Position numbers and translations under genes: made by a program | Notes under the pieces: model-generated | What the model was told of the DNA's origin: nothing | Database searches by the model: none | Seen by the model: only the letters and a program-made list of their open reading frames with translations | Shown here: one piece after another, positions 1 through 64,000 of the stretch | Position numbering within the stretch: the stretch's first letter is position 1 | How the letters are laid out: each line of letters begins with the position of its first letter | Virus record (IMG/VR): IMGVR_UViG_3300044712_000792 | Span: 1 to 64,000 of that record | DNA: 64,000 nt | Source of the DNA: a virus | Strand: one strand, 5' to 3'

Positions 1-1350
1 AAATCTTTAAGTCAAAGGGAATCGGTAGAGAAAAGAAAGCTAGAACTATCTTCTAAACTTACAGAAAACGAAGAAAAATTAAAAACATTAGATAAGGCAT
101 TTGCTAAATATGAAAAGAATCTAGACAAGCTGAAGAAAGAATTAGAGAAGAACCAAACTGCTTATGATGAAAAACAGCAAGCATTAGAACACCTTAAGGG
201 TCTAGCATTAGCTTATGATATGCAAGACAAAGAGTTCAAGAAGTATGAAGATTTGGCTTTCAAATGTCCTCATTGTAATAAGGATATTTTTGGTACTCAC
301 ATCATAAGAAGTTTAAGGAGTGTGTCAACACAAGAATTCACCATAGATGAACTTAAAAAGAATATAGCACAAGCCGAAGATGAAAAGGCAGTAGCATATT
401 CAAAATTAACAAATACAGGGCAAGATTTTACTAGAGAAAATCAAAGCGGAACAGCTATTGCACTTGAAACAAGAGAAGGTAGAAAGCAAATAACTGAAAT
501 AATTTCAGAACAAAAAAATAATGAAGAGTTGTTGAAAAGCTTTTCTGTAAAACCTGATTATGACGAAGCTTCTTTGCTTGTTTTAGAACAAAAAGAAAAA
601 GAAAAACTCACAAAACTGATAGAACAAAAAGAGAAGGAACAGAAGCTACTTGATAAAATTAAGAGTGAGTTGTGGGGGTATAAGACAACTCTAAACACCA
701 TTACTATTGAAGGCAAGGAGTTGTCAAAATCAATAGAAGAAATAGATGGGAAGATAAAGCAGATACCTAATGTTGACAAATTTATAGAGGAACTTGAAAA
801 CAAAAAGAAGAAGAACATTGAGCTGAAGGAAAAACTAGAAGTTGTTAAAGGTAATTACTACGCCTATACTATCATCAAGCAGGGTGTTCAGCCTAGTTCT
901 CAAGCAAGAGTAAATGCCATAGCTAGGTTGCTACCACATATAAGTGAAGGTATTTCAAAGCTAATGTCCAACCTTCTGCAAGAGAACATAGATATTAAGT
1001 TTGATTTTTCAGACAAGAAGCTAGACATTATCTGCAACACTTACAACTTGAGAACTTTAAGCACGGGTCAGAGAAGATGTTTTGATATAGCTATTGCGAC
1101 CACTATACAAGAGATAGCACAGAAAACCTCAAAGAATAATATTGGTTTCTTTATTGCTGATGAATTGTTTGATGGACTTGACCAAAACAGAATTTACCTT
1201 GTTATGTCGTTGTTACAAAACCTTAAGATTCCAGAAATGTTTATCATATCTCACAGACAAGAAGCACAGGAACTATTAAAAACATTGCCAAATATATCAA
1301 ACATAATTGTAAAGCGTAATGGTAACACTTCTATTGCGGAGGTAAATTAA
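1..1350 (+). CDS. sbcC: SbcC/Rad50-like recombination ATPase (T4 gp46-like), C-terminal part; begins before the window
   Basis: Frame open from base 1; coiled coils around a CPHC zinc hook; ABC signature LSTGQ, Walker B/D-loop FIADELFDGLD, H-loop IISH. Confidence 0.9.
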   Translation, partial: KSLSQRESVEKRKLELSSKLTENEEKLKTLDKAFAKYEKNLDKLKKELEKNQTAYDEKQQALEHLKGLALAYDMQDKEFKKYEDLAFKCPHCNKDIFGTHIIRSLRSVSTQEFTIDELKKNIAQAEDEKAVAYSKLTNTGQDFTRENQSGTAIALETREGRKQITEIISEQKNNEELLKSFSVKPDYDEASLLVLEQKEKEKLTKLIEQKEKEQKLLDKIKSELWGYKTTLNTITIEGKELSKSIEEIDGKIKQIPNVDKFIEELENKKKKNIELKEKLEVVKGNYYAYTIIKQGVQPSSQARVNAIARLLPHISEGISKLMSNLLQENIDIKFDFSDKKLDIICNTYNLRTLSTGQRRCFDIAIATTIQEIAQKTSKNNIGFFIADELFDGLDQNRIYLVMSLLQNLKIPEMFIISHRQEAQELLKTLPNISNIIVKRNGNTSIAEVN

Positions 1351-1351
1351 A

Positions 1352-1606
1352 ATGGGTATTTTTGAAGGTTGCAAAACAATTAGAAGATATGTAGAAACTG
1401 ATGCTGGTGTTTATGGAACTTCTACTCTGTGTGGAGGAGGGTTTAAAGGAACTAATTGTGTTTCTTCATGTCATTCTTATTACGATTGGTATGAACCGCC
1501 AGAACCAATTATCTGTAAATATGTATGTGCGTATTGTGGTAATGTTAGAAAAGACGAAGACTGTTCGTGTAAAGGCTGTGGTGCTCATGAAATTAAAAAA
1601 ACCTAA
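1352..1606 (+). CDS. Small Cys-rich hypothetical protein (zinc-ribbon-like)
   Basis: GGAGG SD; CAYC and CKGC pairs. Confidence 0.6.
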   Translation: MGIFEGCKTIRRYVETDAGVYGTSTLCGGGFKGTNCVSSCHSYYDWYEPPEPIICKYVCAYCGNVRKDEDCSCKGCGAHEIKKT

Positions 1607-1736
1607 CAGAATTTCATCAAGAAAGCCGAGAAAAGGGCAATATTTCTGTTGGGGTTGTGATAGGGCTTTGGTAAGTGCTGGTAGTAAATGTCCGGTTTGT
1701 GGGAAAAAACAACTTCCTAGAAGGAGCAAAAAATGA
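1587..1736 (+). CDS. Small basic zinc-ribbon protein
   Basis: CWGC...CPVC; overlaps neighbouring genes; internal ATG chosen. Confidence 0.5.
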   Translation: MKLKKPNRISSRKPRKGQYFCWGCDRALVSAGSKCPVCGKKQLPRRSKK

Positions 1737-2254
1737 GTGAAGCAGAAATGAAGCAATACGAGGTTAAGTTCAATGTTATTTATTCTTATGATGGTGAGGC
1801 AAGGAAAAATGAAAGTTGTGAGGCCCGTATAGAGTTAATACTTCCGCTTGATTTTCCTTGTGTAGTGTATTATGTAGATTTAAATAAATGTATTCCTAAA
1901 ACATTTCGTCAAAGGCTTTTTAATGCAGAGTGGGAGAATCCTAATTTTCATAATAGGTCAACTTATGGTAGCGATGGTAGTTTTGTTAAAATGCAGTATG
2001 ATTGTAACCTAGTAAGAAAAAACTGGGAAAAGCTGGAGGAGGCCGTGGAAACCGTTATTGCAAATCTAATCAAGAGCATTTCATCATACTTCACTACAAC
2101 AAATGAACTAGCTACAAGTATTCCTAAAAACAAATACAATGTGGTAGTGTTCAGTTCAAATGGTGAATATAAAATGACTGACCCTAAAGTTAAGCTGGAA
2201 TATGTTATTGGAACGGACTTCCGAAAACAAAATGATACAAAGGATAAGGAGTAG
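1733..2254 (+). CDS. Hypothetical protein
   Basis: AGGAG SD, ATGA overlap with previous ORF. Confidence 0.6.
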   Translation: MSEAEMKQYEVKFNVIYSYDGEARKNESCEARIELILPLDFPCVVYYVDLNKCIPKTFRQRLFNAEWENPNFHNRSTYGSDGSFVKMQYDCNLVRKNWEKLEEAVETVIANLIKSISSYFTTTNELATSIPKNKYNVVVFSSNGEYKMTDPKVKLEYVIGTDFRKQNDTKDKE

Positions 2255-2257
2255 GAA

Positions 2258-2542
2258 ATGACCGTTACCACAAAAGAAATAACAGAAATACCTGGATTCA
2301 AGAAAGCAAAGAAACCGATAGTTATATCTATTGAAGAGGATGGGAAGTATTTTACTGTTATTTCTAAAGAACTAGGGGAACTTGCTTATGGACTAACTCT
2401 TGATGAGGCGATGAATAGTTTTTACGATTCGGTATCTGTGTCTTATGAGGCGTATGCAATATGTCCAATAGAAGAATTGCATGAAACTGCCTATAAAGTA
2501 AGGGAAATTTATCTTGAATATTTTGGAGGACAAGATGATTAA
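2258..2542 (+). CDS. HicB/UPF0150-like protein
   Basis: IEEDGKYFTVISKELGELAYGLTLDEAMNSF fits the HicB N-terminal G-x-T-L-[DE]-E-A pattern. Confidence 0.55.
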   Translation: MTVTTKEITEIPGFKKAKKPIVISIEEDGKYFTVISKELGELAYGLTLDEAMNSFYDSVSVSYEAYAICPIEELHETAYKVREIYLEYFGGQDD

Positions 2543-2951
2543 TCCAGATTTGAGTATTACTGTTAGACATACAATTATCACAGTTGGAGGGTGGTTTAGG
2601 TTTAAAGTTGGTGCTACAATGTGGGTTAGAATAAAACAACCAACAACGATTACAAACATTCTATGTAAGGAGACTGGTATGAGATGCTTCGGTTCAACTT
2701 TTAGATTTAACGAAGAAAAGAAACAATATGAACCCGATAAAAATTCTTATACTTGTTATTGTGATATAGAAGCATTATCATGGAAATCTCTCACAGAAAA
2801 GCTAAAGAATAAAGAAAAACAAATTATTGAGAAATTTACTTCTCTGAAAAATGGGGAAAATGAACTTTTAAGAACTAACCCAAGAGACTATACTGTTGAT
2901 GTTGTTCTAGATGGCAAGACACCAATAAGAGAAATGAAGGAAGAGGAATGA
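2535..2951 (+). CDS. Hypothetical protein (possible distant paralog of 1733..2254)
   Basis: GGAGG SD before ATG 2535; similar C-terminal W...NEL...P...V layout. Confidence 0.55.
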   Translation: MINPDLSITVRHTIITVGGWFRFKVGATMWVRIKQPTTITNILCKETGMRCFGSTFRFNEEKKQYEPDKNSYTCYCDIEALSWKSLTEKLKNKEKQIIEKFTSLKNGENELLRTNPRDYTVDVVLDGKTPIREMKEEE

Positions 2952-3193
2952 AATCCACATACTTTATGACAAATATAAAAAATTGTGATGGCATTTATCA
3001 GATAATTTCTAAAAAGCATCCTGATATATGTGTCGGTAATGATATAGTTAATATCTCTTTTGTTTCCAATGAATTAACAACAGAACAATGGGACTTTACA
3101 AAAAAACCAGAAGTTATTTGTTTTAAGTATATATACGACAAGGTACAGAAAGAATACATTAAAGAACAAACAGGAGTAAAATATGCAGAATAA
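2948..3193 (+). CDS. Hypothetical protein
   Basis: Overlap-coupled ORF with SD. Confidence 0.5.
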   Translation: MKSTYFMTNIKNCDGIYQIISKKHPDICVGNDIVNISFVSNELTTEQWDFTKKPEVICFKYIYDKVQKEYIKEQTGVKYAE

Positions 3194-3698
3194 AACAAAG
3201 TTTATGGGTATTCAAAATCTCAATTTAGGTGAAGAAAAAGACGAATTAGCACCTTCTCAACTTATGGTAAATACTTCTCAAGCACCGATTTCTAGTAGCA
3301 AATACATAGTAGAATCGCTTATTAAAAAGGCAGACAGCATTATCAACTATGTAAATACTTGTTCTGGGTCAAAATCTAAACTTACTAAAGCTGTTGAAGT
3401 ATTACACGGGTTGGTTCAAGAAGCTGATTCATTTTCTGTCATATCACATTTGAGAATTCTTTTAGCCACAAATGAATTTGATTTGTTTGAACAAGCAACC
3501 TGTCATCCAATAGTAGCACCAATCATAACTTACCTTGCATTAAAGATTGAAAATGTTCCCTTCTATCTAGATTGGAACATTATGGTTATGAGGCAAAAAA
3601 GGTTGTTTATGAAACCTAAATATGGATATAATATTAATTGGGTCTATACACAGGAAAATCCTTATACCGATTCAACACCTGAACAGTCTATTGAATAG
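3183..3698 (+). CDS. Hypothetical protein upstream of helicase
   Basis: AGGAG SD; 171 aa. Confidence 0.6.
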   Translation: MQNKTKFMGIQNLNLGEEKDELAPSQLMVNTSQAPISSSKYIVESLIKKADSIINYVNTCSGSKSKLTKAVEVLHGLVQEADSFSVISHLRILLATNEFDLFEQATCHPIVAPIITYLALKIENVPFYLDWNIMVMRQKRLFMKPKYGYNINWVYTQENPYTDSTPEQSIE

Positions 3699-3767
3699 AG
3701 GTTTGATATGTGTCTGAATAACACTATTTTTTTGTATGTTTGTTTTGTCTTGTGTAGGAGGTAGATT

Positions 3768-5078
3768 ATGGAATTCAAATACACAAGGCAATTTCAAGAA
3801 AAAATCATTTCGGTAGCCCTAGCCAGTGAGGATAACTTAAGAAATCTAGTGGCAATAATTGAACCAAAATATTTTACTGTGCCAATATGCCAGACCGCTT
3901 GGTATCTCATAAAGAAGATATTCCAAGAAAAATACATCAAAGTATCGTATGAAAGCCTTTCTGGATTTGTAGCAAAGACTGGTAAATTTTCAGATGAAGA
4001 AGTATCAGCATTTTACGGCATAATAAAAAACACAAACAATTCAGACGAACAGCTAGTTATTGATGAAATATATGATTTCTGTAAGCAGGCAAATTTCTTA
4101 TTGACAATAAACAATTACATAGATACCATAAGTGCTGGTAAATGTGATTGGCAAGATTTGTATGGAAAACTTAATGATGTATTTTCAAAAGATTATGATA
4201 AAAGCTATGTTGGTATTGACTATTTTGAAGACATAGCAAAGCATAAAAGAATGGCAAAGAATATGGGTAGAGAAGGTGTTGTTCCTACCACTTTCCCTGT
4301 TGACGGTCCTCTGAATGGTGGTCTTGGTAAAAAGGAAGTTGGAATAATCGTAGCTCCAACAGGTAGAGGTAAAAGCACTATGTTGCTTAACTTCGCTTTG
4401 GGTTGCATACAAAATAAAAAGAATGTTCTATTCATTTCTTGCGAACTATCCGAAAATTTCCTTATGTATCAGTTAGATAAGTGCTTTATGTATACCTTTA
4501 ACAATATGGTAAGTTTTGTTGAAGAAGACCTTATGAAAAAGTTGCAAGAAGTAAAAGAAGCTACAAAAGCTAAAATGATTATCAGAGAGTATTTGCCAGG
4601 AGAATTAACAGCAGCGGAAATTTACAATATCTATAAAGACTTGACTGGTAGGGGTTATCATTTTGATGTAATAATCATAGACTACATTGGAGAAATGAAA
4701 CTGCCTAGAGCTGATAGGGAAGACTTGTCATATAAGAAAATGACAACACAGTTAAAGAAATTGGCAAGTCAAATAAATCTTCCTATATGGACAGCACATC
4801 AGACTGGCAGAGCTTCACACGAAAAGGCGATATTGACCCATAAGGATATTTCAGATGCGTTTTCAATTTTAAGAGTTGTAGATGTGGGAATAACTATGGG
4901 TGCTACTGAAGACGAATGGGCAAATGGTATTTGTAGAATGTCATTGATTAAGAATAGGTTTGGTCCTTCACAGCAGACCTTTAATTTGAAGTTTTTGGGT
5001 GAGGTTGCTAAATTTATCCCAACCGATTCCGCTAACATAAGAGAAGATAAAGATAGCAAAATAATGGATTCACTCTAA
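3768..5078 (+). CDS. dnaB: Replicative SF4 DNA helicase (DnaB/T4 gp41-like)
   Basis: Walker A APTGRGKS, FISCE, IIIDY, HQTGR, KNRFG. Confidence 0.93.
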   Translation: MEFKYTRQFQEKIISVALASEDNLRNLVAIIEPKYFTVPICQTAWYLIKKIFQEKYIKVSYESLSGFVAKTGKFSDEEVSAFYGIIKNTNNSDEQLVIDEIYDFCKQANFLLTINNYIDTISAGKCDWQDLYGKLNDVFSKDYDKSYVGIDYFEDIAKHKRMAKNMGREGVVPTTFPVDGPLNGGLGKKEVGIIVAPTGRGKSTMLLNFALGCIQNKKNVLFISCELSENFLMYQLDKCFMYTFNNMVSFVEEDLMKKLQEVKEATKAKMIIREYLPGELTAAEIYNIYKDLTGRGYHFDVIIIDYIGEMKLPRADREDLSYKKMTTQLKKLASQINLPIWTAHQTGRASHEKAILTHKDISDAFSILRVVDVGITMGATEDEWANGICRMSLIKNRFGPSQQTFNLKFLGEVAKFIPTDSANIREDKDSKIMDSL

Positions 5079-5090
5079 TTAGGAGGGTAA

Positions 5091-5978
5091 ATGTCTACAC
5101 ATATCTTTTTCCACACGGATGATGATGGAAGGTCAAGTGCGGCCATATTAGATTTGTATTTAGCCGAAGAACCAGTCTTTCATCCAATAAACTATAACCA
5201 CGAATTCCCTTTTGAGGAAATAAAAAAGAAGGATAAGGTGTTTATAGTTGACTTTTCCTTACAGAAAGATGGTGATTGGGAAAAGTTAATGAAAATCACT
5301 AAAAATATAGTGTGGATAGACCATCATCAGTCCGCTATTGAGAAAACAGAAGGCACACCAGTTGAAGAACTAGAAGGTATCAGAGAAGTTGGAAGGTCTG
5401 GTTGTGAACTTACTTGGGAATATTGCTTTAAGGAAGATGTTTTACCCGAAATAATACACAGAGTTGGAAGATTTGATGTGTGGGATATGGAAGCATACGG
5501 AGAAGAGGAAACAGAGGCATTTATGTGCGGATTAATGCTATATGATACCGACCCCACATCAGAGAATTGGGAAAAATGGATAGAACAGCCAGAACTTATT
5601 GACGAAATCATAGATAAAGGCTACATAGCTAAAGCCTATAGGGATAAATTCAATTCAGATTACCTAGAATCCTTTGGTTTTGAGGCCACACTAGACGGAT
5701 ATAGTGCCTATTGTTGTAATACTGCTAGAACAGGTAGCTTGGTGTTCAATTCAATCAATAAAAAGGACTATGACATATTAGTTATTTTTGTTTGGGACGG
5801 TGAAAAATGGAATTTTAGTGTATTTTCTGTTAAAGATAAAATAGATTGTTCTAAAATATGTGAAAAATATGGTGGAGGTGGTCATAAGGGTGCTGCGGGG
5901 TTTAAGATAGATAGTCTTGAGAAGTTACCCTTTAAGAAGGTTGAAAGAGAAGATAAGTTTGAAGCATTGGAAGATTAA
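5091..5978 (+). CDS. DHH/DHHA1 phosphoesterase
   Basis: HTDDDG, IVDFS, WIDHH, GGGGHKGAAG. Confidence 0.92.
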   Translation: MSTHIFFHTDDDGRSSAAILDLYLAEEPVFHPINYNHEFPFEEIKKKDKVFIVDFSLQKDGDWEKLMKITKNIVWIDHHQSAIEKTEGTPVEELEGIREVGRSGCELTWEYCFKEDVLPEIIHRVGRFDVWDMEAYGEEETEAFMCGLMLYDTDPTSENWEKWIEQPELIDEIIDKGYIAKAYRDKFNSDYLESFGFEATLDGYSAYCCNTARTGSLVFNSINKKDYDILVIFVWDGEKWNFSVFSVKDKIDCSKICEKYGGGGHKGAAGFKIDSLEKLPFKKVEREDKFEALED

Positions 5979-5981
5979 ATT

Positions 5982-6006
5982 TTATTATGTATTTGTTTTA
6001 TACTAT
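5982..6006 (+). promoter_or_regulatory. Recurrent phage promoter-like motif (copy)
   Basis: TTATTATGTATTTGTTTTATACTAT, intergenic, just before GGAGG. Confidence 0.7.
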
Positions 6007-6121
6007 GAATGGAGGTGAATCCGTATAATTATGGCAAAAAGTAAAACCAAACGTAAGCAGAAAAAATTGAGAAGAGAAAAAAACAAGTTGTCCAAATCAG
6101 AAAACATTAAGGAGAAAGCTA

Positions 6122-6457
6122 ATGGTAAACGAAACCAATATTCAGGATTTTCCGAACAAGAACAACACTAACCCCCAGCCCCAAGCACCCTCTGCCGACC
6201 AGCAACTTCAAGCACTTCTGAAGATGAGAGAAATGTACTTGGTTATGCAACAGAATGTAACTATGTTTGCTGATGATGAGGTTTTTAAGGATTTGGAAAT
6301 CATAGCAGTTCCTACTGAAATGATGAACCCTACCACAAACGAACCCATTATGAAGACCTACAAGCCTGGTGATGCCCTTGTATACATTAAGGAAAAGATT
6401 GAAGATAATGCCAAGGCTATAAGAGTTGCAAAGAGTGGAATTATCATAGCAAAGTAG
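6122..6457 (+). CDS. Hypothetical protein
   Basis: AAGGAG SD; 111 aa. Confidence 0.65.
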   Translation: MVNETNIQDFPNKNNTNPQPQAPSADQQLQALLKMREMYLVMQQNVTMFADDEVFKDLEIIAVPTEMMNPTTNEPIMKTYKPGDALVYIKEKIEDNAKAIRVAKSGIIIAK

Positions 6458-6470
6458 AAGGAGTATTGTA

Positions 6471-6662
6471 ATGTTTAGAGAAAAAAATACTGAAAGAATT
6501 AAAGGTATGGTTGTTGTTGAATGCACTAGCTGTAAGGCTTTCAATAAAAAGGCCAAGAAGCTCATTAAAAAAGGTTATTCACCAGATAGAGATGGACTTG
6601 CTGTTTACCCTGATGGACAAGGATATACCATATATAGGCAAGTCTTCATAAAGGTTGTTTAA
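6471..6662 (+). CDS. Hypothetical protein
   Basis: AAGGAG SD. Confidence 0.55.
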   Translation: MFREKNTERIKGMVVVECTSCKAFNKKAKKLIKKGYSPDRDGLAVYPDGQGYTIYRQVFIKVV

Positions 6663-6686
6663 CACTATTGAAAACAGGAGATTGAA

Positions 6687-6920
6687 ATGAAGATTATTGA
6701 AATTACACACACGGAAAGCGTAAAGCCTGTTCTAAACTTCAATTCATACAACATAGAGGTTTCAATGAAAGCATCAATAGACGGTGACGAAGACATTGAC
6801 GAAGCCAAGAAAAGACTTATAAATGAAGCTAGAACCTATATTGATGCTGTCGTAGAACAGGCTCTTCCAGTATTTACTCAAATGTGTTCTGAAGTAGAAA
6901 AATCAAAGAAGAAGTTCTAA
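6687..6920 (+). CDS. Hypothetical protein
   Basis: AGGAGATTGAAATG start cassette. Confidence 0.6.
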   Translation: MKIIEITHTESVKPVLNFNSYNIEVSMKASIDGDEDIDEAKKRLINEARTYIDAVVEQALPVFTQMCSEVEKSKKKF

Positions 6921-7549
6921 TGTCTAACCATTACTATTTTTGGACAGAAGATAGATATATTGAGGTTGATGGGTCTAAACTATCACTTTTCAATATAGAA
7001 TGTCTTGTTATAAAGAACCCTAATCCACAAGCTATGGACTATGAAAAATGGCTTTGTATAGAGTTATTTACAGGGCTTGTTGTATCTAGGGGTGACACAA
7101 GAGAACGAGCTATGAAAAATGCAATGTATTTAACACATAGATATGGTGAACTGTACGCATTAGAACATATCTTAAGTGGTATTGCGGAGTTTGGCGGTTC
7201 TCCGTATATAGAGAAACATCAAAAAGATTTGTTTCTCTTAAAGAAAAGGCTAGAAGAATTAAAACCTAAAGAAAAGGTTGAAGAAAAACAAAAACCGATT
7301 AAACCCACAATAGACAAAGAACCTATTACTCTTACGGCAACATGGACTTTAACAAAAGAAGATGTCAAGCCAAAAAGAGGAAGACCATCAAAGCAAGTCG
7401 TAGCTAACAGAAATGCTATTGAAAATCTTATAGCAGAAGAAATAATAAAAGACTTGCCAAAGGTTATAGAACAAAGAAATCTTTTTGAAGAACCTAAAAA
7501 AAGAGGAAGGAAGAAGAAAGATGGGATGGTCACTACAAGTAAAGATTAA
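6920..7549 (+). CDS. Hypothetical protein with AT-hook-like motifs
   Basis: PKRGRPSK and PKKRGRKKK in C-terminal half. Confidence 0.55.
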   Translation: MSNHYYFWTEDRYIEVDGSKLSLFNIECLVIKNPNPQAMDYEKWLCIELFTGLVVSRGDTRERAMKNAMYLTHRYGELYALEHILSGIAEFGGSPYIEKHQKDLFLLKKRLEELKPKEKVEEKQKPIKPTIDKEPITLTATWTLTKEDVKPKRGRPSKQVVANRNAIENLIAEEIIKDLPKVIEQRNLFEEPKKRGRKKKDGMVTTSKD

Positions 7550-7976
7550 AACTTTGCCCCATTGTGTTAGCGTACCTAAATACGCAACAGAACATTCATC
7601 TGGTCTTGATTTATATGCTGCTTTAGATAAAGTTGGGTATAGATTAGAGCCCGGCGCTTGGAAGTTAATATCAACAGGTGTTTGTGTAGAAATTCCAGAA
7701 GGCTATGAAGCACAAATTCGTTCTAGGTCTGGATTAGCAGGAAAAAATGGAGTATTTGTTTTAAACTCTCCTGGTACTGTGGATAGCGATTACAGAGGGG
7801 AAATTTGTGTTATTCTTATGAACATTAGTGATAAAGCTTTTATGATAAGAAATGGTGATAGGATAGCACAAATGGTTTTTTCTCCTGTAGTAAAAGCACA
7901 CTTGGAAGTTGTTGATGAATTGAGTGAAACTAAAAGAGGCGAAGGAGGATTTGGGAGCACGGGGGTTTCAAAATGA
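7521..7976 (+). CDS. dut: Trimeric dUTPase
   Basis: SGLDL, RSRSGLA, GTVDSDYRGE, RIAQMV, RGEGGFGSTG. Confidence 0.97.
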   Translation: MGWSLQVKIKTLPHCVSVPKYATEHSSGLDLYAALDKVGYRLEPGAWKLISTGVCVEIPEGYEAQIRSRSGLAGKNGVFVLNSPGTVDSDYRGEICVILMNISDKAFMIRNGDRIAQMVFSPVVKAHLEVVDELSETKRGEGGFGSTGVSK

Positions 7977-8332
7977 TAAAGCTAAAAAAGAATAAGAGAA
8001 AATCCTGGAAATACGAATCAAAGTATCCGTCTGTTAGAAAGCGTATTAAACGTCAGACACAGAAGGCTGAAAGAACTATGGCAAAGCAAAAGATAAAAGA
8101 AGAAACAGACCCAACAGATAGTAATTCAGACTGGTTTATGGAATTCATTGAGGGTGCATCAAAACTACCCATAGTGGTAGAATGTGAACAGTATAAAAAG
8201 TTGGATATTTTTGAAGAACATTGCTTACACAATTGTTGTCCTAGATGCAATGGGTTAGGTGTTAGGGAAGATGGAAGTCCTTGTATACATTTTTTGAGTT
8301 GCAATTGTCCTAAATGTTCGCCAAGATGTTGA
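7973..8332 (+). CDS. Hypothetical basic/Cys-rich protein
   Basis: ATGA overlap with dut; CPRCNG, CNCPKC. Confidence 0.55.
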   Translation: MIKLKKNKRKSWKYESKYPSVRKRIKRQTQKAERTMAKQKIKEETDPTDSNSDWFMEFIEGASKLPIVVECEQYKKLDIFEEHCLHNCCPRCNGLGVREDGSPCIHFLSCNCPKCSPRC

Positions 8333-8603
8333 TAGTTATTTGTTTTAATTGATAGGGGTTGAAATGAACGCTTTTTATATTGTTATGGACAAAATAGGTA
8401 ATTGGAGATTTGAAATAGCATCTCATAAACTTATCCAACAAGAGTTTTATATTACGAAAGAAGGTACAGAACTTGTTTTGCATGCAAATGTTTGGGCTAA
8501 AGACAAAGAAGAAGCTATTCAAATAGCTGATGACCATAGGTATTGGCTTATTAATTGTAATGGTTGGGAAGAAGGAGATTCTTGTTTATATTAGGAGATT
8601 GAA

Positions 8604-8840
8604 ATGGAAGATGAAAAAGTTTATTGTTCTAACTGTAAACATTATGAAAGTATAGAAACTATTGTTGGCCCTATGAATGTTTGTGGTATTGGTAAGTATG
8701 TAGACACACCAGAAGGTCGTGAGTTTGAATGTTCTGACAATAGAGTGAAAAACAAATATAACGATTGCAAGGATTTTGTATTTGATAGAAGTTTTTTGGG
8801 TAGCCTTAAAAGATTTGTTGGAAGAATATTAGGAGACTGA
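8604..8840 (+). CDS. Hypothetical Cys-containing protein
   Basis: AGGAGATTGAAATG start; CSNC. Confidence 0.55.
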   Translation: MEDEKVYCSNCKHYESIETIVGPMNVCGIGKYVDTPEGREFECSDNRVKNKYNDCKDFVFDRSFLGSLKRFVGRILGD

Positions 8841-8841
8841 A

Positions 8842-9477
8842 ATGGGTAGGAAAAAGATTGAGAATTATGACAAATTGAGTCCGCCATATCTATCGTACAC
8901 ATATTTCAAAAAGTCAATTGATTATTTCAGAACCATAAAACTGAAGGAAAATGATAGGTTAATATGGGATGTGTTTGATTATTCACTTCCAATTAAACAA
9001 AGATTGTGTTTGGCTTTCAAATTTCTTAACTTTATTACACCAAATGATGATGTTACTCCTATGTTTCTGACATTTCTTTATGGTAGGGAATCTGAAAAAC
9101 AGCAAGTTATTATAGATGCTTATTACAAATTTTTCCAAGAAACAGACGATTATTATATGATGTCAAAGAATGACCTTAAAACCTTATTTAAGGCCACTTA
9201 CAGCCTCAAGGACAGCAGTATTAACATCAACCTATCCTTCTTCACGAACCTGCTAAAAGAGTATAAATTCTTTGAGAACAAAGTTGTAGTCAAACCTACG
9301 ATACAGGAAGTAAAAGAAGTAGAAAATGAGGAAGAATCATTGATGTTTTCTGTGGCACAGTTTGCTTTTATGCTTAATAAGACACAACAGCAATATTTAG
9401 AAAAGCTAAAAGATGCCTCAATTAATGCTACTTGTAAGGTCAAGAATGGTAAGTTATATGTGCTTTTGGCTAGATAA
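8842..9477 (+). CDS. DUF5343-like (winged-helix-type) protein
   Basis: PPYLSY..F, AFKFLNFI...VT, Y..FF, SFF pattern recalled for this family; no search run. Confidence 0.45.
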   Translation: MGRKKIENYDKLSPPYLSYTYFKKSIDYFRTIKLKENDRLIWDVFDYSLPIKQRLCLAFKFLNFITPNDDVTPMFLTFLYGRESEKQQVIIDAYYKFFQETDDYYMMSKNDLKTLFKATYSLKDSSININLSFFTNLLKEYKFFENKVVVKPTIQEVKEVENEEESLMFSVAQFAFMLNKTQQQYLEKLKDASINATCKVKNGKLYVLLAR

Positions 9478-9519
9478 GTTTTGCTAAAAGAATATAATCC
9501 AAAAGGTATGGAGGATGTA

Positions 9520-10050
9520 ATGGGTAATTCTGTTAAAAAGTATCTATCAGGTCAAGATGTTTGCACTCTTTTGAATAAGAGTTGTGCAGGACCTATTGGT
9601 TATTACCTAATCCCAAACAAAAAAGACAAGGTAGGAATGGTAATCCATAAGCAGTTTCCTGATGTTTCTGTTGGTGGAGGACAATTTAACGAGGCATTTG
9701 GTGATGAAGGTCAAGAGTTAGCCAAAAAGGAATATCCAGCCGAAGTTTTTAACATTTTACCGTCAATTAGATATACTTTTGTAGGAAAGGATTTGACGAT
9801 AAAATTAAACGCAGACTTACCTATTGAAGAAACTATGATAGGTAAGACTTACGAAATAGCTAAAATCCCCTATGCTAGAGGCTTCTTGTATCTAATTAAA
9901 GACTTTGACAAGGAACATCTCAATGACTTATTGTTAGGTCTAGCATTCTCTATTTACATTGAAGGACGCAGGTCACCAGAAGAAGTAGAAGAGGGGGCTG
10001 AAGATTCAAGCACCCCAGGTTATGGTTCTTCTTTTGGAAGTTCGTGGTAG
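9520..10050 (+). CDS. Hypothetical protein
   Basis: GGAGG SD before ATG 9520. Confidence 0.6.
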   Translation: MGNSVKKYLSGQDVCTLLNKSCAGPIGYYLIPNKKDKVGMVIHKQFPDVSVGGGQFNEAFGDEGQELAKKEYPAEVFNILPSIRYTFVGKDLTIKLNADLPIEETMIGKTYEIAKIPYARGFLYLIKDFDKEHLNDLLLGLAFSIYIEGRRSPEEVEEGAEDSSTPGYGSSFGSSW

Positions 10051-10220
10051 TGCGGATAGTGAACGCCTAATTTAAAAATTTAATCGGAGAATATGATGAA
10101 CATTAATCATATGTTTATTAGTTTCATTAGCATTAGAGGAGGTGATGAAAAAGCCCACGGATGCTTATGTGTAAAGGATTTCAGTAACTATAAAATGTCA
10201 AAAAAACAGGAGGTAGTACA

Positions 10221-10748
10221 ATGAAAAAGTTCGTAATTATGGCAATGGTTTTGATGTTCGGTGTGGCGATGTTCGCTGAAGCACCCAAATTTACGGTCCC
10301 CAACCCTGAACTTTATGTTGGTGTAGGTTCAACTATTATCAATACAAAGGGTGATGTAAAAGAGTATAGCGTAGATTTTGCTACCAATTATACTCTTGGT
10401 TTTAGGGCTTATGTTCTTCCCAAGCTGTCTCTAAATCTTAATATGACTAGAGATAACATCAAGCTTGGAACTTGGCAGGCTGTAGGTAAGTATGATTTCT
10501 CTGCTTATAACCTTTCCGCAGAATATTGGCTGTTTAAGAACGCTTATATTTACGGTGGTCCTACTTACTTCACTTCTCCCATAGAAGATGTATCAGAGAA
10601 GTGGGGATTTGAATGTGGCATGGGACTCAAAGCACCGCTGTCAAAGCATTTCTTTTTCAATGGTCAGCTTGGTTATGTAAGAGTAACAGATTTCATTATT
10701 CCCGAAAATACTGGAACGATTAAGGCCCTCATAGGCTATCAGTTTTAA
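10221..10748 (+). CDS. Outer-membrane 8-stranded beta-barrel protein (OmpA-TM/Ail/OmpW-like)
   Basis: Signal peptide MKKFVIMAMVLMFGVAMFA; alternating aromatic beta strands; C-terminal BAM signal IGYQF. Confidence 0.85.
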   Translation: MKKFVIMAMVLMFGVAMFAEAPKFTVPNPELYVGVGSTIINTKGDVKEYSVDFATNYTLGFRAYVLPKLSLNLNMTRDNIKLGTWQAVGKYDFSAYNLSAEYWLFKNAYIYGGPTYFTSPIEDVSEKWGFECGMGLKAPLSKHFFFNGQLGYVRVTDFIIPENTGTIKALIGYQF

Positions 10749-10777
10749 GTAAGTTACAAGACAATCTAACAAATATC

Positions 10778-10808
10778 AGGGGTAGATTGATTCTGCCCCT
10801 TTTATTTT
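10778..10808 (+). terminator. Rho-independent terminator after OMP gene
   Basis: AGGGGTAGA-TTGAT-TCTGCCCCT stem then T-rich run. Confidence 0.85.
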
Positions 10809-10850
10809 ATTTTACTTTATACTTGTTTTACTATATGTAAGGAGGTGTTG

Positions 10851-11498
10851 ATGGAAAGTGGAGTTTATCAAATAAGAAATCTAGTAAATGGGAAATGTTA
10901 TGTGGGGTCTTCAAAGAACCTTAAAAGAAGAAAGAAAGAACATTTTGTTTATCTAAAAAAAGGGAAAAACCCCAAAGAAAACAAACATTTACAAAACGCA
11001 TATAATAAATATGGAGCGGAAAATTTCACTTTTGAAATACTTGAATATTGTGACGAAAATATTTTGATTTCTAGGGAGCAATATTACATTGATTCACTTA
11101 AGTCTAGCGATAGTACGTTTGGGTATAATATCAGAAAAATAGCCGATTCAAATTTTGGTGTACCTTGTCCAGAAGAAACCAAAAAAATATTATCAGAGTT
11201 AAACTCTGGAGAAAACCATCCTCAATTTGGCAAACCTAAAGCAGAAAAAACAAAATCCCTTTTATCAAAGGCTAATATGGGAAAGGTGTCACCCTGGAAA
11301 GGGAAAAAACATACGGAAGGAACAAAACAAAAGTTGTCTTTCGCACATACAGGGAAAAAACATACGGAAGAAACAAAACAAAAGTTGTCTATTGCACATA
11401 CAGGGAAAAAACATACGGAAGAACACAAAAGACACACATCAGAGGCTAAAAAACAAAGGGATTTAGAAAACTTATTAAGAACTATAGCTTACGCATAA
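10851..11498 (+). CDS. Free-standing GIY-YIG homing endonuclease with NUMOD3 repeats
   Basis: GVYQIRN...YVGSS...RR..EH, REQYY, GYN; GKKHTEETKQKLS repeats. Confidence 0.93.
   Translation: MESGVYQIRNLVNGKCYVGSSKNLKRRKKEHFVYLKKGKNPKENKHLQNAYNKYGAENFTFEILEYCDENILISREQYYIDSLKSSDSTFGYNIRKIADSNFGVPCPEETKKILSELNSGENHPQFGKPKAEKTKSLLSKANMGKVSPWKGKKHTEGTKQKLSFAHTGKKHTEETKQKLSIAHTGKKHTEEHKRHTSEAKKQRDLENLLRTIAYA
11300..11423 (+). repeat. 51-bp coding tandem repeat (NUMOD3 units)
   Basis: AGGGAAAAAACATACGGAAG at 11300, 11351 and 11402. Confidence 0.85.
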
Positions 11499-11507
11499 GG
11501 AGACTAA

Positions 11508-12185
11508 ATGAAACAAGATAAAAAATCTAGTATTTGGGATATTCCATCAGATGAATTTATATGTATAATAAAAAAATGTCCTACATACACAAAAGCATTA
11601 CATTTTTGTAATTCATCTGCTAGAGGTAGAAATATTGATACATTAAAAGCTAGAATGAAAAAAGAAGGATTAACCAAAAAAGATTTAGGTTCACAATTAG
11701 ACCCAGCTTTTCTGTTTCCACAATGGGAACCTGGTAGTCGTGGAGATAACAATGAAATAAAACTCTCTAAAGTATTTAAAAAAGATTCAGAATTTACGCA
11801 CACTAGTACTTTGAAAAGGAAAATTTTGAAAAACAATTTGTTACCTTATAAATGTAACATATGTGGACTAGAACCAAAATGGAATGGGCAATCTTTAGTA
11901 TTAGTTATTGACCACAAAAATGGTGTGCATAATGATAATAGGGTAAAAAACCTACAATTTTTATGTCCAAACTGCAATAGTCAACAAGCTACTTTTTGTA
12001 ATGGTGCTACCAAGCTAAAAAGTAAAAGCATAAATTCATTAAAGAAATTATTTAAGTTATCTGAAACAGAGATTAACCAAAAAGGCATTAAGCCAGTGTA
12101 TGATGAGGAAGGTAATTTATTAGAGTTTGAAATTTGTAAAAAAAGTAAGAAGGAAGAGGAATGCCTAACTACGAAGAACGATTAA
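11508..12185 (+). CDS. HNH endonuclease
   Basis: CNICG...IDHKNG...NDNRVKNLQFLCPNC. Confidence 0.9.
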   Translation: MKQDKKSSIWDIPSDEFICIIKKCPTYTKALHFCNSSARGRNIDTLKARMKKEGLTKKDLGSQLDPAFLFPQWEPGSRGDNNEIKLSKVFKKDSEFTHTSTLKRKILKNNLLPYKCNICGLEPKWNGQSLVLVIDHKNGVHNDNRVKNLQFLCPNCNSQQATFCNGATKLKSKSINSLKKLFKLSETEINQKGIKPVYDEEGNLLEFEICKKSKKEEECLTTKND

Positions 12186-12535
12186 ATATACCTATAATTG
12201 GAAACGACACTACTATGTTTTATACTTTGGATGAAACTCTAATAGCTAAAGGGTATCTTCGTATTGTTATAGGTGGTAGAGGTCCTTACATAGAGTTCAC
12301 AGAAGAACAAATTATTTGGGATAATACATTTATTCCAGATACTCAAGAATGGCGTAAAGATAGCACAAATGCTTTCTACATAGAACATAGAACTTCTGAC
12401 AAGGCTAATGTTAAGATATACGAACAGAAGAAGTTAGTTGATTATGCAGATTACAAAATAGGATTGTTCTACATATCTCCATTTGATTTATACACAAAGG
12501 ATGGCAGAATAATAGAACCATTAAGGAAAAAATAA
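12161..12535 (+). CDS. Hypothetical protein
   Basis: 124 aa; RIVIGGRGPYIEF. Confidence 0.6.
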   Translation: MPNYEERLNIPIIGNDTTMFYTLDETLIAKGYLRIVIGGRGPYIEFTEEQIIWDNTFIPDTQEWRKDSTNAFYIEHRTSDKANVKIYEQKKLVDYADYKIGLFYISPFDLYTKDGRIIEPLRKK

Positions 12536-12556
12536 TTGTGTATTTGTTTTAATAGT
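12535..12556 (+). promoter_or_regulatory. Recurrent phage promoter-like motif (copy)
   Basis: ATTGTGTATTTGTTTTAATAGT. Confidence 0.7.
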
Positions 12557-12570
12557 ATGGAGAGTGTTTA

Positions 12571-12921
12571 ATGAAAGAAGCTATTGTTAAGTATTTCGGC
12601 AATCCTATGAAAGTATGTTGTGATGGTAATTGTAAGAAGGCTTGGGGAATAGACACAAGACCAACAGAAAGTTTATCAGATGATTATGATGATTATGCCT
12701 TTCTTGCTGATGATGAACTAGGAGATGCCCCAGAAAATCCCGGAACTGCTGAAGGACCAGATTGTAAACCGCTATCTTCAGACGAGTTCCCAAACAAATG
12801 GTGTGTACGACAATGCGAGAGATGTAATCATAGCAAATTTGGTGAGTCTATGTTGGATTTAACCCCTATAAATTTCGACAAAAGGGTGTATAACTATGAC
12901 AGTAGGAAAGAAGAGGTATAG
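12571..12921 (+). CDS. Hypothetical Cys-containing protein
   Basis: CDGNCKKAWG...NKWCVRQCERC. Confidence 0.6.
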   Translation: MKEAIVKYFGNPMKVCCDGNCKKAWGIDTRPTESLSDDYDDYAFLADDELGDAPENPGTAEGPDCKPLSSDEFPNKWCVRQCERCNHSKFGESMLDLTPINFDKRVYNYDSRKEEV

Positions 12922-12923
12922 AT

Positions 12924-14075
12924 ATGGCTGAAAGATTATTGGCTAGTGTTCAAGAAGTTGTAAAAATAAGTCCAATAGAGGGTGCTGATAGGATTGAAGT
13001 TGCCACAGTTCTAGGGTGGGAATGTGTAGTTCCTAAAGGACAATTCAAAGAAGGCGATTTAGTAGTCTACTTTGAAATAGATTCCCTTATCCCATATACA
13101 GAGTGGTCAAAGTTTCTGTGGAAAGATAAGGCTGTTATAAATCAGGAAGAAGCAAGGCATAGGTTGAAAACTATGAAATTGAGAGGTCATATTTCTCAAG
13201 GACTTGTTCAGCCTCTATCTATAATTCCTAATAAAGTAGCTAATGGATTTCGTATGACTTATTGTGTGAAGGTAGGTGATGATGTTACAAAAATCTTGAA
13301 TGTGATAAAATACGAACCAGATATGCCAGCAAATCTTCGTGGTAATATTAAGTCTAGGAAGGTTAATTGGTTGAGAGGTAAGTTGTATAAGTATTTTCCT
13401 TTCTTCTTTAAGCATAGACCAACATCTACCACATTCCCTCCGTTTCTACAAAAAACAGATGAAACAAGAGTTCAATCTATACCCAAGATATTTGATGAAA
13501 TTCGTGGTATGGATGTTTATATCACGGAAAAATTAGATGGAACTTCTGTTACCTACTATCTTAATGGGAAGGAATTTGGAGTTTGTTCTAGGAATTTTGA
13601 ACTACAAGAGAGCAAGGATAACACTTATTGGCAGATAGCGAAAGAGTATGACATCAAGAACAAGCTTAAAGAATACTTGAAAACCACTAACTACAAGGGT
13701 ATAGCTATTCAAGGAGAAATCATAGGTGAGGGTATACAAAAAAATCCTCTTGGTATTAAGGGGAAGAAGCTTTTTATATTCAACCTTTATCACATAAACA
13801 CAAAGAGTTATGCTTCTTTTGACGAACTTAAAGACTTCGGCAAGATTATGGAAATACCGATGGTTCCTATTCTTGAACATAGGGCAAGAGTTGATATGTT
13901 CTGGGATGTGAGTAAACTTATAGAAATGGCAAAGGGTAATTCTGTACTTAATCCCAAAGTCAAAAGAGAAGGTATTGTTGTAAGGACTATGCTTGATACT
14001 TATAGTCATGTAATGAAAGGAAGAATGAGTTTCAAAGCAATAAATAACGATTATCTTTTGTCAGGGGGAGAATAA
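12924..14075 (+). CDS. RNA ligase, DRB0094-like family
   Basis: N-terminal PIEGADRIE...YFEIDS; KTDETRVQ; TEKLDGTS; QGEIIG; REGIV; SFKAINN. Confidence 0.92.
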   Translation: MAERLLASVQEVVKISPIEGADRIEVATVLGWECVVPKGQFKEGDLVVYFEIDSLIPYTEWSKFLWKDKAVINQEEARHRLKTMKLRGHISQGLVQPLSIIPNKVANGFRMTYCVKVGDDVTKILNVIKYEPDMPANLRGNIKSRKVNWLRGKLYKYFPFFFKHRPTSTTFPPFLQKTDETRVQSIPKIFDEIRGMDVYITEKLDGTSVTYYLNGKEFGVCSRNFELQESKDNTYWQIAKEYDIKNKLKEYLKTTNYKGIAIQGEIIGEGIQKNPLGIKGKKLFIFNLYHINTKSYASFDELKDFGKIMEIPMVPILEHRARVDMFWDVSKLIEMAKGNSVLNPKVKREGIVVRTMLDTYSHVMKGRMSFKAINNDYLLSGGE

Positions 14076-14076
14076 A

Positions 14077-14418
14077 ATGAAATACAAAGACATTGAACTA
14101 GAAAATGTTGAACAGATTTTTGAGTTTGGTGATGGTAAAATGCTTATTGGGTGTGCGTGGCTACCATCTGGGGAAATGGCGTTGACTTTAGCCCCATCTG
14201 AAAAGGCTATACCGATAAATAAAACAACTGTGGAAAGTATAGAAAAATCAGATAGAGGCGAGTTTGAGCCACATACTACTATGTTTATTTTCAAAAACCT
14301 AGCAAGTTTTGATGTTGTTTTAGATAGGTTAATGATAATGCGGCTTGAGGGTAGAGGGTGGAGTATAACACAAAAACCAGAGGGTATTTATTCCGAAGAA
14401 CCTTGTGAGGAGAAGTAA
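14077..14418 (+). CDS. Hypothetical protein
   Basis: SD, coupled to ligase. Confidence 0.55.
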   Translation: MKYKDIELENVEQIFEFGDGKMLIGCAWLPSGEMALTLAPSEKAIPINKTTVESIEKSDRGEFEPHTTMFIFKNLASFDVVLDRLMIMRLEGRGWSITQKPEGIYSEEPCEEK

Positions 14419-14782
14419 AATGACTGAATGGAAAGAAGGTGTATTATTAGTAGGTGGGGATATATACAAAATTAAGTTTGATAAGTTTCATTGGATAACA
14501 CATGAACATCAAGATGCTCAAGGGGTATGGCATTTAAATAAGGGTAAAAATGCTACTTGGCTACCAACCCAATTACTAGACTTTAATATAACAATTCCTA
14601 AAACAAAATACGCTCAAGTATTTGTATCTAATGGTGATATGTACCAAATTTGTAATATGAAAATTGACCACAACATTATGACATTTAAATGGGCTTATTT
14701 GCTTGATACTAAACTTTTAATTAGTGGGGATGTAGATTGTTATACTAAATTTCATCCTGGCGAAACTGCTATAAAGGATTGA
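14405..14782 (+). CDS. Hypothetical protein
   Basis: ORF in operon; start uncertain. Confidence 0.5.
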   Translation: MRRSKMTEWKEGVLLVGGDIYKIKFDKFHWITHEHQDAQGVWHLNKGKNATWLPTQLLDFNITIPKTKYAQVFVSNGDMYQICNMKIDHNIMTFKWAYLLDTKLLISGDVDCYTKFHPGETAIKD

Positions 14783-14796
14783 AATAGGAGAATAAA

Positions 14797-14994
14797 ATGA
14801 ATTGCGATGATTGTGATGTAGTTCTTGAAAATGGCGAAGAATTTGTTTGTGATGAGTGCCGTAGGAAAAGGTATTTGAAAAGGCAACACGATGAGTATTA
14901 CAGAAGCCATACCGATGCTTCTGGTGTGCCTGGAGATATGTTTGATACTGGACTTCCTGGGGGTTTTGATGGCGATTATGGAACTCCTTGGTGA
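14797..14994 (+). CDS. Small zinc-finger protein
   Basis: CDDC...CDEC; AGGAG SD. Confidence 0.55.
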   Translation: MNCDDCDVVLENGEEFVCDECRRKRYLKRQHDEYYRSHTDASGVPGDMFDTGLPGGFDGDYGTPW

Positions 14995-14997
14995 TAA

Positions 14998-15945
14998 GTG
15001 AATAAGCTATCAAGATATTTTGATTCTATGAAACAAAAGCCTGTTCTACTTATTGATGGGATGAATATGCTTATCCGCCATACTATGATTAACTTTCATA
15101 GTATCAATGGGGCTGGTCAATGTATTGGTGGTGTTGAAGGTTGTTTAAGAGAGATACTGCACCTAGTAAGAGATTTTAGACCAAAGGCTGTATTCTTTAT
15201 AGCTGAAAGCGGTAGTTTAAGAAAGACTACTTTATTTAGTGATTACAAGAAGCATAGAAAATTAGAGATTAGGGCTAAATCAAGCGTAGTAAAAGAAGAA
15301 TCAGAAGTAAGGTCTATGCTCAATTATCAGCTAAATGTATTAGGAACATTTCTTCCATACTTAAAAATACATTATGTTTATGTTCCATTCGTTGAAGCTG
15401 ATGATGTAGTGGCGGTTTTATCGCATGTTATGAAGCCAAACATTATAATTTCAAATGATACAGATTTTTTACAACTACATAACTTTACAGATACTTTTGT
15501 TTATGACCCAAGAAAGAAGAAGATATTGGAAGCTACTGATATTAAATCGTTTGGGGAAGAATATGCTGTATTGAAGTCTGTCATTGGAGATAAGTCTGAC
15601 AACATAAAAGGTATAGGTAGGGTTGGCTGGAAAACATTGCTAAAGTGGAAACAAGAAAATATTGTGGAAAGCCTAGAGAAACTTTTAGAATTGGCAAGAG
15701 AAAAAGACGACAAATTAAGCAAGAAAATCATAGCTGAATATGAGATAATTAAAAGGAACTATGAACTTATTTGCTTAAAGCCAGAGATAACTTATAATCA
15801 AGAAATGCAGAAAGTTCTTTTAGATGTATTATCTCAACCAGCTAAAATAAACTTTTCAGAAGCTATAAAAGTATTTAAGCACGAAGGACTTAATATGAAT
15901 TTGATTATGGATAACGCTATGATGTTAAGCATTTTGGAGGCTTAA
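14998..15945 (+). CDS. 5'-3' exonuclease/flap nuclease (T4 RNase H-like)
   Basis: LIDGMN, DYKKHR, EADDV, SNDTDFLQ, GDKSDNIKGIGRVG.KT. Confidence 0.93.
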   Translation: MNKLSRYFDSMKQKPVLLIDGMNMLIRHTMINFHSINGAGQCIGGVEGCLREILHLVRDFRPKAVFFIAESGSLRKTTLFSDYKKHRKLEIRAKSSVVKEESEVRSMLNYQLNVLGTFLPYLKIHYVYVPFVEADDVVAVLSHVMKPNIIISNDTDFLQLHNFTDTFVYDPRKKKILEATDIKSFGEEYAVLKSVIGDKSDNIKGIGRVGWKTLLKWKQENIVESLEKLLELAREKDDKLSKKIIAEYEIIKRNYELICLKPEITYNQEMQKVLLDVLSQPAKINFSEAIKVFKHEGLNMNLIMDNAMMLSILEA

Positions 15946-16278
15946 AATGATTGACGGACAGTTTGAAAGTCAAGATGAGTATGATGATTACAAAAGGTGC
16001 AAGTATAGACTTCACCCTCAAAAAGATGAGGATGGAAACTATATAAGCTATGAAGAAGCTATGGGATTTGAGCCTGACGAGGAAGACAATGAAGAATAGG
16101 TTTATTGAATGTGTAGATGTGTATGGTAATCCAAAAATATTCCAGCAAAAAGACATTGGACTTTTAACTAAATACAGCAACCATCAAAACTGGACACTAC
16201 ATCTAAAGTGTGATTATGAGTTTCAAGTTACAGAAATAGTTGCTTTGGACTTAAGAACTAGATTGTTTGGAGACGAAG

Positions 16279-16629
16279 ATGCTATCTAAATTAGCCGATT
16301 TTTTGATACAAAACGCAGAAGATAGGATTAAGGAAAAACAAAGAAAATTATGTTCTACATTGGTGCGGAAGATTAAAGCCGATACATTATTAACAATACT
16401 GCGAATGGAATACCCACAACTAATTGCTGACATCCGTTATGAGGGTATGGGACTTTTGCAACAAGAGATAGAAAAAAACTTGCAAGAAAAGTTTTTTGAT
16501 TATGTTGCCACTAATAATATTAAAGATGATGATTATTATGGTGCTAGGGTTGTTATGTCAGGGGCGGAATTAAAACTATATTTGTGCGAAGTTAATCTAA
16601 AAAATTGTGCGAAGGAGCAGAAAAAATGA
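16279..16629 (+). CDS. Hypothetical protein
   Basis: ORF with SD; internal ATG chosen. Confidence 0.5.
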   Translation: MLSKLADFLIQNAEDRIKEKQRKLCSTLVRKIKADTLLTILRMEYPQLIADIRYEGMGLLQQEIEKNLQEKFFDYVATNNIKDDDYYGARVVMSGAELKLYLCEVNLKNCAKEQKK

Positions 16630-17224
16630 ACACAGACCACATTTTATTGGTTATAGCAGGTGCGATGTTAGGATTTGTTTTATTTTCATGGGGTTTTCTT
16701 TTAGGTGCAGCTATGGAAAAACTTGCTAATAAAGATAAAAAGAAGGAGGGTGAGGGTGAGTAGAAGAGATGGTATTTCTTATGAAGAGTCTATGCAATGG
16801 TACACTAGAAAATATCTTGAGGAGCTTCTGGATATTTATTCAAAGCTAAAAGACCAAAAACTGCGGAGCAAAGAGGAGTATGATAAATTAAAAGAGGTGG
16901 TAGAGTTTCAAAAGGGACAAAGATGAGTAAGATTGATAAGATTTGGATGCGATTTTTGTTAGGGAAGTTATCGTTTAAAGGTCTAACAAAAGAAGTAGAT
17001 AAACTCAATACAAAATCCGAAACAATACCAAAGGATATAGAAGTGGGGGGAGAAGATGAATAATAAATATAAAATCAAAGTTGAAAGTCCTTTACTTCGA
17101 GCAGGGTTAAGCATAGAAACAGAAACTTCGGAAAAATATCTTGTACCTGTATTAAACAAATTGATGGGTTTAATTAGAATTTTTAATACGGAGGCTGAAC
17201 CCAAGAAGGCCAGGGAGGGTGAAG

Positions 17225-17419
17225 ATGATTAGAAGAACGAGAACAGGGGCCGAAATCACCTACGAACATATGGTTAATGAATATATGCGTTATAGAGAAT
17301 TTTGCGGTTGTCCAAAGGAAGTCGTAAAAGCATATGGTAGACATTTCCCTGATTGTCCAGAAAGACTTTCACCAAAATTACCTATATGTTGCGTTGTAAA
17401 GGAGGGCGAAGATGAGTAA
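17225..17419 (+). CDS. Hypothetical protein
   Basis: Starts in repeated cassette. Confidence 0.5.
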   Translation: MIRRTRTGAEITYEHMVNEYMRYREFCGCPKEVVKAYGRHFPDCPERLSPKLPICCVVKEGEDE

Positions 17420-17630
17420 CGGAGTGCTTATGTCAAGTATATTGCTTTGGCTTCCTATGGTATTAGCAGGTGTATTTCTAATCACATGCTTGGCAGCACT
17501 AACAAACCTCATCGTTGGAAAGGAAGTAATACAATTTCCAAATTGGTTAGATGATGTACCAATCTCATGCAATTTAAGTGATGAAGACTTGATTATGGTG
17601 GCATTAGCGGTTGCTGCCTGTTGTTTGTAA
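17412..17630 (+). CDS. Small hydrophobic/membrane protein
   Basis: N-terminal hydrophobic helix. Confidence 0.5.
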   Translation: MSNGVLMSSILLWLPMVLAGVFLITCLAALTNLIVGKEVIQFPNWLDDVPISCNLSDEDLIMVALAVAACCL

Positions 17631-17646
17631 CCAAAGGAGGGCGAAG

Positions 17647-18081
17647 ATGATATGTCCTAAATGTTTTCCTGCTGACCCTAGTATGGCAGGGCTAGACCCT
17701 AATTGCCCCTCTTGCCACGGCACGGGCGAGGTGGATAGTGCGAGGATAGGATGCACTCTGCCAGAAGGTGTAACTCTTGACCCGCCCGAAATGCCTGACA
17801 GACTTTACGATGGTTCGCCTTATTTACCAGATACTAAAGAGGCTTTATTACTGCTTGAGGGAATGTCTGGACATCAAGACTGTATTGGCTGTGAAAATAG
17901 TATTCATAGGCTAGAAGCATATGTAAAGAATTCTCTCCCCAAGGACAAGGTGAGGGAGTTGGTGAGGATATTATTGAATAGAATGGAAAACCCTTGTAAC
18001 TGTTGGGGTGTGTGTGATTGCTGGAAAGGATATGATGATTTATTCAACGCCCTTTTCCCCGAAGGGTTGGAGGAGAAATGA
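17647..18081 (+). CDS. Cys-rich hypothetical protein
   Basis: CPKC, CPSCHGTG, CIGC, CNCWGVCDC. Confidence 0.55.
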   Translation: MICPKCFPADPSMAGLDPNCPSCHGTGEVDSARIGCTLPEGVTLDPPEMPDRLYDGSPYLPDTKEALLLLEGMSGHQDCIGCENSIHRLEAYVKNSLPKDKVRELVRILLNRMENPCNCWGVCDCWKGYDDLFNALFPEGLEEK

Positions 18082-18398
18082 AAGAACTTAAACCTTGTCC
18101 TTTCTGTGGCGGTAAAGCATATAGTAGTACTTATAAAAATGACCAACAAACAGTTTTCAGTATTGGATGTAACACTAATGGTTGTATAATGGAGAATGGG
18201 CACGAAATGTGGTATGCTTCTCCAGAAACAGCCATAGATGCTTGGAACACTAGAATTCCTATGAGTAAATTAGAGGAATTAATTGATTACTATGAAAGAG
18301 AAATCATAGAACACAATAGCGAATATCAACATTTAACAAACTTAAAGAGCGAAAAGTTGGTTGGATTAAAGACAGAATTAGGAGTAAAAAATGTTTAG
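18078..18398 (+). CDS. Lar-family (restriction alleviation-like) zinc-binding protein
   Basis: ELKPCPFCGG...C...C...AIDAWNTR. Confidence 0.75.
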   Translation: MKELKPCPFCGGKAYSSTYKNDQQTVFSIGCNTNGCIMENGHEMWYASPETAIDAWNTRIPMSKLEELIDYYEREIIEHNSEYQHLTNLKSEKLVGLKTELGVKNV

Positions 18399-19015
18399 AA
18401 GAAAAGAATTGCCAAAGATATTTTATCAAATAAAGCATATGGATGTTTCTCGTATGGGTAAGCTAAAGCAGAACCAATGTATTCCACTAGAAGATGTATT
18501 TAAGAGTATTCCTAGATATGATTCTTTTTTAGTAGGAGGGTGGTATGGAACCCAAGACATTGCTTATTGATGAAACAAACAGCCACGCATATGTTTTAAG
18601 GGAAAAAGTTGCTAGACTAATTGATTTATATGAAAGAGAGATTTGGGAGTTTAAAAGCGATTACCATTATAAAGGCAGTCCAGATGCAGAAGATGAAATA
18701 AATTCCATAATATCAAGTTTTGAAATTTGATGCTTATTTGTTTTAAGTAAATGGTAAGTGCCAAAAGAACATAATACAAGAGGTGATAAATATGGGTAGA
18801 GACTGTTTTTGGGAGTATAAAAACTATTATAAAGAAGATGGTTCTGTTGACACTAACTATAATGTTATTGTTACTTCTTGTGATGCTATAATTGATTTAG
18901 AGTGTACAGAACCTTTGTTTGATTATACTGACCCAAAACAAATTCCAGATATTTGTCCTTATTGTGGTAGGGATATGGTAGTTAATCTATAACTTGCTTT
19001 AGAAAAGGAAAATAA

Positions 19016-20113
19016 ATGTCTAAAAAAATTCTGTTTTGCACAGATTTTCACTTGAACTATAAACTTTTTAATGCCTTGAATGCAACAGGGACACCACAGA
19101 GAGCCGATGAAATATACTCAACTTTCAATTGGATTAACAAGCTAGTAAAGAAGTATAACATAGGGCATGTTATATTTGGTGGTGATTTGTTCAATTCTGT
19201 TAGCGACCTAAAACTTCCATTTGTAAAACTAGCTTTAGATGGTTTTAATTTAATAGAAGCGGACATATACATTTTAGACGGCAATCACGATTATAGTGAT
19301 AAAAACTTCTATGCAACTTCACTATTCAAGTATGTTACAAAAGAAATAATACACGAACCAAATTCCACTTTTATTCCTAGTCTGGGCGTCAGGTTTGCTT
19401 ATCTTCCGTTTTGCAGAAACCTTGAAGAAGCAAAGAACAATATTGTAGAAGTATTGAAATATGATGAACCTACAATAGCATTTATGCACCAGGGTATTGA
19501 AGGAAAGTGTTATGACGATTTGGCAGTTCCAGCTAATTTATTTGATAAGCCAAATGTAAAGAGGGTATTCTGTGGACATTATCATTTTTCTTTTGAGGAA
19601 GGTAAGATTGTATATCCAGGTTCTATGTTCTCTTGTAATTTCCTAGACGAAAATCCTAGAAAAGTTGTTATTTATGATGTAGATACGGACGAGTTAATCT
19701 ATGAAGAAAACCCAGCTTGCAGCTATTTTATCTCTTTAACACAAAAACTCATAAATGAAAATATGGAAAAGCTGTTGGAGGTAGCAAAGTCAACATATTT
19801 GAGGGTAGAACTTATGTCAGCCAACGAAGACCTTACAATACCTTATGAGTTTTTAGAGAAGTTCAGAGGCTATGTCATATCTTCAGATAACGCTAAAAAA
19901 GAGTTTGTGCCACAATACACTTATGTGGATTCTAGTTTTACAGCAGAAAGTCCAACTACATCTATTGAAATGACAGAACTTGACTTCAACTATGAAACAT
20001 ATAAAAGTTTGATATTGAATACAAGAGAAAATCAGCAGTATGTAGAAGAACATAAAATCAATAAAGACATACTAGAAGAAGCATTGAAGACGAGTTTTCA
20101 GTTAGGGATTTGA
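19016..20113 (+). CDS. sbcD: SbcD/Mre11-like metallophosphoesterase nuclease (T4 gp47-like)
   Basis: DFH, GGDLF, GNHD, MHQ, GHYH, YPGS. Confidence 0.88.
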   Translation: MSKKILFCTDFHLNYKLFNALNATGTPQRADEIYSTFNWINKLVKKYNIGHVIFGGDLFNSVSDLKLPFVKLALDGFNLIEADIYILDGNHDYSDKNFYATSLFKYVTKEIIHEPNSTFIPSLGVRFAYLPFCRNLEEAKNNIVEVLKYDEPTIAFMHQGIEGKCYDDLAVPANLFDKPNVKRVFCGHYHFSFEEGKIVYPGSMFSCNFLDENPRKVVIYDVDTDELIYEENPACSYFISLTQKLINENMEKLLEVAKSTYLRVELMSANEDLTIPYEFLEKFRGYVISSDNAKKEFVPQYTYVDSSFTAESPTTSIEMTELDFNYETYKSLILNTRENQQYVEEHKINKDILEEALKTSFQLGI

Positions 20114-20153
20114 TACCATATTCAAATAGAATATAACCACAATAGGAGGGTAT

Positions 20154-20441
20154 ATGGCCATCAATGTTAATCTAGTAGCGGTATTAGAAGCCAACCAATA
20201 TGCTAATTTTTTTGATGTTATTGACCTTCTTACTGAAGTTGAAAAAGCCACACTTGCAAATATGTTTGAAAGAGAAATTGATAAGCTGTATAACAAGCTA
20301 GAACATAGCTTTTTCATTACAAAAAAGAGAAAGTTCAAGCTTTCAGATGACCTATTGTTCTACTTGAAAATGTATAGAGAACTAGCTGATGAACAGAAAA
20401 AACAGCAAATTGGGTTTGGTGCCCCCGAAAAAGAAGAATAG
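20154..20441 (+). CDS. Hypothetical protein
   Basis: AGGAGG SD. Confidence 0.6.
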   Translation: MAINVNLVAVLEANQYANFFDVIDLLTEVEKATLANMFEREIDKLYNKLEHSFFITKKRKFKLSDDLLFYLKMYRELADEQKKQQIGFGAPEKEE

Positions 20442-20465
20442 TATTATGAGTTTGTTTTATATAAT
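20442..20465 (+). promoter_or_regulatory. Recurrent phage promoter-like motif (copy)
   Basis: TATTATGAGTTTGTTTTATATAAT directly before AGGAGG. Confidence 0.7.
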
Positions 20466-20477
20466 AGGAGGCAATAA

Positions 20478-21677
20478 ATGCCTGATTTAGTGGGCGTTCT
20501 TAAAATTATTAACAAGCTGAAGGAAGATGGGGTTATTTCTGACTTTATTATAGGTGGGGGTGTGGCTTGCACTTTTCATTCAGAAGCCGTTACCACAGAT
20601 GATTTAGACATTTTTGTTTTGACTCCTTCCCCAGCACCTCTTATTTTGACTTATACCCCCGTTTATGAGGCTTTAGAGAGGCTTGGAGCGGTATGGCAGG
20701 GGGAATACCTAGTCTTGCACGGAATTAAGCTACAATTCGTTTTTATAGAGAAGGGTTTGGCTAAAGAGTCATTTGAACACCCTGATTACATAGAACTTGA
20801 TGGATTAACTATCAAAGTAGAAGCACCGGAATATCTTATTGCTAAATACACAGATATTCAAAGGGGTAAGGATTTAATCAAAATCCATAACCTATTAAGG
20901 GATTCAAGTGTTGATTTCAAAAAGCTTAAGGATATTTTAGTTAGATACAATCTTCTAGCTAAATACAATATTCTTGTTAAGAAGTTTGGACTTGATACCT
21001 TAAAGGAACAAAAGTTTGTATCAGAACATAGTGATAAGGAACTGTTTGAAAGGAAAGAGAGATACCATAAAGAAATGGCACATCTTCCTATTAAAGAAAA
21101 AATAGAACAGATAAATGGTATTCTCGCTTTAAGCGAACAGATTAAACAAATAAAGGAGAGAAATATGGTTAAGGAAGGTAAAGAAAAGTCAAAAAAGCAG
21201 GTTGGTTATTTGCTTTCAAAGAATAGCCCTCTTACAAAAAAGCAAAAGGACAAATTAAAAGACGAATTGCATAGTGGAGAAGTTACTATAAAAGAGGCAT
21301 ATGAGAATAGTCCTAAAGCCTCTAGTAATGTGGATTTCATTATAAAGTCTATTGATAATTTAACCCTAGATATAAACGAACCTTACAATGTAGATGAGAA
21401 AATCACAGCTTCTAGGCTAATTGTTGATGTTGTTGAAGATGCACTTGATAGCGTGTGTCCAGACTTTTTTAGGTTATATGACATTAAGACAGCGAAGTTT
21501 GGGAAAAAGCAGATGGGTGGGTCTATTGTATATTTAATCCCCTTTACTGTTATTGACAAAGACACCACTAATACAATCTTTTGGGGTGAAATAAAAGGTG
21601 AAGTTATGCCCTTTAACGGAACTGAAAACGGTGCTGTTAAAAAGGTAACTATATTCAATCTCCAAAAAGAGGGATAA
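20478..21677 (+). CDS. Pol-beta-superfamily nucleotidyltransferase (AbiEii/DUF6036-like) fused to unrelated C-terminal modules
   Basis: IIGGGVA...TTDDLDIFV, PEYLIAK, RGKD. Confidence 0.75.
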   Translation: MPDLVGVLKIINKLKEDGVISDFIIGGGVACTFHSEAVTTDDLDIFVLTPSPAPLILTYTPVYEALERLGAVWQGEYLVLHGIKLQFVFIEKGLAKESFEHPDYIELDGLTIKVEAPEYLIAKYTDIQRGKDLIKIHNLLRDSSVDFKKLKDILVRYNLLAKYNILVKKFGLDTLKEQKFVSEHSDKELFERKERYHKEMAHLPIKEKIEQINGILALSEQIKQIKERNMVKEGKEKSKKQVGYLLSKNSPLTKKQKDKLKDELHSGEVTIKEAYENSPKASSNVDFIIKSIDNLTLDINEPYNVDEKITASRLIVDVVEDALDSVCPDFFRLYDIKTAKFGKKQMGGSIVYLIPFTVIDKDTTNTIFWGEIKGEVMPFNGTENGAVKKVTIFNLQKEG

Positions 21678-22001
21678 ATGATTGTTGTAAAGCAGTTAGA
21701 TGATAAAACTTATGAAATCATTGAGGAAATGAAGATTACTTCTTTATGGTTTTCTGAACTTGACACAGAGATTTTAAAATCTAATATAAAGTTGGCTACC
21801 ATAGAAGTGTCGGAAGATGATGAAGCTAAAAGAGTTGCGTTTAATGAAGGTTTAAAAGACCACCTAGAAAAGAGAAAGAAAATTGATTTCTATGATAGGC
21901 TTTGCGTTTCAATAGAAGACATTGTATTACTTAAATTTGTTGCTAATATAACCACAGATGAGATACTAGAAAAATTTAGAAACAAGCTGAAAAGCTGGTA
22001 G
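21678..22001 (+). CDS. Hypothetical protein
   Basis: Abuts previous ORF. Confidence 0.55.
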   Translation: MIVVKQLDDKTYEIIEEMKITSLWFSELDTEILKSNIKLATIEVSEDDEAKRVAFNEGLKDHLEKRKKIDFYDRLCVSIEDIVLLKFVANITTDEILEKFRNKLKSW

Positions 22002-22002
22002 G

Positions 22003-22338
22003 ATGAAAATGTACTATATATCTTTTTTTGAAATCAAAAAAGGTGAAAAACCAACAGAAAAAAATACTAGAAAAATTACATATTCTATTTCTAGCCTTTT
22101 TATGGATTGTGTTATAGAGGTAATAATTGGTGGAATACAAAAATTTGAAGAACTTAAATTTTATAATGTTAGTAGAGAACAATTGATTTTTTTGTTAGAT
22201 TTTTGCGAAAAATATATTATTCGCCATTTAAGTACACATCTTATGCATGCTATTGGAGATTTATATGAACTTATAAATAACTATCAATTTGAGGTTAATG
22301 ATTTATATGTACAAATAGGGGAGGTAGGTGAAAGATGA
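22003..22338 (+). CDS. Hypothetical protein
   Basis: Operon ORF. Confidence 0.5.
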   Translation: MKMYYISFFEIKKGEKPTEKNTRKITYSISSLFMDCVIEVIIGGIQKFEELKFYNVSREQLIFLLDFCEKYIIRHLSTHLMHAIGDLYELINNYQFEVNDLYVQIGEVGER

Positions 22339-22598
22339 TTAGTGAAAAGGCTATTTTGTCCATTAAAAAAGATGTTGCTAGATTAAAAAGTAAAGTTGAA
22401 GAACTAGGTTTAAATATTGAACTGCTTGAACATCATTGTGAAGATTATGAGAAGTTTTTGGACAAAGAAGGAAGTTGCACAGATGAATTTCTTTCTGATT
22501 ATGCTGGTGATATTCAAGAATTTATTGATGACATAGAAAAGAATGTTGAAGATGTAGATACAGAGGCTATGGATTTCCTTGAGGGTCTTATTAAATAA
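22335..22598 (+). CDS. Acidic coiled-coil hypothetical protein
   Basis: GGAGG SD; D/E rich. Confidence 0.55.
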   Translation: MISEKAILSIKKDVARLKSKVEELGLNIELLEHHCEDYEKFLDKEGSCTDEFLSDYAGDIQEFIDDIEKNVEDVDTEAMDFLEGLIK

Positions 22599-22600
22599 CA

Positions 22601-22624
22601 TTATTGTGTGTTTGTTTTAATAAT
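22601..22624 (+). promoter_or_regulatory. Recurrent phage promoter-like motif (copy)
   Basis: TTATTGTGTGTTTGTTTTAATAAT then GGAGG. Confidence 0.75.
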
Positions 22625-22636
22625 TGGAGGTAGCAA

Positions 22637-22828
22637 ATGAATTGGTTGATTGGGTGTACGAAAAAAGGCTGTAAGTGCCACGACACCAAAGAAGATACAT
22701 TTACTTGTTCTAGTTGCGGAAAGTCTTATACATTTGAGGAATACGCAGGAGTATTTGAAGGTAAATGTTATTGTGTGTGGTGCTGTACTATAGCAAAGAA
22801 GGTGGTTTCGGAAGAGAAAAATGGATAA
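22637..22828 (+). CDS. Small zinc-finger protein
   Basis: CSSC, CVWC. Confidence 0.55.
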   Translation: MNWLIGCTKKGCKCHDTKEDTFTCSSCGKSYTFEEYAGVFEGKCYCVWCCTIAKKVVSEEKNG

Positions 22829-23660
22829 CAAAAAACTTTCAACCACCTGTTCCTTATGTAAGCAGAACTTCCCACCAGAAGATATGCAAGATATGGCTTT
22901 ACTGCCAGCCAATTTAATTCATCATTATGAGGAATGGTTCGGTAAGCCATTAGAAGTTCAAGTAGATAGTGAACAAAGTAAAGCTATTGTTTGTTATAAT
23001 TGTTTTGTTAGGTACTCTGGAACGCAACACACAACACAATTAGACATACTTTCAAATAGTTGGGATAAGTATGCCATTAAAGACGATTTACTATCTTTGG
23101 CTTTAATACACGGAAGAAAATTAAGCTATTTAATGCGATTTGCTGGGGCTATAAGGTTGCACGAAGAATCGGTTGCGGAACATTCATATTGGGTTACTTT
23201 GATAAGTTATGCGATAAGTCAGAAGTATTTCAAGGATATACCCATAAATACGCAAAATCTGTTCATTACAGCAATGTTTCACGACTGGTCAGAGATTATC
23301 ACTTCCGATGTGATTACTCCTCTTAAAGTCCAAATAAAGAAGCTATACGACCAAATAGAGGATAACATCGTAGCTAGTCTAGAAAAGAAAATTGGCATAG
23401 ACAACCTATCCTCTTTGATGTCAGATTTTAATAATCTAACCTCTGTTGAAGGTGCAATAGTAGCAATAGCCGATAAAATTTCTTGTTATCTATATATTCG
23501 TGAAGAGGCGTTGCTTGGAAATCAAAATTTTAGGAAAGGTGTGTTGGCAAAAGTAGAAAATGATTTGTTTGATATGGTTGGGAAAATCAAACTTCCTTCA
23601 GACCAAGTAGCTATATTTGAACAAGCAATAGAAGAAATAATAAAAACAATCGAGGATTAA
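22821..23660 (+). CDS. HD-domain nucleotide phosphohydrolase (YfbR/DatZ-like) with N-terminal Cys4 finger
   Basis: RF...ESVAEHSY, FHDWSEIITSD, IADKI; N-terminal CSLC...CYNC. Confidence 0.85.
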   Translation: MDNKKLSTTCSLCKQNFPPEDMQDMALLPANLIHHYEEWFGKPLEVQVDSEQSKAIVCYNCFVRYSGTQHTTQLDILSNSWDKYAIKDDLLSLALIHGRKLSYLMRFAGAIRLHEESVAEHSYWVTLISYAISQKYFKDIPINTQNLFITAMFHDWSEIITSDVITPLKVQIKKLYDQIEDNIVASLEKKIGIDNLSSLMSDFNNLTSVEGAIVAIADKISCYLYIREEALLGNQNFRKGVLAKVENDLFDMVGKIKLPSDQVAIFEQAIEEIIKTIED

Positions 23661-24602
23661 ATGACTTCTCTAGAGCTTAAAGATAAGATTATAAACGAGT
23701 TATCACCATATAAGTATAGTCAAACAGAATCACATATGATACTTTGGTGTCCTTTTTGTGATGATAGAAGCCATTCTCATGCCCACTTATATTTTGCAAA
23801 AGACACATTAAAATGGCATTGTTTTATGTGTGGGACATCTGGAAATAGACCCTTTGAATTACTTGAAAAGTATGGAATTCATATTAACTATTATGACTAT
23901 CTTGACCTATTCCTTAAAGATGTTGATGTTGTTAGGGAAAGCGTTGAACTAGAGGAAGACAACGAAGAACTGAAAGAGTTTGCGGAACAATATAAAAATA
24001 TACAGCCCAATACCGATGCTTATAACTATCTAAAGACAAGGCTTATAAGCGATTATGACATAGAATTCTCTTGGAAACTATGGGACAAATATCCAGAATA
24101 CATTTTTTGGGTTTATTTTGATGCTAATTATAAAATAAAATACTATATTGGGCGGAATTATGTTAATCCCAAGCCAAAGAAGAAATATCTCAATGCTAAA
24201 AATTTGTCTGTTCCTTTTGTGGTATTTCATAAACAAGACCCGTTGTTTATTGCTAAAAAAGAGAAGTATGGAATCTTTCTAGTAGAAGGTATATTTGATG
24301 CTTACAATACACCCTTTACAGCCGTCCCATTGTTCTCAAAGAATATTAATAGTTCTTTGATTACAGATATTTCTAATTACTGCTTTACAAATAATGCTTT
24401 TCCAATTATAGCTGTTGATTCTGATGCTGAAAAGGAAAGATATACTATTGCGAAAAAACTGTTTGACAATGGTGTAAATACTATTGGTTTATTTACTTTC
24501 GGTAAAGATGAAAAAGACTTTGGGGAAGGTAAGCACAAATTTTTAGGTTATAAAGAGTTCATACCAAAGATTAAATATTACAATCCTTATGTGAAACTGT
24601 AA
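23661..24602 (+). CDS. DNA primase (zinc-binding + TOPRIM)
   Basis: CPFC...H...HCFMC; KYLN; VEGIFDA; DSDA; KDFGE. Confidence 0.88.
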   Translation: MTSLELKDKIINELSPYKYSQTESHMILWCPFCDDRSHSHAHLYFAKDTLKWHCFMCGTSGNRPFELLEKYGIHINYYDYLDLFLKDVDVVRESVELEEDNEELKEFAEQYKNIQPNTDAYNYLKTRLISDYDIEFSWKLWDKYPEYIFWVYFDANYKIKYYIGRNYVNPKPKKKYLNAKNLSVPFVVFHKQDPLFIAKKEKYGIFLVEGIFDAYNTPFTAVPLFSKNINSSLITDISNYCFTNNAFPIIAVDSDAEKERYTIAKKLFDNGVNTIGLFTFGKDEKDFGEGKHKFLGYKEFIPKIKYYNPYVKL

Positions 24603-24651
24603 CGCCTCCCATTACCATTAGAAAAAGAATATAATATAAAAGGAGGCACAA

Positions 24652-24867
24652 ATGCCTATGAAAATAAATGTAGTTGGCAAATGCCCTAATTGTGATGCAA
24701 ATAACTTTATGGTTATTGGAACAACCACCTATACGGGTTATGTAGACGAAAACGGAGAACTTCACTTAACAACCGATAGTACACCAGCAATAGAGAATGA
24801 TGTTGATTGTATTGGTTGTGGTGAAAGTTTCCCAATAACCTCATTCTTAAAAGTTAGTATAGAGTAA
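24652..24867 (+). CDS. Small zinc-ribbon protein
   Basis: CPNC...CIGC; AGGAGG SD. Confidence 0.6.
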   Translation: MPMKINVVGKCPNCDANNFMVIGTTTYTGYVDENGELHLTTDSTPAIENDVDCIGCGESFPITSFLKVSIE

Positions 24868-24876
24868 GGAGTAAAA

Positions 24877-25134
24877 ATGTCATCAAATAAAATGGCAGAT
24901 TACTTATACGAAAAAATATTCCACACATATAAAAGAGTTGGAAGAATACAAGCTAGAGAAATGTTGCTGAAATTAACAATTCCTGATTTGAGAGATATAT
25001 GTTATAGCACAGGTATGCCAAGTGAAGGGTCTAAAACTAAATTGGTTGATACTGTTATGCATAAGATGGAGATTCAACACAATCTATCTAGTGCTGATAG
25101 TGTAAAGTTCTTTGACGACGAATTCTCCCCTTAA
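24877..25134 (+). CDS. SAP-like helix-extension-helix protein
   Basis: LTIPDLRDIC...GMPSEGSKTKLVDTV fits SAP pattern. Confidence 0.5.
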   Translation: MSSNKMADYLYEKIFHTYKRVGRIQAREMLLKLTIPDLRDICYSTGMPSEGSKTKLVDTVMHKMEIQHNLSSADSVKFFDDEFSP

Positions 25135-25139
25135 AAAAA

Positions 25140-25163
25140 TTATTGTGTATTTGTTTTAATAAT
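25140..25163 (+). promoter_or_regulatory. Recurrent phage promoter-like motif (copy)
   Basis: TTATTGTGTATTTGTTTTAATAAT then GGAGG. Confidence 0.75.
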
Positions 25164-25174
25164 TGGAGGCTACT

Positions 25175-26146
25175 ATGAGAATGGTTAGACCGATGGGAGC
25201 AGTTACCCCCACTAAAGAAAAACTTGAAAAGGCTTATGCTAGTTCGGATTGGCATGCCGAACCTAAAATGGACGGGTCTAGATATATTGCCCAAATCATT
25301 GATGGTAAAGTATTTCTGACATCAAGAAGAGAATCAGTTAAAGGCGGAATGGTTGATAAAACTCTCAATGTTCCTCATATAATTGAAGAACTTTCTAAAC
25401 TTCCTAATTGTATTCTTGATGGTGAAATAGACAATAGGGATATTAGAGATTTCCATAGAGTTCAAGGCATTATGGGTTCTCTGCCTGACAAAGCTTGGGA
25501 AAAACAAGGGTTTAATATTAAGGAAGAAACTAAACCAGAAATTCTAGCAGGTATCATATATCCAAAGGGGGAAGGCCCTCTTGTTTACAAAGTGTTTGAC
25601 ATCCTTGAGATTAATGGTATGGATTTAAGACCTACCCATTTAGCCCATAGGATGATACATCTTAAGATAATCAAGGATATGAAATATGTTCTTCGTGTTC
25701 CTATGATTACAGGTGAAGAAAACAAAAGAAAAGCCTTTGAAGAAGCCATCAATAATGGTATGGAAGGAATCATATTGAAGAATAGATGTGCTCCTTATGT
25801 AGAAGATAAAAAGCCAGCCAATGTTTGGTATAAAGTCAAGCTGTGCAACACTTACGATGGTGTGGTAGTTGGTTATAAAATGGGTGAAGGTAAGTACAAA
25901 GACACTCTTGGAACACTTACTATTTCTCAATATAAAGATGGAAAGCTGACTGAAGTTGCTGAAATAAGCGGAATGACAGATGCCCAAAGGAATGAATTCA
26001 AAAACCGAATAGATGGTGGTGATTTGAATTGGGTTGTTGAATTTAAAGCACAAGAAACTGATGCTAATGGTAGGTATAGACATCCAAGGTTTGCTAGGAT
26101 TAGGCTTGACAAAGCACCTACTCAATGTAAATATGGAGAAGCATAA
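25175..26146 (+). CDS. ATP-dependent DNA ligase
   Basis: EPKMDGSR, LDGEI, FDIL, EGIILK, WYKVK, RYRHPRF..IR.DK. Confidence 0.93.
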   Translation: MRMVRPMGAVTPTKEKLEKAYASSDWHAEPKMDGSRYIAQIIDGKVFLTSRRESVKGGMVDKTLNVPHIIEELSKLPNCILDGEIDNRDIRDFHRVQGIMGSLPDKAWEKQGFNIKEETKPEILAGIIYPKGEGPLVYKVFDILEINGMDLRPTHLAHRMIHLKIIKDMKYVLRVPMITGEENKRKAFEEAINNGMEGIILKNRCAPYVEDKKPANVWYKVKLCNTYDGVVVGYKMGEGKYKDTLGTLTISQYKDGKLTEVAEISGMTDAQRNEFKNRIDGGDLNWVVEFKAQETDANGRYRHPRFARIRLDKAPTQCKYGEA

Positions 26147-26254
26147 TGACTAGGTTTATAGTGGAACTGTGTATATGGGCAATTAGCGTTGTTCTTGCAA
26201 TGATTTATGGATACTGTTGTGGCTATGATGGTGGGTATCTTAAAGGTTTGAAAG

Positions 26255-26449
26255 ATGGCGGAAAAACAAATGCTTGACCTTAAGGACGAGTGTGAAAAAT
26301 ACAAAGAGAAAGTTCAAGATGCTGTTGGCAACTTGCTTTCTAATTTAAGTGACCTTGAAAGAGTTGAAGCAAAAGATGGTGACAGATTTTGTTTTAGAAT
26401 AAAAGATGTTGCCGAAGCTATAAAGAGATTCAAGAAAGACCTGGAATAG
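26255..26449 (+). CDS. Hypothetical protein
   Basis: Short helical ORF. Confidence 0.45.
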   Translation: MAEKQMLDLKDECEKYKEKVQDAVGNLLSNLSDLERVEAKDGDRFCFRIKDVAEAIKRFKKDLE

Positions 26450-26459
26450 GAGGAATAAA

Positions 26460-26738
26460 ATGTTAGATTTTATTTGTTCTTTGTTCGGTGAAAAGGTTAA
26501 GGATAAGCCAGCCAATTATGATGAATTACATTGGACAGATAAGGAACTACACAAGAGGCCTATTTATTTAGAAGTTCCTAGAAAGACACCTACACATAGC
26601 GTTTTTTGTTTTTGTTCTGATTGCGAAAAAATGCAACCTATGGCTACCAACTGCACTTGTTTCGTGTGTGGTTCAAAGTCAATAGCGGTTAGATGCAACA
26701 ATAATGCACCAATAAGGACAGATTTGGATGAGGTATAA
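26460..26738 (+). CDS. Zinc-ribbon hypothetical protein
   Basis: CSDC...CFVC; AGGAGG SD. Confidence 0.55.
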   Translation: MLDFICSLFGEKVKDKPANYDELHWTDKELHKRPIYLEVPRKTPTHSVFCFCSDCEKMQPMATNCTCFVCGSKSIAVRCNNNAPIRTDLDEV

Positions 26739-27128
26739 TTTAGGATATTTCCACTATTCCCCAAGGCTTGTTGTTATAAAAAGGTCTTGGTTTAAGGAAT
26801 GTTTAATACATTGGCTATGGTGGACTTGGCGATATGAAATATGTGATGGTAGGATATAGGGAGGTTGAAAATGCCTAAATGCGTTCGTTGTGGATATGAA
26901 AATTGTAAATGTGATGTTGATGATGGGTGTCTATGTTGTCCAAAGCATTGCTTCTCTAAAAAACAGATAGATTATTTTGACTCTGTTCCTAAAGCAACAG
27001 TAATGGAAATTTTTGACCTTGCTGAAGCTATTGAGAAAACCAAATATTTAAGCAGACAACATAAAGAACTTGTAACTAGATACTACACACTAAAGGACGA
27101 AATTTGTGGTGTAAAAGCGGAGGAATAA

Positions 27129-27380
27129 ATGCCTGACATTTCTATGTGTTTGGGTGGTGAGTGTCCTTTCAAAGAAAAGTGCTATAGATATACTGCCACA
27201 CCTGATAAATTTGCCCAAACTTATTCCGATTTTCCTAAACAGCTGCAAAAGAATAAGAATGGTAAATACAAGCATTGTGAGCACTTTATGGCAATACCAG
27301 AACCTATGACCAAGGAAGAATATTTGGAAGCCCTATGTGGCTTATATCAGCATTGGGATGTGAAAAAATGGAGCGATTAG
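27129..27380 (+). CDS. Small Cys-containing phage protein
   Basis: MPDISMC...CPFKEKCYRYTA; GGAGG SD. Confidence 0.6.
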   Translation: MPDISMCLGGECPFKEKCYRYTATPDKFAQTYSDFPKQLQKNKNGKYKHCEHFMAIPEPMTKEEYLEALCGLYQHWDVKKWSD

Positions 27381-27733
27381 GTAAGATACTGCTTAAATTG
27401 TCTTTGATTTTAATGTCAATATTTATGTTGCTTGGTGGTATTATAATAATTGATGTTATACTCTTTGGCGAGAATCAGCACACATTATTTATTGCTATTT
27501 TAATTTGGATAATCTATGCTTTTTGTTTTCTTGATGTAATTGAATATCCCAAAGGTGTTCCAGCTAAAATTTTTAAGTGGCTAATTAGTTGGAAATAGGA
27601 GATTAAGATGATTAATATTGAAGCTAGAAAAGGAAGATTTCATTTTTTGCTTGGTATTTCATTGGGGTTTTGGTTAGGCTTTTGTTCAGCCTTTCTTTTA
27701 ATGACACTTTCTTTTATGAAATAGGAGATTGAA

Positions 27734-28081
27734 ATGGAATATGCTAAAATAAATGTAAACAGACAGCGGTGTTTTCCTTTTTGCCATAAATATTTTGATA
27801 TATGGGAATTTCAAGAACGAGTAACATCAAATACTTATTATATTGAAAATGTTGGTTGGAGAGATGTGTGTGTTAAATGTGGCAAAATGAGGTTTTGGAT
27901 ATATGGTGATTGTGGTGAGGTAACAGGCAAAGAAAAGGAAGTAATTATGTCTAAATTGATTGACAAAGGAACATATTTCATTCTTGATGAACCTGTGCAT
28001 CATTTAATTGATGTAACTTATAAAGGCGAAATAACACCAGCGTATTTTGAACGATTAAGACAAGAAGAGATTAATAAATAG
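27734..28081 (+). CDS. Hypothetical protein
   Basis: AGGAGATTGAAATG start. Confidence 0.55.
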   Translation: MEYAKINVNRQRCFPFCHKYFDIWEFQERVTSNTYYIENVGWRDVCVKCGKMRFWIYGDCGEVTGKEKEVIMSKLIDKGTYFILDEPVHHLIDVTYKGEITPAYFERLRQEEINK

Positions 28082-28090
28082 GAGGATATT

Positions 28091-28870
28091 GTGGAACTTC
28101 TTAAAACTATTTTGACGGACAAAAACAATAAATTTGATATGTATGAACACTCTATTGTTCTAGCATACCGAGGAAGTATCTCACACGGAACATATATCCC
28201 AAAAGACGACCCTAATCATATTGATGATAAGGATATTATGGGTATTGTTATCCCACCACTAGATTACTACTTTGGCTTAAAGACCTTTGAACAGTTTGAA
28301 AGGATTGAACAGTATTGGGACATTGTTCTATATGATTTCATTAAAGCTGTAAAGCTATTTGTGAAATCAAACCCAAATATTATGCAATTACTGTGGACAC
28401 CAGAGAAGCACATCTTAAAAACTACTGAAATCTTTAACACTTTATGTGCTAATAGACAGCTTTTTGTCAATAAAGAAATCTATAAGTCGTATTGTGGGTA
28501 TGCTTATTCTCAATTAAAAAAGATGACACACGGAGCATATCAGGGCTATATGGGAGAAAAGCGTAAAAAGCTTGTTCAGGAATTTGGCTTTGATGCTAAA
28601 AACGCACAGCACCTTATTAGGCTTTTAAGGCAGGGGGTTGAGTTCCTTAATACAGGTGAGTTGATTGTGGAAAGACCTGATAGGGAAGAACTTATTGACA
28701 TTAAGACTGGTAAATGGTCTTTAGAGAAAGTAGAACGAGAAGCAACCATTCTGTTTTCAACTATGGAAGAAGCATACAATAACTCAAAACTTCCAAATGA
28801 ACCTAATGTAGAAGCTATTAATAAACTTGTAAGTGAATTACTTTTTAACTACTATAGAAGAAATAAATAA
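28091..28870 (+). CDS. Nucleotidyltransferase, YcgL/RlaP/NrdC.11-like family
   Basis: RGSISHG...DDKDIMG, NPNIMQLL, GYAYSQ, KNAQHLIRLL, LIDIKTG. Confidence 0.85.
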   Translation: MELLKTILTDKNNKFDMYEHSIVLAYRGSISHGTYIPKDDPNHIDDKDIMGIVIPPLDYYFGLKTFEQFERIEQYWDIVLYDFIKAVKLFVKSNPNIMQLLWTPEKHILKTTEIFNTLCANRQLFVNKEIYKSYCGYAYSQLKKMTHGAYQGYMGEKRKKLVQEFGFDAKNAQHLIRLLRQGVEFLNTGELIVERPDREELIDIKTGKWSLEKVEREATILFSTMEEAYNNSKLPNEPNVEAINKLVSELLFNYYRRNK

Positions 28871-28892
28871 TTATGTGTTTGTTTTAATAAGT
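28870..28892 (+). promoter_or_regulatory. Recurrent phage promoter-like motif (copy)
   Basis: ATTATGTGTTTGTTTTAATAAGT. Confidence 0.7.
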
Positions 28893-28906
28893 AGAAGGAG
28901 GATTAG

Positions 28907-29128
28907 ATGAAATTCCAAAAGCTGATACTGATAACGGAAGCAAACTTATATCTTAATATAGATAAGATAGTAAGCGTAGAACAACATCAACAGAAACCAG
29001 ATGTTATACATATTATGGTTGAAGGTAGCACAAATCCTTACATAATCTCACTAGCAGAGTTTGAAAAGAAACTGCTTCCCCACATACAAAATTCACTTGT
29101 TTCAGCTACACAACTCTTTAATGATTAA
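28907..29128 (+). CDS. Hypothetical protein
   Basis: AGGAGG SD. Confidence 0.55.
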   Translation: MKFQKLILITEANLYLNIDKIVSVEQHQQKPDVIHIMVEGSTNPYIISLAEFEKKLLPHIQNSLVSATQLFND

Positions 29129-29138
29129 GGAGGATGCC

Positions 29139-29519
29139 ATGTTAGGGAATTTTCGGTTATGGGTTCCGTCAAAAAAGACGATGTTATACGCCAAACGAAA
29201 CGACGAAGATACGCTAATCCTCAAACTAGAACTTGATGGTAGTGATTCTTGGAGGGTTTTTGTTGAAGACATCCGCTGGCAGAAGTTTGAATCATTTACC
29301 GAAAGAACAGCAACCATACTCTTTGATAGCGGAGTAAAGGACAAAACGGGAAGACACATCTATGATGGTGATGTTGTTCTAGTTGATGGCCTTGTCGCAA
29401 CTGTGTTTTACAGCGAAAGGTTTGGCGGATTTGAAGTCCAAGCAACTGGCAATAGCATAGGCTTTTACAGGGACATTGAAGTTCTAGGAAACATTTACGA
29501 GAACCCAACTCTGGTATAA
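29139..29519 (+). CDS. YopX-family phage protein
   Basis: FRLW...GVKDKTGRHIYDGDVV...EVLGNIYENP. Confidence 0.85.
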   Translation: MLGNFRLWVPSKKTMLYAKRNDEDTLILKLELDGSDSWRVFVEDIRWQKFESFTERTATILFDSGVKDKTGRHIYDGDVVLVDGLVATVFYSERFGGFEVQATGNSIGFYRDIEVLGNIYENPTLV

Positions 29520-29521
29520 CA

Positions 29522-30004
29522 ATGTGTTGTCCTACAAACGCTTATAGTATTGCTATGTTAAAGAAAAAGTCAGCTAAAGGCTTTGACATAAATAAGGTTG
29601 AAGTCAGACAGCCAAGAACGAGAATGGAAATTATTAATGAATTGACAACTTTATTGGACAACAAACTCTATGTATATGGTTGGCAGGCTGTTGATTTATT
29701 TTCGTATTCATTACAAAAACCAAAAGATATGATTAGAAAAAGAAGTTGTAAACCAAGTGACTATCAAATATTTAGGCTATTTGTTGCTTACTATAAGGAC
29801 AAACCTATTGGTTGGTTGGTTGAAACTAAATGGGTGCAATCTCTTTGGAGAGATAAAGAAGTATGGCAATACACAAAACCATATTTTAGAAATAAAGGTG
29901 TGGCTAAATTGTTGTCTCAAATGGCAGGGTATGATAAAAGAATGTATGAAAGCAAGGAGGAATTTGAAAATGACGAAATACAGATTAAAGCAGATAAATG
30001 CTGA
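29522..30004 (+). CDS. Possible GNAT-fold protein
   Basis: FVAYYKDKPIGW...KPYFRNKGVAKLL resembles acetyl-CoA-binding motif A. Confidence 0.5.
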   Translation: MCCPTNAYSIAMLKKKSAKGFDINKVEVRQPRTRMEIINELTTLLDNKLYVYGWQAVDLFSYSLQKPKDMIRKRSCKPSDYQIFRLFVAYYKDKPIGWLVETKWVQSLWRDKEVWQYTKPYFRNKGVAKLLSQMAGYDKRMYESKEEFENDEIQIKADKC

Positions 30005-30224
30005 TTGTTATGTTATTGAAAAGGAATTTATAGATAGTGACGGTAGGGCTTATTGGCAAGAATGTAATGACCGTGGTTATCATGTTACAGGCGCTACTCT
30101 ACAAGAAACAAACGATGAGGTAGTTTTGTATTGGGGGGATGAGGGTAGAGAAGATGCCATTGCTATGATTGAATTTTGGCTTAAGTACCCCGATGGTTTT
30201 GTTGTTTATGAAGCAGGAGTATAA
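29970..30224 (+). CDS. Hypothetical protein (paralog of next ORF)
   Basis: MTKYRLKQIN...YVIE. Confidence 0.55.
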   Translation: MTKYRLKQINADCYVIEKEFIDSDGRAYWQECNDRGYHVTGATLQETNDEVVLYWGDEGREDAIAMIEFWLKYPDGFVVYEAGV

Positions 30225-30225
30225 A

Positions 30226-30465
30226 ATGGGAAAGTATAGAGTTAGACAGGTTAATCCATCAGAATATGTAGTCGAGGGTTTTATTTATTCGCATACTGAC
30301 GAAGGTGTTGAAATATGGAATTGGTTGCCTATTGATAAATGGGGGTCTGTATGTAACTGTGTTTTGGCAACTTGTATTTTCACAGATTTAAGAAAAGCAA
30401 AACAAATGGCTGAATTTAAAGCTACAGATGAACAAGACAATATAATATTTGAAATTGGAGAGTAA
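30226..30465 (+). CDS. Hypothetical protein (paralog of previous ORF)
   Basis: MGKYRVRQVN...YVVE. Confidence 0.55.
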   Translation: MGKYRVRQVNPSEYVVEGFIYSHTDEGVEIWNWLPIDKWGSVCNCVLATCIFTDLRKAKQMAEFKATDEQDNIIFEIGE

Positions 30466-30808
30466 AATGATGACATTTCTGTTGGTTTTGGGTGTGTGTA
30501 TATTGTGTGGTGTTACCAGATGGTTTGTCAATAAGTACCTTATGATTAAGCCATACAACCCAATAGAAATACAATTCCGGAGTTTTGAAATACTTAATAC
30601 TGACTGTCCTTTTGCCACCCCATTAATGGATAGAGATGTTGAAGGGAAGCCAGAAGTTATTGGGAGTTGTTGTACTTTAGTGATGAAAAAAGCATGTTCA
30701 GAGACGATATGCCCATTGCTTAAAATCTATGATGAACGAGGAGAAGAAGGGGATTATTGATTAATAAAATCCTATACTTAATTTTTTGTTTAATGTGTTT
30801 TACAATAT

Positions 30809-31033
30809 ATGGTGATTCTTTGGTGGCTTACAAGTCTGCTTGCAATTCTTGGTAGCATCCTTAATATAAGAAAAAACTATTGGTGTTTTGTTATTTGGAT
30901 TATAACGAACTTGGTCTGGGGTTTTGTTGACCTAATCAATAAAAACCCTAGATGCTTGTTCTTTTTTGTAGGTATAGGTATGTGTATTTGGGGATTATTA
31001 AAATGGGTAAAAGAAAGGAAAACCGATGGATAA
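30809..31033 (+). CDS. Small 3-TM PnuC-like membrane protein
   Basis: Three hydrophobic helices; K..WCFVIWIITN and GLLKW pattern. Confidence 0.6.
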   Translation: MVILWWLTSLLAILGSILNIRKNYWCFVIWIITNLVWGFVDLINKNPRCLFFFVGIGMCIWGLLKWVKERKTDG

Positions 31034-31820
31034 AATAGCCTTTTGGATTATCACTTACAAAGACATATCAAACATTAAACCGATGGTAGAAAAAATTTCA
31101 GAGATTACCAACTTTCCCTTTAGTATTCAGATACTTGACAACACAGATGATGACCCAACAATACTAGAATCTTTGAAAGCTATTGAGACTGAATACAAAG
31201 AAAAGGGTGTAGATATAACAATTCATACCGCTGGAAAAAATTTGTATTGGAGTAAGGGTATGAATTATCTAGACGAAAACACAGAATTTACTCCGTATGT
31301 AATTTATCTGTGTTCTAGGCATATCACAATCAATGACATTAGTGGCTTTGATGATATGATAAACGCACTAAAAGATAATCCTAAAGCTGCACAGTCTGGT
31401 AGAGTTGCTAGATGTGCTGGTCTATATTACTTTAAGGCACAGAACGCACCTTACCCACCACCTCCAGAGAAGTTTCTACATACTTTTCCTAGATTTCTCC
31501 CTAAATTAGAAGGTAAGTTTAGTAGATTAGAGATATTCAAAGGTGGTAGGATTTATACCCATGTTCAAGGTGGTTTGTTTGCTTTTAACAGACAGATTTT
31601 AAGAGATGTAACTGGCTATGATGAAGTTTTAGTTCATTATTATTCTGACCTTGAAATGGGGGTCAGACTACAATGTTACGGATATGACCTAGTTAATGTT
31701 CCAACTATTTATAGTGCAATAACAAACATAGAAGTTATACCTAAAGGTGAGTTTAAGATAATGCACTCCTATGCAGACCAGAAAGTAGAAGGAGCGGAGA
31801 CAGCTAATGAAAGACCTTAA
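31026..31820 (+). CDS. Glycosyltransferase, GT-A/GT2-like
   Basis: ILDN, NLYWSKGMN, GYDE...YYSDLEMGVRL..GY. Confidence 0.75.
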   Translation: MDKIAFWIITYKDISNIKPMVEKISEITNFPFSIQILDNTDDDPTILESLKAIETEYKEKGVDITIHTAGKNLYWSKGMNYLDENTEFTPYVIYLCSRHITINDISGFDDMINALKDNPKAAQSGRVARCAGLYYFKAQNAPYPPPPEKFLHTFPRFLPKLEGKFSRLEIFKGGRIYTHVQGGLFAFNRQILRDVTGYDEVLVHYYSDLEMGVRLQCYGYDLVNVPTIYSAITNIEVIPKGEFKIMHSYADQKVEGAETANERP

Positions 31821-33006
31821 AGTTTTGTATAGTATTTCAGATGTTAATGGTTGTTCATTTTATCGTATGTTTGTTCCAGCTTCAGCATTAAGACGAGATA
31901 ATGTAAATGCTATTATAACAAATTTGAGTGATGCTAATATCAATACTGATGATGAAGATATTTGTATTATTCAAAGGCAATATCTACCAGAAGCATTTGA
32001 AGCTATTATCCGTAAAAGGCAAAAAGGTATTAAGATTGTTGGAGAATTGGACGACAACTTCTGGAACATACCTAAAGAGAATAGTAACAGATTTGCTTAT
32101 GATAGCAGTTTTATAAAGCAACAGGAAGAAAAAGCTAGACAAGAAGGTAAATTAGGGGAAGGGCAGCATTTCCTTGATACAAAACATTTCTTGACAGAAT
32201 TTATAAGAATGTGTGATGCTGTAATAGTATCTACATATTCGTTAGCCAATGTCATAAAACAGTTTAATAAGCATGTATATGTGTCTTACAATTATCTAGC
32301 CGATGATTTGTTCTTTTACATTAACCCACCACTTAAGATAGTTAAAGGAGAAAAGATAAGGATATTGTGGACAGGTTCACCCACGCACGATGGTGATGTT
32401 CCTTTCGCTATTGAGGCTATTAAAAACCTTATTAGAAAAGGGAACAACATACAATTTGTTATTCTTGGAACACCTCCTATGCAGTATTCTCCAGAATTTG
32501 TAATAGATGAAACACTTGAAATTCACCATCCAATAACTCCAGTTCCTTCTTATTATCATTATCTCCAAACTATACCAGCACATATTGGTATAGCACCTTT
32601 AGCCAAAAACGCTTTTAACGACTGTAAGAGTTGGATTAAGGGGTTGGAATATGGTATGAGTGGGTATTGCCCTCTATTGCAGAAGTCTAACCCATACTCG
32701 TCATTAGCGTATGAATTAGGGTATAGAATACCTCTAGTTGAAAAGAACACAACTCCTGCCTGGGAAGGTGCTTTACAACATTTAATTGAAGATACTGAAT
32801 ACACTTATAATACTGCTTGTAAATTCCAAAAAGATGTTGTAACTAAATTTGGTGCGTTCGCCCATAGAAATGATTATCGTGATTTATTTGATAAGATAAT
32901 GCACCTAGAACACAATCAGTATATGCCTAAACAATTACCATTGAGAACACCCCCTCCTACTGATGGCACTCCTATAGCAGCATACACAAAAGTAGTAACT
33001 TCATAA
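31807..33006 (+). CDS. Glycosyltransferase, GT-B/GT4-like
   Basis: GCSFYR, ELDD, DAVIVST, WTGSPTH, IGIAPL...FN.CKS.IK.LEY. Confidence 0.82.
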   Translation: MKDLKVLYSISDVNGCSFYRMFVPASALRRDNVNAIITNLSDANINTDDEDICIIQRQYLPEAFEAIIRKRQKGIKIVGELDDNFWNIPKENSNRFAYDSSFIKQQEEKARQEGKLGEGQHFLDTKHFLTEFIRMCDAVIVSTYSLANVIKQFNKHVYVSYNYLADDLFFYINPPLKIVKGEKIRILWTGSPTHDGDVPFAIEAIKNLIRKGNNIQFVILGTPPMQYSPEFVIDETLEIHHPITPVPSYYHYLQTIPAHIGIAPLAKNAFNDCKSWIKGLEYGMSGYCPLLQKSNPYSSLAYELGYRIPLVEKNTTPAWEGALQHLIEDTEYTYNTACKFQKDVVTKFGAFAHRNDYRDLFDKIMHLEHNQYMPKQLPLRTPPPTDGTPIAAYTKVVTS

Positions 33007-33008
33007 TT

Positions 33009-33033
33009 TTATTGTGTATTTGTTTTATAATAT
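33009..33033 (+). promoter_or_regulatory. Recurrent phage promoter-like motif (copy)
   Basis: TTATTGTGTATTTGTTTTATAATAT. Confidence 0.75.
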
Positions 33034-33045
33034 GAGGGAGGTTGA

Positions 33046-34296
33046 ATGTTTGTTCCTAGATTATTGTTTGAAGATACTGATGACATTCCATTGACCCTTG
33101 AAAATGGGGATAAAGGTATAAATGTATTAAGCCTTTTTGATGGAATAAGTTGTGCTAGACTTGCATTAGATAAAGCAAACATAAAGGTAAATACTTATTA
33201 TGCCTCTGAAATTGACAAGTATGCTATTGCTATTTCCAAAAAGAATTACCCAAGCATTATACCTATTGGTTGTGTGGAAAACATAAGTTTTATAGATAAT
33301 ACTTTAATATCACATATTGACGATATGATAACTTTCAAAAATCCTAGTATTGATTTGATTATAGGTGGTAGTCCTTGTCAAGACCTTTCAATAGCAAATA
33401 AGGGTAGGGAAGGTTTGGCGGGTAAAAGGTCAGGTCTGTTTTGGGAGTATGTAAGAATAGTAAAAGAAATAAGGCCAAAGTATTTCATATTGGAAAATGT
33501 AGCCTCAATGCCTAAAGAAGCTAAAATGGTTATTACAGAAGCATTGTTTGGTGTTACTCCTAATATTATAAATGCTTCTTTAGTTTCGGCACAGCAAAGG
33601 AAAAGGCTGTTTTGGGTCGGAGTTAAAAATGGAGATACTTATGATTCTGTTCTAATCCCACAGCCTACCGATAAAGGAATTATGCTTAAAGATATAATAG
33701 TCAATGAGGTTGATGAGAAATACATTATTTCAGATAAGCATTATGAACGAATGAAAAGCCATAATAAGAACTTTAAGGTTAGAGATTTGGATGGTAAAAC
33801 AACTACTATTATAGCTTCTTATTATAAAATACCTTCAGATGGTAACTATGTGCGAGTAGCAAAAGCACCAAACGGTAAAATATTGGTGATACATATGGAC
33901 AAGACACCCCATTCTTTTAAAGAAGTAAGAACAGATATAGGGAAAGCAAAGAGAAGAGAACATAGAAAATTGACTGGTGAAGATACTACAAGGCGTGGTA
34001 TAGATGATAAAATGTATATTCCAAACACTTCTGGTAAAGCTAACTGTGCCACAACAGCAGTAGGTGTAGAAGGTTTAATAGCCGATACTGATTATGTTAG
34101 AAAGCTATTACCTATTGAGTTTGAAAGATTACAATGCATCCCTGATTATTATACTGCTTTAGGTATAGATGAATTGGGAAAAGAAATAGAGATTAGTGAT
34201 ACCCAAAGATATAAAACATTGGGAAATTCGTTCAACGCAGAGGTAGTAGCACATATTTTCCGTTACATATCGCAGAAAGAATATAAATCTGCGTAA
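33046..34296 (+). CDS. DNA (cytosine-5) methyltransferase
   Basis: SLFDGI, GGSPCQD, LENV, QQRKRLF, ERLQ, LGNSF. Confidence 0.95.
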   Translation: MFVPRLLFEDTDDIPLTLENGDKGINVLSLFDGISCARLALDKANIKVNTYYASEIDKYAIAISKKNYPSIIPIGCVENISFIDNTLISHIDDMITFKNPSIDLIIGGSPCQDLSIANKGREGLAGKRSGLFWEYVRIVKEIRPKYFILENVASMPKEAKMVITEALFGVTPNIINASLVSAQQRKRLFWVGVKNGDTYDSVLIPQPTDKGIMLKDIIVNEVDEKYIISDKHYERMKSHNKNFKVRDLDGKTTTIIASYYKIPSDGNYVRVAKAPNGKILVIHMDKTPHSFKEVRTDIGKAKRREHRKLTGEDTTRRGIDDKMYIPNTSGKANCATTAVGVEGLIADTDYVRKLLPIEFERLQCIPDYYTALGIDELGKEIEISDTQRYKTLGNSFNAEVVAHIFRYISQKEYKSA

Positions 34297-34307
34297 AAAT
34301 AGTCCGT

Positions 34308-34381
34308 AGGCGGTTGGTGAAATAGTATCACAGATGGCTTTGACCCATCAGTCGTTGGAGCGTAACCAGCACCGCCTGCCA
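34308..34381 (+). tRNA. trnQ: tRNA-Gln(UUG) with encoded CCA
   Basis: Acceptor AGGCGGT/ACCGCCT, D stem GTGA/TCAC, anticodon stem GATGG/CCATC with loop CTTTGAC, T stem GTTGG/CCAGC, 3' G-CCA. Confidence 0.9.
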
Positions 34382-34432
34382 ATATCTACAATATATAGTC
34401 CTATTACTAAACGCAACCACAATTAGTGCTAC

Positions 34433-34461
34433 TTGACAAAATCAAGTTTTTGATACATATT
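34433..34461 (+). promoter_or_regulatory. Host sigma70-type promoter
   Basis: TTGACA-N17-CATATT upstream of GGAGGTG SD. Confidence 0.6.
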
Positions 34462-34500
34462 ATATATGCAAGGCAATGGATGCCTTGAGGGAGGTGGCAG

Positions 34501-35517
34501 ATGAAAAGGACAGAAGGAAATGAAGAAAAGAAGGCCTTGACAAACGCCACCGGAAATGATATATTAGATAGTGGGAGGTTCGGGATGGAAGTAGTAGAGA
34601 AGAAGAAAAGAGGAAGACCTAGGAAGGTTGTTCCTGTTGTTGAAACCATTGTGGAAGAATCTGTAAATGATGTGATGGAGAAGGTTATGGCAAATGTAGA
34701 TGCGGATAACATTACCTTTGATGTCTGTTCTAATTGCGGTTCTATGCTGATTAAAGAAGACAACGAAATGGTTTGTCCTAATTGCGTAGAACTTCCAATT
34801 TCAAAGACTTGTTCAGAGTGTGGTGGATTTCTTATGGAAGTTGATGGAGAGACCATTTGTGGTTCTTGCGGTAAAGTTTTCTCCGACACTCCCAATGTAA
34901 ACGCTTGCTCTGATTGCGGTGGTGTCATCTTTACCGAGGAAGACGAGAGCATGTGTTCTTGCTGTGGGAAGGTGTTCTTCGTAAAAGAAGCAAAGGAAGA
35001 AGTTGTTGTGAATGAGGTATTTACCGATGAATTGGCAAATATCATCAAGTCAGAACATCAGCTTTTTTCTAATCTTGCTTCTAAATACGCCAATTCCTTC
35101 ACTGGCGATAAGGAAGACTTGTATAACGACTTGGTAATCAAGACTTACGAAATCTACAATGCCAAGGCAAGCCAGTTCTGCGGTTACAATGCGGACTTCA
35201 GAAACTTCCTTATTAGGTCACTCAAGAACTACTGCCTTAACTCTATTTCCTACGCTAATAGGCACGGAAATAAGGAAGCCAATGAAATACCCGAAAACTA
35301 CCACAAGGCTTCCACTACGATTGAATACAACGACCTTACGGCAAGGGAAAGGTATTTGATAGAGGTATTTGATGTCCTAGATACAGAGAAGTATAACATC
35401 AAGAAGTGGGACGACAAACGCCTTCTAAATACCGTCTGTGTGGATATAGCTGAAAAAGAGAACACAGACCCTCACTACATCTTGAGAGAGTTTAAGGTTC
35501 TAGCTTCTAAACTATAA
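34501..35517 (+). CDS. AT-hook + three zinc ribbons + sigma70 region-2-like regulator
   Basis: KKRGRPRK; three CxxC-x12-CxxC units; LASKY...DKEDLYND...FRNFLIRSLKNYCLN. Confidence 0.65.
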   Translation: MKRTEGNEEKKALTNATGNDILDSGRFGMEVVEKKKRGRPRKVVPVVETIVEESVNDVMEKVMANVDADNITFDVCSNCGSMLIKEDNEMVCPNCVELPISKTCSECGGFLMEVDGETICGSCGKVFSDTPNVNACSDCGGVIFTEEDESMCSCCGKVFFVKEAKEEVVVNEVFTDELANIIKSEHQLFSNLASKYANSFTGDKEDLYNDLVIKTYEIYNAKASQFCGYNADFRNFLIRSLKNYCLNSISYANRHGNKEANEIPENYHKASTTIEYNDLTARERYLIEVFDVLDTEKYNIKKWDDKRLLNTVCVDIAEKENTDPHYILREFKVLASKL

Positions 35518-35559
35518 CCTTAACATTGCTTGGATTGGCTATTGAAAGGAGAGTGTGCG

Positions 35560-36015
35560 ATGAAAGTAGAACTCAAGAACCTCGAAGGACACGACGGACA
35601 CGATAGCTTTTGCTTCAGAGCAACCCTTTATGTTGATGGGGTTAAAAGTGGCGATGTAACCAATGATGGCAATGGTGGTTGTCATATGTTTGATGATTGG
35701 AATGTTGCCAAAAAGCTAAATGAGTATGCCAAAACCTTACCCAAAAACAAATTTCCAGCAGAGTTGGGTGGTGGGGAATATGAACAGAGTGCAGACTCTT
35801 TGGTTGATGATGCTATTGATGCTTACTTTAAAGCTAAAGACGAGAAGAAATTCAAAAAGGCTTTGGAAACTATGACACTTTTCACGCTACCCGAAGATAA
35901 AGCTAAAGGTATTGCCTATAGGTCTCTTAAAGCACCTTATAGCGAAAAGACAAAAAGCTTCATTCTGTCAAAATTTCCCAATGCTACCATTTTGAATGAG
36001 GGAGGTAGAAAATGA
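35560..36015 (+). CDS. Hypothetical protein
   Basis: AAGGAG SD; CFRATLYVDG...NDGNGG. Confidence 0.65.
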   Translation: MKVELKNLEGHDGHDSFCFRATLYVDGVKSGDVTNDGNGGCHMFDDWNVAKKLNEYAKTLPKNKFPAELGGGEYEQSADSLVDDAIDAYFKAKDEKKFKKALETMTLFTLPEDKAKGIAYRSLKAPYSEKTKSFILSKFPNATILNEGGRK

Positions 36016-36278
36016 AAAAGTACATTGTTTGGGACAGAACCGATGAAGGAGAATCTAAACCCGATGTTAGAGAGGCTGTGGAGGCTGTAGTTCCAAAAGA
36101 AAGAATCAATGTATTTAAACTTTGTTGGTATTTAATTATCAACAAGCGTTTTCGCTTCTTTCTTGAAGAAACACTTAAATATGCCTTAAGACATTCTGAT
36201 AGCTATTGTGGTGAAGGTGCAAGCGATGTAATATTGTTTAGGCATACGAAAGCCTACGGAAAAATATGGAAAAACTAA
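36012..36278 (+). CDS. Hypothetical protein
   Basis: GGAGG SD; ATGA overlap. Confidence 0.55.
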   Translation: MKKYIVWDRTDEGESKPDVREAVEAVVPKERINVFKLCWYLIINKRFRFFLEETLKYALRHSDSYCGEGASDVILFRHTKAYGKIWKN

Positions 36279-36301
36279 ATAGATGTTAGCGTTTTGTAGG
36301 T

Positions 36302-36331
36302 AAGGGTTGGTAGAAATATCAACCCTTTTTT
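36302..36331 (+). terminator. Rho-independent terminator
   Basis: AAGGGTTGGTA-GAAA-TATCAACCCTT followed by T run. Confidence 0.85.
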
Positions 36332-36353
36332 ATTATGTATTTGTTTTAATAAG
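36330..36353 (+). promoter_or_regulatory. Recurrent phage promoter-like motif (copy)
   Basis: TTATTATGTATTTGTTTTAATAAG directly after terminator. Confidence 0.75.
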
Positions 36354-36365
36354 TAGGAGGTTGTA

Positions 36366-36632
36366 GTGACTACAATAACAGATGAACAATTGAAAAATTT
36401 AGCTAATTTAATAGAAGACATAAAAAGAGAGAACAGTAGACAAATTGATAAGTGGGGAGTTCAAAGCTGTTCACCCTTTGAGTGGATTACTTGGTTGACA
36501 GAAGAAACAGGTGAATTAGCACAAGCAGTTTCAGAACATTATTATAGAGGAAAGCCCAAAGAAGAGATATATAAAGAAGCCATACAAGTTGCATCTTTAG
36601 CATTAAAAATTGCGGAAATTCATAGGAGTTAA
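36366..36632 (+). CDS. MazG-like all-alpha NTP pyrophosphatase
   Basis: LTEETGELAQAV...KEAIQVASLA. Confidence 0.7.
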   Translation: MTTITDEQLKNLANLIEDIKRENSRQIDKWGVQSCSPFEWITWLTEETGELAQAVSEHYYRGKPKEEIYKEAIQVASLALKIAEIHRS

Positions 36633-36636
36633 TGTG

Positions 36637-36990
36637 ATGGATTTTATGAAAATGTATATTCTAGAGGGTAAAGTACCTGTTGTTTGTGAAGATAGAACAA
36701 AATATCTTGAATGGTTTTCAAACCATTTACGCAGAAGAGTGGCAAAAACAGAGAAAAATGATATAGTTGTTAGTACGGTTTTTTTAGGACTTAATCACGG
36801 AATAGATGCAGCCAAACCAATACTATTTGAAACTATGGTATTTGGAGGTAAGTTTGATTCATATGCTGAACGCTATAGTACATGGGAAGAAGCGGAACGA
36901 GGTCACGAAAATATGGTAAATCTAGTGTTTCCGAAAGTTTGGTGGGAAAAAATATTAGAAGCTATCTTTAGGTTTTTTAAGGAGGAATAG
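36637..36990 (+). CDS. Hypothetical phage protein
   Basis: VSTVFLGLNH...LFETMVFGG...RYSTWEEA..GH. Confidence 0.65.
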   Translation: MDFMKMYILEGKVPVVCEDRTKYLEWFSNHLRRRVAKTEKNDIVVSTVFLGLNHGIDAAKPILFETMVFGGKFDSYAERYSTWEEAERGHENMVNLVFPKVWWEKILEAIFRFFKEE

Positions 36991-37521
36991 ATGAATTATA
37001 TAGTTTTTGATTTAGAGGCTACATGTTGGAAAGAAGAACCATATAAAAAAGATATGGAAACTATTGAAATAGGTGCAGTTAAATTCAACGACAAGGGTGA
37101 AGTTATTGATGTGTTTGATGTTTATATTAAACCAACATTAAACCCTATTCTATCAGACTTTTGTAAGGAATTAACTCACATAACGCAAGAAACTGTTGAC
37201 AATGCTAAAAACGGCAAAGAAGTCATAGAACGCTTTAGGTCTTGGGTTGGTGGGGGTTGGCTGTGTTCTTGGGGTTGGTATGACAAAAGACAACTTAAAA
37301 TGGATTGCAAATTACACGGCATAGATGCTGATTGGCTTAAAAACCACATTAGTGTAAAGCATCAGTACATGGAAATGAAAGGTCTTGAAAAGTGTGGTTT
37401 AGGTAAAGCTATGGAATTAGAAGGTATTAAATTTTCAGGAACTCCACACAATGGATTTGATGATGCCTACAATATTGGTGTTATATTTCAGAAATATTTT
37501 GACAAATGGATATTTAAATGA
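36991..37521 (+). CDS. DEDDh 3'-5' exonuclease (ERI-1/KapD-like)
   Basis: FDLEATC, IEIGAV, SWG.YD, H..FDDA. Confidence 0.92.
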   Translation: MNYIVFDLEATCWKEEPYKKDMETIEIGAVKFNDKGEVIDVFDVYIKPTLNPILSDFCKELTHITQETVDNAKNGKEVIERFRSWVGGGWLCSWGWYDKRQLKMDCKLHGIDADWLKNHISVKHQYMEMKGLEKCGLGKAMELEGIKFSGTPHNGFDDAYNIGVIFQKYFDKWIFK

Positions 37522-38592
37522 TTATCCGTAAGTGATGATTTCTGTCATAATATCTACCTTACCTGCTGTTGCCTCTGTAAATGTTAAGGTAAAGTATGTG
37601 ACATAGTTTGTCAATGTATAATTAGCTTCTGGAACTACATCACTATTTGCATCCCAAACAACCAAATGCTGTGTTGTGGTCGGTGCATAAGCTATAGTCC
37701 AAGTAGTAGATGCCGTATCTTGTTCATGAGTATATAATTTTTCAATAGTTACAAGTTCTCTTAATTCTTCGGTTGTGGTGGTAGAACTAGCTACTGCTTC
37801 CGAAGCTTTTTTTTGCAAGAAAACAGAAGTAATAGACTTTTCCACTCTTGAGGGTAGGGTTGGTAAATAAGCCTCAAGCGTAAAAGTTGCAGAAGCTCTA
37901 ACCATTCTTTCTGTATCTGCTGCTGCTATTAGACTTGTTTGTGCTATTGTATTATCAAAATGGCATCGTATCACTTCGGCAAAATCTATCTGTGGGGCGT
38001 AAATAGAAAAGTAAAAATCTGGCTGAAATGGAAGGAGAAATTGTTCAGTAAGCATTTGCAATTCTTGCTGATATTTAGTCCAAAAATTAACTGTATATTT
38101 CAAGTCCATCTGTTTATGGACACCTTTACTCTCAACAAATTTCTTCGTTAGGTCATCAAACCACACCCTTCTTTTATGGGAAATAGCCAAAGTCGGACCA
38201 CGATTTACAACCCTAGTGCTGTCAGTTCTTACAAAAGAGATAGCAGGTAGATTTATTCTACCCATCATATTGCCTACGCCTTCCTTCTGATTGGCTGAAA
38301 ATAACCTTTCTGGAACTCCGTAGGTGATATTTGTAACTGGTATTACATCTTGATTAGCGGCATCTAATATCTCAAAACCCTTAAACCACTTCTTGAGCAT
38401 ACCATCATATACCTCTAAAAAGCCACTATAAGCGTTTTTAACACCCCTTGAGTTAAGCCCTAGTATGAAGTCATAGGTAGTCTGTTCTTCGCTTCCTTTC
38501 CATTGATAAGAAGCGTCATAGCCTTCACCCTCATTTTTGATACCTACAGTATAAGATTGAAAGATACCTGGGTTATTAATGCTATCTACCAT
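37522..38592 (-). CDS. Tail sheath terminator/stabiliser (T4 gp15-like) with C-terminal extension
   Basis: ITYGVPE, LPAISFVR, YTVNFWTKYQQELQMLTEQFLLPFQP. Confidence 0.7.
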   Translation of the reverse strand: MVDSINNPGIFQSYTVGIKNEGEGYDASYQWKGSEEQTTYDFILGLNSRGVKNAYSGFLEVYDGMLKKWFKGFEILDAANQDVIPVTNITYGVPERLFSANQKEGVGNMMGRINLPAISFVRTDSTRVVNRGPTLAISHKRRVWFDDLTKKFVESKGVHKQMDLKYTVNFWTKYQQELQMLTEQFLLPFQPDFYFSIYAPQIDFAEVIRCHFDNTIAQTSLIAAADTERMVRASATFTLEAYLPTLPSRVEKSITSVFLQKKASEAVASSTTTTEELRELVTIEKLYTHEQDTASTTWTIAYAPTTTQHLVVWDANSDVVPEANYTLTNYVTYFTLTFTEATAGKVDIMTEIITYG

Positions 38593-39045
38593 TTATTCTC
38601 CATAATGTTTTGCCCCTAATGCCTTTAGTTTTTCAATAATATCTTTTACATTTCTACCTGATTTTTCCAATGTTTCTGCCATATCTAAAGGTGTTTTTTT
38701 ATAACTTTTGTAACCCCGTGGAGAAAGCCAACTATAAGACACCAAAAAGTTTACATCAAGTTTTGTACTTTTAGCATATGCTAAAAATAGTCTTACCATA
38801 TTAAGTCTTTTATTAAATAAAGCAAGGGAAAATGGGGTATGTTGTCCTATTCTAGTATTAACATCAATCTTCAGTTCTTTAGCACAAGACAAAACAAGTT
38901 TAAGCATATCATATCTATAATACTCTACCATATAATATAAATTATCATAAGCATTTATATTAGCACCCTGTTCAAGAAGCTGAACAAATGTAAAAAAGTT
39001 ATTATGTACTACAGAACTTCTTAATTCAAAATTAAGGTCAGCCAC
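38593..39045 (-). CDS. Ankyrin-repeat protein
   Basis: LLEQGANIN, HTPFSLA, KTPLDMA, LKALGAK. Confidence 0.85.
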   Translation of the reverse strand: MADLNFELRSSVVHNNFFTFVQLLEQGANINAYDNLYYMVEYYRYDMLKLVLSCAKELKIDVNTRIGQHTPFSLALFNKRLNMVRLFLAYAKSTKLDVNFLVSYSWLSPRGYKSYKKTPLDMAETLEKSGRNVKDIIEKLKALGAKHYGE

Positions 39046-40161
39046 TTAACTCTCCCTTACCGTTACAATACCTGTTCTAGTTTCTATTTCCAAATTAGGT
39101 AATGTTACGGTCAGTTTCCATCTATACTTCCTAGCTTTTAGATATGCATGATGTGTTATAGCATCAGTAGACTCAAATACATAGACATAATCTGGCTGCG
39201 TATCCGTGTATGTTAATGCGGGTTCTGTAGCTGGAGGTACTATTTCAACTATACCTATTAAACCACTAGTAATTGTATTACCAGTTGAAGTTATTCTGTA
39301 TATTCTGTACTCTATAGCATCGCTAACCGCTGTCCAGGTCAAGGTAACATAATCATTATCTCCTAGAGGCGGAGCAGATGGGATTTGAACTTCTTGGGAT
39401 ATGATTAGTCGTCTAGCTGTAACAGCAACAACGATGTAAGTATATGTATATGCAGTAGATGTAGCCACTTTGGTTAATACAGCAGTAGGGGCTTCAAAGG
39501 CACATTTAGGTGTTGTTCCTCTAGTTACCCCTGTAAAATCTCCGTGATGTTTAATACAATAACAACCAGAGAACATTGTGTCATAAAAAAGTTCTAATAT
39601 CTGAAACTTTGAGGAACTAAAGATATAATCCTCAAATGTTATGGTTAAAATGAATGTGTCTTCCCAATAAAACGGCTTGAATTGCTTCCATGTAGTAATC
39701 AAATCTGTTGTCATTAAAAGAGTTACACCATTATTCAAATCTCCAATCCATTCAAATTCTGGTTCAATTTTAGCTGTCTTCTCTTGTAATCCGCAGGTTA
39801 AATACTTTCCCTTTAGATTAATCTTCTTCTTTTCTTCGGTAAGAACTAGTGTATTTTCTCTTGGGTTTGTTTGAACTTGTTTGTTAATTTTAGTGTTCTT
39901 GGCAGTTACCAATACGCTTACCCAAAATACTATCGGAACTGCCTCTAAATTAAGGTCAAATACAATGGAACTAGCCAATATGGTTAGGTCTTCTATTTCA
40001 GCTTTACCAACAACTCTATCATTTACAAAGAATAGAACATCTACCGAATTGCTAGATACTTCTTGTTTTGCATATAGTTCTTCTAAAGTTGTAATAGTAT
40101 CTTGTTCTACCGACCACTCTAATTTTAAGTCTTTATTGTTTATTGATTTTTCTACAATCAT
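39046..40161 (-). CDS. Putative virion structural protein with Fn3/Ig-like domain
   Basis: YTYIVVAV...VTLTWTAVSDAIEYRIYR; tail-module context. Confidence 0.6.
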   Translation of the reverse strand: MIVEKSINNKDLKLEWSVEQDTITTLEELYAKQEVSSNSVDVLFFVNDRVVGKAEIEDLTILASSIVFDLNLEAVPIVFWVSVLVTAKNTKINKQVQTNPRENTLVLTEEKKKINLKGKYLTCGLQEKTAKIEPEFEWIGDLNNGVTLLMTTDLITTWKQFKPFYWEDTFILTITFEDYIFSSSKFQILELFYDTMFSGCYCIKHHGDFTGVTRGTTPKCAFEAPTAVLTKVATSTAYTYTYIVVAVTARRLIISQEVQIPSAPPLGDNDYVTLTWTAVSDAIEYRIYRITSTGNTITSGLIGIVEIVPPATEPALTYTDTQPDYVYVFESTDAITHHAYLKARKYRWKLTVTLPNLEIETRTGIVTVRES

Positions 40162-40688
40162 TCAGTAACCTTATGTTTTTCCATAAATCGTATAATTTTT
40201 TCTTTATCTGGCCCTTTAGCAAACCCAAAACTAGTCAGATTCCAATTACATGCTCTATAAGGGTCCGCCCCTAGTTTTATTAGAAATTCCACATTATCAA
40301 AATCACCCATATCACAAGCACACATTAAAGGTGTGATGCCATTTTTATTACCATAATCAGCACTACAACCACCATCAATTAATTTTTGCAATAACACCCT
40401 ATCAGTAATTCTAGCCCACATAGCAAAATGTATTATAGTATTCCTATAATTTTTTGTTTTAGCCTTTAAATTTAGCTTTAGGTCTTTTGCATTATTAAGC
40501 ATAAACCTAGCCATATCAATTCTATTTTCGTTGAGCATATGGGCTAACAAAGGAATTTCATCATCGCTATATCTATTAGTAACATAAGTGTTAGCAGAAA
40601 CACCATTATCTAGTAATTCATATAATTGTCTTAAGCTATTTTTCTCAACAGCTTCCGTTAGTTTTTCTATTACATTTTCTATTGGCAT
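40158..40688 (-). CDS. Ankyrin-repeat protein
   Basis: LLDNGVSAN, NTIIHFA, NGITPLMCAC...VEFLIKLGADP. Confidence 0.9.
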   Translation of the reverse strand: MPIENVIEKLTEAVEKNSLRQLYELLDNGVSANTYVTNRYSDDEIPLLAHMLNENRIDMARFMLNNAKDLKLNLKAKTKNYRNTIIHFAMWARITDRVLLQKLIDGGCSADYGNKNGITPLMCACDMGDFDNVEFLIKLGADPYRACNWNLTSFGFAKGPDKEKIIRFMEKHKVTE

Positions 40689-40689
40689 T

Positions 40690-41094
40690 TTACATCACAT
40701 TATTGCTTGAGAAATTGAATAAGAACTGTTGGTCGGTTGAGGTTTCAGTATTCCTTACATTCATAACAATTATCATTTTTACATTGTAATCTTCTGTATC
40801 ACCAACTGGACTGAATGTTATGTACAAAGAATCCACAGCTAAATATGACAGATATTTTTTCATTTGTAAGGTTATTATATTACGAATTTCTTGGATTACT
40901 AGGTCTGTTGATGGGGCAAACAAGTAACTTCTTATGCCTATACCGAACTCTGGGTATCCTACTCTTTCACCTGGAACAGTCATAAGTAGCTGATAAATAT
41001 TGACATACATACCTTCAACAGAACTTCTATCTGTGCCTTGAAAATATCCATCGGTCATAGATTTTTTGAAAGGTATTAAAATGCTATTTGGCAC
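40690..41094 (-). CDS. Baseplate wedge/sheath initiator (gp25/gpW-like)
   Basis: LLMTVPGERVGYPEFGIGIRSYLF. Confidence 0.9.
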   Translation of the reverse strand: MPNSILIPFKKSMTDGYFQGTDRSSVEGMYVNIYQLLMTVPGERVGYPEFGIGIRSYLFAPSTDLVIQEIRNIITLQMKKYLSYLAVDSLYITFSPVGDTEDYNVKMIIVMNVRNTETSTDQQFLFNFSSNNVM

Positions 41095-41097
41095 TTA

Positions 41098-41322
41098 TCA
41101 CTCCTTTTGTTTATATTCTTTACGGTCATTCAATATAGCAGAACCTTCATATTGTATCAATAATGTTATTTCAATAATCCCTGTTTTGTTGTCCCTTGTT
41201 GCTGAAATTGTTTTAACATCATTTACCGAACCCCACCTTCCTTGACAATTTTCCAAAATTTCGTTAATCTCTTCCGTTACATCGCTTTCGCTACCTTTGA
41301 ATGTCTTGATTAAAACCTTCAT
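41098..41322 (-). CDS. Hypothetical protein
   Basis: AAGGAG SD on minus strand. Confidence 0.55.
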   Translation of the reverse strand: MKVLIKTFKGSESDVTEEINEILENCQGRWGSVNDVKTISATRDNKTGIIEITLLIQYEGSAILNDRKEYKQKE

Positions 41323-41451
41323 AAGTCTCCTTCACGAGTTTTGGTGTCAATTTCTTGAACCGGGCTTTACTTTATATTCTTTTCCGAATTAGAATAGAAT
41401 ATAAGATAAATGGTTATTTACCTTGAAATATAAGAAAAAAAGGGGTCAATT

Positions 41452-44400
41452 ATGGTCAAATTAATAGAGGCAGACATTCCTGTTAGAATATTGCTTTCTG
41501 AAGCTAAATTGAGAGATGTATATGAACAATATAAGCTAACAGATGAAGAAAAACTGTATTTTAACCAAATCATTGAAAAACAAAGACATTTACAAAAATA
41601 TATGCCACACATAATAAAATTCATCAAAGAGGATGGGTATGCCCCAAGTGTAGTCTTTGAGATATTCAATCTGTTTGAAAAATACAAAGATGTTGTCCCA
41701 CATAAAGACTTTATGGATGCTAAATATTATTCTACGCTTTTAGACTTTAGACAAGCAATAAAAGTAGCACAAAGAGAGAAAAAAGCAGCTGTAATTGGTG
41801 GAGTAAACCCTAGTGTTGTTGAACGAATTGAGAATGGATTAAAACAGTTTTCAACAACAACATTTCTAGTTTCTGAAACAGACGAATATTGGGTTATTTA
41901 TATTGGGTCGTTTCCAGCTAGTGTTTATTTCTGTGAAGAACCTAGAAAACAGACATCAAAACTCGGTGGACCTCCTTGGTGTATTGGAGCCCAAGAAGGC
42001 AATTACAATAACTACCATCGTGATTACAAATCGTGTTTTTTGATTCAACCCAAAGATGGATATATGAAAAGCACCATTTTCTATGCTAGTGCTACCGCTC
42101 TTGAAAGAACAGATATTATGAACACAATGCATTATGATGAAGGTCCCTGGCATGGTGTCCTTAAGGTAATCAGAGAAAATGAAATGGTGAAAAAGATTTG
42201 GGAGGTTAGAAGGGCGCAGCCTAGTCTTGCTATAAAAGATGTATCATTTTTTGTTATATCTGGTATTCCTGTTGGGACAGATTCTATGAAAACAATTGAA
42301 ACGCTAATAGAAAAAGAAGGAATAACTTTAACAAAAGATGAATGGGAGGAAATAAAGAAAAGTCCACAAACAGTTCTATCAAGAATATCATCTTGTCCTA
42401 GTAATAAAGGGTTTTTTTATTGGATAGCTTATGCTGGTATTTGGCCAGAGTATTATGACATTTATTGTAAGGGTAGTGCTAAATTGTATGATTCAAAACT
42501 ACCATTCAAATTGAAAGTAGACTTGGTGAAAGCAGGGTCAAATTATGGAACACATTTAATGTATTCGTTTGGGACATTAATGAGCAAACTTGGTGACATT
42601 AAAGTTGATGATTTTCTTGACGAAGCAACCGTTGCCACACTATTCAACGAGTACAAGAAAGACAATAATAACACTTTAGAACTATTGTCACAACTTAATT
42701 TTGATACAAAGGAAGAAAAACTTATTGATTTCATAAGATTCGCTGTTGCCCACCCAAAACTTCTTCGTTCCCCAGCTACAGCTAATAGTATATTTCATGA
42801 TGCTAATGCCCATCTTGCCCATTTTACAGCAAATTTAATGCTTCAAACACTACAACTGTTAGAAAAAAAGGTTAAAATATCCGATATACTAAAAAAATTA
42901 GTTCCAGAAACAGATTATGAAACAAAAATTATAGCATATAATTCTATGGGTTTACCTGCTTGGGAGATGACACAAGAAAATTTAGTAAACGGTAGCATAG
43001 AGGCTGTCGCAGAGATAGAAAAGAATCGTGCAACCCTAAAGAAAGGTTATAGTATAGAGTATTTGAAATTGTATGTGTTTACATATCCAGAGTTACTCCC
43101 AATACTATTATCGGAACACAATTATGCTCAAACATTTAAGAATTTCTACAATATTACCGCAGAAACTAGAGATAAATTTGTTAAATTTTATGTTTCTATA
43201 CCTCAATCTTATAGAGATTTGTTTGAGAAAATACTTACCGATATTGGGTACACTACTGATACGGCATTAGTAGAATCGTTTATGGAAGCTTATAAAGCAG
43301 ATGCCTCATTTTTGGATGAAAAACAGATATACACAATCTTTAAACACGCTATTAACAACTATGGTAATGGTTATTTTTCTTGGATTAACGGCCCTTTACA
43401 ACAGTTATTTACAGACCCAGCAGTTAAAAACCCTATGAGTAACGCTATAAATTTTTACCCTAGAATATTTAGACCTATTGAAGGAACAGCTAACTTCAAA
43501 AAAATAATACAACAATATAATAGATTTCAAGATGCTGTGCGTTATGCTTCAAGTCATGATGTTAGACCAAGTTCAAGAACTTGGGGTAATAATTTAACTT
43601 TTGAAATGTTGCAAATGTATACAGACCAGCAACTTACAAATATGTATATGCTAACAAATTATCTTTCATTTAGCCCAGACAACGAAACTACTCAAGAAGT
43701 CATATATATGTTTTCTAATGAAGTAGTTGCTGCATTTGTAGCATCTAACCCAAAGATAAAAGATATTAATAAAGTAGGTCTAATATTTTTCAATTTAAAA
43801 AAACTATTGAAAACAGAAGAAAAAATGTTAGAATACTTAAAATCAAATGTGGTTAATGATGTTATAGCTGATTGTGATTCTCTTGAAGCTCTGGAAACAC
43901 TTGGTAAGTTTGGTGCGTTCCTTATAGCTGCAAATAAAGAAAAGTTTGAAAAATTCCTAGCCGAAACAAAAGAGTGGAGTTCTGGGCTTATAAAGTATCT
44001 TTTAGCTTTTCAATATGGCACTTTAGATAATGGAGTAATAGATGCAATTTTAAGGCATAAATCGGTTTTTGAAGAAGCGTTCAAAACTAGTACTTTTAAG
44101 GATTTCCCAAATTCGTTAGTCCAACAAGCCTATAATATGTTTTCTTATAATGTTTATCATGGTGGTGGTCTGTCTAATGTTGAAACTATTAAGCTATTCC
44201 TTTCTATGGATTTTAAGAATTTAATAGAACCATTAGACCTAGCAAAGCAAAACAATTTATGGAATTGGATGGCGTATGCTGTTGGTAGGACTTCTTCATA
44301 TAGCAGTAGTATGCCTACTGTTGGTTCTCCTGCTGCGGTAACATCAATAACTAAATTACAAGAAATGGCATTCAAATTACCTAAACTAATAGCATTAGCA

Positions 44401-45645
44401 AAGCAATTAACCCGAATGGAAACATTAAAACGTCAAGATGGTGGGGTTAAAAGACTTTATACCAATATTGATTACATTTTAGCTTTTAGCGAAACCTTGG
44501 AGATAGGGAAAATCCTTTTTGATGGTGTATATGATACCCCTACTATAGATAAAAAATTTGCTAAAGTGGCGAGCCTTAACTTAAAACACCCCGGATATGC
44601 TATGTTACATATGCTACACGGAGTAATAAAGGCAGAAGTACTAAAAAGTTTAGATGAATATATGCCAGCGATTATGACAATACTTAAATGGGATTATGCA
44701 AAACTACAAAATTTGTTGGGTAAAATAAACATATCTGATATAGCAGAAGCTTCACAGAACAATACACTAGAAGAACTCTTGTCAAACCAAGAATACATAC
44801 ACATAACCTTACCAAATTGCTTGTATGATTTACTCCAATTTGCGGAAGATGGCGATTATCATTACGGAATAGCTATAAATGCTATACCAGAGGTTGGTAT
44901 TGCAACCTATTCAAACACAGAAGTATCGTTGGTGGCTTTACATAAAACTATTAAATCAAAATCTATTGTAGTAATTTTAAAAAATCATAGGTTTGTTTTA
45001 CCTAATAGGAGTAAGGGTAGAAAATCTAGTGATGTTAATATTGTTATTGAAAAATTTAAGGCTAGTATTTCTGATGTAAAGTTTTTTGATAAGTTTAATG
45101 ACGATAAGTATAGTGGTCGCATTGAATTAATCAAACATTTAGTTCCAGATAATAGTCAAGAAATAGATAAAGTAGTATCTCATATTTTATCTACTTGGGA
45201 TAATTCAATGAAAGGACTTGGCAGGAAAATACAGGTATATGTTATGTTTTATGGGGATTCTAGTGGTATTACGGTTAATAAGTTATTGGTAGATTTTATA
45301 GAGGCGAATCTTAATGCAGGGTTTTTGGGTAGCCTTCTAAATGCATATAATTACTATATGCCAACCATTTCAAAAGAGAAAAAAACAAGGTTCTGGTATA
45401 TAGCAGGGTTGGCTTGTGTGTTTGGTGTTAAAAACAATATTGATGTCGCAAAAATAAGTGGATGGACACCAGTCCTTTCACAATTAAAAATGGCTAGTTT
45501 GACATTTGATTTAAAGGATACAATTAAACAGATATTCAATTTGCGAGTTCCGTTACTAACTTCAATAGAGAAGTTAGAAATATCATCAAGTAACAAGCAT
45601 GCATTAAAAACTCTTATGAATTTAGAAGGTATAGAACAATGGTAA
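41452..45645 (+). CDS. Giant hypothetical protein, paralog 1 of 3 (N-terminal WCIG domain)
   Basis: 1397 aa; colinear similarity to the next two ORFs. Confidence 0.85.
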   Translation: MVKLIEADIPVRILLSEAKLRDVYEQYKLTDEEKLYFNQIIEKQRHLQKYMPHIIKFIKEDGYAPSVVFEIFNLFEKYKDVVPHKDFMDAKYYSTLLDFRQAIKVAQREKKAAVIGGVNPSVVERIENGLKQFSTTTFLVSETDEYWVIYIGSFPASVYFCEEPRKQTSKLGGPPWCIGAQEGNYNNYHRDYKSCFLIQPKDGYMKSTIFYASATALERTDIMNTMHYDEGPWHGVLKVIRENEMVKKIWEVRRAQPSLAIKDVSFFVISGIPVGTDSMKTIETLIEKEGITLTKDEWEEIKKSPQTVLSRISSCPSNKGFFYWIAYAGIWPEYYDIYCKGSAKLYDSKLPFKLKVDLVKAGSNYGTHLMYSFGTLMSKLGDIKVDDFLDEATVATLFNEYKKDNNNTLELLSQLNFDTKEEKLIDFIRFAVAHPKLLRSPATANSIFHDANAHLAHFTANLMLQTLQLLEKKVKISDILKKLVPETDYETKIIAYNSMGLPAWEMTQENLVNGSIEAVAEIEKNRATLKKGYSIEYLKLYVFTYPELLPILLSEHNYAQTFKNFYNITAETRDKFVKFYVSIPQSYRDLFEKILTDIGYTTDTALVESFMEAYKADASFLDEKQIYTIFKHAINNYGNGYFSWINGPLQQLFTDPAVKNPMSNAINFYPRIFRPIEGTANFKKIIQQYNRFQDAVRYASSHDVRPSSRTWGNNLTFEMLQMYTDQQLTNMYMLTNYLSFSPDNETTQEVIYMFSNEVVAAFVASNPKIKDINKVGLIFFNLKKLLKTEEKMLEYLKSNVVNDVIADCDSLEALETLGKFGAFLIAANKEKFEKFLAETKEWSSGLIKYLLAFQYGTLDNGVIDAILRHKSVFEEAFKTSTFKDFPNSLVQQAYNMFSYNVYHGGGLSNVETIKLFLSMDFKNLIEPLDLAKQNNLWNWMAYAVGRTSSYSSSMPTVGSPAAVTSITKLQEMAFKLPKLIALAKQLTRMETLKRQDGGVKRLYTNIDYILAFSETLEIGKILFDGVYDTPTIDKKFAKVASLNLKHPGYAMLHMLHGVIKAEVLKSLDEYMPAIMTILKWDYAKLQNLLGKINISDIAEASQNNTLEELLSNQEYIHITLPNCLYDLLQFAEDGDYHYGIAINAIPEVGIATYSNTEVSLVALHKTIKSKSIVVILKNHRFVLPNRSKGRKSSDVNIVIEKFKASISDVKFFDKFNDDKYSGRIELIKHLVPDNSQEIDKVVSHILSTWDNSMKGLGRKIQVYVMFYGDSSGITVNKLLVDFIEANLNAGFLGSLLNAYNYYMPTISKEKKTRFWYIAGLACVFGVKNNIDVAKISGWTPVLSQLKMASLTFDLKDTIKQIFNLRVPLLTSIEKLEISSSNKHALKTLMNLEGIEQW

Positions 45646-48600
45646 AAAAACTTATTACCGAAGCTAGATTAAGGGATGTTTATACCAAATACAACTTGAC
45701 TGACGATGAAAAAACCTATTTTAATAAGGTCATTGAGAAGCAAAAATTTATGCAGAAGTATATGCCACAAATTGTCAAATTCGTCAAACAAGATGGGGAA
45801 GAAGCAGATTTTGTTCTTGATGTATTTAATACATTTGAAAACTACAAGGATAAGGTTGAACATAAGGACTTTTTAGACGAGAAGGCTTACCCAGATTTGT
45901 ATTCGTATAGGGCTGCTGTTAAAAACTTTATGACCACAAAACGAGTAGCATCAAATCCTATCAGAGAAAATGTTGAAAATGGGCTAAACCAATTCAGCAC
46001 AACAACTTACCTTGTTAAAGAAACAGATAATTTTTGGCTTATTTATATAGGTTCTTTTCCAGCTAGTGTGTATTTCTGTACAGAACCAAGAAAAGTAACG
46101 GGTCGTCTAGGAGGCTCACCTTGGTGTATTGGTGCTAATGAAAGTAACTATAATGGTTATCACGATGGTGGCAATTTGTGCTTTATTGTAATGTTTAAAG
46201 ATACATACGATAAAAGCACCATTTATTATGCAAATAGAAGTGGGTTTACTAGAACAGACATTATGAACCACGCATACAATACTGATGCTGGTACTATTTG
46301 TGATGGTGTTTATCAGATTATAAAAGCAGACCCTATGGTAAATAAACTGTGGGATGCTAGAAATAAAGTGGGTAACTCAATACCAATAAGTTTTGTGTCT
46401 TCTTTTGTTTTAGCTGGAATGGAAGTATCTTCAGATAAGAATTTGTTATTAGATGCTGTTTTGAAGAAGCACAATATTCAACTTAATGGGGAAGAATTAG
46501 ACCTATTAAAAAGAAGGTTTAGTATCTCTGCTACAACTGTTTTGAATTATATGAGTGAAGCCCCTACTAAAGAAGATTATTGGCATTGGGTTAGAGTGTC
46601 AGCAACAATGCAAGGCCAGGGCCTACTAGTAAGTCGTAATTTGAGTAAGCTATTGTATAATTCAAAAGTTCCATTTTCAGTTAAGAAAAAAATAGCAAGA
46701 GCTCCAGATGGTGGTGCCCCTGATATGTGGTATAGATTTTCATATCTTATATACCCCTTAAATATAGATGACCTTGATTCTTTGTTCCCTGGTGATTTGC
46801 TATCAGAGTTTATTGAGGCTACTACGCCAACTTTAATGAGAAATGAGATTTTTAATTGGTTTTATGCGAGTGCTGGACTTGAATTTTCAGAGTACAAAAA
46901 AGAAGAACTTATTGGATTACTTGAATTTATTAAAACAAATCCTTCCTTCGTTTCTGCAATTCTTGGTAGTATCAGTAAATTTAGCAAATTTACTGTTGGG
47001 TTATTGCTACAAGCGTTTAATCTTTTATTGAAAAAAGAAGCAAATGTTGATACTATGTTAGATAAGCTAGTTCCTTCTACAGAATATGAAACTAAAATAT
47101 TAGAGATATTGAAGATAGGTTCGTTAAGCACTTGGAAACTAACAAAAGAACAAGTAATGGCCGCCGATTTGGAAGTATTAAAACAAGTAAATGAAAAAGC
47201 AAATATAGATATAATTGTACAATATGGACTATCTCAATCTGCAATTAGATATCTTACACTTAAATACCCTAAAATTATAACAATACTAAAAGAAGCACAT
47301 AAATTTCTTTACAACACAGGTTTTATTGGTGGACAGGGGGAAGAAGAATTTATCACAGGATTATTAAAATTCCCACCAGAACAAATACGGGAGTTTAACA
47401 AAGCATTTGAATCAACAGGCTATTCTATGGATAATGGAATTGCTTATTGTTTGGGTTGTTTATTCAAATCTGATATAAGCTTTTTATCCCCAGAGTTACA
47501 AATTAGTTGTGTGCGCTGGACAATAAATAGCTATGGTAATGAATATTTTTCTTTCAGTAGAGGCTTGTTAAGGAATGTGCCATTTTTTCCAAAACAGAAA
47601 GAGGTTACACTACTCCCTAACATATTTGACCAACCTATTATGATGTTCAAACCAGCAGAAGGAACTGCCAATTTTAAAAAGATTCTAGCCAACTATGAGA
47701 AATTTCTTAATGCAATTTTTTATGTTCAATCTAGTGGTTTGACATTAAACTATCAGACAGAATTTTTTAGGTCTATGTCATATGAAACCCTCTCAATGTA
47801 TTCAGAATACCAATTAACAAATCTATTTTTGTTATCACCTTATCTATCAAATCAACAAGAAAATGATGAGACCAAAGATGTAGCTTTAAAATACTCTAGA
47901 AGATTAATACTAGCATTCTTGAAAAGCCTACCACGAATCTCAAATATAAACCATGTTGGACCTTTACTTAACAAATTAAAGGGTTTGTTGGGCACAGAAG
48001 AAAAAATGATTGAGTTTATGAGTAGCCATTCTATTAGCACTAATATGATTCACTTGAAAACTATAGAGCAAATGGAAAAACTATCTAGATATGGTATGTT
48101 TAATTTAACAGCTAGTTATGAGAATATGGAAGCCTTTTTTTCAGAAACAGAAGATATATATGTTGAAGTGGCTAGATATATGAAATTGTCAGGCATTTCA
48201 GAACTAAACAATTCGGTTATTACAGAAGCATTAAAAACTATTGGATTGTTCAGAACTGAAGTTAAAAAAAGCAACTTTTTGAAGCTATCTCCGATAAACT
48301 TTAATGCCGTAAACGCTTTTTGGTTAAATATGGTGTATAAAACAAATTCTAATTATATTTGGCTAACTGAACATATTAGCTTATTTTTCAGTATGGATTT
48401 TGAACGCCTAGACCGTATGGCACCAGAATTTGTTAAACCAAACGCTTTTGCTGGTTGGCTACAAAGTTTCTATAATGGTGGGAATCTTTGGAATGCTGGG
48501 GACGAGAAGGCAAAATCTGCAATAGAAAATGCCTTAAATTATTTAGAATCCGTAATGCCAATCAGAGAGATGTTTAAAAAGTTGGGTGTGACAAATTATT

Positions 48601-49856
48601 CAAATGATGGGTCTTCTGGGGCTTCTAGGGTATTAAAATATGGTAAATTTCTATTAGACACCTGGGAAAACGATAAAGTAACTACAACCATCATTAAAAA
48701 TATACACGCAAATTCTTATTCTACATCTTGGATGCCAATTGTTGAAAAACTTCTTCCACAATTAAAGCACCCTAGTTATGCCTTTCTACCGCTTATCTTT
48801 TCTGGTGATGTAACTACCGAATCCATAATAAAAATTAATGACATTATGCCAATTCTTGTGGAAAAAACTAACTATGACTATTCTAAACTTTTCTCTTTGT
48901 TACAGCATTTGACTACTGAAGAGATAAAAGAAGCTATTGCTAATAACACATTTGATGATATTATTGATATTACAAATTATAGAAAAATTATATTACCTAG
49001 TTGGCTTGGGGGTATAACAGTAATAAGTGAAACAGATGATTTTATCTATGGTATTGCCTTCAAAACGCTTAATCCACTTATCACACACCCTTCAACAAGA
49101 GATAAAATAAATCTTGTTGCAATACACAAAAGTTTACCAAATAAAAGCGTATATGCTATTTTGGAAAACCATGTTATTACCTTGCCTGCTGGAAGCACAA
49201 TAGACCCAATAGACCTTCAGCCTTTGATTAAAGAGTTCAAACATATGTTAAGTCAAGAACATATCATTAAGAAGTTGATTTCAGCAGGTTACCCTTCTTA
49301 TATTAGTGCTATATACCCTAACGACTTGGCAACAAAAGAAAGAATATGTAAATTTATCTTCTCCAATAGTCTTAACAACAACTTTATGATTGATATGGCT
49401 AACAAAATTGCTCTGTATATTTCTATGTACTACAAAAGTGGAGAACTCGAAATAAATAAAATGCTAATGGACTATTTAGAAGGATTGGTAACTAGAAGTG
49501 ATGCCCCAAGTGGACACATTGACACTATGCTAGGTGGTAGTCAATATTATAAGCCAAATATGGAGTCTTCTAAAAAAACACTCTATTGGTTTGTTTGTTG
49601 TCTTGCTATACTGTTGGGCATTAAAAACGGCATAGACATACGAACTAGAACTGCGTTTGATAACTATTATAACTACTTAAGGCCTAGTTTTCTTACTATG
49701 GACGGTAGAAGTATAATAAAGGATATGTTTGACCTTAAACCTCCCATTTTAGATTCAATAGATAACTTGGTTCTCCCGGGTAACGAAGATACAAATACCC
49801 ATAATAAAGGCGTCATTAAAATGCTTTTGGGCTTGGAAGGAATTAAAGAATGGTAA
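45639..49856 (+). CDS. Giant hypothetical protein, paralog 2 of 3
   Basis: 1405 aa; YIGSFPASVYFC, PWCIG, EGTANFKKI and LKHP shared with paralog 1. Confidence 0.85.
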   Translation: MVKKLITEARLRDVYTKYNLTDDEKTYFNKVIEKQKFMQKYMPQIVKFVKQDGEEADFVLDVFNTFENYKDKVEHKDFLDEKAYPDLYSYRAAVKNFMTTKRVASNPIRENVENGLNQFSTTTYLVKETDNFWLIYIGSFPASVYFCTEPRKVTGRLGGSPWCIGANESNYNGYHDGGNLCFIVMFKDTYDKSTIYYANRSGFTRTDIMNHAYNTDAGTICDGVYQIIKADPMVNKLWDARNKVGNSIPISFVSSFVLAGMEVSSDKNLLLDAVLKKHNIQLNGEELDLLKRRFSISATTVLNYMSEAPTKEDYWHWVRVSATMQGQGLLVSRNLSKLLYNSKVPFSVKKKIARAPDGGAPDMWYRFSYLIYPLNIDDLDSLFPGDLLSEFIEATTPTLMRNEIFNWFYASAGLEFSEYKKEELIGLLEFIKTNPSFVSAILGSISKFSKFTVGLLLQAFNLLLKKEANVDTMLDKLVPSTEYETKILEILKIGSLSTWKLTKEQVMAADLEVLKQVNEKANIDIIVQYGLSQSAIRYLTLKYPKIITILKEAHKFLYNTGFIGGQGEEEFITGLLKFPPEQIREFNKAFESTGYSMDNGIAYCLGCLFKSDISFLSPELQISCVRWTINSYGNEYFSFSRGLLRNVPFFPKQKEVTLLPNIFDQPIMMFKPAEGTANFKKILANYEKFLNAIFYVQSSGLTLNYQTEFFRSMSYETLSMYSEYQLTNLFLLSPYLSNQQENDETKDVALKYSRRLILAFLKSLPRISNINHVGPLLNKLKGLLGTEEKMIEFMSSHSISTNMIHLKTIEQMEKLSRYGMFNLTASYENMEAFFSETEDIYVEVARYMKLSGISELNNSVITEALKTIGLFRTEVKKSNFLKLSPINFNAVNAFWLNMVYKTNSNYIWLTEHISLFFSMDFERLDRMAPEFVKPNAFAGWLQSFYNGGNLWNAGDEKAKSAIENALNYLESVMPIREMFKKLGVTNYSNDGSSGASRVLKYGKFLLDTWENDKVTTTIIKNIHANSYSTSWMPIVEKLLPQLKHPSYAFLPLIFSGDVTTESIIKINDIMPILVEKTNYDYSKLFSLLQHLTTEEIKEAIANNTFDDIIDITNYRKIILPSWLGGITVISETDDFIYGIAFKTLNPLITHPSTRDKINLVAIHKSLPNKSVYAILENHVITLPAGSTIDPIDLQPLIKEFKHMLSQEHIIKKLISAGYPSYISAIYPNDLATKERICKFIFSNSLNNNFMIDMANKIALYISMYYKSGELEINKMLMDYLEGLVTRSDAPSGHIDTMLGGSQYYKPNMESSKKTLYWFVCCLAILLGIKNGIDIRTRTAFDNYYNYLRPSFLTMDGRSIIKDMFDLKPPILDSIDNLVLPGNEDTNTHNKGVIKMLLGLEGIKEW

Positions 49857-52800
49857 GAAAACTTATTACCGAAGCGTCTCTTAAAGAATGGTATGCTAAA
49901 TTTGGCGTTACTGCTGATGAAAAAGCTATTTATGATGATATAATAGCTAAACAACCATATATGCAAAAGTATATTGGCAGAATTGTAAAATGGCATAAAG
50001 TTGATAGAGAAAAGCTAAAGGATATTATTGACAACCTAATCAAGTTTGATGAGAACATTAAGAATATTGCAGATAGAGATATATACTCAAAGAAATATGA
50101 GTTCCTAGATGCAGTAAAAGAAGTCATTGAGAACCTACCAAAATGGTTTGATAGGCTTAATATACCGAAAGAGTTTGAGAAGATATTGGCAAGACACCCT
50201 AAAGATGCCTTTAAACTCACAGAAACAGCCGATTACTTCGTGTTCTATATAGGGTCATATGATGCCTCTACCGACCTTTGTTATTACCCAAGGCTTTATA
50301 CTGACTATTTACTATCAATTCACACTCCTAGCACAAATAATGGTTGGTGTATAGGACAGCCTAATACTAGAGGCTTCTTTGACGGACAGAGGGGTTCAGA
50401 TGGGTTATATTTCCTAGTTCAATATAAGACCACTTTCAAAAAAAGCTGTATCTATATTCTTCATTCTGATGGTAGTTTCCGTAGGCATAATGTCCATAAT
50501 TACCCTGGTAGTGGTTTTCCTGATGAACAAGAACCTGGTATAATGAAGATGGCATTTGACGACGAAAGGATAGTGAAAATATTTGCGGAACAAAAAAGGT
50601 ATGCTTATCGTATGATTATAGATTTCATCTCTTGGAAAGTTATTGGTGGTATGGAAATCAAAAGTGATTTTGATGTATTACTAAATGTCCTAAATGACAA
50701 ATATCAACTTGGTTTGACGGATGAACAAAAAGCAAAATTAAAAGATTTTAATGCAACATTAAACTCTGGTGCGTGGACATCTTCTAGAAACATAATCAAT
50801 AGAATTTCGGCACATCCCAAGATAGAAAGATATTTCTTATGGATGTCTGCTGGTTATGGCGATTATACTTTAGACAAACCAGTAATGGCGTATTTTGAAA
50901 TGATTTATAAGTGTAAAAACCTTACTAATGATATGAAACAGCAACTTACTAATAGACCTGCTGGACACATTAAATTAAACCAAGATATTACCTATGATGA
51001 CCTTATAGCTAGCCCAGAAACTCAAATACCTGTAGATAACTTAAAAGACTTTTACAGTTTTGTTCTACCATATATAGACAAGAGTGATAAAACTAATCTA
51101 CCTAAAGCGGTTTTACTTTATAATAAACTTATTGGGGAGGGTAGAAGGGATAAATTTATTGATGATAGTGGTCGTTTTATGGTTAGAGGACTTAATGTTG
51201 ACTTGTTAATTTCTTTATTTGAAGCTGTTCTAGAAAATCCAAGGATACTTTTTAAGACTTGGGCTAAAGAAACAACCCCAAACAATGACTATGAAAACAT
51301 TATACTTGAGATTATAAGAAAAGATTTGTTTAGAGGAAAGCCTTTAACCCCAGAAGTTATTAAAGCACTTGATATTTCAATGATTGATTCTATGAAAGAG
51401 AAACTAGGAACAGTATTTTCAAGTACAAGTATGATTAATGACGCCTTATATTTCTTTTGTTTATTCCCACAAACTTCAGATAATTATAAGATATTTTCTC
51501 ATATAGCAAGAAATTACCATGATGTTCCTTATGAGGATATGAGAGATTTGTTGAATGTTTTGACACCACAACAAATAAAAGAATTCAATTATTGTTTAGA
51601 CCCAGACCATTTTGGATATACTTACGATAAAGATATGATGAGAAGGATATATGTTATCTTTGGTGCTGAACAAAAAGAGTTCCCCACAGATGTAACAAGG
51701 CGTTTGATGCAAGCAGGTTTAACTAAAAGTAATGGGAGTTGTTTTGCAATTGCTTGTAAAGAAATATTAGGAATGACCACCACAGCCTCATCAGTTTTAA
51801 ATACAACATTAAACAATAGTCCTATGGAATATATAACAGTTAATACATATAAAAGGGCTAAAGTTGTTGCAGAAAAGATTGTTGGTTCTTTGAGTTTAAT
51901 CCCCGGCACTATTTCCTTTAGGTTTAGTAGTAACTGTAGCTTCTTTAATATTGACAATGTGTTAGCATTAAAAGAGCAAGAATTGGCTAATGCTATAATC
52001 TATTCTAGCGGTATTCCAGGGGAATCAGTTTATTTAATGCCGTTCTTGAGAGAGTTTTCACCTGAATTTATTGCTACACTAATAGATTTACAAAATAATA
52101 GTTTGGATATAGAAGACTATTATGTTGCTCTAGAGGTCTTCTTGAACTTAAAAAAGATACTAGTTGAAGAAGAAAAAATATTAAAATTTTTAGGGACAAT
52201 AAATAGACTTGATAGTTCCTTATTGCTAGCAAGTACTGTTGAAGAATTAGAACAAGCAAAATTGTTTGTTGGTATTGCTATGTCTTTCCCAGATGTAGAG
52301 ACAAAGAAAACATTATTGAAGGCTATTGCTGGTGCTGAAAAAGAATTGTTATTTGCCTTTAAGGTTCACAGTCTAATACTAACGAAAGAAGTTATTGACC
52401 TGTTCTTAAGCAAAAAAGAGGAGTTAATAAAAGCATATAACAATAACTTCATTTTCAATTGTGAGTATAGTGGAGATAAAGCTAAACAGAAAATATCCCG
52501 TTTTTTTATGCCTATGATTAATACATATTTACACAATTTTTGGACAAACTACTATAATCCAGAATACATAAATGCATTAAATAACTTTGATTTTGAAAAA
52601 ACATATCCTATTTTGATGAGTATATGTGGTGGTTCAATAAGGAATTCTTCTTGCCCTCTAATTAGTGCTTTTGTCCCTGGCACTGGAACTTTAGTCGGAA
52701 CACTAGAAAAAAACCTTAAAAAATATGAAGAATTTGTATTAACACAAGCAGAGAAATTGAATGTATTAATTAAAAACTCAAAATTCAGCGGTATATTACT

Positions 52801-53980
52801 TACTTCTGGTGATAGGAATACTTATAGAGTGATAAAATATGCGGATTGGATTATAACATATTCTGATACTACAGTAATTAATACTGTGTTATATTACATT
52901 ATGTATAGTACACAAAGTTCTATAGATGACACCATTAATTTGCTTGCAACGGCTGGAATTAAGCATCAAGGCTATGCCGTACATCACACCATCCGACCAT
53001 ATCTTGATAATATAGAACTCATTAAAGGTCTTGATAGCTTCTTACCAGAGATATTCAAAGAATTTAGTTTCTCATATGATTCAGACACAGAAAAAAGTTC
53101 AATGTTTGCACAATTATTACGAACAAAAACAGCACCAGAAATTATAGAAATTATCAAAGAAAAGGGTGCTGTTGAAAAGGCTGTAAGAGAATCAGCACAA
53201 AAAAGCTATAACGAAGCCATTAAGGAAACATTAAAGGGTAATGTGATATTTAAGGAAACAAATGAGAATCTGTATGTTTATAGGTTGGCTACTTCAAACA
53301 ATTTGATATTTAAAAAGCATGCTGGTAGCTTGCCAGATATTTCACAAGAATATTTTTCATTTATGATTGTAAACAAGGAAAACGAGATTGAGAATTGTCA
53401 TTATCAAATGGGTTCAGATTTAAGACTTAAGCAAACATCTAACACAGCTTGTTCTGTTTCTGGGGATTTGAAAACATCTTTTATAGAATGGGCACAAACA
53501 CCAGAAGGTTTTAGTATAGTGTTAGCAACCCCAATAAGAAGCGATGTGTTTATGGCTGTGTATGGCAATAACAATGAACTAGTTATGGAAAAAATGCTAG
53601 CTTTAGAACTCTATGTTTCTGTTAGCTTTGATGATTGTATGTCAATATTCCAGTTGATAAGAGGACAAAAAGTGGTGGATGATGAATTGATGAATTACCT
53701 TATGGAGAAGGCTGATGTTAAACAGACATATAGAAAGGCTACTGATGGATTGCCTAACAAAGCATTTTATGTTGATTGTGCTGTGATTTGTTGTATAGCT
53801 AGGAACGACGCTAGTACTAATATTGATGATGTTAAAACGGCATTATCACCAAGAACTGATTTTGATGCAATAGCAATGAAGGTATTTGATGTGCCAGAAA
53901 TAACAAATGCTGTCATAGATGGATTACACCTTGACGATGACCACAAGGCTATGTTAAGAAAAATGAGAGCTAACTTTTAG
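49850..53980 (+). CDS. Giant hypothetical protein, paralog 3 of 3 (more divergent)
   Basis: 1376 aa; LITEA, MQKY, YIGS, WCIG, IKHQGYA. Confidence 0.85.
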   Translation: MVRKLITEASLKEWYAKFGVTADEKAIYDDIIAKQPYMQKYIGRIVKWHKVDREKLKDIIDNLIKFDENIKNIADRDIYSKKYEFLDAVKEVIENLPKWFDRLNIPKEFEKILARHPKDAFKLTETADYFVFYIGSYDASTDLCYYPRLYTDYLLSIHTPSTNNGWCIGQPNTRGFFDGQRGSDGLYFLVQYKTTFKKSCIYILHSDGSFRRHNVHNYPGSGFPDEQEPGIMKMAFDDERIVKIFAEQKRYAYRMIIDFISWKVIGGMEIKSDFDVLLNVLNDKYQLGLTDEQKAKLKDFNATLNSGAWTSSRNIINRISAHPKIERYFLWMSAGYGDYTLDKPVMAYFEMIYKCKNLTNDMKQQLTNRPAGHIKLNQDITYDDLIASPETQIPVDNLKDFYSFVLPYIDKSDKTNLPKAVLLYNKLIGEGRRDKFIDDSGRFMVRGLNVDLLISLFEAVLENPRILFKTWAKETTPNNDYENIILEIIRKDLFRGKPLTPEVIKALDISMIDSMKEKLGTVFSSTSMINDALYFFCLFPQTSDNYKIFSHIARNYHDVPYEDMRDLLNVLTPQQIKEFNYCLDPDHFGYTYDKDMMRRIYVIFGAEQKEFPTDVTRRLMQAGLTKSNGSCFAIACKEILGMTTTASSVLNTTLNNSPMEYITVNTYKRAKVVAEKIVGSLSLIPGTISFRFSSNCSFFNIDNVLALKEQELANAIIYSSGIPGESVYLMPFLREFSPEFIATLIDLQNNSLDIEDYYVALEVFLNLKKILVEEEKILKFLGTINRLDSSLLLASTVEELEQAKLFVGIAMSFPDVETKKTLLKAIAGAEKELLFAFKVHSLILTKEVIDLFLSKKEELIKAYNNNFIFNCEYSGDKAKQKISRFFMPMINTYLHNFWTNYYNPEYINALNNFDFEKTYPILMSICGGSIRNSSCPLISAFVPGTGTLVGTLEKNLKKYEEFVLTQAEKLNVLIKNSKFSGILLTSGDRNTYRVIKYADWIITYSDTTVINTVLYYIMYSTQSSIDDTINLLATAGIKHQGYAVHHTIRPYLDNIELIKGLDSFLPEIFKEFSFSYDSDTEKSSMFAQLLRTKTAPEIIEIIKEKGAVEKAVRESAQKSYNEAIKETLKGNVIFKETNENLYVYRLATSNNLIFKKHAGSLPDISQEYFSFMIVNKENEIENCHYQMGSDLRLKQTSNTACSVSGDLKTSFIEWAQTPEGFSIVLATPIRSDVFMAVYGNNNELVMEKMLALELYVSVSFDDCMSIFQLIRGQKVVDDELMNYLMEKADVKQTYRKATDGLPNKAFYVDCAVICCIARNDASTNIDDVKTALSPRTDFDAIAMKVFDVPEITNAVIDGLHLDDDHKAMLRKMRANF

Positions 53981-56375
53981 ACTGTTTTTCAAAATCGGCT
54001 GTGCTATTGATATTTAGCTTCTTTATGGAGAAGTTCTTAACATTAACAGCAAAGTTCTTATCACCTGTTCTATACCATTTGCGATTTGAAGCTATCTTTT
54101 CTTTGACTGTTTCAAGTGTAATCTCTTCCCCTGCTGAAGCCATTTCTAATACTTGGCTTCTAACCATATCACCGCCAAATTTAGTGGCTAACAAAGCTAC
54201 ATCTTTCCTAGCTTGCACATCTTCTATGTCATCCATTTTAGAGAAATTTTCGCAGTAATTGGTTAGGATTTCTTTTGTTGTTTGTGTCTGTGAATTGTAG
54301 TATTGTTGTATGGAATTCTGTGAGGTATTAGCCCCTAGATTTTGTGGGTTATCATAAGACTTACCACCAGCATTAGTCTGTATTGTATTTGAAATATTTG
54401 CTAGTTCCTCATTAGAGAATAGACCTAGAACACCACTATAAATACTACTTAATTCGCTTATAATACCACCAATCAAATTTCCAAAAATGGCGGCGATACC
54501 CAAAGCACCCAATAACCATTCAAGGTAATTAGTTATCTTTAAGAAGGTTAAAGCTTGCTTTCTAGGAATAATGTCAACACTTATGGAAGATGGTGTTTCA
54601 ACTAAACCCGTGGTTGAATTAAACTTAATACCACTTGAACTTGTTTGCAGTTCTGGTCCTACACATCCATCATCAGGACCTAAATTGGCAATTTTTAAAA
54701 CCTTTAATTGATGTGTCCACATACCTTCATTCAATGTTTCTGATATACCATTAATCATATATATCCCTCTTATCCAAGGCAATAACGCTGGTGAGTATTC
54801 ATCAAAATCAATAGCGATAACTGTTCCTATCATAGTGCATAAGTCGGGGTCTCCAAGAACTTCTAAATTTCCACCAATACCTAACATAGCTACACTATCT
54901 ACGGACTTAACAGAATCCGCCTGCGCTTCATTAGTAGTGTCTTCTGGATTTGCTGGTGAATCTGTTTTAGGTAATGGTTTACAAGCAGCACCACCTTCTC
55001 CAGCAATTTGTTGCGTTCCTGTTGTTGTAGAATTTTCTTTCGGTAAATCTGTTTCTGGTATCTTTTGTTTTGGTATATTTTGAGGGCCGCCTCTAGCCAC
55101 ATATAGTCCGAACACATTATTAGAATCTAAATCAAATCTAATTACTGTAGCGTGTGGACTTCTTATTGGAGTGGCATATATGAAGTATTTTATTACTTCT
55201 TGCTTACCTGGGATAGTATCAGAACTTATAGCAGTTTCTTCAGGGGCAACTGTAATAGCACAAAAAGTTGAATTCTTGGGAACACGAAAACTTTTTTTAT
55301 CCTCTTCACCGATTCGTATTTTAAAAGCATCTGTGTCCGCAATGGTTGTCATCTGTACCCAACTCTCCCCATCAAAAACAAGATAATCAGTAGGGCTACC
55401 AGTCATACGACTACCAACAGTCATTTCTTTGAATTCATATTTTACCTTTTCTTCTGTTGGATAATCTGTTTTTACTTTGTCACAAATCCAAGACTTAAAT
55501 GGTGCTGTTCCGGGGTTCCAGTCAGCAAAACTTTTAGCTTTGCCTTTCCAAACAGTAGTATCTCCGTTATAGGCAGATTGTGGCAAAAATGTCTCATTTG
55601 TATTATCTGTAATTAAATAATACTTCCCACTTTTTCCAAATATATCATTACCAGCTTTATGTTGCATTTTCCAAGCTTCTATTAATGCTTGAGGGAATGT
55701 TATATCTCCACTAGCACTATCAGTTCCAGATTGGTTTTGTGAATCTGGCGGTGCTAATTGCCAACAACTTATTGTTGTGTTCATTTTAGTAGAAACTGAA
55801 TCTACAAAAGTAAAGGTATAAGTAGCACCAAAATATTCAACATCTACTGTTAAATCAAACAAAGTCAAATCATCGCCTAAAGGTGCCCCGTAAGTATCTA
55901 GATAAGTTGGGTCACTACTTTGCCAACCATAAACCATACTCATCATCACGCTAGCTTTATCACCATTTTTTAAAGCGTTCATATAGACATTCATTAAAGA
56001 ACAATCTAGTAATCTACCTTGAGGGTCATAAATAATAAGTTTAACGGTATTTCCACCTTCCGATACATTCCTCTCAATATTGACTTGTCTTAAAAAGTTT
56101 CTTGTTTGTTTTCCATCATCTGTAACAAACATTCTATAAATGGCATCATCATACAAAACACTAGACTGTTCTTCACCTTCTTCAACTAAAATATCCCCAG
56201 AAGGGTTTGGGTACAATCTGATATATCCTATTTTATTATCATATTTATCAATCCATTTAAGTATTATGCGAATATCAGTTGTTATTACAGGGATAAAAGT
56301 ATCAGAAGAAACTCTAGTAGCTTCTACTAAAGCTTCATTGTAAAGGGGGTAGCCGAAAGAGAATTGGGTTGCCAT
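53970..56375 (-). CDS. Baseplate hub protein (gp27/gpD-like) with C-terminal extension
   Basis: LEVLGDP...RGIYMINGISETL....WTHQLKVLK typical hub C-terminal strands; follows gp5. Confidence 0.65.
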   Translation of the reverse strand: MATQFSFGYPLYNEALVEATRVSSDTFIPVITTDIRIILKWIDKYDNKIGYIRLYPNPSGDILVEEGEEQSSVLYDDAIYRMFVTDDGKQTRNFLRQVNIERNVSEGGNTVKLIIYDPQGRLLDCSLMNVYMNALKNGDKASVMMSMVYGWQSSDPTYLDTYGAPLGDDLTLFDLTVDVEYFGATYTFTFVDSVSTKMNTTISCWQLAPPDSQNQSGTDSASGDITFPQALIEAWKMQHKAGNDIFGKSGKYYLITDNTNETFLPQSAYNGDTTVWKGKAKSFADWNPGTAPFKSWICDKVKTDYPTEEKVKYEFKEMTVGSRMTGSPTDYLVFDGESWVQMTTIADTDAFKIRIGEEDKKSFRVPKNSTFCAITVAPEETAISSDTIPGKQEVIKYFIYATPIRSPHATVIRFDLDSNNVFGLYVARGGPQNIPKQKIPETDLPKENSTTTGTQQIAGEGGAACKPLPKTDSPANPEDTTNEAQADSVKSVDSVAMLGIGGNLEVLGDPDLCTMIGTVIAIDFDEYSPALLPWIRGIYMINGISETLNEGMWTHQLKVLKIANLGPDDGCVGPELQTSSSGIKFNSTTGLVETPSSISVDIIPRKQALTFLKITNYLEWLLGALGIAAIFGNLIGGIISELSSIYSGVLGLFSNEELANISNTIQTNAGGKSYDNPQNLGANTSQNSIQQYYNSQTQTTKEILTNYCENFSKMDDIEDVQARKDVALLATKFGGDMVRSQVLEMASAGEEITLETVKEKIASNRKWYRTGDKNFAVNVKNFSIKKLNINSTADFEKQSKS

Positions 56376-57328
56376 TATATTATACTCAAACTTCCTGTAA
56401 GTGTAGCCATACCAGTAATTTTAATGGTTGGGGCAGTTATGGTTAATAGAGGGGTTGTCATTGTTATTGAAGTGGTGGCGGTGTCAGTAATTGTAGTGCC
56501 TTCAATAGAGGTCATACAAGATTCATTTCCTACCATAGTTTGAACCATACCTTGAACTGTTGAATTTTGAGTTCCTGTGATAGAACAATCTTGCGTGGCT
56601 ATGGCAGTAATATCTTCTTTAGCTGTCATAAATATGTTCTTTGCCATTAATGTTAAAGTCTCTTTACACATAATAGTAATATTGTCATTTTCGGCATCCA
56701 TAAGGATTGTATTACCATGTTTATCAAGTGCTTGGATTCTACAACCCTTTTGCCCTTCGTAAATAGTGATTTCATTGCCTTTAGCACCACAACAAGTAAT
56801 AAGTTCTTCGTCTTTCTGGTCAGAGATTATAACCTTACGATTACCTGGGGTTCTTAACTCTATTTGATAATGGTCTTTTTCTTCTCTGCATTGTATTATA
56901 TGACCGTTTGGAGTCTGCCAACCCCAAGCATTAGGAACTACACCATCTCCTTCATATCTGTCATAAGCCTCAATAGATTTAGTATCTTGCTGATACCACC
57001 CACCAATTATTACAGCATTGTCATTGGCATTTACCGAAGGTTCAAATAAAACGAATACTTTTGCACCAGTAGGATAAGGTAGGTAAGAACCATACTTTTT
57101 ACCGCTCTCCTGACCTCCACCAAAGGCATTCATTGTCCAAGCCCATACCGATTGCTTGTCTGGAGCTATAGATGGCGTTAAACCCTCAATAAGCACCTTA
57201 ACACGCCCAAACTTGTCTGGGTCTACATTGTCAACTATTACACCACGATACAGAACTCCTCTTTTGGGGAATTCAGCATCTTGGTTAATCCATTTAAAAT
57301 ATTTTGCTTGTAATGCATCAACAGGCAT
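56375..57328 (-). CDS. Baseplate central spike (gp5/gpV/VgrG OB fold + beta-helix)
   Basis: YRGVIVDNVDPDKFGRVKV, P.GA.VFVLFE, IIGG, TPNGH, repetitive Thr/Ile beta C-terminus. Confidence 0.9.
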   Translation of the reverse strand: MPVDALQAKYFKWINQDAEFPKRGVLYRGVIVDNVDPDKFGRVKVLIEGLTPSIAPDKQSVWAWTMNAFGGGQESGKKYGSYLPYPTGAKVFVLFEPSVNANDNAVIIGGWYQQDTKSIEAYDRYEGDGVVPNAWGWQTPNGHIIQCREEKDHYQIELRTPGNRKVIISDQKDEELITCCGAKGNEITIYEGQKGCRIQALDKHGNTILMDAENDNITIMCKETLTLMAKNIFMTAKEDITAIATQDCSITGTQNSTVQGMVQTMVGNESCMTSIEGTTITDTATTSITMTTPLLTITAPTIKITGMATLTGSLSII

Positions 57329-57349
57329 TATTTATCCTTTCAAATTATA

Positions 57350-57817
57350 TTACTTTGCCCCTAATTCAAGTAATTTTGCCTTAATTTTTTCAAGAGGTGC
57401 TATATCACTATGTTGAGTATTTTTGATGTTATTCAATACTCTATTTACTCGCCCTAAAATAGTCTCAAACGATTCTTTTGATATATGGTTTATGTTTATA
57501 TTTATGTTATGTTCTTTTGCCATATTTAACAAAGTAAGAGTATTCTTATGTTTGTTCCAAGATACAGATAAATATAAAACACTATTACCAGCTTTAGTTA
57601 CATAAGCCAAGTTGGTCTTTAAAGTATCTGCGTTTCTTATAAGGATATCTGCCATTTTATCCTGAATACCAGGTTGGTAACTCATACATACTAGGAGTGG
57701 GGGATAATCATTGACCGTTCGTTTGTAGTTTACATTAACCCCTTCTTCAATACAGCAAATAAATTCGTAGAAATTACCATCGTTAATTGCTTTTAGAAAT
57801 CTCTCTTCTAGTTTCAT
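57350..57817 (-). CDS. Ankyrin-repeat protein
   Basis: IEEGVNVN, PPLL, GNSVLYLS, LLELGAK. Confidence 0.8.
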   Translation of the reverse strand: MKLEERFLKAINDGNFYEFICCIEEGVNVNYKRTVNDYPPLLVCMSYQPGIQDKMADILIRNADTLKTNLAYVTKAGNSVLYLSVSWNKHKNTLTLLNMAKEHNINININHISKESFETILGRVNRVLNNIKNTQHSDIAPLEKIKAKLLELGAK

Positions 57818-58290
57818 TTTTTCAACTCTTTTTTTCTTTTAGCACCGAGTTCTACCAATTTCTCCCTAACTTGTTCAATATCATGTTCTCTCCACCCTGC
57901 TGGTAAATCGTGATACATAATATCTAAAGGAGTTGCATTCACATCATTGCTTACATTATTAACATTTAATCCTATTCTTTTAGCGTTATTTAACAAGTAC
58001 AAAGTGAATTCCAAGTTAGCTTTGTACAACGACCAACTTAATACGGTATTGCCTCCAAGAGTTCTTTGGTTGACAGCTAACTTTAATTTGTCAGCACTAT
58101 CTATCAATAACATAGCAAATTTGGTTCTGTATCTGTCTATACAAGAAACAAGTATTGGCTGGCCAAACTGTAAACCATATTCATTAACATTTATACCACT
58201 TTCAACACACATAATAAACTTATATATGTTATTATTAATAATGGCTTCGTGTAAATCGTATAAGTTATACTTATACTCCTTTATTTTCAC
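57814..58290 (-). CDS. Ankyrin-repeat protein
   Basis: VESGINVN, GNTVLSWS, ATPLDI, LVELGAK. Confidence 0.85.
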   Translation of the reverse strand: MKIKEYKYNLYDLHEAIINNNIYKFIMCVESGINVNEYGLQFGQPILVSCIDRYRTKFAMLLIDSADKLKLAVNQRTLGGNTVLSWSLYKANLEFTLYLLNNAKRIGLNVNNVSNDVNATPLDIMYHDLPAGWREHDIEQVREKLVELGAKRKKELKK

Positions 58291-61200
58291 TTATATCTCC
58301 AACACAAATACTTGTTGCATAACTTGATATTCTCCTTGGTATTTCGGGAATAAGACCACCTTTATTATGTTCTCTCCTGCTATTAAATAAGAGATAAGGT
58401 CTATTGTGGTGGACATACTAGTATGTAGCTTACTCAATGAACCAAATGTACCACTAGCAAATAGGTCTACATCATTAACAAAAACTGAAATATTCTTGAA
58501 AATACCTTGTTCTATTGAGTTCACATATAGAACTTCTCCTAATATAGAGAATACACCAAGACATTGTTTCGGTTCATTAATTGTAACAGGAATCCTAGTC
58601 AATCCTCCAAGTTTTCCATACCACTTTCTATTATAGAAGCCGTCCTTATCTACAAACAAGCAATCTCCTTCTGCTGGAACTTTTAAGTAAATGCTTCCAG
58701 AGAAAGAAGTTGTGCCGTAGTTCTTTTGTAGATTTACCATATTCAAATATGAGTTCTTAATCATAGTATATGAATCGGAAGTATCTACAAAATATCCATT
58801 CTTCCATTTGTTCATACCCCAATAATCTTCAATATCGCAATAATAGACAGCAGACTGATTGCTTCTAAATGACAATACGCCATCATAGACATTGTTAAAT
58901 TCTATTGTAGTATTTGGTTCAACATCAATATATGAACCTGAAATTTCTATTACAGACCCATTATACATATTTGCAGATGAAAGAACAACACTATCCTTAA
59001 GTATCTCACCAGTTACGATATAACTAGATGTATCTACTGTAGCTGTTATTACAAATGTTTGGGTTGTTCCAATACTGGTGATAGTTTTCGTAAGAGCTAA
59101 AGGTGTTATAGTTGTAGGGCTAGGACTTATTGTATCATAGCCTGCGGTTGCTGTTCCAGTTCCAGATATTCTAATTAAATTACCAGAAACACTAGGAATT
59201 CCAACTACTGTGAAAAATGCTACTGTTCCACTTAATGTAGTCGTAAGAGTTCCTGTTGCGGCTGTTGTTCCTATTGTGTAAGTATCCCCTGCTGTGGCTT
59301 CCATAGTCCCTGTTGTCGTTATAACATAGCTACTTGTTGTTGCTGGATATGTGAACTTATAGCCATTCTTAACAGCCTTAAAAGTATAAGCCCCAGGATT
59401 TAATGTGAAATTGGCTAATCCGCTAGTATTTGTCCTAAAAACACCAACAACATCATCTGTATTATAATGTGATAACTCTGAAACCAAATCAACATTTTCT
59501 ATTGGATTGGCACTAGCGTCAACAACAGAGATTACACCAGAAGCTGCACTAGTCAAAACATTAGCTGTTATAGTTACTCCTTTATCTGTATTTGTATTGA
59601 CTGTTATAGGTGCGGGCTGTGGAGTTCCATCTATGATAAAGCTATAATAATTCGTTTGTGTTGGGTAGACAAAACATTGTAAGGTATACACATTAGCATC
59701 TTCCACATCAATACTGAAATTACCCGTGGCTGTGGTAGTATCTATTTTAACATATCTATTAAAATCAACTGTGCCAGAATCATTGGTTTTGCTTATGATA
59801 TGGACATAGGCGTTTTTACCTATACCAAGACCATTAACAACACCAGATAGAGTTACTATGTTTGATGCTGAAGAAGGTGCTGTAAAGCTGTAAGTAGTAT
59901 TAGCACCATTAACATATACATCCATAGAAACCGGATAAGCACTAACATCTGTTACGAGTTTGTATAGCCCGTTTTCTGCTGTAATAGTATATGTTCCATT
60001 TCTTGATGTTAAGCTAAAATTGTTTGCCTCATAAGTAGTAATACCTGTTGCTTGTGATGTATCGTAATAGCTTGATTTATAAGACTTTGTAACAGTATAA
60101 TCTACCGAACTTATTGTGGCACTTGAACCTTCCCAAAGACTATCACCCCAAGCATCATTATCTATTTCTGGTGCTACAAATAATACTGTCTTACCATCAC
60201 AAGGTTTATAATCCAAAATCCTATGTGTTGGTGAAAGTCTGTCTGATTGTGATAATTGGAAATAAGGTATGTAAGTAGTATCATAACTTGATGCTGCTGT
60301 TGAATGAACTCCTAGAATTCCTGTTTTAAAATCAACTTCAGTAACGGTAGAAGAATCTCCGGCGGCATTACAAGTTGCGGTTATAACCATAGTTTCGTTT
60401 TTAGGTATCATTGGAACTACTGTTGTTCCTGTTGACATAATCCTATAAAATTCAGCACCACTATTATTTGGAGTTCTGAAAAACATTACTTTATCCCAAT
60501 CGGCATTTGCAGTTACAGTCAATGTAGCAGAGAAATTACTAGCAGCAGTAATAGTTGCTGATTGTATTAGTTCTGATATACCACCACTTGCATACATAAC
60601 CATATACCCAAATCTATAACTACCAGCCACTATGTTTCCACCAGTAGCAGTTGTAACTTGTAATGTAGCTGTGGGTTTTATTGGAACATAGAAATTGCTA
60701 TCCAATGTTAAGTTTGAAATTGTGGTATCTAGAACATCTCCATATTTAGTAAATACTCCAATCATTGGCATATTGGGTGCTATAAACACATCTTTAGCCC
60801 AAGGATAGGTCAATGCCAAATTCTTTCCATATATCTTGTAGTCATTATAATCCAATTCAAGGACAATATCATCAAAATAGAATGGTCTAAAAGTTGCTAT
60901 CGTTGCAGTTCCATCTATTGTTTCAGCAGTATTATATGTTAGTATAGTTTCAGTCCCAGAAGGTGTAGCACTTGTTAAATCAATTAATTGCTTTCTTGAA
61001 TCTTGTAAATAATAATTTATTATGTCTATATCAAGTGGTTGGTCTATTGTAGCTTTGTTGTATGGGGTTGTGTCGTCTAAAGTTAATGTGACTGGTGTTG
61101 TTAAAGATACTTCATAATTCGCATTTACATTAGAGTCTGGTTCTGGTAAACATTCTATTAATTCACTTGTTTCGCTTCTCCACTTCTCCTTATAATCAAA

Positions 61201-62328
61201 ATCAACTTCAAGCAATCTTAATGTAGATTTTAGGCTTGATACTCTTCCTTTTAGTTTAAGTAATGGGAATAAATATCTAGCTTGCCAACGCCATATTTCA
61301 GAGTTTTGAGTTAAAGTACTCCAACCCAAATTTCTTAACAAGTAAGGAAGCCAACCATCAGGACATTCTAAATAATCAATTAGTGCTAATAAATCCCCAT
61401 CTGTATATACGCCTTGATAGAAAGTTGTTACGCTATCCCAAAAGCCATTTAGGTGTTGGTAGTTATCTGTTTCTTTATAGATTGAAGGGATATACCTAAA
61501 CATTTGTTTCTTGAACTTATAGTATTTCCCAAAATCATCATTATATGAAATTGTCTGTAAAGGCATTTCTGTTTCACCAGAAGTAGTAAATGGTTCATAT
61601 GCTGGTGAATATGCGTAAACACTTACAGGACAACCAGTTTTCCAAGTGTGGTTAGTAAGGACATTTAATACTCCGCTTTGTGGCGAAGTAAATACAACAT
61701 CAAAAGTTGTAGTGTTATCAACAATCGTATATGTAGCAGACAATTCTTTACCATAGAAATCCGTTATAGTAAGACCGAAATATTGATTGTAGGCAAAGTC
61801 AATAGTCCAAGTTGCTTCTGCTGTGTTCTGCGTATGTTCGTGAATTGACACACTTGCAGAAGAAAAATATGTCATACTGTTATTAAGGAAGTCATAAGGA
61901 GGTGTGACATAAGTAGGGTAAATAACTTCAAGACTATATCTGCTAATCTTCTGAACCCTATAGATTTCAGCACCTATTAAGGCTACAAAATCAACAGGCA
62001 TATTTGAAGTATCTGTATAAATGATTGTGTCACCATTTACAAAGTCATCAGTCAAATAAGTAACTGGAACAAAATCTCCTTCTACTTTGAAATAACAGAT
62101 TGGGGCATATCCAGTTGTCCCTGGTATCATACGCCAAGCATATTCATCTGTGGCATCAAGTTCAGAGTATAGAACATACTTTTCTGAATAATACATCTCT
62201 TCATCATACATTTTTAAGTAACCTGTTGCTGGAAGCTTTTCTATATCTTCTTCATACAACACAGCCATAATGTTGCTTTTATGATAAACAAGAGTAAAAT
62301 TCTTTTGAGTAATTTCTATTGCATTCAT
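58291..62328 (-). CDS. Large baseplate wedge/tail protein (P2 gpI/T4 gp7-like core plus Ig-like domains)
   Basis: CPDGWLPYLLRNLGW...LKLKGRVSSLKSTLRLL; Thr-rich beta domains; VVDASANPIENV...TNTSGLA...GAYTFKAVKNGY. Confidence 0.75.
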   Translation of the reverse strand: MNAIEITQKNFTLVYHKSNIMAVLYEEDIEKLPATGYLKMYDEEMYYSEKYVLYSELDATDEYAWRMIPGTTGYAPICYFKVEGDFVPVTYLTDDFVNGDTIIYTDTSNMPVDFVALIGAEIYRVQKISRYSLEVIYPTYVTPPYDFLNNSMTYFSSASVSIHEHTQNTAEATWTIDFAYNQYFGLTITDFYGKELSATYTIVDNTTTFDVVFTSPQSGVLNVLTNHTWKTGCPVSVYAYSPAYEPFTTSGETEMPLQTISYNDDFGKYYKFKKQMFRYIPSIYKETDNYQHLNGFWDSVTTFYQGVYTDGDLLALIDYLECPDGWLPYLLRNLGWSTLTQNSEIWRWQARYLFPLLKLKGRVSSLKSTLRLLEVDFDYKEKWRSETSELIECLPEPDSNVNANYEVSLTTPVTLTLDDTTPYNKATIDQPLDIDIINYYLQDSRKQLIDLTSATPSGTETILTYNTAETIDGTATIATFRPFYFDDIVLELDYNDYKIYGKNLALTYPWAKDVFIAPNMPMIGVFTKYGDVLDTTISNLTLDSNFYVPIKPTATLQVTTATGGNIVAGSYRFGYMVMYASGGISELIQSATITAASNFSATLTVTANADWDKVMFFRTPNNSGAEFYRIMSTGTTVVPMIPKNETMVITATCNAAGDSSTVTEVDFKTGILGVHSTAASSYDTTYIPYFQLSQSDRLSPTHRILDYKPCDGKTVLFVAPEIDNDAWGDSLWEGSSATISSVDYTVTKSYKSSYYDTSQATGITTYEANNFSLTSRNGTYTITAENGLYKLVTDVSAYPVSMDVYVNGANTTYSFTAPSSASNIVTLSGVVNGLGIGKNAYVHIISKTNDSGTVDFNRYVKIDTTTATGNFSIDVEDANVYTLQCFVYPTQTNYYSFIIDGTPQPAPITVNTNTDKGVTITANVLTSAASGVISVVDASANPIENVDLVSELSHYNTDDVVGVFRTNTSGLANFTLNPGAYTFKAVKNGYKFTYPATTSSYVITTTGTMEATAGDTYTIGTTAATGTLTTTLSGTVAFFTVVGIPSVSGNLIRISGTGTATAGYDTISPSPTTITPLALTKTITSIGTTQTFVITATVDTSSYIVTGEILKDSVVLSSANMYNGSVIEISGSYIDVEPNTTIEFNNVYDGVLSFRSNQSAVYYCDIEDYWGMNKWKNGYFVDTSDSYTMIKNSYLNMVNLQKNYGTTSFSGSIYLKVPAEGDCLFVDKDGFYNRKWYGKLGGLTRIPVTINEPKQCLGVFSILGEVLYVNSIEQGIFKNISVFVNDVDLFASGTFGSLSKLHTSMSTTIDLISYLIAGENIIKVVLFPKYQGEYQVMQQVFVLEI

Positions 62329-62331
62329 CTA

Positions 62332-63399
62332 TTATTTCCTTGCTTTAAGTATTATATTACGTTGCCTTACTGATGCATGTTCTTTTCCGTATTTTGTGAG
62401 TTTAGCCCCATTGTTTATTAAAATGTCAATAAGGTTATCATAACCCTGATATATTACCCAATCCAACAATGTCTTACCTTCATATTTTGTATTTACATCG
62501 CCACCGTTTTTCAGCATTATTGAAAGTGCCCAACTATTTGTGTTTGTTATAACTAACTTTGTTAATAGTGGTTGACTACCAACCTTCATATTAGGTATGT
62601 CTACCCCATTGGTTTTAGCGGTTTTAACAATATTTTCAATAATAATAACAGGTAAATAATGCACAAGAAGATAATAAAATTCCATTGGAAATTTTGCCGC
62701 TAAAAATGCGTATACTTGTTCTGGCACTTCTTCCAAATTATCCACACCATCAACATAGTTATTTCTATCAAAGAATAAAACACTTTCATCGCTAGATATG
62801 TTAATAAAATACATAGTATAAAGGTCTTTTTTGTTTTGACATAGAATCAAATGTTCGTCTTGGTCTTGAACATATTCATAAAACCAATTTCTATCAACAT
62901 CAGGAATACCAATACAAAAAGCACTAACCTTTTTATCACTAGACTTTTTAGCATATTCCCTTTGTGGTTGCCCAAAAAAGATAGCAGCTTCAGGCTTAAA
63001 CAGGTCTATAAAGTAATAATCTTTTGTTTCAAATAACAACTTTGCTTCAGATGGAAATTTCTTAAGTCCAATACCCACAAAATCAGCAGGACTTTTAAAT
63101 TTGTTAAGCTGTTCAAGAATTTTTTGTTCTGCTGTCTTGAAATCAGAATACATTTTGTTGCTTATATCTTTAACTAAAAGCTTTGGGTTGTTCTTGTTTT
63201 GTTCCAATACTTTTATGAAATCAGTTATATTGTCCATTTCAATCTTTTGCGTTTTATGCCATTCAGCAATCCTAGCAAAATATTTATGCTGAATACCAGT
63301 TGGGTCCAGGTCCTCATATAAACTAATTTCTCTAGGAGTTAGGTTAAACTTCTTAATAGCATTTTTTACAATTGCGGATTCTACTATGTATTGTTTCAT
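62332..63399 (-). CDS. WCIG-domain (giant-protein N-terminus homolog) fused to ankyrin repeats
   Basis: HKYFARI..WHK, LFETKDYYFI, FCIG; C-terminal LKNGGDVN...GKTLLD...LINNGAK. Confidence 0.75.
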   Translation of the reverse strand: MKQYIVESAIVKNAIKKFNLTPREISLYEDLDPTGIQHKYFARIAEWHKTQKIEMDNITDFIKVLEQNKNNPKLLVKDISNKMYSDFKTAEQKILEQLNKFKSPADFVGIGLKKFPSEAKLLFETKDYYFIDLFKPEAAIFFGQPQREYAKKSSDKKVSAFCIGIPDVDRNWFYEYVQDQDEHLILCQNKKDLYTMYFINISSDESVLFFDRNNYVDGVDNLEEVPEQVYAFLAAKFPMEFYYLLVHYLPVIIIENIVKTAKTNGVDIPNMKVGSQPLLTKLVITNTNSWALSIMLKNGGDVNTKYEGKTLLDWVIYQGYDNLIDILINNGAKLTKYGKEHASVRQRNIILKARK

Positions 63400-63944
63400 T
63401 CGTCTACCCCTGCGTATTTATCTAACAAATTTCTAATTGGGAAGTAATTAATGTGATTTTTCAGCTCGTCCAAAGAATTATAATCCTCTTCTTCCACAAC
63501 AGCACCATTTTCAAGTAATAATCTAACCATCTCTACATTCATATTCCAAATAGCGAAAGTTAAAGGCCCTGAACCACTCCTATTTTTTACATTAACATTA
63601 CAACCTAAATTGAACATCATTTTTGCTATCTTAAAAATAAGATTCTCGTCATCTTTGTTGACCCCTCGTTTCCCAACCAACATACTTATAGATGTTGCAC
63701 CATCAAGAGATTTCTTGTTTACATTTAGCTTAAGCTCTTTGGCATTACGCAATAACAACATAACTATATCATAATACTGATGTTTTATACAAGTTGTAAG
63801 CAATGTGTTACCCCAATCATTCGGAAGTGAAAAATTTACATCTCCGCCATTTTCTATATAAGTAATTACATCCACTAAACAAGGAAGCCCCTGTAATATG
63901 TTTTTTTGTATTTTGTCTTGTAAAGCCTTATGTTCTTCTGTCAT
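63396..63944 (-). CDS. Ankyrin-repeat protein
   Basis: IENGGDVN, GNTLL, GCNVNVKNRSGSGPLTFAI...VRLLLENGA. Confidence 0.9.
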   Translation of the reverse strand: MTEEHKALQDKIQKNILQGLPCLVDVITYIENGGDVNFSLPNDWGNTLLTTCIKHQYYDIVMLLLRNAKELKLNVNKKSLDGATSISMLVGKRGVNKDDENLIFKIAKMMFNLGCNVNVKNRSGSGPLTFAIWNMNVEMVRLLLENGAVVEEEDYNSLDELKNHINYFPIRNLLDKYAGVDE

Positions 63945-64000
63945 TCCGTTGGCCTATAATATTTTATTACCAAGCTTGAAATCCTTTGTGGGAGATAACT

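Follow-up and report, generated by a model that had tools for sequence, protein, structure and literature searches.

Does an open reading frame that sets an AT-hook and three zinc ribbons ahead of a sigma-like half encode a transcription initiation factor, and if so, what would the additional modules do? The question is raised by one gene in a 64,000-nt stretch of viral DNA (hereafter the window; positions 1 to 64,000 of IMG/VR record IMGVR_UViG_3300044712_000792), part of a contig that represents a myovirus fragment. Sigma factors are among the best-studied bacterial transcription proteins, and phage-encoded sigmas are a classic tool of host takeover. Every peptide quoted in the original prediction for this locus was found in the translation of the gene, whose product we call P0001. 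The features discussed below are collected in Table 1.

Table 1. Positions in the window of the P0001 gene, its predicted domains, its putative expression signals and the candidate motif sites.
Feature	Position	Strand	Details
tRNA-Gln (anticodon UUG)	34308..34381	+	ARAGORN; directly upstream of the sigma-like ORF
P1, host sigma-A-type promoter-like site	34433..34461	+	TTGACA-17-CATATT, 10/12 consensus match
Shine-Dalgarno (SD) GAGGGAGG	34488-34495	+	5 nt before ATG-1 (34501); read from sequence
ORF P0001	34501..35517	+	338 aa, ATG start; AT-hook, three zinc ribbons, predicted sigma2-linker-sigma4 core
N-terminal region, aa 1-75			mostly disordered; one low-confidence helix, aa 55-65
P2, internal host-type promoter-like site	34537..34565	+	TTGACA-17-TATATT with TG, 11/12
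Second start after P2	34573-34578 (GGGAGG), then 34585 (ATG-29)	+
AT-hook core KKRGRPRK, aa 35-42	34603..34626	+	pLDDT about 30
Zinc ribbon 1, C76-C95	34726..34785	+	CxxC-N12-CxxC, CSNCGSMLIKEDNEMVCPNC; beta-hairpin in model
Zinc ribbon 2, C104-C123	34810..34869	+	CSECGGFLMEVDGETICGSC; sequence, profile search, model
Zinc ribbon 3, C136-C155	34906..34965	+	CSDCGGVIFTEEDESMCSCC; tandem duplicate of ribbon 2
Sigma2-like four-helix domain, aa 176-255	35026..35265	+	pLDDT 80-90; region 2.1-2.4 hallmarks
Disordered linker, aa 256-280	35266..35340	+	pLDDT <50; 25 aa
Sigma4-like three-helix HTH, aa 281-338	35341..35514	+	LTARERYLIEVF ... VDIAEKENTD-PHYILREFKVLASKL; pLDDT 60-83
Best ~25-nt block, AaAA.aTTATTaTGTATTTGTTTTAAtaa	25136..25162	+	directly 5' of the DNA ligase gene SD
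Other strong block sites (TTTG starts)	3117, 5992, 8339, 12543, 18737, 20451, 22611, 28878, 33019, 36340
AAAGAATATAAAC-class site	41095-41140	-

The sigma-like peptides (EDLYND..., FRNFLIRSLKNYCLN and LTARERYLI) all lie in the C-terminal half, for which an AF2 model of aa 170-338, built on a two-sequence alignment, reached a mean pLDDT of 72.9. When this model was compared with 48,161 PDB representatives using VIA-align, sigma factors took 17 of the 20 top ranks (Z of 8.3 for sigB, 7.8 for SigW, 7.5 each for SigE and SigK, and 7.4 for sigma70 domain 2), with sigma28, sigH and sigma32 among the other matches there. The tool itself warns that a Z of 7-8 is possible for helical bundles, and our argument for a sigma rests on the composition of the match list and not on Z. 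Matches to the sigma2 fold, including sigma-E, SigW, SigK, SigE and RpoS, superposed with an rmsd of 2.8-3.7 A over 74-82 residues (2.8 A over 74 residues for sigma70 domain 2), and alignments to whole sigmas spanned both domains, covering 130-141 of the 169 residues. A Foldseek search of the PDB returned nearly all ECF sigmas (sigma-E region 2 at 3.0 A, TM 0.55-0.57), and the named matches in BFVD were phage ECF-type sigmas (top probability 0.95). The nearest ESM-Atlas clusters were viral proteins of ~180 aa bearing Sigma70_r2, Sigma70_ECF and HTH families (score 0.96, 180 shared features). The per-domain structure check called for in the original prediction thus gave match lists dominated by sigma factors for this half of the protein. 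The C-terminal HTH also aligned with the LuxR-type HTH of DosR, at 1.8 A over 48 residues (VIA-align).

At the level of sequence, none of the sigma-family searches of P0001 (Pfam; hhalign, with probabilities of 5-29%) was significant. PF04542 (Sigma70_r2) scored 12.1 bits against a cut-off of 24 (E 0.17), with the alignment running from model position 3 to 70 of 71; in a scan of the phage's own genome, P0001 scored 14.8 bits (E 0.00175) and was the sole match in the contig. For calibration, the same profile was applied to two proteins of phage SPO1: the proven sigma gp28, like P0001 almost invisible to this family, reached 13.1 bits, and gp34 reached 25.4. By hhalign, P0001 and E. coli RpoE aligned in the register expected of sigmas, with an E of 6e-4 and a probability of 29%. 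A homologue search intended to turn RpoE into an ECF profile recovered only orthologues at least 86% identical, too uniform to be of use, and with small profiles built on six sigmas of E. coli the hhalign probability was only ~5%. When P0001 was aligned by MAFFT with the sigma2 segments of six E. coli sigmas, it kept the positions A-x-K/R-Y, D-L-x-Q/N-E/D and F/W-L/I-x-R, and region 2.2 was conservatively retained (DLYND vs. DLIQE). Neither Sigma70_r4 nor r4_2 had a Pfam match in P0001, so the sigma4 assignment holds at the level of fold only. Both parts of the earlier description of this half are borne out in these terms: the region-2-like domain has a sigma2 fold in the model, with a sub-threshold resemblance to PF04542, and the region-4-like tail is a sigma4-type HTH by fold. 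With sigma1.1 and sigma3 domains absent, the most fitting interpretation of the C-terminal half of the predicted structure is a sigma core of group 4 (ECF-like), with the layout sigma2-linker-sigma4.

The N-terminal half is of a different kind. Its AT-hook, as first described, has a perfect RGRP core with basic flanks (KK-RGRP-RK), on which Pfam AT_hook (PF02178) scored 11.5 bits against a cut-off of 17.4; a sub-threshold Pfam score is usual for this 13-residue motif, and AT-hooks typically sit in disordered regions. An acidic stretch (aa 44-75) follows, and then the three tandem C4 ribbons, all of them present where they had been proposed and beyond chance by PF06677, the sole ribbon family to exceed its cut-off (28.2 bits vs. 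24.1, E 2e-6); several further ribbon families matched more weakly. Ribbons 2 and 3 share 44% identity over 32 aa (hand count), and both end in CGKVF. The original prediction had called the ribbons TFIIB-like, which proved too specific: PF08271, whose cut-off is 29 bits, scored 16, and they are accordingly described here as generic C4 ribbons. In the full-length model (pTM 0.30), the N-terminal module made no confidently predicted contact with the sigma core, no paralogue of either was found within the contig, and an ESM-Atlas feature search with the N-terminal half yielded nothing usable (score 0.77). The nearest ESM Atlas structural neighbors of this half lie in the C-terminal domain of bacterial topoisomerase I, which likewise has at least three small C4 ribbons in a row; TM was only 0.27-0.33 between two predicted models, with no sequence relationship, and we treat the likeness as a lead only. 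The C4 ribbons of topoisomerase I are single-stranded DNA binders that also contact the beta-prime subunit of RNAP.

Word-indexed and exhaustive phmmer searches of 1.8 billion representatives recovered a sole relative of the sigma core, P0002, a 194-aa stand-alone core that lacks ribbons, is typical in size of small sigmas, and shares 57% identity over aa 174-338; it is encoded on a 2.7-kb (2,721-bp) ENA contig. The N-terminal half retrieved generic zinc-ribbon proteins in the same searches (P0003-P0005). Among 50,697 phage records, tblastn found no match to whole P0001 (E<=1e-3) or to the sigma core (E<=10), and profile scans of viral and metagenome contigs found no relative. Since P0002 is the only relative and carries no ribbons, the ribbon-sigma fusion is a singleton, known from one contig of an uncultured soil phage. 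The statement that no standard sigma factor has this architecture holds up, in that no true precedent for an AT-hook, three ribbons and a sigma core in one protein was found. P0001 as a whole is a metagenomic singleton. P0001 is best explained as a putative, very divergent phage sigma factor with an N-terminal layout for which no true precedent was found.

The gene and the tRNA-Gln gene form a cassette of distinct composition (GC/GC3 comparison), with no recognizable anti-sigma gene beside the sigma-like ORF. Two host-type promoter-like sites precede the two possible starts, P2 being the sole 11/12 match on the + strand of the contig, and the SD and ATG downstream of P2 make a 310-aa isoform possible; the whole AT-hook and ribbon module is retained in both predicted isoforms. 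Such a tandem arrangement, with an SD and ATG for each site, fits early expression of the gene, in agreement with its original designation as early. The spacer of P1 contains the palindrome ATCAA-N4-TTGAT. A 33-nt near-exact copy of P1 occurs on another contig from the same sample. Contigs of two DNA sequencing runs gave no coverage of the gene body, an outcome without weight because such contigs are filtered.

As for targets, P0001 had been proposed to read a recurrent motif, TTTGTTTTA. The motif is real in the sense of being enriched, with 21 matches observed vs. 4.2 +/- 2.3 expected, a count reached in none of 100 shuffles. Eleven extended TTTGTTTTA sites all lie ahead of + strand replication genes, 8 of them 16-20 nt from the start codon, and each is one contiguous block of ~25 nt and not a -35/-10 pair; no separate -35 element was found at 16-18 nt from the block. 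TTATTG was rejected as a -35 because the -10 would then fall on the SD, and TTGTTT because it had no consistent -10. The block is a candidate middle promoter, and it may alternatively be a 5'-UTR or translational-enhancer element; it resembles TTTGTTTAAC, the U-rich segment that immediately precedes the SD in the leader of T7 gene 10. A second class of candidate promoter motif, AAAGAATATAAAC, is also present in the contig, so the assignment of the P0001 sigma to TTTGTTTTA is only circumstantial, and since the contig is ~41% of the genome, other factors may be encoded elsewhere. A contiguous block with no -35 partner is moreover atypical for a sigma2 plus sigma4 factor and counts against a sigma reading of the motif.

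Taken together, P0001 is probably a functional sigma factor with a novel N-terminal extension. Its layout would be that of a minimal group-4 core of the sigma70 family (aa ~176-338) fused to an accessory module of ~170 aa, in which a mostly disordered AT-hook stretch is followed by the three C4 ribbons as beads on a string. Host RNAP with its primary sigma would transcribe the gene early from the tandem TTGACA-type promoters suggested by the consensus matches, perhaps giving 338-aa and 310-aa isoforms, each with the AT-hook. Sigma2 would then use region 2.1/2.2 (LFSNLASKY / DLYND) to bind the core polymerase of the host, as its fold and conserved positions suggest, and redirect the enzyme to phage promoters, while the N-terminal module would supply contacts that a normal sigma lacks. 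By analogy with CarD/CarG, the AT-hook might lie in the minor groove of an A/T tract adjacent to the promoter and the ribbons on DNA or polymerase, the whole acting in cis, an arrangement that we put forward tentatively. Comparable caution applies to the target, which on circumstantial grounds could be the TTATTaTGTATTTGTTTTAA block ahead of + strand replication and nucleotide-metabolism genes, making P0001 a middle-gene switch like SPO1 gp28; sigma-dependent transcripts would then start a few nt downstream of TTTGTTTTAA.

A bolder version, in our view unlikely, is that the AT-hook and triple-ribbon head replaces -35 recognition, with sigma2 reading the T-rich, -10-like core TTTGTTT and the head reading the adjoining TTATT/A-tract. 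The promoter would then be a single contiguous ~25 nt, read by three kinds of DNA-reading module in one polypeptide, a cis-fused equivalent of the CarD/CarG plus ECF-sigma system and a bacterial-type sigma with an N-terminal zinc-ribbon module, as in archaeal TFB and eukaryotic TFIIB. More generally, a head of ~170 aa with an AT-hook and three ribbons would be a new means by which a minimal sigma gains contacts with promoter or polymerase, and could explain the use of compact, single-block promoters by the phage. It would also offer builders of synthetic transcription circuits a compact and perhaps orthogonal component.

Other readings accept the sigma core and differ over its head or its partner. 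The N-terminal module could be regulatory, an autoinhibitory or pro-sequence-like extension or a zinc/redox switch that would mask the sigma until cleaved, oxidised or displaced, comparable to the N-terminal extension of BldN or to fused anti-sigma domains. Known ECF N-terminal extensions do act via proteolysis, blocked DNA contact or instability (PMC7826278), and the acidic stretch behind the basic AT-hook, the absence of the module from P0002 and the isoforms permitted by P2 and ATG-29 would all suit such a role. It is nevertheless quite unlikely, given that the AT-hook and ribbons are complete in both predicted isoforms, that no ribbon docks on sigma2 or sigma4 in the model, and that the ribbons are of the form CxxC...CxxC, unlike the HxxxCxxC of ZAS anti-sigma domains. 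P0001 might instead partner a phage-encoded RNAP from the missing ~59% of the genome, which the estimated completeness of 41% would allow; searches for PF00623, PF00940 and the DFDGD motif found no RNA polymerase gene in 84.7 kb, and the best helicase matches, hence the nearest cultured relatives by that gene, are Bacillus phages of the SPO1/SP-10 type, in which phage sigmas work with the polymerase of the host (PMC13401047). We regard a phage polymerase partner as highly unlikely.

The sigma core itself may also be doubted. If P0001 were a decoy resembling sigma, or a conventional DNA-binding regulator that joins a helical domain and a LuxR/sigma4-type HTH to the ribbons and AT-hook, it would occupy AT-rich phage or host DNA, or RNAP, and repress or activate without replacing sigma; all sigma-family sequence scores are sub-threshold, the structural Z-scores are moderate, the C-terminal HTH alone resembles response-regulator effector domains, and a contiguous 25-nt motif is more operator-like than a -35/-10 pair. 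Against this stand the domain order, the linker length, the region 2.1-2.4 pattern and match lists composed of complete sigmas and not HTH regulators, together with ESM-Atlas neighbors that bear sigma families, and we consider such a role very unlikely. We hold it to be extremely improbable that the fused ORF was created by misassembly, or by a chance fusion in the very recent past, and that its true products are a ribbon protein and a sigma of ~170-190 aa. The singleton status of the fusion, the unfused sole homologue, the unequal GC3 of the two halves (0.385 vs. 0.512) and the lack of independent confirmation from the contigs of the DNA runs point that way, but nothing interrupts the reading frame, the junction (aa 160-175) shows no evident SD-preceded start codon, and both halves are unlike the neighboring genes in composition and have one promoter/SD arrangement in common.

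Bacterial ECF sigmas (e.g., E. coli RpoE, B. subtilis SigW, M. tuberculosis SigK/SigH) likewise consist of sigma2, linker and sigma4 and lack regions 1.1 and 3. Structurally they match P0001 best, and its region 2 aligns in register with RpoE and FecI; P0001 differs from them in a sequence below every family threshold and in a candidate promoter that lacks an AAC/CGT-type -35/-10 pair. N-terminal extensions of ECF sigmas are described as rare and short (PMC7826278), whereas that of P0001 is ~170 aa long with four recognizable modules. The same source cites gp017 of Bacillus phage vB_BceM-HSE3 as an "ECF with a double zinc ribbon" (PMC7826278), and gp017 resembles P0001 in being a phage protein, annotated as sigma-E, with several CxxC zinc ribbons. 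It had no sigma family in Pfam at E <= 0.1 and no detectable sigma2 or sigma4, its similarity to P0001 is confined to the Cys motifs, and we rejected it as a ribbon-sigma precedent because its sigma domains are undetectable.

The ingredients of the P0001 head and core occur together in Myxococcus xanthus, where CarD uses a disordered AT-hook domain to bind AT-rich minor grooves beside ECF-sigma promoters and, with zinc-bound CarG, has a proposed part in positioning the RNAP-ECF-sigma holoenzyme, e.g., that of DdvS (PMC6061681). An AT-hook, zinc modules and an ECF-like sigma are thus combined in P0001, but CarD and CarG work in trans as two distinct proteins whereas the P0001 modules are fused; CarD binds RNAP beta via a CarD_CdnL_TRCF domain that is absent from P0001, and has four AT-hooks to its one. 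The parallel is a functional analogy only and implies no homology.

Phage SPO1 offers a parallel to the proposed role, its gp28 (middle) and gp34 (late) being small sigma70-family proteins of a large lytic myovirus that redirect host RNAP to later genes. Neither has significant similarity to P0001 (hhalign probability 0.3% and 1.4%, respectively), profile scanning of the genomes of SPO1 and HSE3 gave no match, and their annotated lengths of 225 and 197 aa leave no room for an N-terminal extension of ~170 aa. Sites of the form AGGAGA-N16-18-TTTNTTT, which we take to be the gp28 promoter class, include in the SPO1 genome cases with TTTGTTT at -10, identical to the motif core of this contig, in which no AGGAGA-type -35 element was found. 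P0001 and gp28 have in common that they score below Pfam thresholds, and phage sigmas of this kind escape routine annotation.

Translation of the open reading frame at 34501–35517 (+) yielded a 338-residue protein, P0001, that matches the original prediction exactly, with an AT-hook, three zinc ribbons and a sigma-like helical half in the order described. On sequence and predicted structure, P0001 would be a highly divergent, ECF-like phage sigma factor extended at its N-terminus by an AT-hook and three zinc ribbons. The interpretation first attached to this architecture held in part: the sigma core (aa ∼170–338) and the ribbons are present, but the ribbons could not be assigned to the proposed TFIIB type, as PF08271 reached only 16 bits (cut-off 29) and Pfam does not single out that type. 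The ribbons themselves have Pfam support (PF06677, 28.2 bits, exceeding its cut-off), and ribbons 2 and 3, which are 44% identical by our own count and both end in CGKVF, are evident tandem duplicates. The full-length model resembles beads on a string (pTM 0.30), with no confident contact docking the head (aa 1 to ∼170) on the sigma core. Structural neighbors of the ribbon array are topoisomerase I tandem ribbons (TM ∼0.3), a likeness best treated as a lead only.

The proposed similarity of the C-terminal domain to sigma region 2 found support in the predicted fold, with sigma factors dominating the VIA-align, Foldseek and BFVD lists. An AlphaFold2 model of aa 170–338 (mean pLDDT 72.9) comprises a helical domain (pLDDT 80–90), a disordered linker of ∼25 residues and a three-helix HTH. 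Against 48,161 PDB representatives, VIA-align placed sigma factors at 17 of the 20 top ranks (sigB, SigW, SigE, SigK, RpoE, sigma70 domain 2, CnrH, sigma28, sigH, BldN, RpoS, pro-sigmaK, ShbA, sigL, and sigma32), with an rmsd of 2.8–3.7 Å over 74–82 residues at the domain level and whole-protein alignments spanning 130–141 of 169 residues. The HTH alone matched one LuxR-type HTH at 1.8 Å over 48 residues. Foldseek returned almost purely ECF sigmas, its E-values being kept poor by the different orientation of the two domains, and the named BFVD matches were phage ECF-type sigma factors. VIA Z-scores of 7–8 are by themselves non-decisive for a helical protein; the argument for a sigma fold is drawn from the uniformity of the hit lists.

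Taken alone, the sequence points weakly to a sigma identity, but fold, residue pattern and protein-language-model neighbors all concur with it. Pfam Sigma70_r2 aligned with P0001 over model positions 3–70 of 71 at a sub-threshold 12.1 bits (E 0.17), and when the same profile was run over the whole phage contig, P0001 was its sole match (14.8 bits, E 0.00175). The canonical sigma2 register was obtained both from hhalign against Escherichia coli RpoE and from MAFFT, in which P0001 was aligned with the sigma2 segments that Pfam defines in RpoD, RpoS, RpoH, RpoE, FliA, and FecI. Region 2.1 reads LFSNLASKYANS in P0001 vs. LVISIAKKYTNR in RpoD, region 2.2 DLYND vs. DLIQE, and region 2.3/2.4 DFRNFLIRSLKNY vs. 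DPRSFLCTIAKRV in FecI and ATWWIRQAITRS in RpoD. The nearest ESM-Atlas clusters are viral proteins of ∼180 aa with Sigma70_r2, Sigma70_ECF and HTH families (score 0.96, 180 shared features). SPO1 gp28, the textbook middle-gene sigma, scores 13.1 bits on Sigma70_r2 (cut-off 24) and the late sigma gp34 25.4 bits; sub-threshold scores are thus nothing unusual among genuine phage sigmas, and proven ones slip through routine Pfam annotation. We consider it very probable that the C-terminal half of P0001 is a sigma70-family sigma2–sigma4 protein, and likely that P0001 acts as a sigma factor in the cell.

A single relative of the sigma core, P0002 (194 aa, 57% identity across aa 174–338), turned up among 1.8 billion representative proteins; searches of deposited phages, IMG/VR and JGI metagenomes yielded none. 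P0002 lacks the ribbons, which makes the sigma core an autonomous module.

The window covers positions 1–64,000 of a linear 84,696-bp IMG/VR viral contig from a rhizosphere metagenome. CheckV estimates this contig to be 41% complete, and the full genome is therefore probably ∼200 kb. The + strand block up to 37.5 kb carries DNA replication and nucleotide metabolism genes; beyond it lies a myovirus tail/baseplate region, with one tail-sheath-stabilizer match. The host is likely a member of the Bacillota, because the best cultured matches of the helicase are SPO1/SP-10-type Bacillus phages (only ∼27% identity) and strong GGAGG ribosome-binding sites occur throughout the contig. Single C4 zinc-ribbon motifs were also seen in nine other, mostly small + strand ORFs (1526–26939), with no detectable paralogy to the sigma-gene ribbons.

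Coordinates of features in P0001, the phage contig and comparison phages
Feature	Location	Strand	Remarks
P0001 N-terminus	aa 1–75	+	low confidence, pLDDT ∼30; one predicted helix, 55–65
AT-hook KKRGRPRK	aa 35–42	+	within low-confidence N-terminus
Three CxxC-N12-CxxC ribbons	aa 76–95, 104–123, 136–155	+	
Helical half of P0001	from ∼aa 176 on	+	
Annotated genes	1–37.5 kb	+	SbcC/SbcD, DnaB-like helicase, primase, DNA ligase, RNA ligase, dUTPase, exonucleases, homing endonucleases, C5 methylase, RNase T-like exonuclease
Single-ribbon ORFs (starts)	1526, 1647, 8237, 14803, 17653, 22706, 23748, 26613, 26880	+	C4 motif
P1	34433–34461	+	TTGACA-17-CATATT, host-type promoter-like; then GAGGGAGG and ATG-1
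P2	34537–34565	+	TTGACA-17-TATATT with TG, host-type promoter-like; then GGGAGG and ATG-29
AAAGAATATAAAC, window	41109–41120, 41370–41381	-	
AAAGAATATAAAC, window	34277–34288, 9488–9499	+	
AAAGAATATAAAC, contig outside window	74133–74144 (-), 74168–74179 (+), 79791–79802 (+)		
SPO1 gene 28	NC_011421, 89514–90191		
SPO1 gene 34	NC_011421, 112042–112635		
gp017, Bacillus phage vB_BceM-HSE3	MF418016, 9483–10091		annotated “RNA polymerase sigma-E factor precursor”

Two tandem host-type promoter-like sites, P1 and P2, lie before and inside the P0001 reading frame, and no + strand site in the contig other than P2 fits the promoter consensus at 11/12. Because such sites are not enriched overall, this correctly placed pair is noteworthy. 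It is reasonable to infer that the sigma gene would be transcribed early by the host holoenzyme. The P1 spacer contains a palindrome, ATCAA-N4-TTGAT, a possible operator. A 33-nt copy of the P1 region (34432–34464), with one mismatch, occurs on another contig (2,132 nt) assembled from this rhizosphere sample; its flanks are unrelated to those here, so a P1-type early promoter may recur elsewhere in the same phage or a relative. Beginning 13 nt past the sigma stop codon, two small ORFs (152–161 aa and 88 aa; 35530–36278) without a Pfam or PHROG family are probably co-transcribed with the sigma gene and are possible co-factors or anti-sigmas. In composition, the sigma gene is foreign to its surroundings: its GC is 0.40–0.41, and its GC3 is 0.385 over the N-terminal half and 0.512 over the sigma core, vs. 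a GC3 of 0.23–0.31 in five neighboring genes. Together with the tRNA-Gln gene 120 nt upstream it looks like an acquired cassette, whose sigma-gene halves may differ in origin.

The recurrent motif TTTGTTTTA, originally proposed as the promoter read by P0001, proved real (21 copies vs. 4.2 expected) and extends into a ∼25-nt block, AaAA.aTTATTaTGTATTTGTTTTAAtaa. All 11 strong copies of the block are + strand sites and fall within 3.1–36.3 kb; eight end 16–20 nt before a start codon, immediately 5′ of the SD, and the other three lie 30–57 nt upstream. Annotated genes after strong sites belong to replication/modification (DNA ligase, C5 methylase), several of the other genes downstream lack a family assignment, and the site at 36340 follows a strong intrinsic terminator. 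The most economical reading would be a phage-specific middle promoter, because the 37-kb + strand block otherwise lacks an intergenic host-type promoter, none having been found besides the sigma gene's own. In SPO1, the block core TTTGTTT is likewise present at the −10 position of sites with the form AGGAGA-N16-18-TTTNTTT, a pattern that we take to be the gp28 promoter consensus and that has four forward matches there (one between genes 28 and 27) vs. none in the control. No −35 element was found 16–18 nt from the block, nor any conservation upstream of it. A 5′-UTR or translational element would also fit, because the distance to the SD is fixed. We put recognition of the TTTGTTTTA class by the P0001 sigma at somewhat under an even chance; caution is warranted because the contig represents ∼41% of the genome and a second motif exists. 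This motif, AAAGAATATAAAC, has a T4-late-like TATAAA core and eight matches at ≤1 mismatch (2.3 expected in shuffles), occurring just before the RBS of a - strand structural operon beginning at 41094, in a divergent intergenic region near 74.1 kb and, in one copy, 19 nt upstream of tRNA-Gln. We regard this motif as a candidate class of late promoter, which implies a second specificity factor.

For the head, the 5′ edge of the TTTGTTTTA motif, with its A-tract and TTATT, would offer a suitable site for an AT-hook. The main rival, by analogy, is that the head is an autoinhibitory or processed extension, as known ECF N-terminal extensions act by autoinhibition or processing (PMC7826278). An AT-hook and ribbon head fused to a sigma was seen on this single metagenomic contig only, and we found no true precedent for it. 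The sole candidate for a phage “ECF” with ribbons that we found in the literature was HSE3 gp017, which the ECF reclassification paper cites as having a double zinc ribbon (PMC7826278). We ruled it out as a ribbon-sigma precedent: it is a multi-CxxC, ribbon-only protein, and its sigma-E annotation looks wrong because no sigma domain is detectable. SPO1 gp28 and gp34 share no significant sequence similarity with P0001. The best-documented parallel to the AT-hook/ribbon head is Myxococcus xanthus CarD/CarG, in which the disordered four-AT-hook domain of CarD binds AT-rich minor grooves next to ECF-sigma promoters and its zinc-bound partner CarG is proposed to aid in positioning the holoenzyme (PMC6061681).

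Follow-up and report, generated by a model that had tools for sequence, protein, structure and literature searches.

Ankyrin repeats serve as general-purpose protein binders and are seldom found in tailed phages. The bacterial ankyrin self-protection and immunity proteins Bd3460, Tli, and Imm-ank are exported to the periplasm, where Bd3460 and Tli are known to act, and guard a secreted toxin; in giant viruses and poxviruses, ankyrin genes lie in arrays near the genome ends. Tail-fibre chaperones and adaptors are typically encoded by small genes directly beside fibre or baseplate genes and are co-expressed with them. An engineering study has reportedly grafted DARPins onto a contractile injection system; to our knowledge, it is so far only by engineering that a panel of repeat-protein binders has been placed in an infection apparatus. 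Published cases of small ankyrins that bind and control an adjacent enzyme are Bd3460 (PMC4686830), which targets exported peptidoglycan endopeptidases, Tli (10.1101/2023.03.28.534661), and Imm-ank (PMC3482391). In Ankyphage, signal peptides are present in 2/3 of the ankyrin proteins, which the authors read as secreted auxiliary proteins (10.1101/608950). Modulation of eukaryotic phagocyte responses, a further mark of ANKp-type proteins, is reported there from cell assays.

The window analyzed here (64,000 nt) is a portion of an 84.7-kb jumbo myovirus fragment from rhizosphere metagenomes, representing an uncultured soil phage; the fragment covers ~41% of the phage genome. It carries an ankyrin family of at least 14 members: 13 stand-alone proteins of 138–203 aa, and a fourteenth domain joined to the N-terminal module of the giant proteins described below. 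The original prediction was of five stand-alone ankyrin genes. All five exist, on the minus strand and at the coordinates given below, but they understate the family, which numbers 14 on the fragment, one of them a fusion. Members are confined to the structural half (38.5–80.5 kb), with none in the replication half: the 74 ORFs to the left of 37.5 kb include no family member, vs. 14 of ~46 to the right (Fisher p = 4e-7), and diverged copies make up about one-third of the baseplate-region genes. The paralogues are 18–43% identical, with intact reading frames in 14/14 and the base composition of the phage.

By Pfam, the genes at 38593, 40158, 63396, 74671, 79215, and 79849 exceed the Ank_2 (PF12796) gathering score; the remaining eight family members are under the cut-off or have no match. 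For the five genes first called ankyrins, this upholds 38593, 40158, and 63396, leaves 57814 under the cut-off, and gives nothing for 57350, which is counted as an ankyrin because its sister 57814 (BLAST E 4e-12; SH-aLRT 95) and the family profile tie it in; a profile built with that pair left out scores 57350 at 59.6 bits, above all ~2,280 outside ankyrin domains. The family profile, run against 1.84 billion proteins, retrieved 140,749 ankyrin-type proteins, and against the PDB, 322 ankyrin sequences. The one member with a good AF2 model (57814–58290; pLDDT 92.8, pTM 0.87) is predicted to form four helix pairs in a DARPin-like arrangement, with short extra helices at the linkers, and the top 50 Foldseek matches to this model are all ankyrins or DARPins. 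DARPins, with four stacked helix-turn-helix repeats and the same size, are the closest structural match (TM ~0.65 to many of them); stacked repeats of this kind, ~33 residues each, define the ankyrin superfamily.

What distinguishes the phage family from these is its longer linker, NAxxLKLxVN or NAKxxGLNVN in place of GADVN, which follows the second helix in repeats 2 and 3 and is predicted to add a short helix. The five linker strings and three L..LGAK ends first quoted from this DNA are found letter for letter in the translations, and the common linker is more than chance: the strict motif occurs six times in 2,206 family residues and once in 341,476 outside residues (150 ankyrin proteins, with 1,406 canonical GAxxN linkers), giving outside ankyrins a per-residue frequency ~900-fold lower. 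The canonical LLxxGADVN linker appears only once in the 2,206 family residues. Framework residues are conserved across the copies; the lengthened linker is a variant within the ankyrin fold, and no ground for exclusion from it.

The ankyrin genes are co-oriented with baseplate genes, and most junctions are gaps or overlaps of 0–4 nt, with Shine-Dalgarno sequences. The close packing described originally is borne out: 38592/38593, 39045/39046, and 58290/58291 abut, while 40158–40161 and 57814–57817 are 4-nt overlaps. A promoter-like motif, AAGAATATAA (41372..41381, minus strand), lies 58 nt upstream of the first gene of a minus-strand operon that includes ankyrins 40158 and 38593; a second copy (41111..41120, minus) is 25 nt upstream of the gene for a gp25-like baseplate wedge protein (40690..41094, minus; phrog_43 and phrog_261, E 3e-9; PF04965 26.4 bits, slightly under the cut-off). 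Directly after this comes an ankyrin paralogue of 176 aa (40158..40688, minus; Ank_2 44.9 bits; linker NAKDLKLNL), overlapping by 4 nt the gene for a 371-aa protein (39046..40161, minus) that stands between ankyrin genes. The second of these (38593..39045, minus; 150 aa, GTG start; Ank_2 31.1 bits, above the cut-off; linker CAKELKIDVN) has the Shine-Dalgarno sequence AGGGAGAG upstream and no intergenic nucleotides on either side, being flanked by the 371-aa baseplate-peripheral protein and by the last operon gene, which encodes a gp15-like tail sheath stabiliser (37522..38592, minus; PF16724 33.9 bits; phrog_227).

A 1345-aa giant protein (58291..62328, minus), without a match in Pfam, PHROG, or the PDB, is directly followed by a tandem sister pair: the most central family member (57814..58290, minus; 158 aa, GTG start; Ank_2 21.4 bits, under the cut-off) and 57350..57817 (minus; 155 aa), the latter upstream of the gene for a gp5/VgrG-type baseplate hub OB-fold protein (56375..57328, minus; PF04717 31.8 bits). 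The fused member (62332..63399, minus; 355 aa) is a chimera. Its N-terminal ~215 aa are common with giant proteins (matching the giant 49850–53980 at E 1.5e-9 and 73084–74067 at E 2.5e-14), and its C-terminal part is an ankyrin domain (Ank_2 19.6–22.3 bits, under the cut-off; jackhmmer E 2e-11); its AF2 model is poor (pLDDT 57). A paralogue of 182 aa (63396..63944, minus; Ank_2 39.8 bits; linker NAKELKLNVN) is second in another tandem sister pair, downstream of a gp6-like gene. The first gene of that pair (43% identity, E 2.6e-19) has only its 3′ end in the window (63941..64000, minus) and continues on the contig (63941–64357, ~138 aa; hmmsearch E 2e-18), where its likely ATG at 64357 shares 1 nt with the stop codon of the gp6-like gene.

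There are five matches to the AAGAATATAA motif in the window against 0.75 expected, a number reached in none of 100 shuffles, and the motif is found upstream of every ankyrin-holding operon. From the operon structure and this common promoter-like motif, we infer that the ankyrins are expressed late. In a hydropathy check none of the 14 has a signal peptide or membrane segment; the proteins begin directly with the N-cap helix. Given this, together with the same tight operons and the same motif, synthesis in the cytoplasm alongside the tail parts is to be expected.

As to origin, the original prediction favored expansion within the phage over separate captures, and the common architecture and linker, the tree, the composition, and the lack of a close outside relative all agree with it. 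In the tree, the 13 stand-alone ankyrins fall on one side of outside ankyrins, and monophyly of the repeats, which had been proposed as a check, is compatible with the data in that one clade comprising all 14 is not rejected (p-AU 0.75). BLAST and the tree both make sisters of the genes within each of the five tandem pairs, and the two divergent pairs are linked to the core by hhalign (89 and 95% probability). No close outside relative of any family member was found in the collections searched, and the most canonical member matched nothing in 50,697 deposited phage genomes.

Two related phage contigs have hub and gp6 proteins 37–44% identical to those here (44% for the hub, 56375..57328) and the same baseplate operon, contiguous and free of ankyrins. 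Two of the proteins encoded beside ankyrins have counterparts there in their N-terminal parts. The 371-aa protein is 31% identical over residues 41–221 (BLASTP E 1e-27) to a 594-aa baseplate-operon protein, and the ~400 N-terminal residues of the 1345-aa giant are conserved in a 914-aa protein that follows gp6 (31.5% over residues 10–396, BLASTP E 1e-50). The description of the family as lineage-specific is thus supported as far as the data reach, the comparison being with one relative lineage, so that gain here and loss there are both possible. Expansion within the phage is well supported by the combination of an unrejected single origin, no close relative, and the ankyrin-free operon of the relatives: one ancestral four-repeat ankyrin gene has very probably multiplied many times within this jumbo-phage lineage. 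The copies probably dispersed first to junctions between baseplate and tail genes, with later local duplication giving the sister pairs.

Repeated local duplication, as seen in these pairs, also speaks for a rival reading, in which a neutral or selfish process left functionless gene-accordion remnants, or the ORFs are mis-called. Against this, all 14 frames have stayed intact at 18–43% identity, framework residues are kept and the AF2 model is confident, and the tight coupling to neighboring genes has been preserved; we regard it as extremely unlikely.

There is a parallel with the ankyrin families of giant viruses and poxviruses, which are likewise lineage-specific expansions of one gene with tandem duplicates (see also the remark in PMC12660748). 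Here too there are many paralogues of apparently one origin in one viral genome: 14 members, including sister pairs, with one clade not rejected. The differences are that this is a tailed phage, that its copies are old (18–43% identity) and sit at gene junctions in structural operons, and that they carry no F-box, PRANC, or other partner domain. That about one-third of the baseplate-region genes are diverged copies of one binder scaffold suggests that large phages, like the giant viruses of protists, are able to assemble a binder panel of their own.

For function, the original prediction listed chaperones, shields, immunity partners, and effectors as candidates. Our preferred reading, with a probability of roughly 0.4, is that the ankyrins are putative cognate binders, serving as assembly chaperones or adaptors of neighboring structural proteins. 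Each copy or sister pair would be a dedicated DARPin-like binder of one neighbor, candidates being the gp6-like wedge, the hub, the proteins with conserved N- and lineage-specific C-terminal parts, the giants, and a papain-like peptidase encoded farther along the contig. The binder might act as an assembly chaperone, as a docking adaptor, or as a keeper that stops its partner from acting, or keeps it in solution, until the partner is incorporated into the baseplate. Several observations point in this direction: the neighbors with conserved N-parts and lineage-specific C-parts, the ankyrin domain fused to the giant-protein N-module, the sister pair directly after the papain-family peptidase, and the published control of an adjacent enzyme by Bd3460, Tli, and Imm-ank. 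The genes occupy a chaperone-like position, at 0–4 nt junctions with baseplate and giant genes and under a common upstream motif, although position is silent on activity. The likeness to T4 gp38, gp57A, and gp51 and to Mu and P2 Tfa is one of position and size only, with no kinship in sequence or fold, and no member has a Pfam or PHROG match to known tail-fibre chaperone families. In the literature searched, no ankyrin protein is presented as a chaperone or adaptor for phage tails, and no paper describes ankyrins inside tail operons. Also counting against cognate binding, the number of ankyrins is not one-to-one with that of large proteins, the three giants that stand in tandem are not separated by ankyrins, and ankyrins are not needed for the conserved baseplate core, since the relatives assemble a homologous baseplate without them. 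If the partners do prove to be tail parts, the family would represent a new type of assembly factor or adaptor and nature's equivalent of the injection systems that have been engineered by DARPin retargeting.

Some of the same neighbors could be read differently, with the ankyrins as inhibitors or immunity proteins that restrain phage enzymes or toxic cargo until release. The candidates would be the papain-like peptidase and possible C-terminal cargo of the giants, and the models Bd3460 with its endopeptidases and Tli with Tle. The contig pair 67570/67032, the most divergent of the sister pairs, begins with a 1-nt overlap onto the stop codon of the Peptidase_C1-family gene; the pair 57814/57350 directly follows the giant gene 58291–62328; and ankyrin self-protection and immunity proteins are established in the literature (PMC4686830; PMC3482391; 10.1101/2023.03.28.534661). 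The resemblance to Bd3460, Tli, and Imm-ank, a small ankyrin beside an enzyme, is seen here in the one pair after the peptidase; most copies flank ordinary baseplate parts (gp6-, gp25-, gp15-, and gp5-like) that need no immunity, and they lack an export signal. Nor does an ankyrin follow the three tandem giants, and no toxin domain was found in any of the giants. An inhibitory role of this kind seems distinctly improbable.

Ankyrin domains are also characteristic of interaction with eukaryotes, the samples that yielded this phage are from the rhizosphere, and four rhizosphere phage contigs with ankyrins have been reported (Jahn et al., 10.1101/608950), all of which would suit effectors that, once secreted or set free at lysis, modify a eukaryote (protist, plant, or animal) in which the bacterium lives, on the model of sponge Ankyphage ANKp or the eukaryotic association module of phage WO. 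Secretion is disfavored by the lack of a signal peptide, unlike 2/3 of the Ankyphage ankyrin proteins. The genes lie within structural operons rather than in an accessory module, the fragment showed neither an integrase nor lysogeny genes, and the copies are small and without extra eukaryote-like domains. ANKp is similarly a small ankyrin protein of a metagenomic tailed phage, but the present family has 14 copies, free of signal peptides and in baseplate operons, and no sequence kinship with it beyond the repeat; we consider a eukaryote-directed function very unlikely.

On the other hand, the copies are a diversified set of binders on a fixed framework, and as an add-on missing from relatives they are what might be expected of arms-race genes. 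The ankyrins might bind host rather than phage proteins: defense sensors of late structural proteins or, if packed and ejected with the DNA, host factors met at the next infection, with the diversified copies as a panel against variable host targets. In T4, head-targeted ejected proteins (the internal proteins and Alt) have a leader that ends in L/I-x-E and is cleaved by the prohead protease, and the giant-protein N-module to which an ankyrin is fused begins with an [LI]xE string like this site. Glu is found at position 4–5 in 10/13 ankyrins vs. 16/100 other ORFs, and [LI]xE within the first 12 residues in 7/13 vs. 15/100, some of these inside the N-cap helix. The supposed leaders are just 4–5 residues long, however, and paralogues are not independent samples; the fragment has no head genes or prohead protease; and known anti-defense genes are mostly early and in accessory regions, not translationally coupled within baseplate operons. 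An anti-host function is fairly unlikely. If it were correct, the phage would have a novel set of anti-host weapons, produced or transported together with its tail.

Returning to cognate binding, some ankyrin copies may stay in the virion, a direction in which the fusion to the giant-protein N-module points. That the ankyrins in general are virion parts, natural DARPin-like modules on the baseplate, is on balance unlikely. Attachment would be non-covalent or, for the chimera, via the N-module it has in common with the giants, and the modules could dock giant fibres, of which the phage has an enlarged set, or could themselves be host-recognition heads or proteins delivered into the cell at infection. 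A tailed phage would then be using a panel of diversified repeat-protein binders to infect. Whether the partners are tail parts or host proteins, the family supplies 14 stable four-repeat binders of natural origin, set apart by their lengthened linker.

A minor point concerns start codons on the contig. Long-ORF versions beginning with TTG at 64405 and 68160 are probably spurious; the ATG codons at 64357 and 68136, each with a 1-nt overlap with the upstream stop codon, are likely the true starts.

The window covers bases 1-64000 of an 84,696-bp IMG/VR viral contig, rated ~41% complete, with a GC content of ~34%. The first 37.5 kb, on the + strand, carries DNA-metabolism genes (DnaB-type helicase, DHH phosphoesterase, RNA ligase, 5'-3' exonuclease, Mre11-like phosphoesterase, C5 methylase); a single tRNA-Gln gene (anticodon TTG; 34308-34381, + strand) lies between the C5 methylase and zinc-ribbon regulator-like genes. 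From 37.5 kb onward, the contig encodes tail and baseplate proteins: a gp15-like sheath stabiliser (37522-38592), a gp25-like wedge protein (40690-41094), a gp5/VgrG-type hub (56375-57328), and a gp6-like wedge protein (contig 64357-67029), as well as several 800-1400 aa proteins that lack annotation. The phage's DNA is present in rhizosphere metagenomes of two studies, with the second sequencing run containing the same phage at low depth and no diverged relative. The closest public matches to the phage's proteins share 37-44% identity, and one of these lies on a 405,869-bp contig; given this, and two related IMG/VR contigs that are only 7% and 14% complete (CheckV), the phage belongs to a jumbo or huge myovirus lineage.

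Five stand-alone ankyrin ORFs had been noted in the original prediction. Re-reading of the sequence reproduced their strand, junctions, and quoted motifs exactly, but five proved to be an undercount: a profile of these genes and an iterated search over every contig ORF, with Pfam support added, yielded 14 members. Named by start coordinate, those inside the window are 38593, 40158, 57350, 57814, and 63396, plus the C-terminal third of a chimeric ORF (62332-63399, - strand, 355 aa); 63941 crosses the window end, and 67032, 67570, 74671, 76672, 77176, 79215, and 79849 lie beyond it. The two most divergent pairs are linked to the core at 89% and 95% probability by profile-profile comparison. The 74 ORFs left of 37.5 kb include no family member; in the structural half, the family makes up about one-third of the genes.

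The Pfam Ank_2 cut-off is passed by three of the five originally noted genes, with 57814 slightly under it; 57350 has no match of its own. An AF2 model of 57814-58290, with the family alignment as input, has four helix pairs (pLDDT 92.8, pTM 0.87), and in Foldseek it aligns best to DARPins and natural ankyrins (TM ~0.65 over ~140 residues). In the model the lengthened linkers take the form of short additional helices (residues 66-69 and 103-106). The chimera model was poor (pLDDT 57, below use as a search query). The family linker is truly unusual: the strict motif occurs six times in 2,206 family residues, vs. once among 341,476 residues in a set of 150 ankyrin proteins from outside the family, where canonical GAxxN linkers number 1,406. 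A search of 1.84 billion representative proteins with the family profile confirmed the superfamily, although its matches, all long multi-repeat ankyrin proteins, could not name the nearest small relatives.

Several lines of evidence bear on whether the family arose once. Four of five tandem pairs (57350/57814, 63396/63941, 67032/67570, and 76672/77176) are reciprocal best BLAST matches at 35-43% identity, and the low identities mark the duplications as old. The fifth is not reciprocal (79849 best matches 79215, which best matches 74671), but a maximum-likelihood tree groups 79215 with 79849 as sisters, as it does the members of every tandem pair (SH-aLRT 83-99). With 45 outside ankyrin segments included, the tree places all 13 stand-alone members on one side; the sole member placed among outside segments is the ankyrin domain of the chimera, which sits on a long branch. 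Forcing all 14 into one group gave a tree whose likelihood exceeded that of the quick free search and which was not rejected (p-AU 0.75). With leave-pair-out profiles, five core members outscored all ~2,200-2,500 outside domains, two others ranked close to the highest scores, and the divergent members were inseparable from generic ankyrins by this score alone.

No close outside relative was found in word-index searches with the family profile or alignment and with the most canonical member; the alignment search retrieved just three of the family's own proteins, and so is weak evidence for absent relatives. Scanning 2.9 million viral contigs with the linker pattern gave no close relative, and scanning single genomes of 185,579 prokaryote species gave no family member; the one match there, in a Gammaproteobacteria MAG, was an ordinary 833-aa ankyrin protein with canonical linkers. 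The most canonical ankyrin had no tblastn match in 50,697 deposited phage genomes. The GC and GC3 of the ankyrin genes are those of the surrounding module. Recent capture from a host or eukaryote was rejected, given this phage-like composition and the lack of an outside protein close to any member. Together, the tree, the missing close relatives, and the matching composition support expansion within the phage lineage over separate captures, as had been suggested from the sequence.

The two related contigs (23 kb and 42.6 kb, GC ~43-44%) carry homologues of six proteins of the ankyrin region: the 801-aa protein, the hub, gp25, gp6, and the N-terminal parts of 58291-62328 (a giant protein of 1345 aa) and 39046-40161 (371 aa). 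In both contigs these genes run uninterrupted as a single operon, spaced 9-20 nt apart, in which no ankyrins were detected by family profile, Pfam, or hmmsearch. Their order is 881-hub-348-gp25-gp6-914-594 (L005:4755-17181, L005 being a locus from a related contig). In the phage studied here (window 37522-64000, contig to 74067) these genes are rearranged and interrupted: the order is gp6-giant-hub-801, gp25-39046-gp15 forms a block of its own, and three giants in inverted orientation (41452-53980) separate the two. Ankyrin genes are found at four junctions: gp6/giant (two ankyrins and the chimera), giant/hub (two), gp25/39046 (one), and 39046/gp15 (one). They are present at both junctions where gene order departs from that of the relatives, so the rearrangements could have arisen by recombination between dispersed paralogues. 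With one outgroup lineage compared, gain of ankyrins is a simpler reading than loss. The best deposited gp6 match (26% identity), on the 595-kb uncultured phage LR756511, which has no ankyrins, is too distant to inform. A megablast comparison of deposited phages with 24 kb of the window, a related-locus search with the gp15-like protein, and a scan of genome contigs with the gp6-like profile gave no matches.

Junctions between ankyrins and neighboring genes are mostly 4- or 1-nt overlaps or 0-3 nt gaps, with recognizable Shine-Dalgarno sequences. The motif AAGAATATAA occurs five times in the window against 0.75 expected, a count reached in none of 100 shuffles, and is found 25-76 nt upstream of the first genes in every ankyrin-containing operon, as well as upstream of the giant triad and of ankyrin 79849. 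Written as (A)AGAATATAA, the motif is ~7-fold enriched, with copies at 41111-41120(-), 41372-41381(-), 41395-41404(+), 24625-24634(+), 9488-9497(+), and 34277-34286(+) in the window and at 74143(-), 74169(+), and 79792(+) further along the contig. Most are 25-76 nt upstream of the first gene of a same-strand operon, and both divergent intergenic regions have one copy per direction. It is probably the phage's own promoter. It bears a loose likeness to the T4 late motif TATAAATA, which is itself not enriched; a scan for sigma-70 promoters and terminators gave chance-level results. The tight junctions and common upstream motif place the ankyrins in the same transcription units as baseplate genes, and suggest that they would be expressed late. 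That the ankyrins have no function at all is hardly credible. Late-acting or virion-carried binders of host proteins are a more serious alternative, if still somewhat unlikely.

Our preferred reading, with a probability of roughly 0.4, is that the ankyrins are cognate binders of neighboring phage proteins, each putatively dedicated to a structural or enzymatic partner for which it would serve as a chaperone, an adaptor, or a keeper. Giant viruses are known to have ankyrin expansions, and ankyrin immunity proteins are periplasmic; in contrast to the latter, none of the 14 family members has a signal peptide or membrane segment. Phage ankyrin genes are already known from 418 IMG/VR contigs (Jahn et al., 10.1101/608950); our literature search found no paper on an ankyrin family inside tailed-phage tail/baseplate operons. 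Ankyphage ankyrin proteins, two of three with signal peptides, are read as secreted, unlike these 14 without signal peptides, and effectors directed at eukaryotes seem very improbable here.

Cognate binding has precedents among small ankyrin proteins that bind the enzyme encoded next to them and control it: Bd3460 (PMC4686830) and the Tli and Imm-ank immunity proteins (PMC3482391; 10.1101/2023.03.28.534661). A papain-family cysteine peptidase (contig 68136-69059, - strand; L001:5136-6059, L001 being the locus that continues the contig past the window; Peptidase_C1 58.5 bits, also C39-like) is encoded inside the baseplate operon, directly followed by the most divergent ankyrin pair, 67570/67032, which overlaps the peptidase stop codon by 1 nt. 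The peptidase may be associated with the virion and restrained by the ankyrins. That the ankyrins inhibit phage enzymes or cargo, which would be one form of cognate binding, is doubtful.

In the chimera, the ankyrin domain is joined to an N-terminal module of ~215 aa. This module (~175-330 aa) is common to the three tandem giants, the chimera, and a 327-aa protein (contig 73084-74067); because it heads different C-termini it is a portable unit, which fits a targeting or anchoring role. All five module proteins and 39046-40161 have [LI]xE within their first eight residues (MVKLIE, MVKKLITE, MVRKLITE, MKQYIVE, MEILLE, MIVE), resembling the T4 prohead-protease site. In 58291 and 39046 the N-terminal part is as in the relatives and the C-terminal part different, a pattern typical of fibre and peripheral baseplate proteins; PDB sequence searches with neighbors 58291, 39046, and 53970 gave chance-level matches alone. 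Among the stand-alone ankyrins, 10 of 13 have Glu at residue 4 or 5 (e.g., MKIKE, MKLEE, MKKTE, MTDRE, MADRE, MIKE, MPIE) vs. 16 of 100 other ORFs, although paralogues are not independent samples; the Glu may be favored as a helix N-cap or belong to a processed leader of very few residues.

Two adjacent small paralogues without family assignment (contig 77649-78146 and 78089-78691; L001:14649-15146 and 15089-15691; 24% identity, E 5e-9) constitute a third expanded family of the region. In both runs, a short contig (265 nt, depth ~2.7 vs. 10.7 for the main one) connects 47600 with 53297 through 33 other letters; this may reflect a minority variant from which ~5.7 kb of the giant triad is missing, or else a route taken by the assembly from one paralogue to another.

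Follow-up and report, generated by a model that had tools for sequence, protein, structure and literature searches.

A Tandem Trio of Giant Paralogous Proteins with a Shared N-Terminal WC Module amid the Baseplate Genes of a Soil T4-like Phage

Three giant paralogous genes amid baseplate genes

The DNA analyzed here (the window, 64,000 nucleotides, positions 1 to 64,000 of the IMG/VR record IMGVR_UViG_3300044712_000792) belongs to an uncultured soil T4-like phage known from an 84.7-kb fragment of a rhizosphere metagenome; head genes are absent from this record, which is 41% complete. The phage is a distant relative of T4, and a trio of giant genes lies amid its baseplate genes, on the strand opposite to them (Table 1). 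The three plus-strand open reading frames (ORFs) were found exactly where the initial annotation had placed them. That annotation had also set the trio between the minus-strand hub and gp25 genes; the baseplate setting held, with gp15-, gp25-, gp5- and gp6-like genes as flanking genes, but the gp25-like gene is separated from paralog 1 by a small minus-strand ORF (approximately 41098-41322), and on the right an unassigned 801-aa gene comes before the gp5-like OB-domain gene. The 801-aa protein had no close relative in IMG/VR, and the end of its convergent gene is overlapped by the end of paralog 3 by 11 bp. No related phage without the trio genes was found.

Table 1. Positions of the giant genes, their junctions, the WC modules and the putative promoter motif (window coordinates unless stated otherwise).
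Feature	Position	Strand	Remarks
Putative late-like promoter motif AGAATATAA, class B	41396..41404	+	47 nt upstream of paralog 1 start
Giant paralog 1 (P0001)	41452..45645	+	1397 aa, 160 kDa
WC module, paralog 1	41482..42486	+	Helical arm, then alpha/beta core (WCIG), then helical hairpins
Junction 1/2	45639..45645	+	ATGGTAA, stop/start overlap
Giant paralog 2 (P0002)	45639..49856	+	1405 aa
WC module, paralog 2	45639..46643	+	AlphaFold2 model
Junction 2/3	49850..49856	+	ATGGTAA overlap, same as junction 1/2
Giant paralog 3 (P0003)	49850..53980	+	1376 aa; most diverged copy
WC module, paralog 3	49850..50884	+	Alignment
Fourth carrier, P0004	62332..63399	-	355 aa; module residues 1-230 (FCIG), then ankyrin-repeat tail
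Fifth carrier	73084-74067 of record, beyond window	-	327 aa; hmmsearch E 1.8e-10, 276 ORFs

The relationship among the three proteins was examined by pairwise BLASTP. Paralogs 1 and 2 shared 32% identity (464/1438) over their full length (E = 0), paralogs 2 and 3 shared 25% over residues 1-612 (E 5e-37), and paralogs 1 and 3 shared 27% over residues 11-326 (E 3e-24) and 24% in a middle block, residues 754-1082 (E 6e-11), a similarity that far exceeds compositional likeness. The whole-length colinearity proposed earlier was observed for paralogs 1 and 2, whereas paralog 3 aligned only in its first ~610 residues and one middle block, with no significant alignment of its last ~300 residues. The motifs QKY, YIGS..AS, WCIG, YE..I, GY..D, LK..L..EEK and KH..YA, which had been noted earlier, were invariant in a three-way alignment, and EGTANFKKI matched exactly between paralogs 1 and 2. 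The 7-bp overlap was read at both junctions, with GAAGG 10-12 nt upstream of each, and a single base difference separates paralogs 2 and 3 in their first 26 nt. The three giants are thus paralogs, and the BLASTP results, the three-way alignment and the junctions together supported the suggestion of serial duplication followed by strong divergence. Judging from the overlaps, translation of the successive paralogs is probably coupled, and the trio is best explained as a single operon in which diverged paralogs are translated in a coupled manner. A ribosome-binding site, AAGGGG, precedes the ATG of paralog 1, whose N-terminus contains two leader-like copies, MVKLIEA and then VRILLSEA.

The class B motif ahead of paralog 1 recurs in the 84.7-kb record, with 11 copies versus 4.2 in shuffles; eight of the copies stand 20-55 nt before start codons, among them the starts of the gp25-like gene and the 327-aa module protein described below. 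A second motif, class A, was found only at replication and nucleotide-metabolism genes. Class B may represent a late-like promoter. Neither the T4 late motif TATAAATA, with 10 scattered matches, nor a scan for consensus sigma-70 promoters and terminators, with 65 sites versus 68 expected, was informative.

The WC module and its relatives in huge phages

The N-terminal ~230-330 residues of the giants make up a module, marked by an invariant [WF]-C-I-[GA] motif, that is carried by five proteins of the record, namely the three giants and two smaller proteins sited in the tail gene block. One of these, P0004, aligned with paralog 3 at 25% identity over 224 residues (BLASTP, E 6e-11), and its residues 257-335 gave a weak Ank_2 match. 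The AlphaFold2 model of the paralog 2 module had a mean pLDDT of 73.7 and a pTM of 0.60.

Relatives of the module were found in a huge-phage family of at least 196 metagenome proteins, the type of which is P0007 (1076 aa) of the uncultured phage LR756511.1 (595 kb). An alignment of the five modules compared with 120 family members by hhalign gave a probability of 88.4% (E 2.8e-6) in local mode and 95.5% (E 4.8e-9) in global mode, and the reversed-sequence control gave an E value of 0.82. An HMM of the five sequences matched 119 of the 120 members, and the family HMM picked out the 327-aa protein among 276 ORFs (E 2.1e-6; next match, 0.5). At the level of sequence profiles, these comparisons showed that the module is linked to the huge-phage family, the giants themselves being tied to it only transitively, via P0004 and the 327-aa protein.

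The segment ..IYYADSP.A.. of the huge-phage family aligns with ..IYIGS..AS.. here, and both have a helical arm followed by W-C-[IV], beta strands and helical hairpins. Module identity is 50-80% within the family but only ~17% to the modules of this phage, which has five copies as against one in LR756511.1. W-C-[IV] was kept in all three giants; past the WC loop, the alignment to the family was too weak for the other positions to be scored, and by our reading of it most of the family-invariant polar residues (the invariant residues include Y118, A119, C125, W136, C137, R140, N145, R151, K163, H191 and Q196) were not evident in the giants. Among the carriers in this phage, the segment WCIARPD.HNMF..Y.F was present only in the 327-aa protein. 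The C-termini of the huge-phage proteins vary, several of them having ankyrin Pfam domains, comparable to the ankyrin tail of P0004.

The genomic contexts of the family were examined at 42 IMG/VR loci and in one GenBank record; a tblastn search of GenBank phages with the P0007 N-terminus matched only P0007 itself. In LR756511.1, P0007 follows the major capsid protein gene three genes downstream and on its strand, in the order protease gene, 310-aa gene, major capsid protein gene, 212-aa gene, 514-aa gene, P0007, with a gp21-like protease near the family member, and in three close relatives of LR756511.1 the capsid gene likewise adjoins a family member. At most of the 42 IMG/VR loci, a capsid or protease gene was absent within 10 kb, and the neighbors resembled the replication and metabolism genes of the phage studied here.

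Orphan bodies and the comparison with PcfJ

When 1.84 billion representative proteins were searched exhaustively with a HMMER profile of the giants, only the three themselves were returned, and a word-indexed search across 5.8 billion protein clusters returned only the query and paralog 2. No match was obtained in Pfam or PHROGs, nor by megablast and tblastn against 50,697 GenBank phages; PDB sequences, queried both by one protein and by profiles, gave nothing below E 0.27; and pattern scans of IMG/VR and of JGI metagenome contigs detected no relatives. In the ESM Atlas, the module retrieved only unnamed viral clusters and a giant body retrieved no match. The bodies also showed no similarity to P0007-like bodies, to any other ORF of the record or to the 42 huge-phage loci. 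The giant bodies are thus orphans confined to one lineage, which bears out one part of the proposal of an undescribed system; the N-terminal module lies outside it, as it occurs in two other proteins of the phage and in the huge-phage family. The remark that no catalytic family was recognizable agreed with the Pfam, PHROGs and PDB sequence and fold searches, all of which were negative. No PDB fold was identified for the module by fold search, and a new fold is not claimed. The giants contain no internal repeats and no transmembrane segments, and the composition of their bodies is high in Leu, Lys, Ile and Glu and low in Gly plus Pro. Each body is best explained as a soluble region of ~1,050 residues, probably mostly helical.

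The initial annotation had loosely likened the conserved Cys motif to PcfJ-like domains. Foldseek against predicted viral structures (BFVD) listed more than 10 "PcfJ like" proteins (E 0.01-0.3, TM ~0.2), ranked below uncharacterized jumbo-phage proteins; one further fold match, at low TM only, was a PA5oct protein annotated as "structural protein", and a sequence profile search of the PA5oct genome with the family profile found no match. Besides PA5oct, the phages behind the BFVD matches include Caulobacter phage CcrBL9 and the Myoviridae sp. ctWb16 lineage. The PcfJ-like domain (PF14284) and the WC module, as judged from sequences and the model, have in common an [HW]-C-[VI]-G loop that leads into a helix and three strands, but the former sits C-terminally in its own proteins, whereas the WC module is N-terminal. 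With the 25-bit Pfam HMM cut-off as the threshold of membership, PF14284 gave no match in a six-frame search of the whole record at E <= 10, and hmmscan at E <= 1 listed no PcfJ for the three giants, P0004 or the 327-aa protein. The five-module, A7 and 120-member alignments compared by hhalign with eight PcfJ C-terminal domains (pCF10 and seven phages) gave E values of 0.15-0.24 and probabilities <1%, comparison with the single pCF10 PcfJ was not significant (E 0.16), and PcfJ was absent among the PDB fold matches. The results on this likeness were thus weak and in conflict, with a similar motif and weak structural matches in its favor and the negative Pfam and profile-profile comparisons against it. 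The pCF10 PcfJ adjoins an AcrIIA9-family gene, and PcfJ-like proteins of Herelleviridae lie amid early and nucleotide-metabolism genes. A comparative review of jumbo phages makes no mention of PcfJ or ankyrin.

Possible roles of the giant proteins

The late-like motif shared with the gp25-like gene and the site in the tail/baseplate block led us to favor, with low confidence, the reading that the giants are late products, virion-associated or injected, that affect the host; the timing, the association with virions and the host effect are all inferred. Each giant would consist of a common N-terminal module of ~330 residues, in which a small alpha/beta core with the invariant [WF]-C-I-[GA] loop lies between a helical arm and helical hairpins, and a variable body. 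The module would be the form taken in this phage by a unit that is fused in huge phages to many different C-termini, often ankyrin repeats. It would act as a shared handle, for docking or as an enzyme, while the body would be the variable, target-binding part. The proteins would be made late, packed in or attached to the virion, and brought to bear on the host at the next infection, following the logic of the T4 internal proteins and Alt.

The T4 internal proteins are diverse and have only a capsid-targeting sequence in common, and the anti-host role of the packaged cargo of T4 is established (PMC3012670). Both T4 IPI-III/Alt and the module proteins are thus diverse proteins of a T4-like phage with only an N-terminal part in common, and an [LI]-x-E lies near the N-terminus here. 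This motif was found within residues 4-10 in all five module proteins, whereas only 2 of the 89 remaining ORFs with 100 aa or more have it, the five instances being homologous and hence not independent; it is out of register with the [LI]-N-E conserved across the huge-phage family. Further hints of virion association are the capsid gene near the family member in LR756511.1 and its three relatives and the PA5oct "structural protein", the latter as a low-TM fold match only. The shared part is a folded module of 230-330 residues here, in contrast to a ~10-residue peptide in T4 IPI-III/Alt, whose capsid-targeting sequence is accompanied by cleavage by the prohead protease gp21, whereas the fragment studied here is without a protease gene. 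The module proteins are also 5-15 times larger than the T4 proteins, and the size of the giants (160 kDa) counts against cargo. Counted likewise were the lack of head genes in the 41%-complete record, the distance of most family loci from capsid and protease genes, and the location of the trio on the other strand from the baseplate genes.

An assembly duplication, or pseudogenes open by chance, could be considered because the genes come from one metagenomic contig and the sole sequencing run with these genes may be the source sample. This explanation is highly improbable and is already contradicted by the ORF, divergence and coupling data: three frames of >4.1 kb stay open at 33% GC, where stop codons are frequent, identities of 32% and 25% are far too low for an assembly repeat, the ribosome-binding site and start/stop coupling are conserved, and the GC skew fits plus-strand coding. 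Receptor-binding proteins that use one common docking site typically conserve the N-terminus and vary at the C-terminus, and the giants could accordingly be viewed as structural accessories of the tail or baseplate, in which the module anchors to the baseplate and the bodies and ankyrin tails project outwards. The pattern, as in multiple tailspikes or fibers, the position amid gp25-, gp5- and gp6-like genes, the late-like motif and the siting of the two smaller module carriers, P0004 and the 327-aa protein, among the tail genes are all consistent with such a role. We nevertheless regard it as improbable, as the Leu/Lys/Ile/Glu-rich bodies are unlike the beta-rich, Thr/Ser-rich 1345-aa fiber-like protein nearby, fiber, spike and baseplate families were unmatched in Pfam and PHROGs, and the huge-phage relatives lie mostly outside structural modules, with a single copy in LR756511.1.

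A possible, though rather doubtful, explanation is that the proteins are never packaged and work inside the cell, the module being an enzyme or adaptor in takeover, anti-defense or inter-phage competition, the bodies and ankyrin tails choosing the targets, and the trio being an arms-race expansion. The location of most huge-phage family loci amid non-structural genes, the early-gene setting of the Herelleviridae PcfJ-like proteins and the AcrIIA9-family neighbor of pCF10 PcfJ point in this direction, as do the strong divergence of the paralogs and the enzyme-like wealth of invariant residues of polar type (C, R, D, N, K, H, Q) in the huge-phage family. The giants, however, keep the WC motif while several other family-invariant residues are not evident by alignment reading, no known catalytic fold was found, and the late-like motif and the baseplate-block site better fit a structural or late role.

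We consider it conceivable, if somewhat unlikely, that the WC module is an undescribed large-phage domain, either a new Cys-dependent enzyme or a loading/docking handle, fused by huge phages to interchangeable target-binding bodies, with the trio as a lineage-specific arms-race expansion delivered with the virion; the bodies may include ankyrin repeats, leucine-rich repeats and giant helical bodies. If true, modular phage effectors of this kind would form a class that is both new and widespread. The module occurs in hundreds of huge-phage proteins, for which we found no Pfam or PHROG model, solved structure or literature, and its function, once known, would annotate the whole family together. 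Joined to ankyrin or other binding bodies, it could let large phages aim a common activity at host or rival targets, and the giants, if packaged, would rank among the largest cargo proteins of T4-like phages. The giants have no relative among roughly 15 billion catalogued proteins. The trio takes up 12.5 kb, or ~15% of the recovered fragment, and the long persistence of open frames of this extent suggests selection.

Three giant paralogs and their isolation

The initial annotation had described three colinear, paralogous giant ORFs on the + strand, and both their coordinates (Table) and pairwise identities of 24–32% (E 6e-11 to 0) confirmed this description. Paralogs 1 and 2 aligned end to end (32% identity, E = 0). 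Paralog 3 aligned with paralog 1 over the first ~330 residues (27%, E 3e-24) and over a middle block, 754-1082 (24%, E 6e-11), and with paralog 2 over residues 1-612 (25%, E 5e-37). The separation of paralog 3 came before the split between paralogs 1 and 2. The motifs listed in the initial annotation were found to occupy invariant columns of the three-way alignment, and junctions 1/2 and 2/3 indeed shared an identical 7-bp ATGGTAA stop/start overlap, with GAAGG preceding both. Over their opening 26 nt (45639-45664 and 49850-49875), paralogs 2 and 3 differed by one base despite the 25% identity of the proteins, suggesting that translational restart constrains the nucleotide sequence at this site or that gene conversion has acted locally. 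The trio is a real, ancient, and probably translationally coupled duplication. At its start (41452-41510), paralog 1 carries a leader-like sequence twice, first as MVKLIEA and next as VRILLSEA, and its initial 10 codons have the look of a duplicated leader; paralogs 2 and 3 carry it once, as MV[KR]KLITEA.

Coordinates of the features discussed. Unlabelled positions refer to the window; G000 is the whole record, L005 its stretch beyond the window, and L011 a part of phage LR756511.1.
Feature	Position	Strand	Remarks
Paralog 1	41452-45645	+	1397 aa
Paralog 2	45639-49856	+	1405 aa
Paralog 3	49850-53980	+	1376 aa
P0004	62332-63399	-	355 aa; module in N-terminus, ankyrin repeats at end
327-aa protein	G000 73084-74067 (L005 9084-10067)	-	fifth module carrier; HMM of four N-termini
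gp15-like	37522-38592		tail/baseplate block
gp25-like	40690-41094		tail/baseplate block
gp5-like OB domain	56375-57328		tail/baseplate block
gp6-like	G000 64357-67029		tail/baseplate block
801-aa neighbour	53970-56375	-	no family match; no close relative in IMG/VR
1345-aa protein	58291-62328	-	acidic; Thr-, Ser-, Val- and Tyr-rich; no family match
Ankyrin-repeat genes, window	38593-39045, 40158-40688, 57814-58290, 63396-63944	-	
Ankyrin-repeat genes, L005	10671-11096, 13176-13652, 15215-15775, 15849-16460	+	
TGTATTTGTTTTAATA sites	3117-36340, e.g. 5992, 8339, 12543, 18737, 20451, 22611, 25150, 28878, 33019, 36340	+	
A[AT]AGAATATAA[AG] sites	20128, 24626, 41119(-), 41380(-), 41396; G000 74143(-), 74169, 79792		
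Head block of LR756511.1 (L011)	510000-529000		order: gp21-like protease, 310-aa gene, gp23-like capsid protein, 212-aa gene, 514-aa gene, P0007, DNA methyltransferase

The trio proteins (~160 kDa) are soluble and near-neutral, with no transmembrane segments or internal repeats. Their composition, high in Leu, Lys, Ile, and Glu and low in Gly and Pro, suggests that the bodies, the ~1,050 residues following the N-terminal module, are helical. No match for the giants was found in Pfam, PHROGs, or PDB sequence searches, and no relative among GenBank phages or the IMG/VR and JGI metagenome contigs. A word-indexed protein search recovered nothing beyond the query and paralog 2, and a HMMER profile covering the first 1070 residues of the trio, scored against all 1.84 billion representative proteins, gave exactly three matches, the trio itself. 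For the bodies, neither the rest of the record nor 42 huge-phage loci gave a match.

An N-terminal module shared with huge phages

Each trio protein consists of a widespread, undescribed N-terminal module (the WC module) and a giant orphan body. The first 224 residues of P0004, a smaller protein of the record, aligned with paralog 3 (25%, E 6e-11), and an HMM of these four N-termini detected the 327-aa protein among 276 ORFs (E 1.8e-10; next match 0.05). Few positions were invariant in all five modules, namely K-Y, K, Y, P, and R, plus C-I in a [WF]-C-I-[GA] loop. A 1,057-bp ENA contig encodes one relative (324 aa, 61% identical) of the 327-aa protein, so a kindred phage exists, barely sampled.

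A six-frame profile search found P0007, a 1076-aa protein of the 595-kb uncultured phage LR756511.1, whose segment SWCIARSD.SNMFYTYRF is similar to KWCIARPDKHNMFASYTF in the 327-aa protein. At least 196 relatives of the first 260 residues of P0007 (50-80% identity) came from contigs as long as 595 kb, with C-termini of differing length and content and ankyrin Pfam domains in several; the family occupied 42 loci in IMG/VR. Comparison of the five modules with 120 family N-termini by hhalign gave probabilities of 88% (E 2.8e-6) in local and 95.5% (E 4.8e-9) in global mode, with E 0.82 for a reversed control. The family HMM matched the 327-aa protein (E 2e-6), and the five-sequence module HMM matched 119 of the 120 family members. 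On these profile comparisons, we accept the module as homologous to the N-termini of the huge-phage family, which the giants join by way of the two small proteins, P0004 and the 327-aa protein. The main interest of the analysis lies in bringing to light a large family of huge-phage modules that had no annotation, and in the extreme isolation of the giant bodies.

Predicted structure of the module

AlphaFold2 run on the five-sequence alignment produced a usable module model (mean pLDDT 73.7, pTM 0.60), in which six helices lead to a beta hairpin and two more helices, and the WC loop is followed by one helix, three strands, and helical hairpins. A second model, of P0007 residues 1-365 (29 sequences; mean pLDDT 80.2), had the same order of elements. 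With either model, Foldseek found nothing convincing in the PDB (best E 0.05-0.3), and, the Pfam and PHROGs searches also being negative, the earlier statement that no catalytic family was recognisable holds. Against predicted viral structures, nine matches reached E <= 1e-3, every one an uncharacterised protein from a jumbo or uncultured phage; several belong to a single genome, one has a leucine-rich-repeat tail, and one, from PA5oct, is annotated 'structural protein'. A Marseillevirus ankyrin-repeat protein ranked next (E 1.2e-3), and more than 10 'PcfJ like' proteins followed lower (E 0.01-0.3).

The loose resemblance to PcfJ (Pfam PF14284) suggested in the initial annotation was examined with PcfJ of plasmid pCF10 and seven phage PcfJ-like proteins. 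By eye, PcfJ and the module look alike in the [HW]-C-[VI]-G loop and the three strands after it; however, the Pfam PcfJ model had no match in the genome of the record, and profile-profile comparison with the module was not significant (E ~0.2). Kinship is possible but unproven, and would yield no function anyway, since our literature search found no study of PcfJ function. In pCF10 (35873-37983), a gene with the annotation Cas9 inhibitor AcrIIA9 family overlaps at its end with the type PcfJ gene, which hints at an anti-defence neighbourhood for PcfJ.

Genomic context and possible roles

The record is a linear IMG/VR virus of 84,696 bp (CheckV completeness 41%), and the window covers its first 64 kb; the only sequencing run to contain the stretch was a rhizosphere metagenome that is possibly the source sample. 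GC content is ~33% across the window, and the giant genes have no distinct composition. Replication and nucleotide-metabolism genes lie in the left half (among them SbcCD-like proteins, DnaB-like helicase, RNA ligase, methyltransferases, glycosyltransferase), and tail and baseplate genes, mostly on the minus strand, follow from ~37.5 kb on. No head genes were found in this 41%-complete record. The phage is a distant T4-like myovirus, and the best match of its gp6-like protein among GenBank phages (26% identity) was in LR756511.1.

The record contains repeated copies of two classes of promoter-like motif. At least nine replication and nucleotide-metabolism genes on the + strand have TGTATTTGTTTTAATA 15-30 nt ahead of their RBS, and this motif is probably the early or middle promoter of the phage; TTTGTTTTA occurred 23 times, compared with 4.3 in shuffles. 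The other, A[AT]AGAATATAA[AG], resembles the T4 late promoter TATAAATA and occurred 11 times, compared with 4.2 in shuffles, with eight copies just upstream of gene starts. It precedes the gp25-like gene, paralog 1 and its small, divergently oriented neighbour, the gene of the 327-aa module protein, and two operons with ankyrin genes. Because this motif stands before both paralog 1 and the gp25-like gene, the giant operon looks co-regulated with structural genes.

In LR756511.1, P0007 is the third gene downstream of the major capsid gene, on the same strand, and in three close relatives of this phage the capsid gene likewise adjoins a family member. All five module proteins, which are homologues of one another, contain [LI]-x-E within residues 4-10, compared with 2 of 89 other ORFs; the motif has the form of a T4 prohead-protease site, but its position does not correspond to that of the [LI]-N-E conserved in the huge-phage family. 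The internal proteins of T4 are diverse anti-defence proteins with only a capsid-targeting sequence in common (PMC3012670). We tentatively favour the trio as late-made, virion-associated proteins, in which the common module would dock, load, or catalyse and the variable body would bind a target.

At most other IMG/VR family loci, no capsid or protease gene was present within 10 kb, and the neighbours resembled non-structural genes of the record's phage. That the trio proteins act as intracellular effectors and are not packaged is nearly as likely as virion association. A role as baseplate accessory is possible and rather improbable.

The 801-aa neighbour of paralog 3 is strongly hydrophobic at residues ~618-640 and may therefore be a hub or tape-measure-like protein; the 1345-aa protein resembles a fibre or a large protein of the baseplate in its composition. 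At least eight small genes encoding ankyrin repeats are scattered between the tail and baseplate genes, in addition to the repeats that end P0004, an arrangement uncommon in soil phage.

Follow-up and report, generated by a model that had tools for sequence, protein, structure and literature searches.

The open reading frame P0001, located on the minus strand at 62332..63399 of the window (by which we mean the whole 64,000-nucleotide stretch of viral DNA analysed here), encodes an intact, conserved member of a modular phage protein family, in which a cysteine-bearing N-terminal domain (the head) is followed by one of many exchangeable tails. In P0001 this tail consists of a few ankyrin repeats, and the protein is laid out as follows.

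62332..63399, minus strand: whole ORF of P0001, 355 amino acids plus stop, comprising head domain, linker and ankyrin tail
63379..63399, minus strand: leader MKQYIVE, followed by Ser; either a candidate site for (L/I/V)xE processing or an N-cap to the first helix
62755..63399, minus strand: head domain, residues 1-215, recognised by BLASTP to paralog 3, by profile search and in an AF2 model
62914..62916, minus strand: codon of Cys162, within the motif S-A-F-C-I-G-I
62581..62754, minus strand: helical linker, residues 216-273, with a low-confidence model (pLDDT 48-67)
62335..62580, minus strand: ankyrin tail, residues 274-355, approximately 2.5 repeats

The window has a G+C content of approximately 34% and is part of an 84,696-bp IMG/VR virus record, the completeness of which was estimated by CheckV to be 41%. 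The same DNA is present in two rhizosphere metagenome runs, one of which is the probable source, and no RNA runs carrying it were listed in the sequencing-run search. A single tRNA gene (tRNA-Gln, anticodon TTG) was found at 34308-34381 on the plus strand, flanked by two large plus-strand genes.

A previous inspection of the letters and translated reading frames (the sequence-only reading) had proposed that the N-terminal part of P0001 resembles the N-termini of three giant proteins of approximately 1400 residues that are encoded in the same window. This homology, which covers residues 1-215, is confirmed, and the head domain is now known from the following additional places in the record.

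41452..42150, plus strand: head domain of giant paralog 1 (protein 41452..45645, 1397 aa)
45639..46307, plus strand: head domain of giant paralog 2 (protein 45639..49856, 1405 aa)
49850..50524, plus strand: head domain of giant paralog 3 (protein 49850..53980, 1376 aa), the best match to P0001 in the window
contig 73084-74067, minus strand, outside the window: fifth paralog P0006, 327 aa, with the motif WCIA

As had been suggested by eye, paralog 3 is the closest of the giants (BLASTP, 25% identity over 224 residues, E = 6e-11), and all the motif pairs that had been picked out are present in this alignment; matches to paralog 1 (E = 2e-4) and paralog 2 (E = 1e-3) are weaker. An HMM built from the three giant N-termini only gives P0001 a score of 49.5 bits, compared with 11.7 bits for the best of 1000 shuffled sequences, so the homology is real and the profile alignment is significant. 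Searching the complete record in six frames revealed the fifth paralog, P0006 (E = 1.8e-16), which has a helical, non-ankyrin tail; a near-orthologue of P0006, P0007 (324 aa), exists in another metagenome. The five head-bearing ORFs sum to 14,595 of 84,696 bp, i.e., 17% of the contig. The giants share only their first ~230 residues with anything else: beyond residue ~240 they are matched by none of the 86 family proteins described below, and their bodies of ~1150 aa (window 41452-53980, plus strand) gave no match among these head-family proteins, in Pfam or in PHROG.

A profile of the five head domains was used to search 1.84 billion representative proteins (E < 1e-3) and retrieved 86 proteins, the closest outside hits being P0007, P0008 and P0009. 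This collection upholds the proposal that the WCIG unit is a mobile domain with swappable, mostly helical-repeat C-termini, because the head is N-terminal (starting no more than 45 residues from the N-terminus) in 66 of the 69 proteins with a full-length domain match, and what follows it is highly variable. Tails shorter than 60 aa, which define stand-alone heads, were observed in 12 of the 69 proteins, tails of 60-300 aa in 29 and tails of 300-1184 aa in 28. The listing of domains fused to the head, which had been put forward as a check, comprises LRV, LRV_2, HEAT, Ank and WG repeats, or no tail at all; Pfam analysis of 83 hits yielded LRV in 14, LRV_2 in 10, HEAT in 9, HEAT_2 in 6, Ank in 2 and WG_beta_rep in 2, and single hits carry HTH domains or a PemK toxin. 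In addition, three metagenomic proteins of ~1600 aa (P0010, P0013 and P0014) contain two head copies each, for example at residues 8-183 and 480-676.

Typical members of the family match PHROGs 17056 and 28193, both of which are of unknown function, and P0001 and its close clade fall below these two models. No match to the P0001 head was found in PHROGs, Pfam or NCBIfam, and NCBIfam and the PDB (by sequence) gave none for the family as a whole; a tblastn search of phage GenBank records with P0001 found no match, and a word-index protein search returned only P0001 itself. The viral contigs that carry the family are often 110-336 kb in length. Five such contigs were checked for copy number with a broader profile, since a narrower one missed known members, and contained 1-3 copies each versus five here, so the present phage shows a marked expansion. 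Other members of the family adjoin ribonucleotide reductase, primase, SbcC or HNH genes; on a 35-kb viral contig (L025:8007-11219), two adjacent members of 478 and 589 aa come right after the gene for the ribonucleotide reductase large subunit.

The family signature consists of K-Y, K-D-I-N..Y, G, W/F-C-I and N.F..Y over a domain of ~200 residues. P0001 belongs to the family by this measure, as it keeps K39, Y40, K77, D78, Y84, G143, C162, I163, N171 and Y176, and the family-conserved K190 is likewise retained. Cys162 is invariant in all 72 aligned family domains, in which Asp78 is conserved at 99%, Tyr176 and Phe65 at 97%, Tyr40 at 94%, Gly143 at 93% and Lys39 at 92%. The Trp that precedes the Cys is 99% conserved in the family and is replaced by Phe in P0001, which also has Leu at the position of Phe65. 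No conserved His was found in the 72-domain alignment.

All statements on the fold rest on predicted models. With a 57-sequence alignment, the AF2 model of the head reaches a pLDDT of ~90 over residues 10-210 (prediction from the single P0001 sequence was uninformative for the head, with a pLDDT of ~35). The model begins its first helix at residue 9 and is composed of a six-helix subdomain (residues 9-114) and an alpha/beta subdomain (residues 119-210), the latter being ordered as strand-strand-helix-helix, the Cys-bearing loop, a short helix and three strands. When the whole P0001 model was compared with the PDB by Foldseek, the head appeared in no row below E 0.03; the models covered the whole protein, and these fold lists were filled by matches to the ankyrin tail and do not represent a head-only search. 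At the sequence level, no solved structure matched the head with either a 5-sequence or a 57-sequence profile, and neither the PDB searches by sequence nor the tail-dominated fold search matched it to a known enzyme or solved structure.

Several weak signals agree on a relationship to PcfJ, and we place the head in a distant branch of a PcfJ-like superfamily, with an N-terminal location, and outside PF14284 itself. P0001 itself has no PcfJ hit even at E <= 0.1 and does not reach the PF14284 gathering score of 25 bits, which pCF10 PcfJ, used as a positive control, exceeds with 148.9 bits. Four family members match the Pfam PcfJ model below threshold (best E = 1.2e-4), including P0024 (22.4 bits), P0034 (19.8 bits) and P0059 (12.1 bits); residues 81-179 of P0024 align to model positions 13-112 with E = 1.2e-4. 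A comparison by hhalign of the 72-sequence head profile with a PcfJ profile built from nine domains (pCF10 and Firmicute phages) gave E = 0.002 at a probability of only 13.7% over 54 columns, with the Cys aligned, and the same head profile against the single pCF10 sequence gave a probability of 8.6% (E = 0.0039). The aligned core runs through a strand, a Pro, a helix ending in (Y/E)G and the motif x2-(W/H)-C-(I/V), and then, via an aromatic residue, into a basic strand. Structure-based comparisons show the same tendency: a fold search of BFVD returned rows named 'PcfJ like protein' (E 3.4e-3 to 0.15), the nearest named cluster to P0001 in the ESM Atlas is PcfJ (0.89), and, of the 30 named clusters closest to P0024, 27 include PcfJ-bearing proteins (17-33% of the members). 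The two domains also differ, in that PcfJ has H-C where the head family has W/F-C, the PcfJ domain is C-terminal in pCF10 PcfJ (residues 287-433 of 447) and in the phage PcfJ proteins fetched whereas the head is N-terminal, and the head possesses an extra six-helix subdomain. The PcfJ prototype belongs to the Enterococcus faecalis plasmid pCF10, and PF14284 is common in Herelleviridae phages. No function for PcfJ or for the head family was found in the searched literature, where papers merely mention the gene. In the pCF10 region NC_006827.2 35873-37983, pcfJ overlaps an AcrIIA9-family gene, annotated as a Cas9 inhibitor, and is also near DpnD/PcfM-family and other small genes, a neighbourhood that hints at PcfJ being part of an anti-defence or establishment cluster.

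The C-terminal part of P0001 is predicted from its sequence to be ankyrin in kind, and it is modelled as stacked helix-turn-helix and hairpin repeats of the ankyrin fold, with vaccinia K1 and Legionella AnkH among the fold matches. Against Ank_2, the full-length protein scores 19.6 bits and the isolated tail 21.6 bits, both below the Pfam cut-off of 27.3. The sequence-only reading had regarded P0001 as a chimera of two families of this phage, the giants and its own ankyrin proteins, and this part of the proposal is not supported, since the head is closest to head-ankyrin proteins found elsewhere. P0008 (35% identity over 168 residues, E = 3e-22) and P0009 (27% identity, E = 2e-15) are both closer to P0001 than any paralog in the same genome; these proteins of 612 and 649 aa, respectively, come from other metagenomes and are organised as an MRLLL(L)E start, a head and an ankyrin-type tail. 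In a maximum-likelihood tree of head domains, the three giants group together (support 100/99), as do P0006 and P0007 (100/99), and P0001 pairs with P0008 (93/93), both being on long branches, with P0009 in the same group. These groupings imply that the paralogs split before these phages did and that the head-ankyrin fusion is an established architecture, older than this genome. The ESM Atlas structure neighbours of P0001 include a 76-member, all-viral cluster of proteins of ~650 aa, 55% of which have Ank_2. A search for related loci yielded none with P0006 or P0009 in viral contigs and none with P0009 in metagenome contigs.

The phage has a private ankyrin family as well, with 13 stand-alone ORFs in the contig that score 107-148 bits with a local HMM. 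By these scores, the P0001 tail lies outside this family: it reaches 18.3 bits with the local HMM (best of 1000 shuffles, 9.3 bits), and the best BLASTP match of P0001 to a local member has E = 6e-4 over 42 aa. Since ankyrin is one of many tails found on the head, the fusion tells little about the local ankyrin genes, which had been thought to act in one pathway with the giants. The local ORFs are 140-200 aa long and occupy 38593-39045, 40158-40688, 57350-57817 (missed by the Pfam Ank models), 57814-58290, 63396-63944 and 63941-64000 in the window; the last of these continues past the window end, and seven further members are located elsewhere on the 84.7-kb contig. Thirteen ankyrin ORFs per 84.7 kb represent an unusually dense expansion for a phage from a rhizosphere sample.

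The genes around P0001 include those of a T4-like tail and baseplate.

37522-38592: tail-sheath-stabiliser-like gene of the T4-like tail module in the right half of the window
40690-41094: gp25-like wedge gene of the T4-like baseplate module
56375-57328: gp5-like hub (Phage_base_V, 31.8 bits)
58291..62328, minus strand: gene for a 1345-aa protein, downstream of P0001 in the same minus-strand operon, in a tail/baseplate-module context
63396..63944, minus strand: stand-alone ankyrin gene, 182 aa, upstream of P0001 (Pfam Ank_2, 39.8 bits; local family HMM, 146.7 bits)
contig 64357-67029, just past the window end: gp6-like wedge gene

The ATG of P0001 overlaps the stop codon of the upstream ankyrin gene (ATGA), an arrangement of translational coupling, and its TAA is separated by a 3-nt gap from the ATG of the downstream 1345-aa gene, which has no family match; this tight minus-strand operon is placed between the gp5-like hub and the gp6-like wedge. 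A similar position was observed in an unrelated 109-kb viral contig (L035:4725-11679), where a family member of 390 aa is found between gp5-like hub/lysozyme and gp6-like wedge genes.

One distant member of the family has been annotated as a virion protein. This is gp205 of phage PA5oct (EST35_0205, QCG76086.1, 482 aa), whose membership is clear by hhalign (99.7%, E = 3.9e-26) and which is annotated in GenBank as 'structural protein, ESI-MS/MS'. In PA5oct, 93 products were detected in purified virions, and non-conserved structural proteins were linked to the baseplate and tail (PMC7318152). The gp205 gene adjoins that of the large terminase, not tail genes, and the gp205 tail is without a Pfam family. 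Its N-terminus (L008:5884-5916) has an 11-residue leader that ends in L-Y-E, is followed by Asp and, in its length and ending, resembles a T4-style capsid-targeting leader.

Short leaders, often amphipathic and ending in (L/I)xE before a small residue, are a feature of most family members. When the 25 N-terminal residues were scanned for [LI]xE[ASGN], the pattern was present in 41 of 58 members (71%), compared with 21% of 243 control ORFs from phages. Residues 5-7 of P0001 read I-V-E, and each of the five paralogs has an L/I-x-E between residues 4 and 18; the leaders of this phage are very short (6-8 residues, 4-5 of them before the motif). (L/I)xE is the type of site cleaved by the T4 gp21 head protease (compare PMC5512222), and a T4-type prohead protease (PF03420) is encoded in four of the five other family-carrying records, among them PA5oct and the two records with a completeness of 90% or more. 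A search of the 84.7-kb contig did not reveal this protease; the contig is 41% complete, and the head module is missing from it. No MuF, portal or other recognised virion-association domain was detected by Pfam or PHROG in P0001 or the giants. The PA5oct annotation, the position in a baseplate operon and the leader with its matching protease all point to virion association.

Considering the above, we think there is close to, if slightly below, an even chance that P0001 is a late, virion-delivered modular protein, in which the repeat tail selects a partner and the Cys head provides a conserved activity or a docking function. The protein would consist of three parts, namely a short (L/I/V)xE leader, a head of ~210 residues with an invariant Cys and a distant relationship to PcfJ, and an exchangeable tail, here of approximately 2.5 ankyrin repeats. 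Because the gene shares a transcript with baseplate genes, the protein would be made late. We infer that it is loaded into the virion, where its leader may be cleaved, and that it enters the host with the DNA; in the host, the protein would engage a partner through its repeat tail, and this partner would be acted on by the head or coupled by it to something else. In the three giants and the 327-aa paralog, the same head would serve with different bodies. However, several observations count against such a role. The mass-spectrometric annotation belongs to a distant member, and mass spectrometry can pick up contaminants; LxE(G/S/A)R might be conserved as the edge of a folded domain and so be merely structural; this partial contig has no protease, and its leaders are very short; other members have ribonucleotide reductase, primase, SbcC or HNH genes as neighbours instead of virion genes; the 12 stand-alone heads imply that the head is not merely a carrier and has a role of its own; and the Cys has no conserved His partner, with no solved structure or known enzyme matched in the above searches.

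P0001 might instead never be packaged and, once expressed in the ordinary way in the infected cell, act in the cytoplasm as an effector or enzyme, with a Cys-dependent enzymatic or docking head and a tail that picks the substrate, which we regard as unlikely while still the strongest of the alternatives. Such a protein would resemble the ankyrin effectors of intracellular bacteria and the poxvirus ankyrin/F-box adaptors. The invariance of the Cys and of several polar residues, the existence of stand-alone heads and the location of many members among DNA-metabolism genes are all in keeping with it, as is the neighbourhood of pCF10 PcfJ, which adjoins an AcrIIA9-family gene among genes of the plasmid-establishment type (the PcfJ signal being weak but repeated). 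On the other hand, the gene is inside a baseplate operon both here and in the 109-kb contig, the PA5oct member is annotated as virion-associated, the alignment shows no conserved catalytic partner such as His, and the tail-dominated fold search brought up no enzyme. The same placement between hub and wedge genes in two unrelated phages, together with the tight coupling to structural genes and the non-conserved baseplate and tail structural proteins of PA5oct (PMC7318152), would also fit a structural accessory of the tail or baseplate, in which the head is the anchor and the protruding part, a giant helical body or an ankyrin tail, serves as decoration or binds receptors. We consider this quite improbable, given that the PA5oct member is beside the large terminase and others are in replication modules, that ankyrin, HEAT and LRV repeats are typical of cytoplasmic proteins and, like HTH tails, unusual for external tail parts, and that stand-alone heads would be without a projecting part.

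Finally, P0001 might be a functionless product of recent recombination in this genome, involving a giant gene and one of the local ankyrin genes, or a decaying remnant. The protein is short, its head is divergent (Phe for a 99%-conserved Trp, Leu for Phe65) and its tail of only ~2.5 repeats is under the Pfam cut-off, yet the head is nearer to P0008 and P0009, which are ankyrin-tailed too, than to the paralogs in the genome, the tail is outside the local ankyrin family (18 bits versus 107-148), and the frame is intact, coupled to its neighbours and complete in the invariant residues. This reading has very little probability in our view, and recent chimera formation was rejected as largely refuted by the affinities of head and tail.

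The closest known systems include PA5oct gp205 and the proteins of PHROGs 17056 and 28193, which have the same head domain and are all from jumbo phages; the gp205 gene is beside the terminase gene, whereas that of P0001 is in a baseplate operon. The internal proteins and Alt of T4 have a capsid-targeting leader that is cut by the gp21 protease after (L/I)xE, and they are then injected with the DNA. The family considered here is similar in its short (L/I/V)xE leader, in its late genes near baseplate genes, in the gp21-type protease of four of the five other carriers and in having one member that is virion-associated by annotation, but there is no sequence relation, and the leader, here a candidate for processing, has only 6-8 residues. 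Poxvirus ANK/PRANC proteins and Legionella Ank effectors combine ankyrin repeats with one small conserved non-repeat domain, as P0001 does with its head, but they differ from it in domain order and partner domain, and the host here is presumably bacterial, with nothing to indicate a eukaryotic target. Polyvalent proteins and MuF-toxin fusions join a conserved module to variable modules, are encoded by late virion genes and are predicted to accompany the DNA on delivery (Iyer et al. 2017, PMC5512222). The P0001 family shares with them the joining of a conserved to a variable module and the late virion-gene setting, but P0001 is without MuF, portal or enzymatic Pfam domains, and its variable part is a binding repeat instead of an enzyme or toxin. 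The study in question makes no mention of PcfJ (Iyer et al. 2017, PMC5512222).

The head domain fronts proteins of 190 to 1650 residues and is reused by phages with many binding tails, in a large family that occurs mostly in big phages and for which no functional study was found in the searched literature. A bolder proposal, which we consider rather improbable, is that the head is a new cysteine-dependent enzyme or docking adaptor, delivered with jumbo-phage DNA and retargeted by its swappable tails (ankyrin, HEAT, LRV, WG and giant helical bodies) to different host proteins, and that the five-copy expansion reflects an arms race with host defences. Such a delivered, retargetable module would be to bacterial viruses what the ankyrin/F-box adaptors are to poxviruses. 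PcfJ-like domains are common on Firmicute conjugative plasmids and phages and have no assigned function; even if its proteins are not delivered in the virion, the present family is a clear target for studying the structure and biochemistry of such domains. If the proteins of this family are carried in the virion and delivered, they would represent a new class of early-acting phage effectors, for which PA5oct gp205 offers a cultured model.
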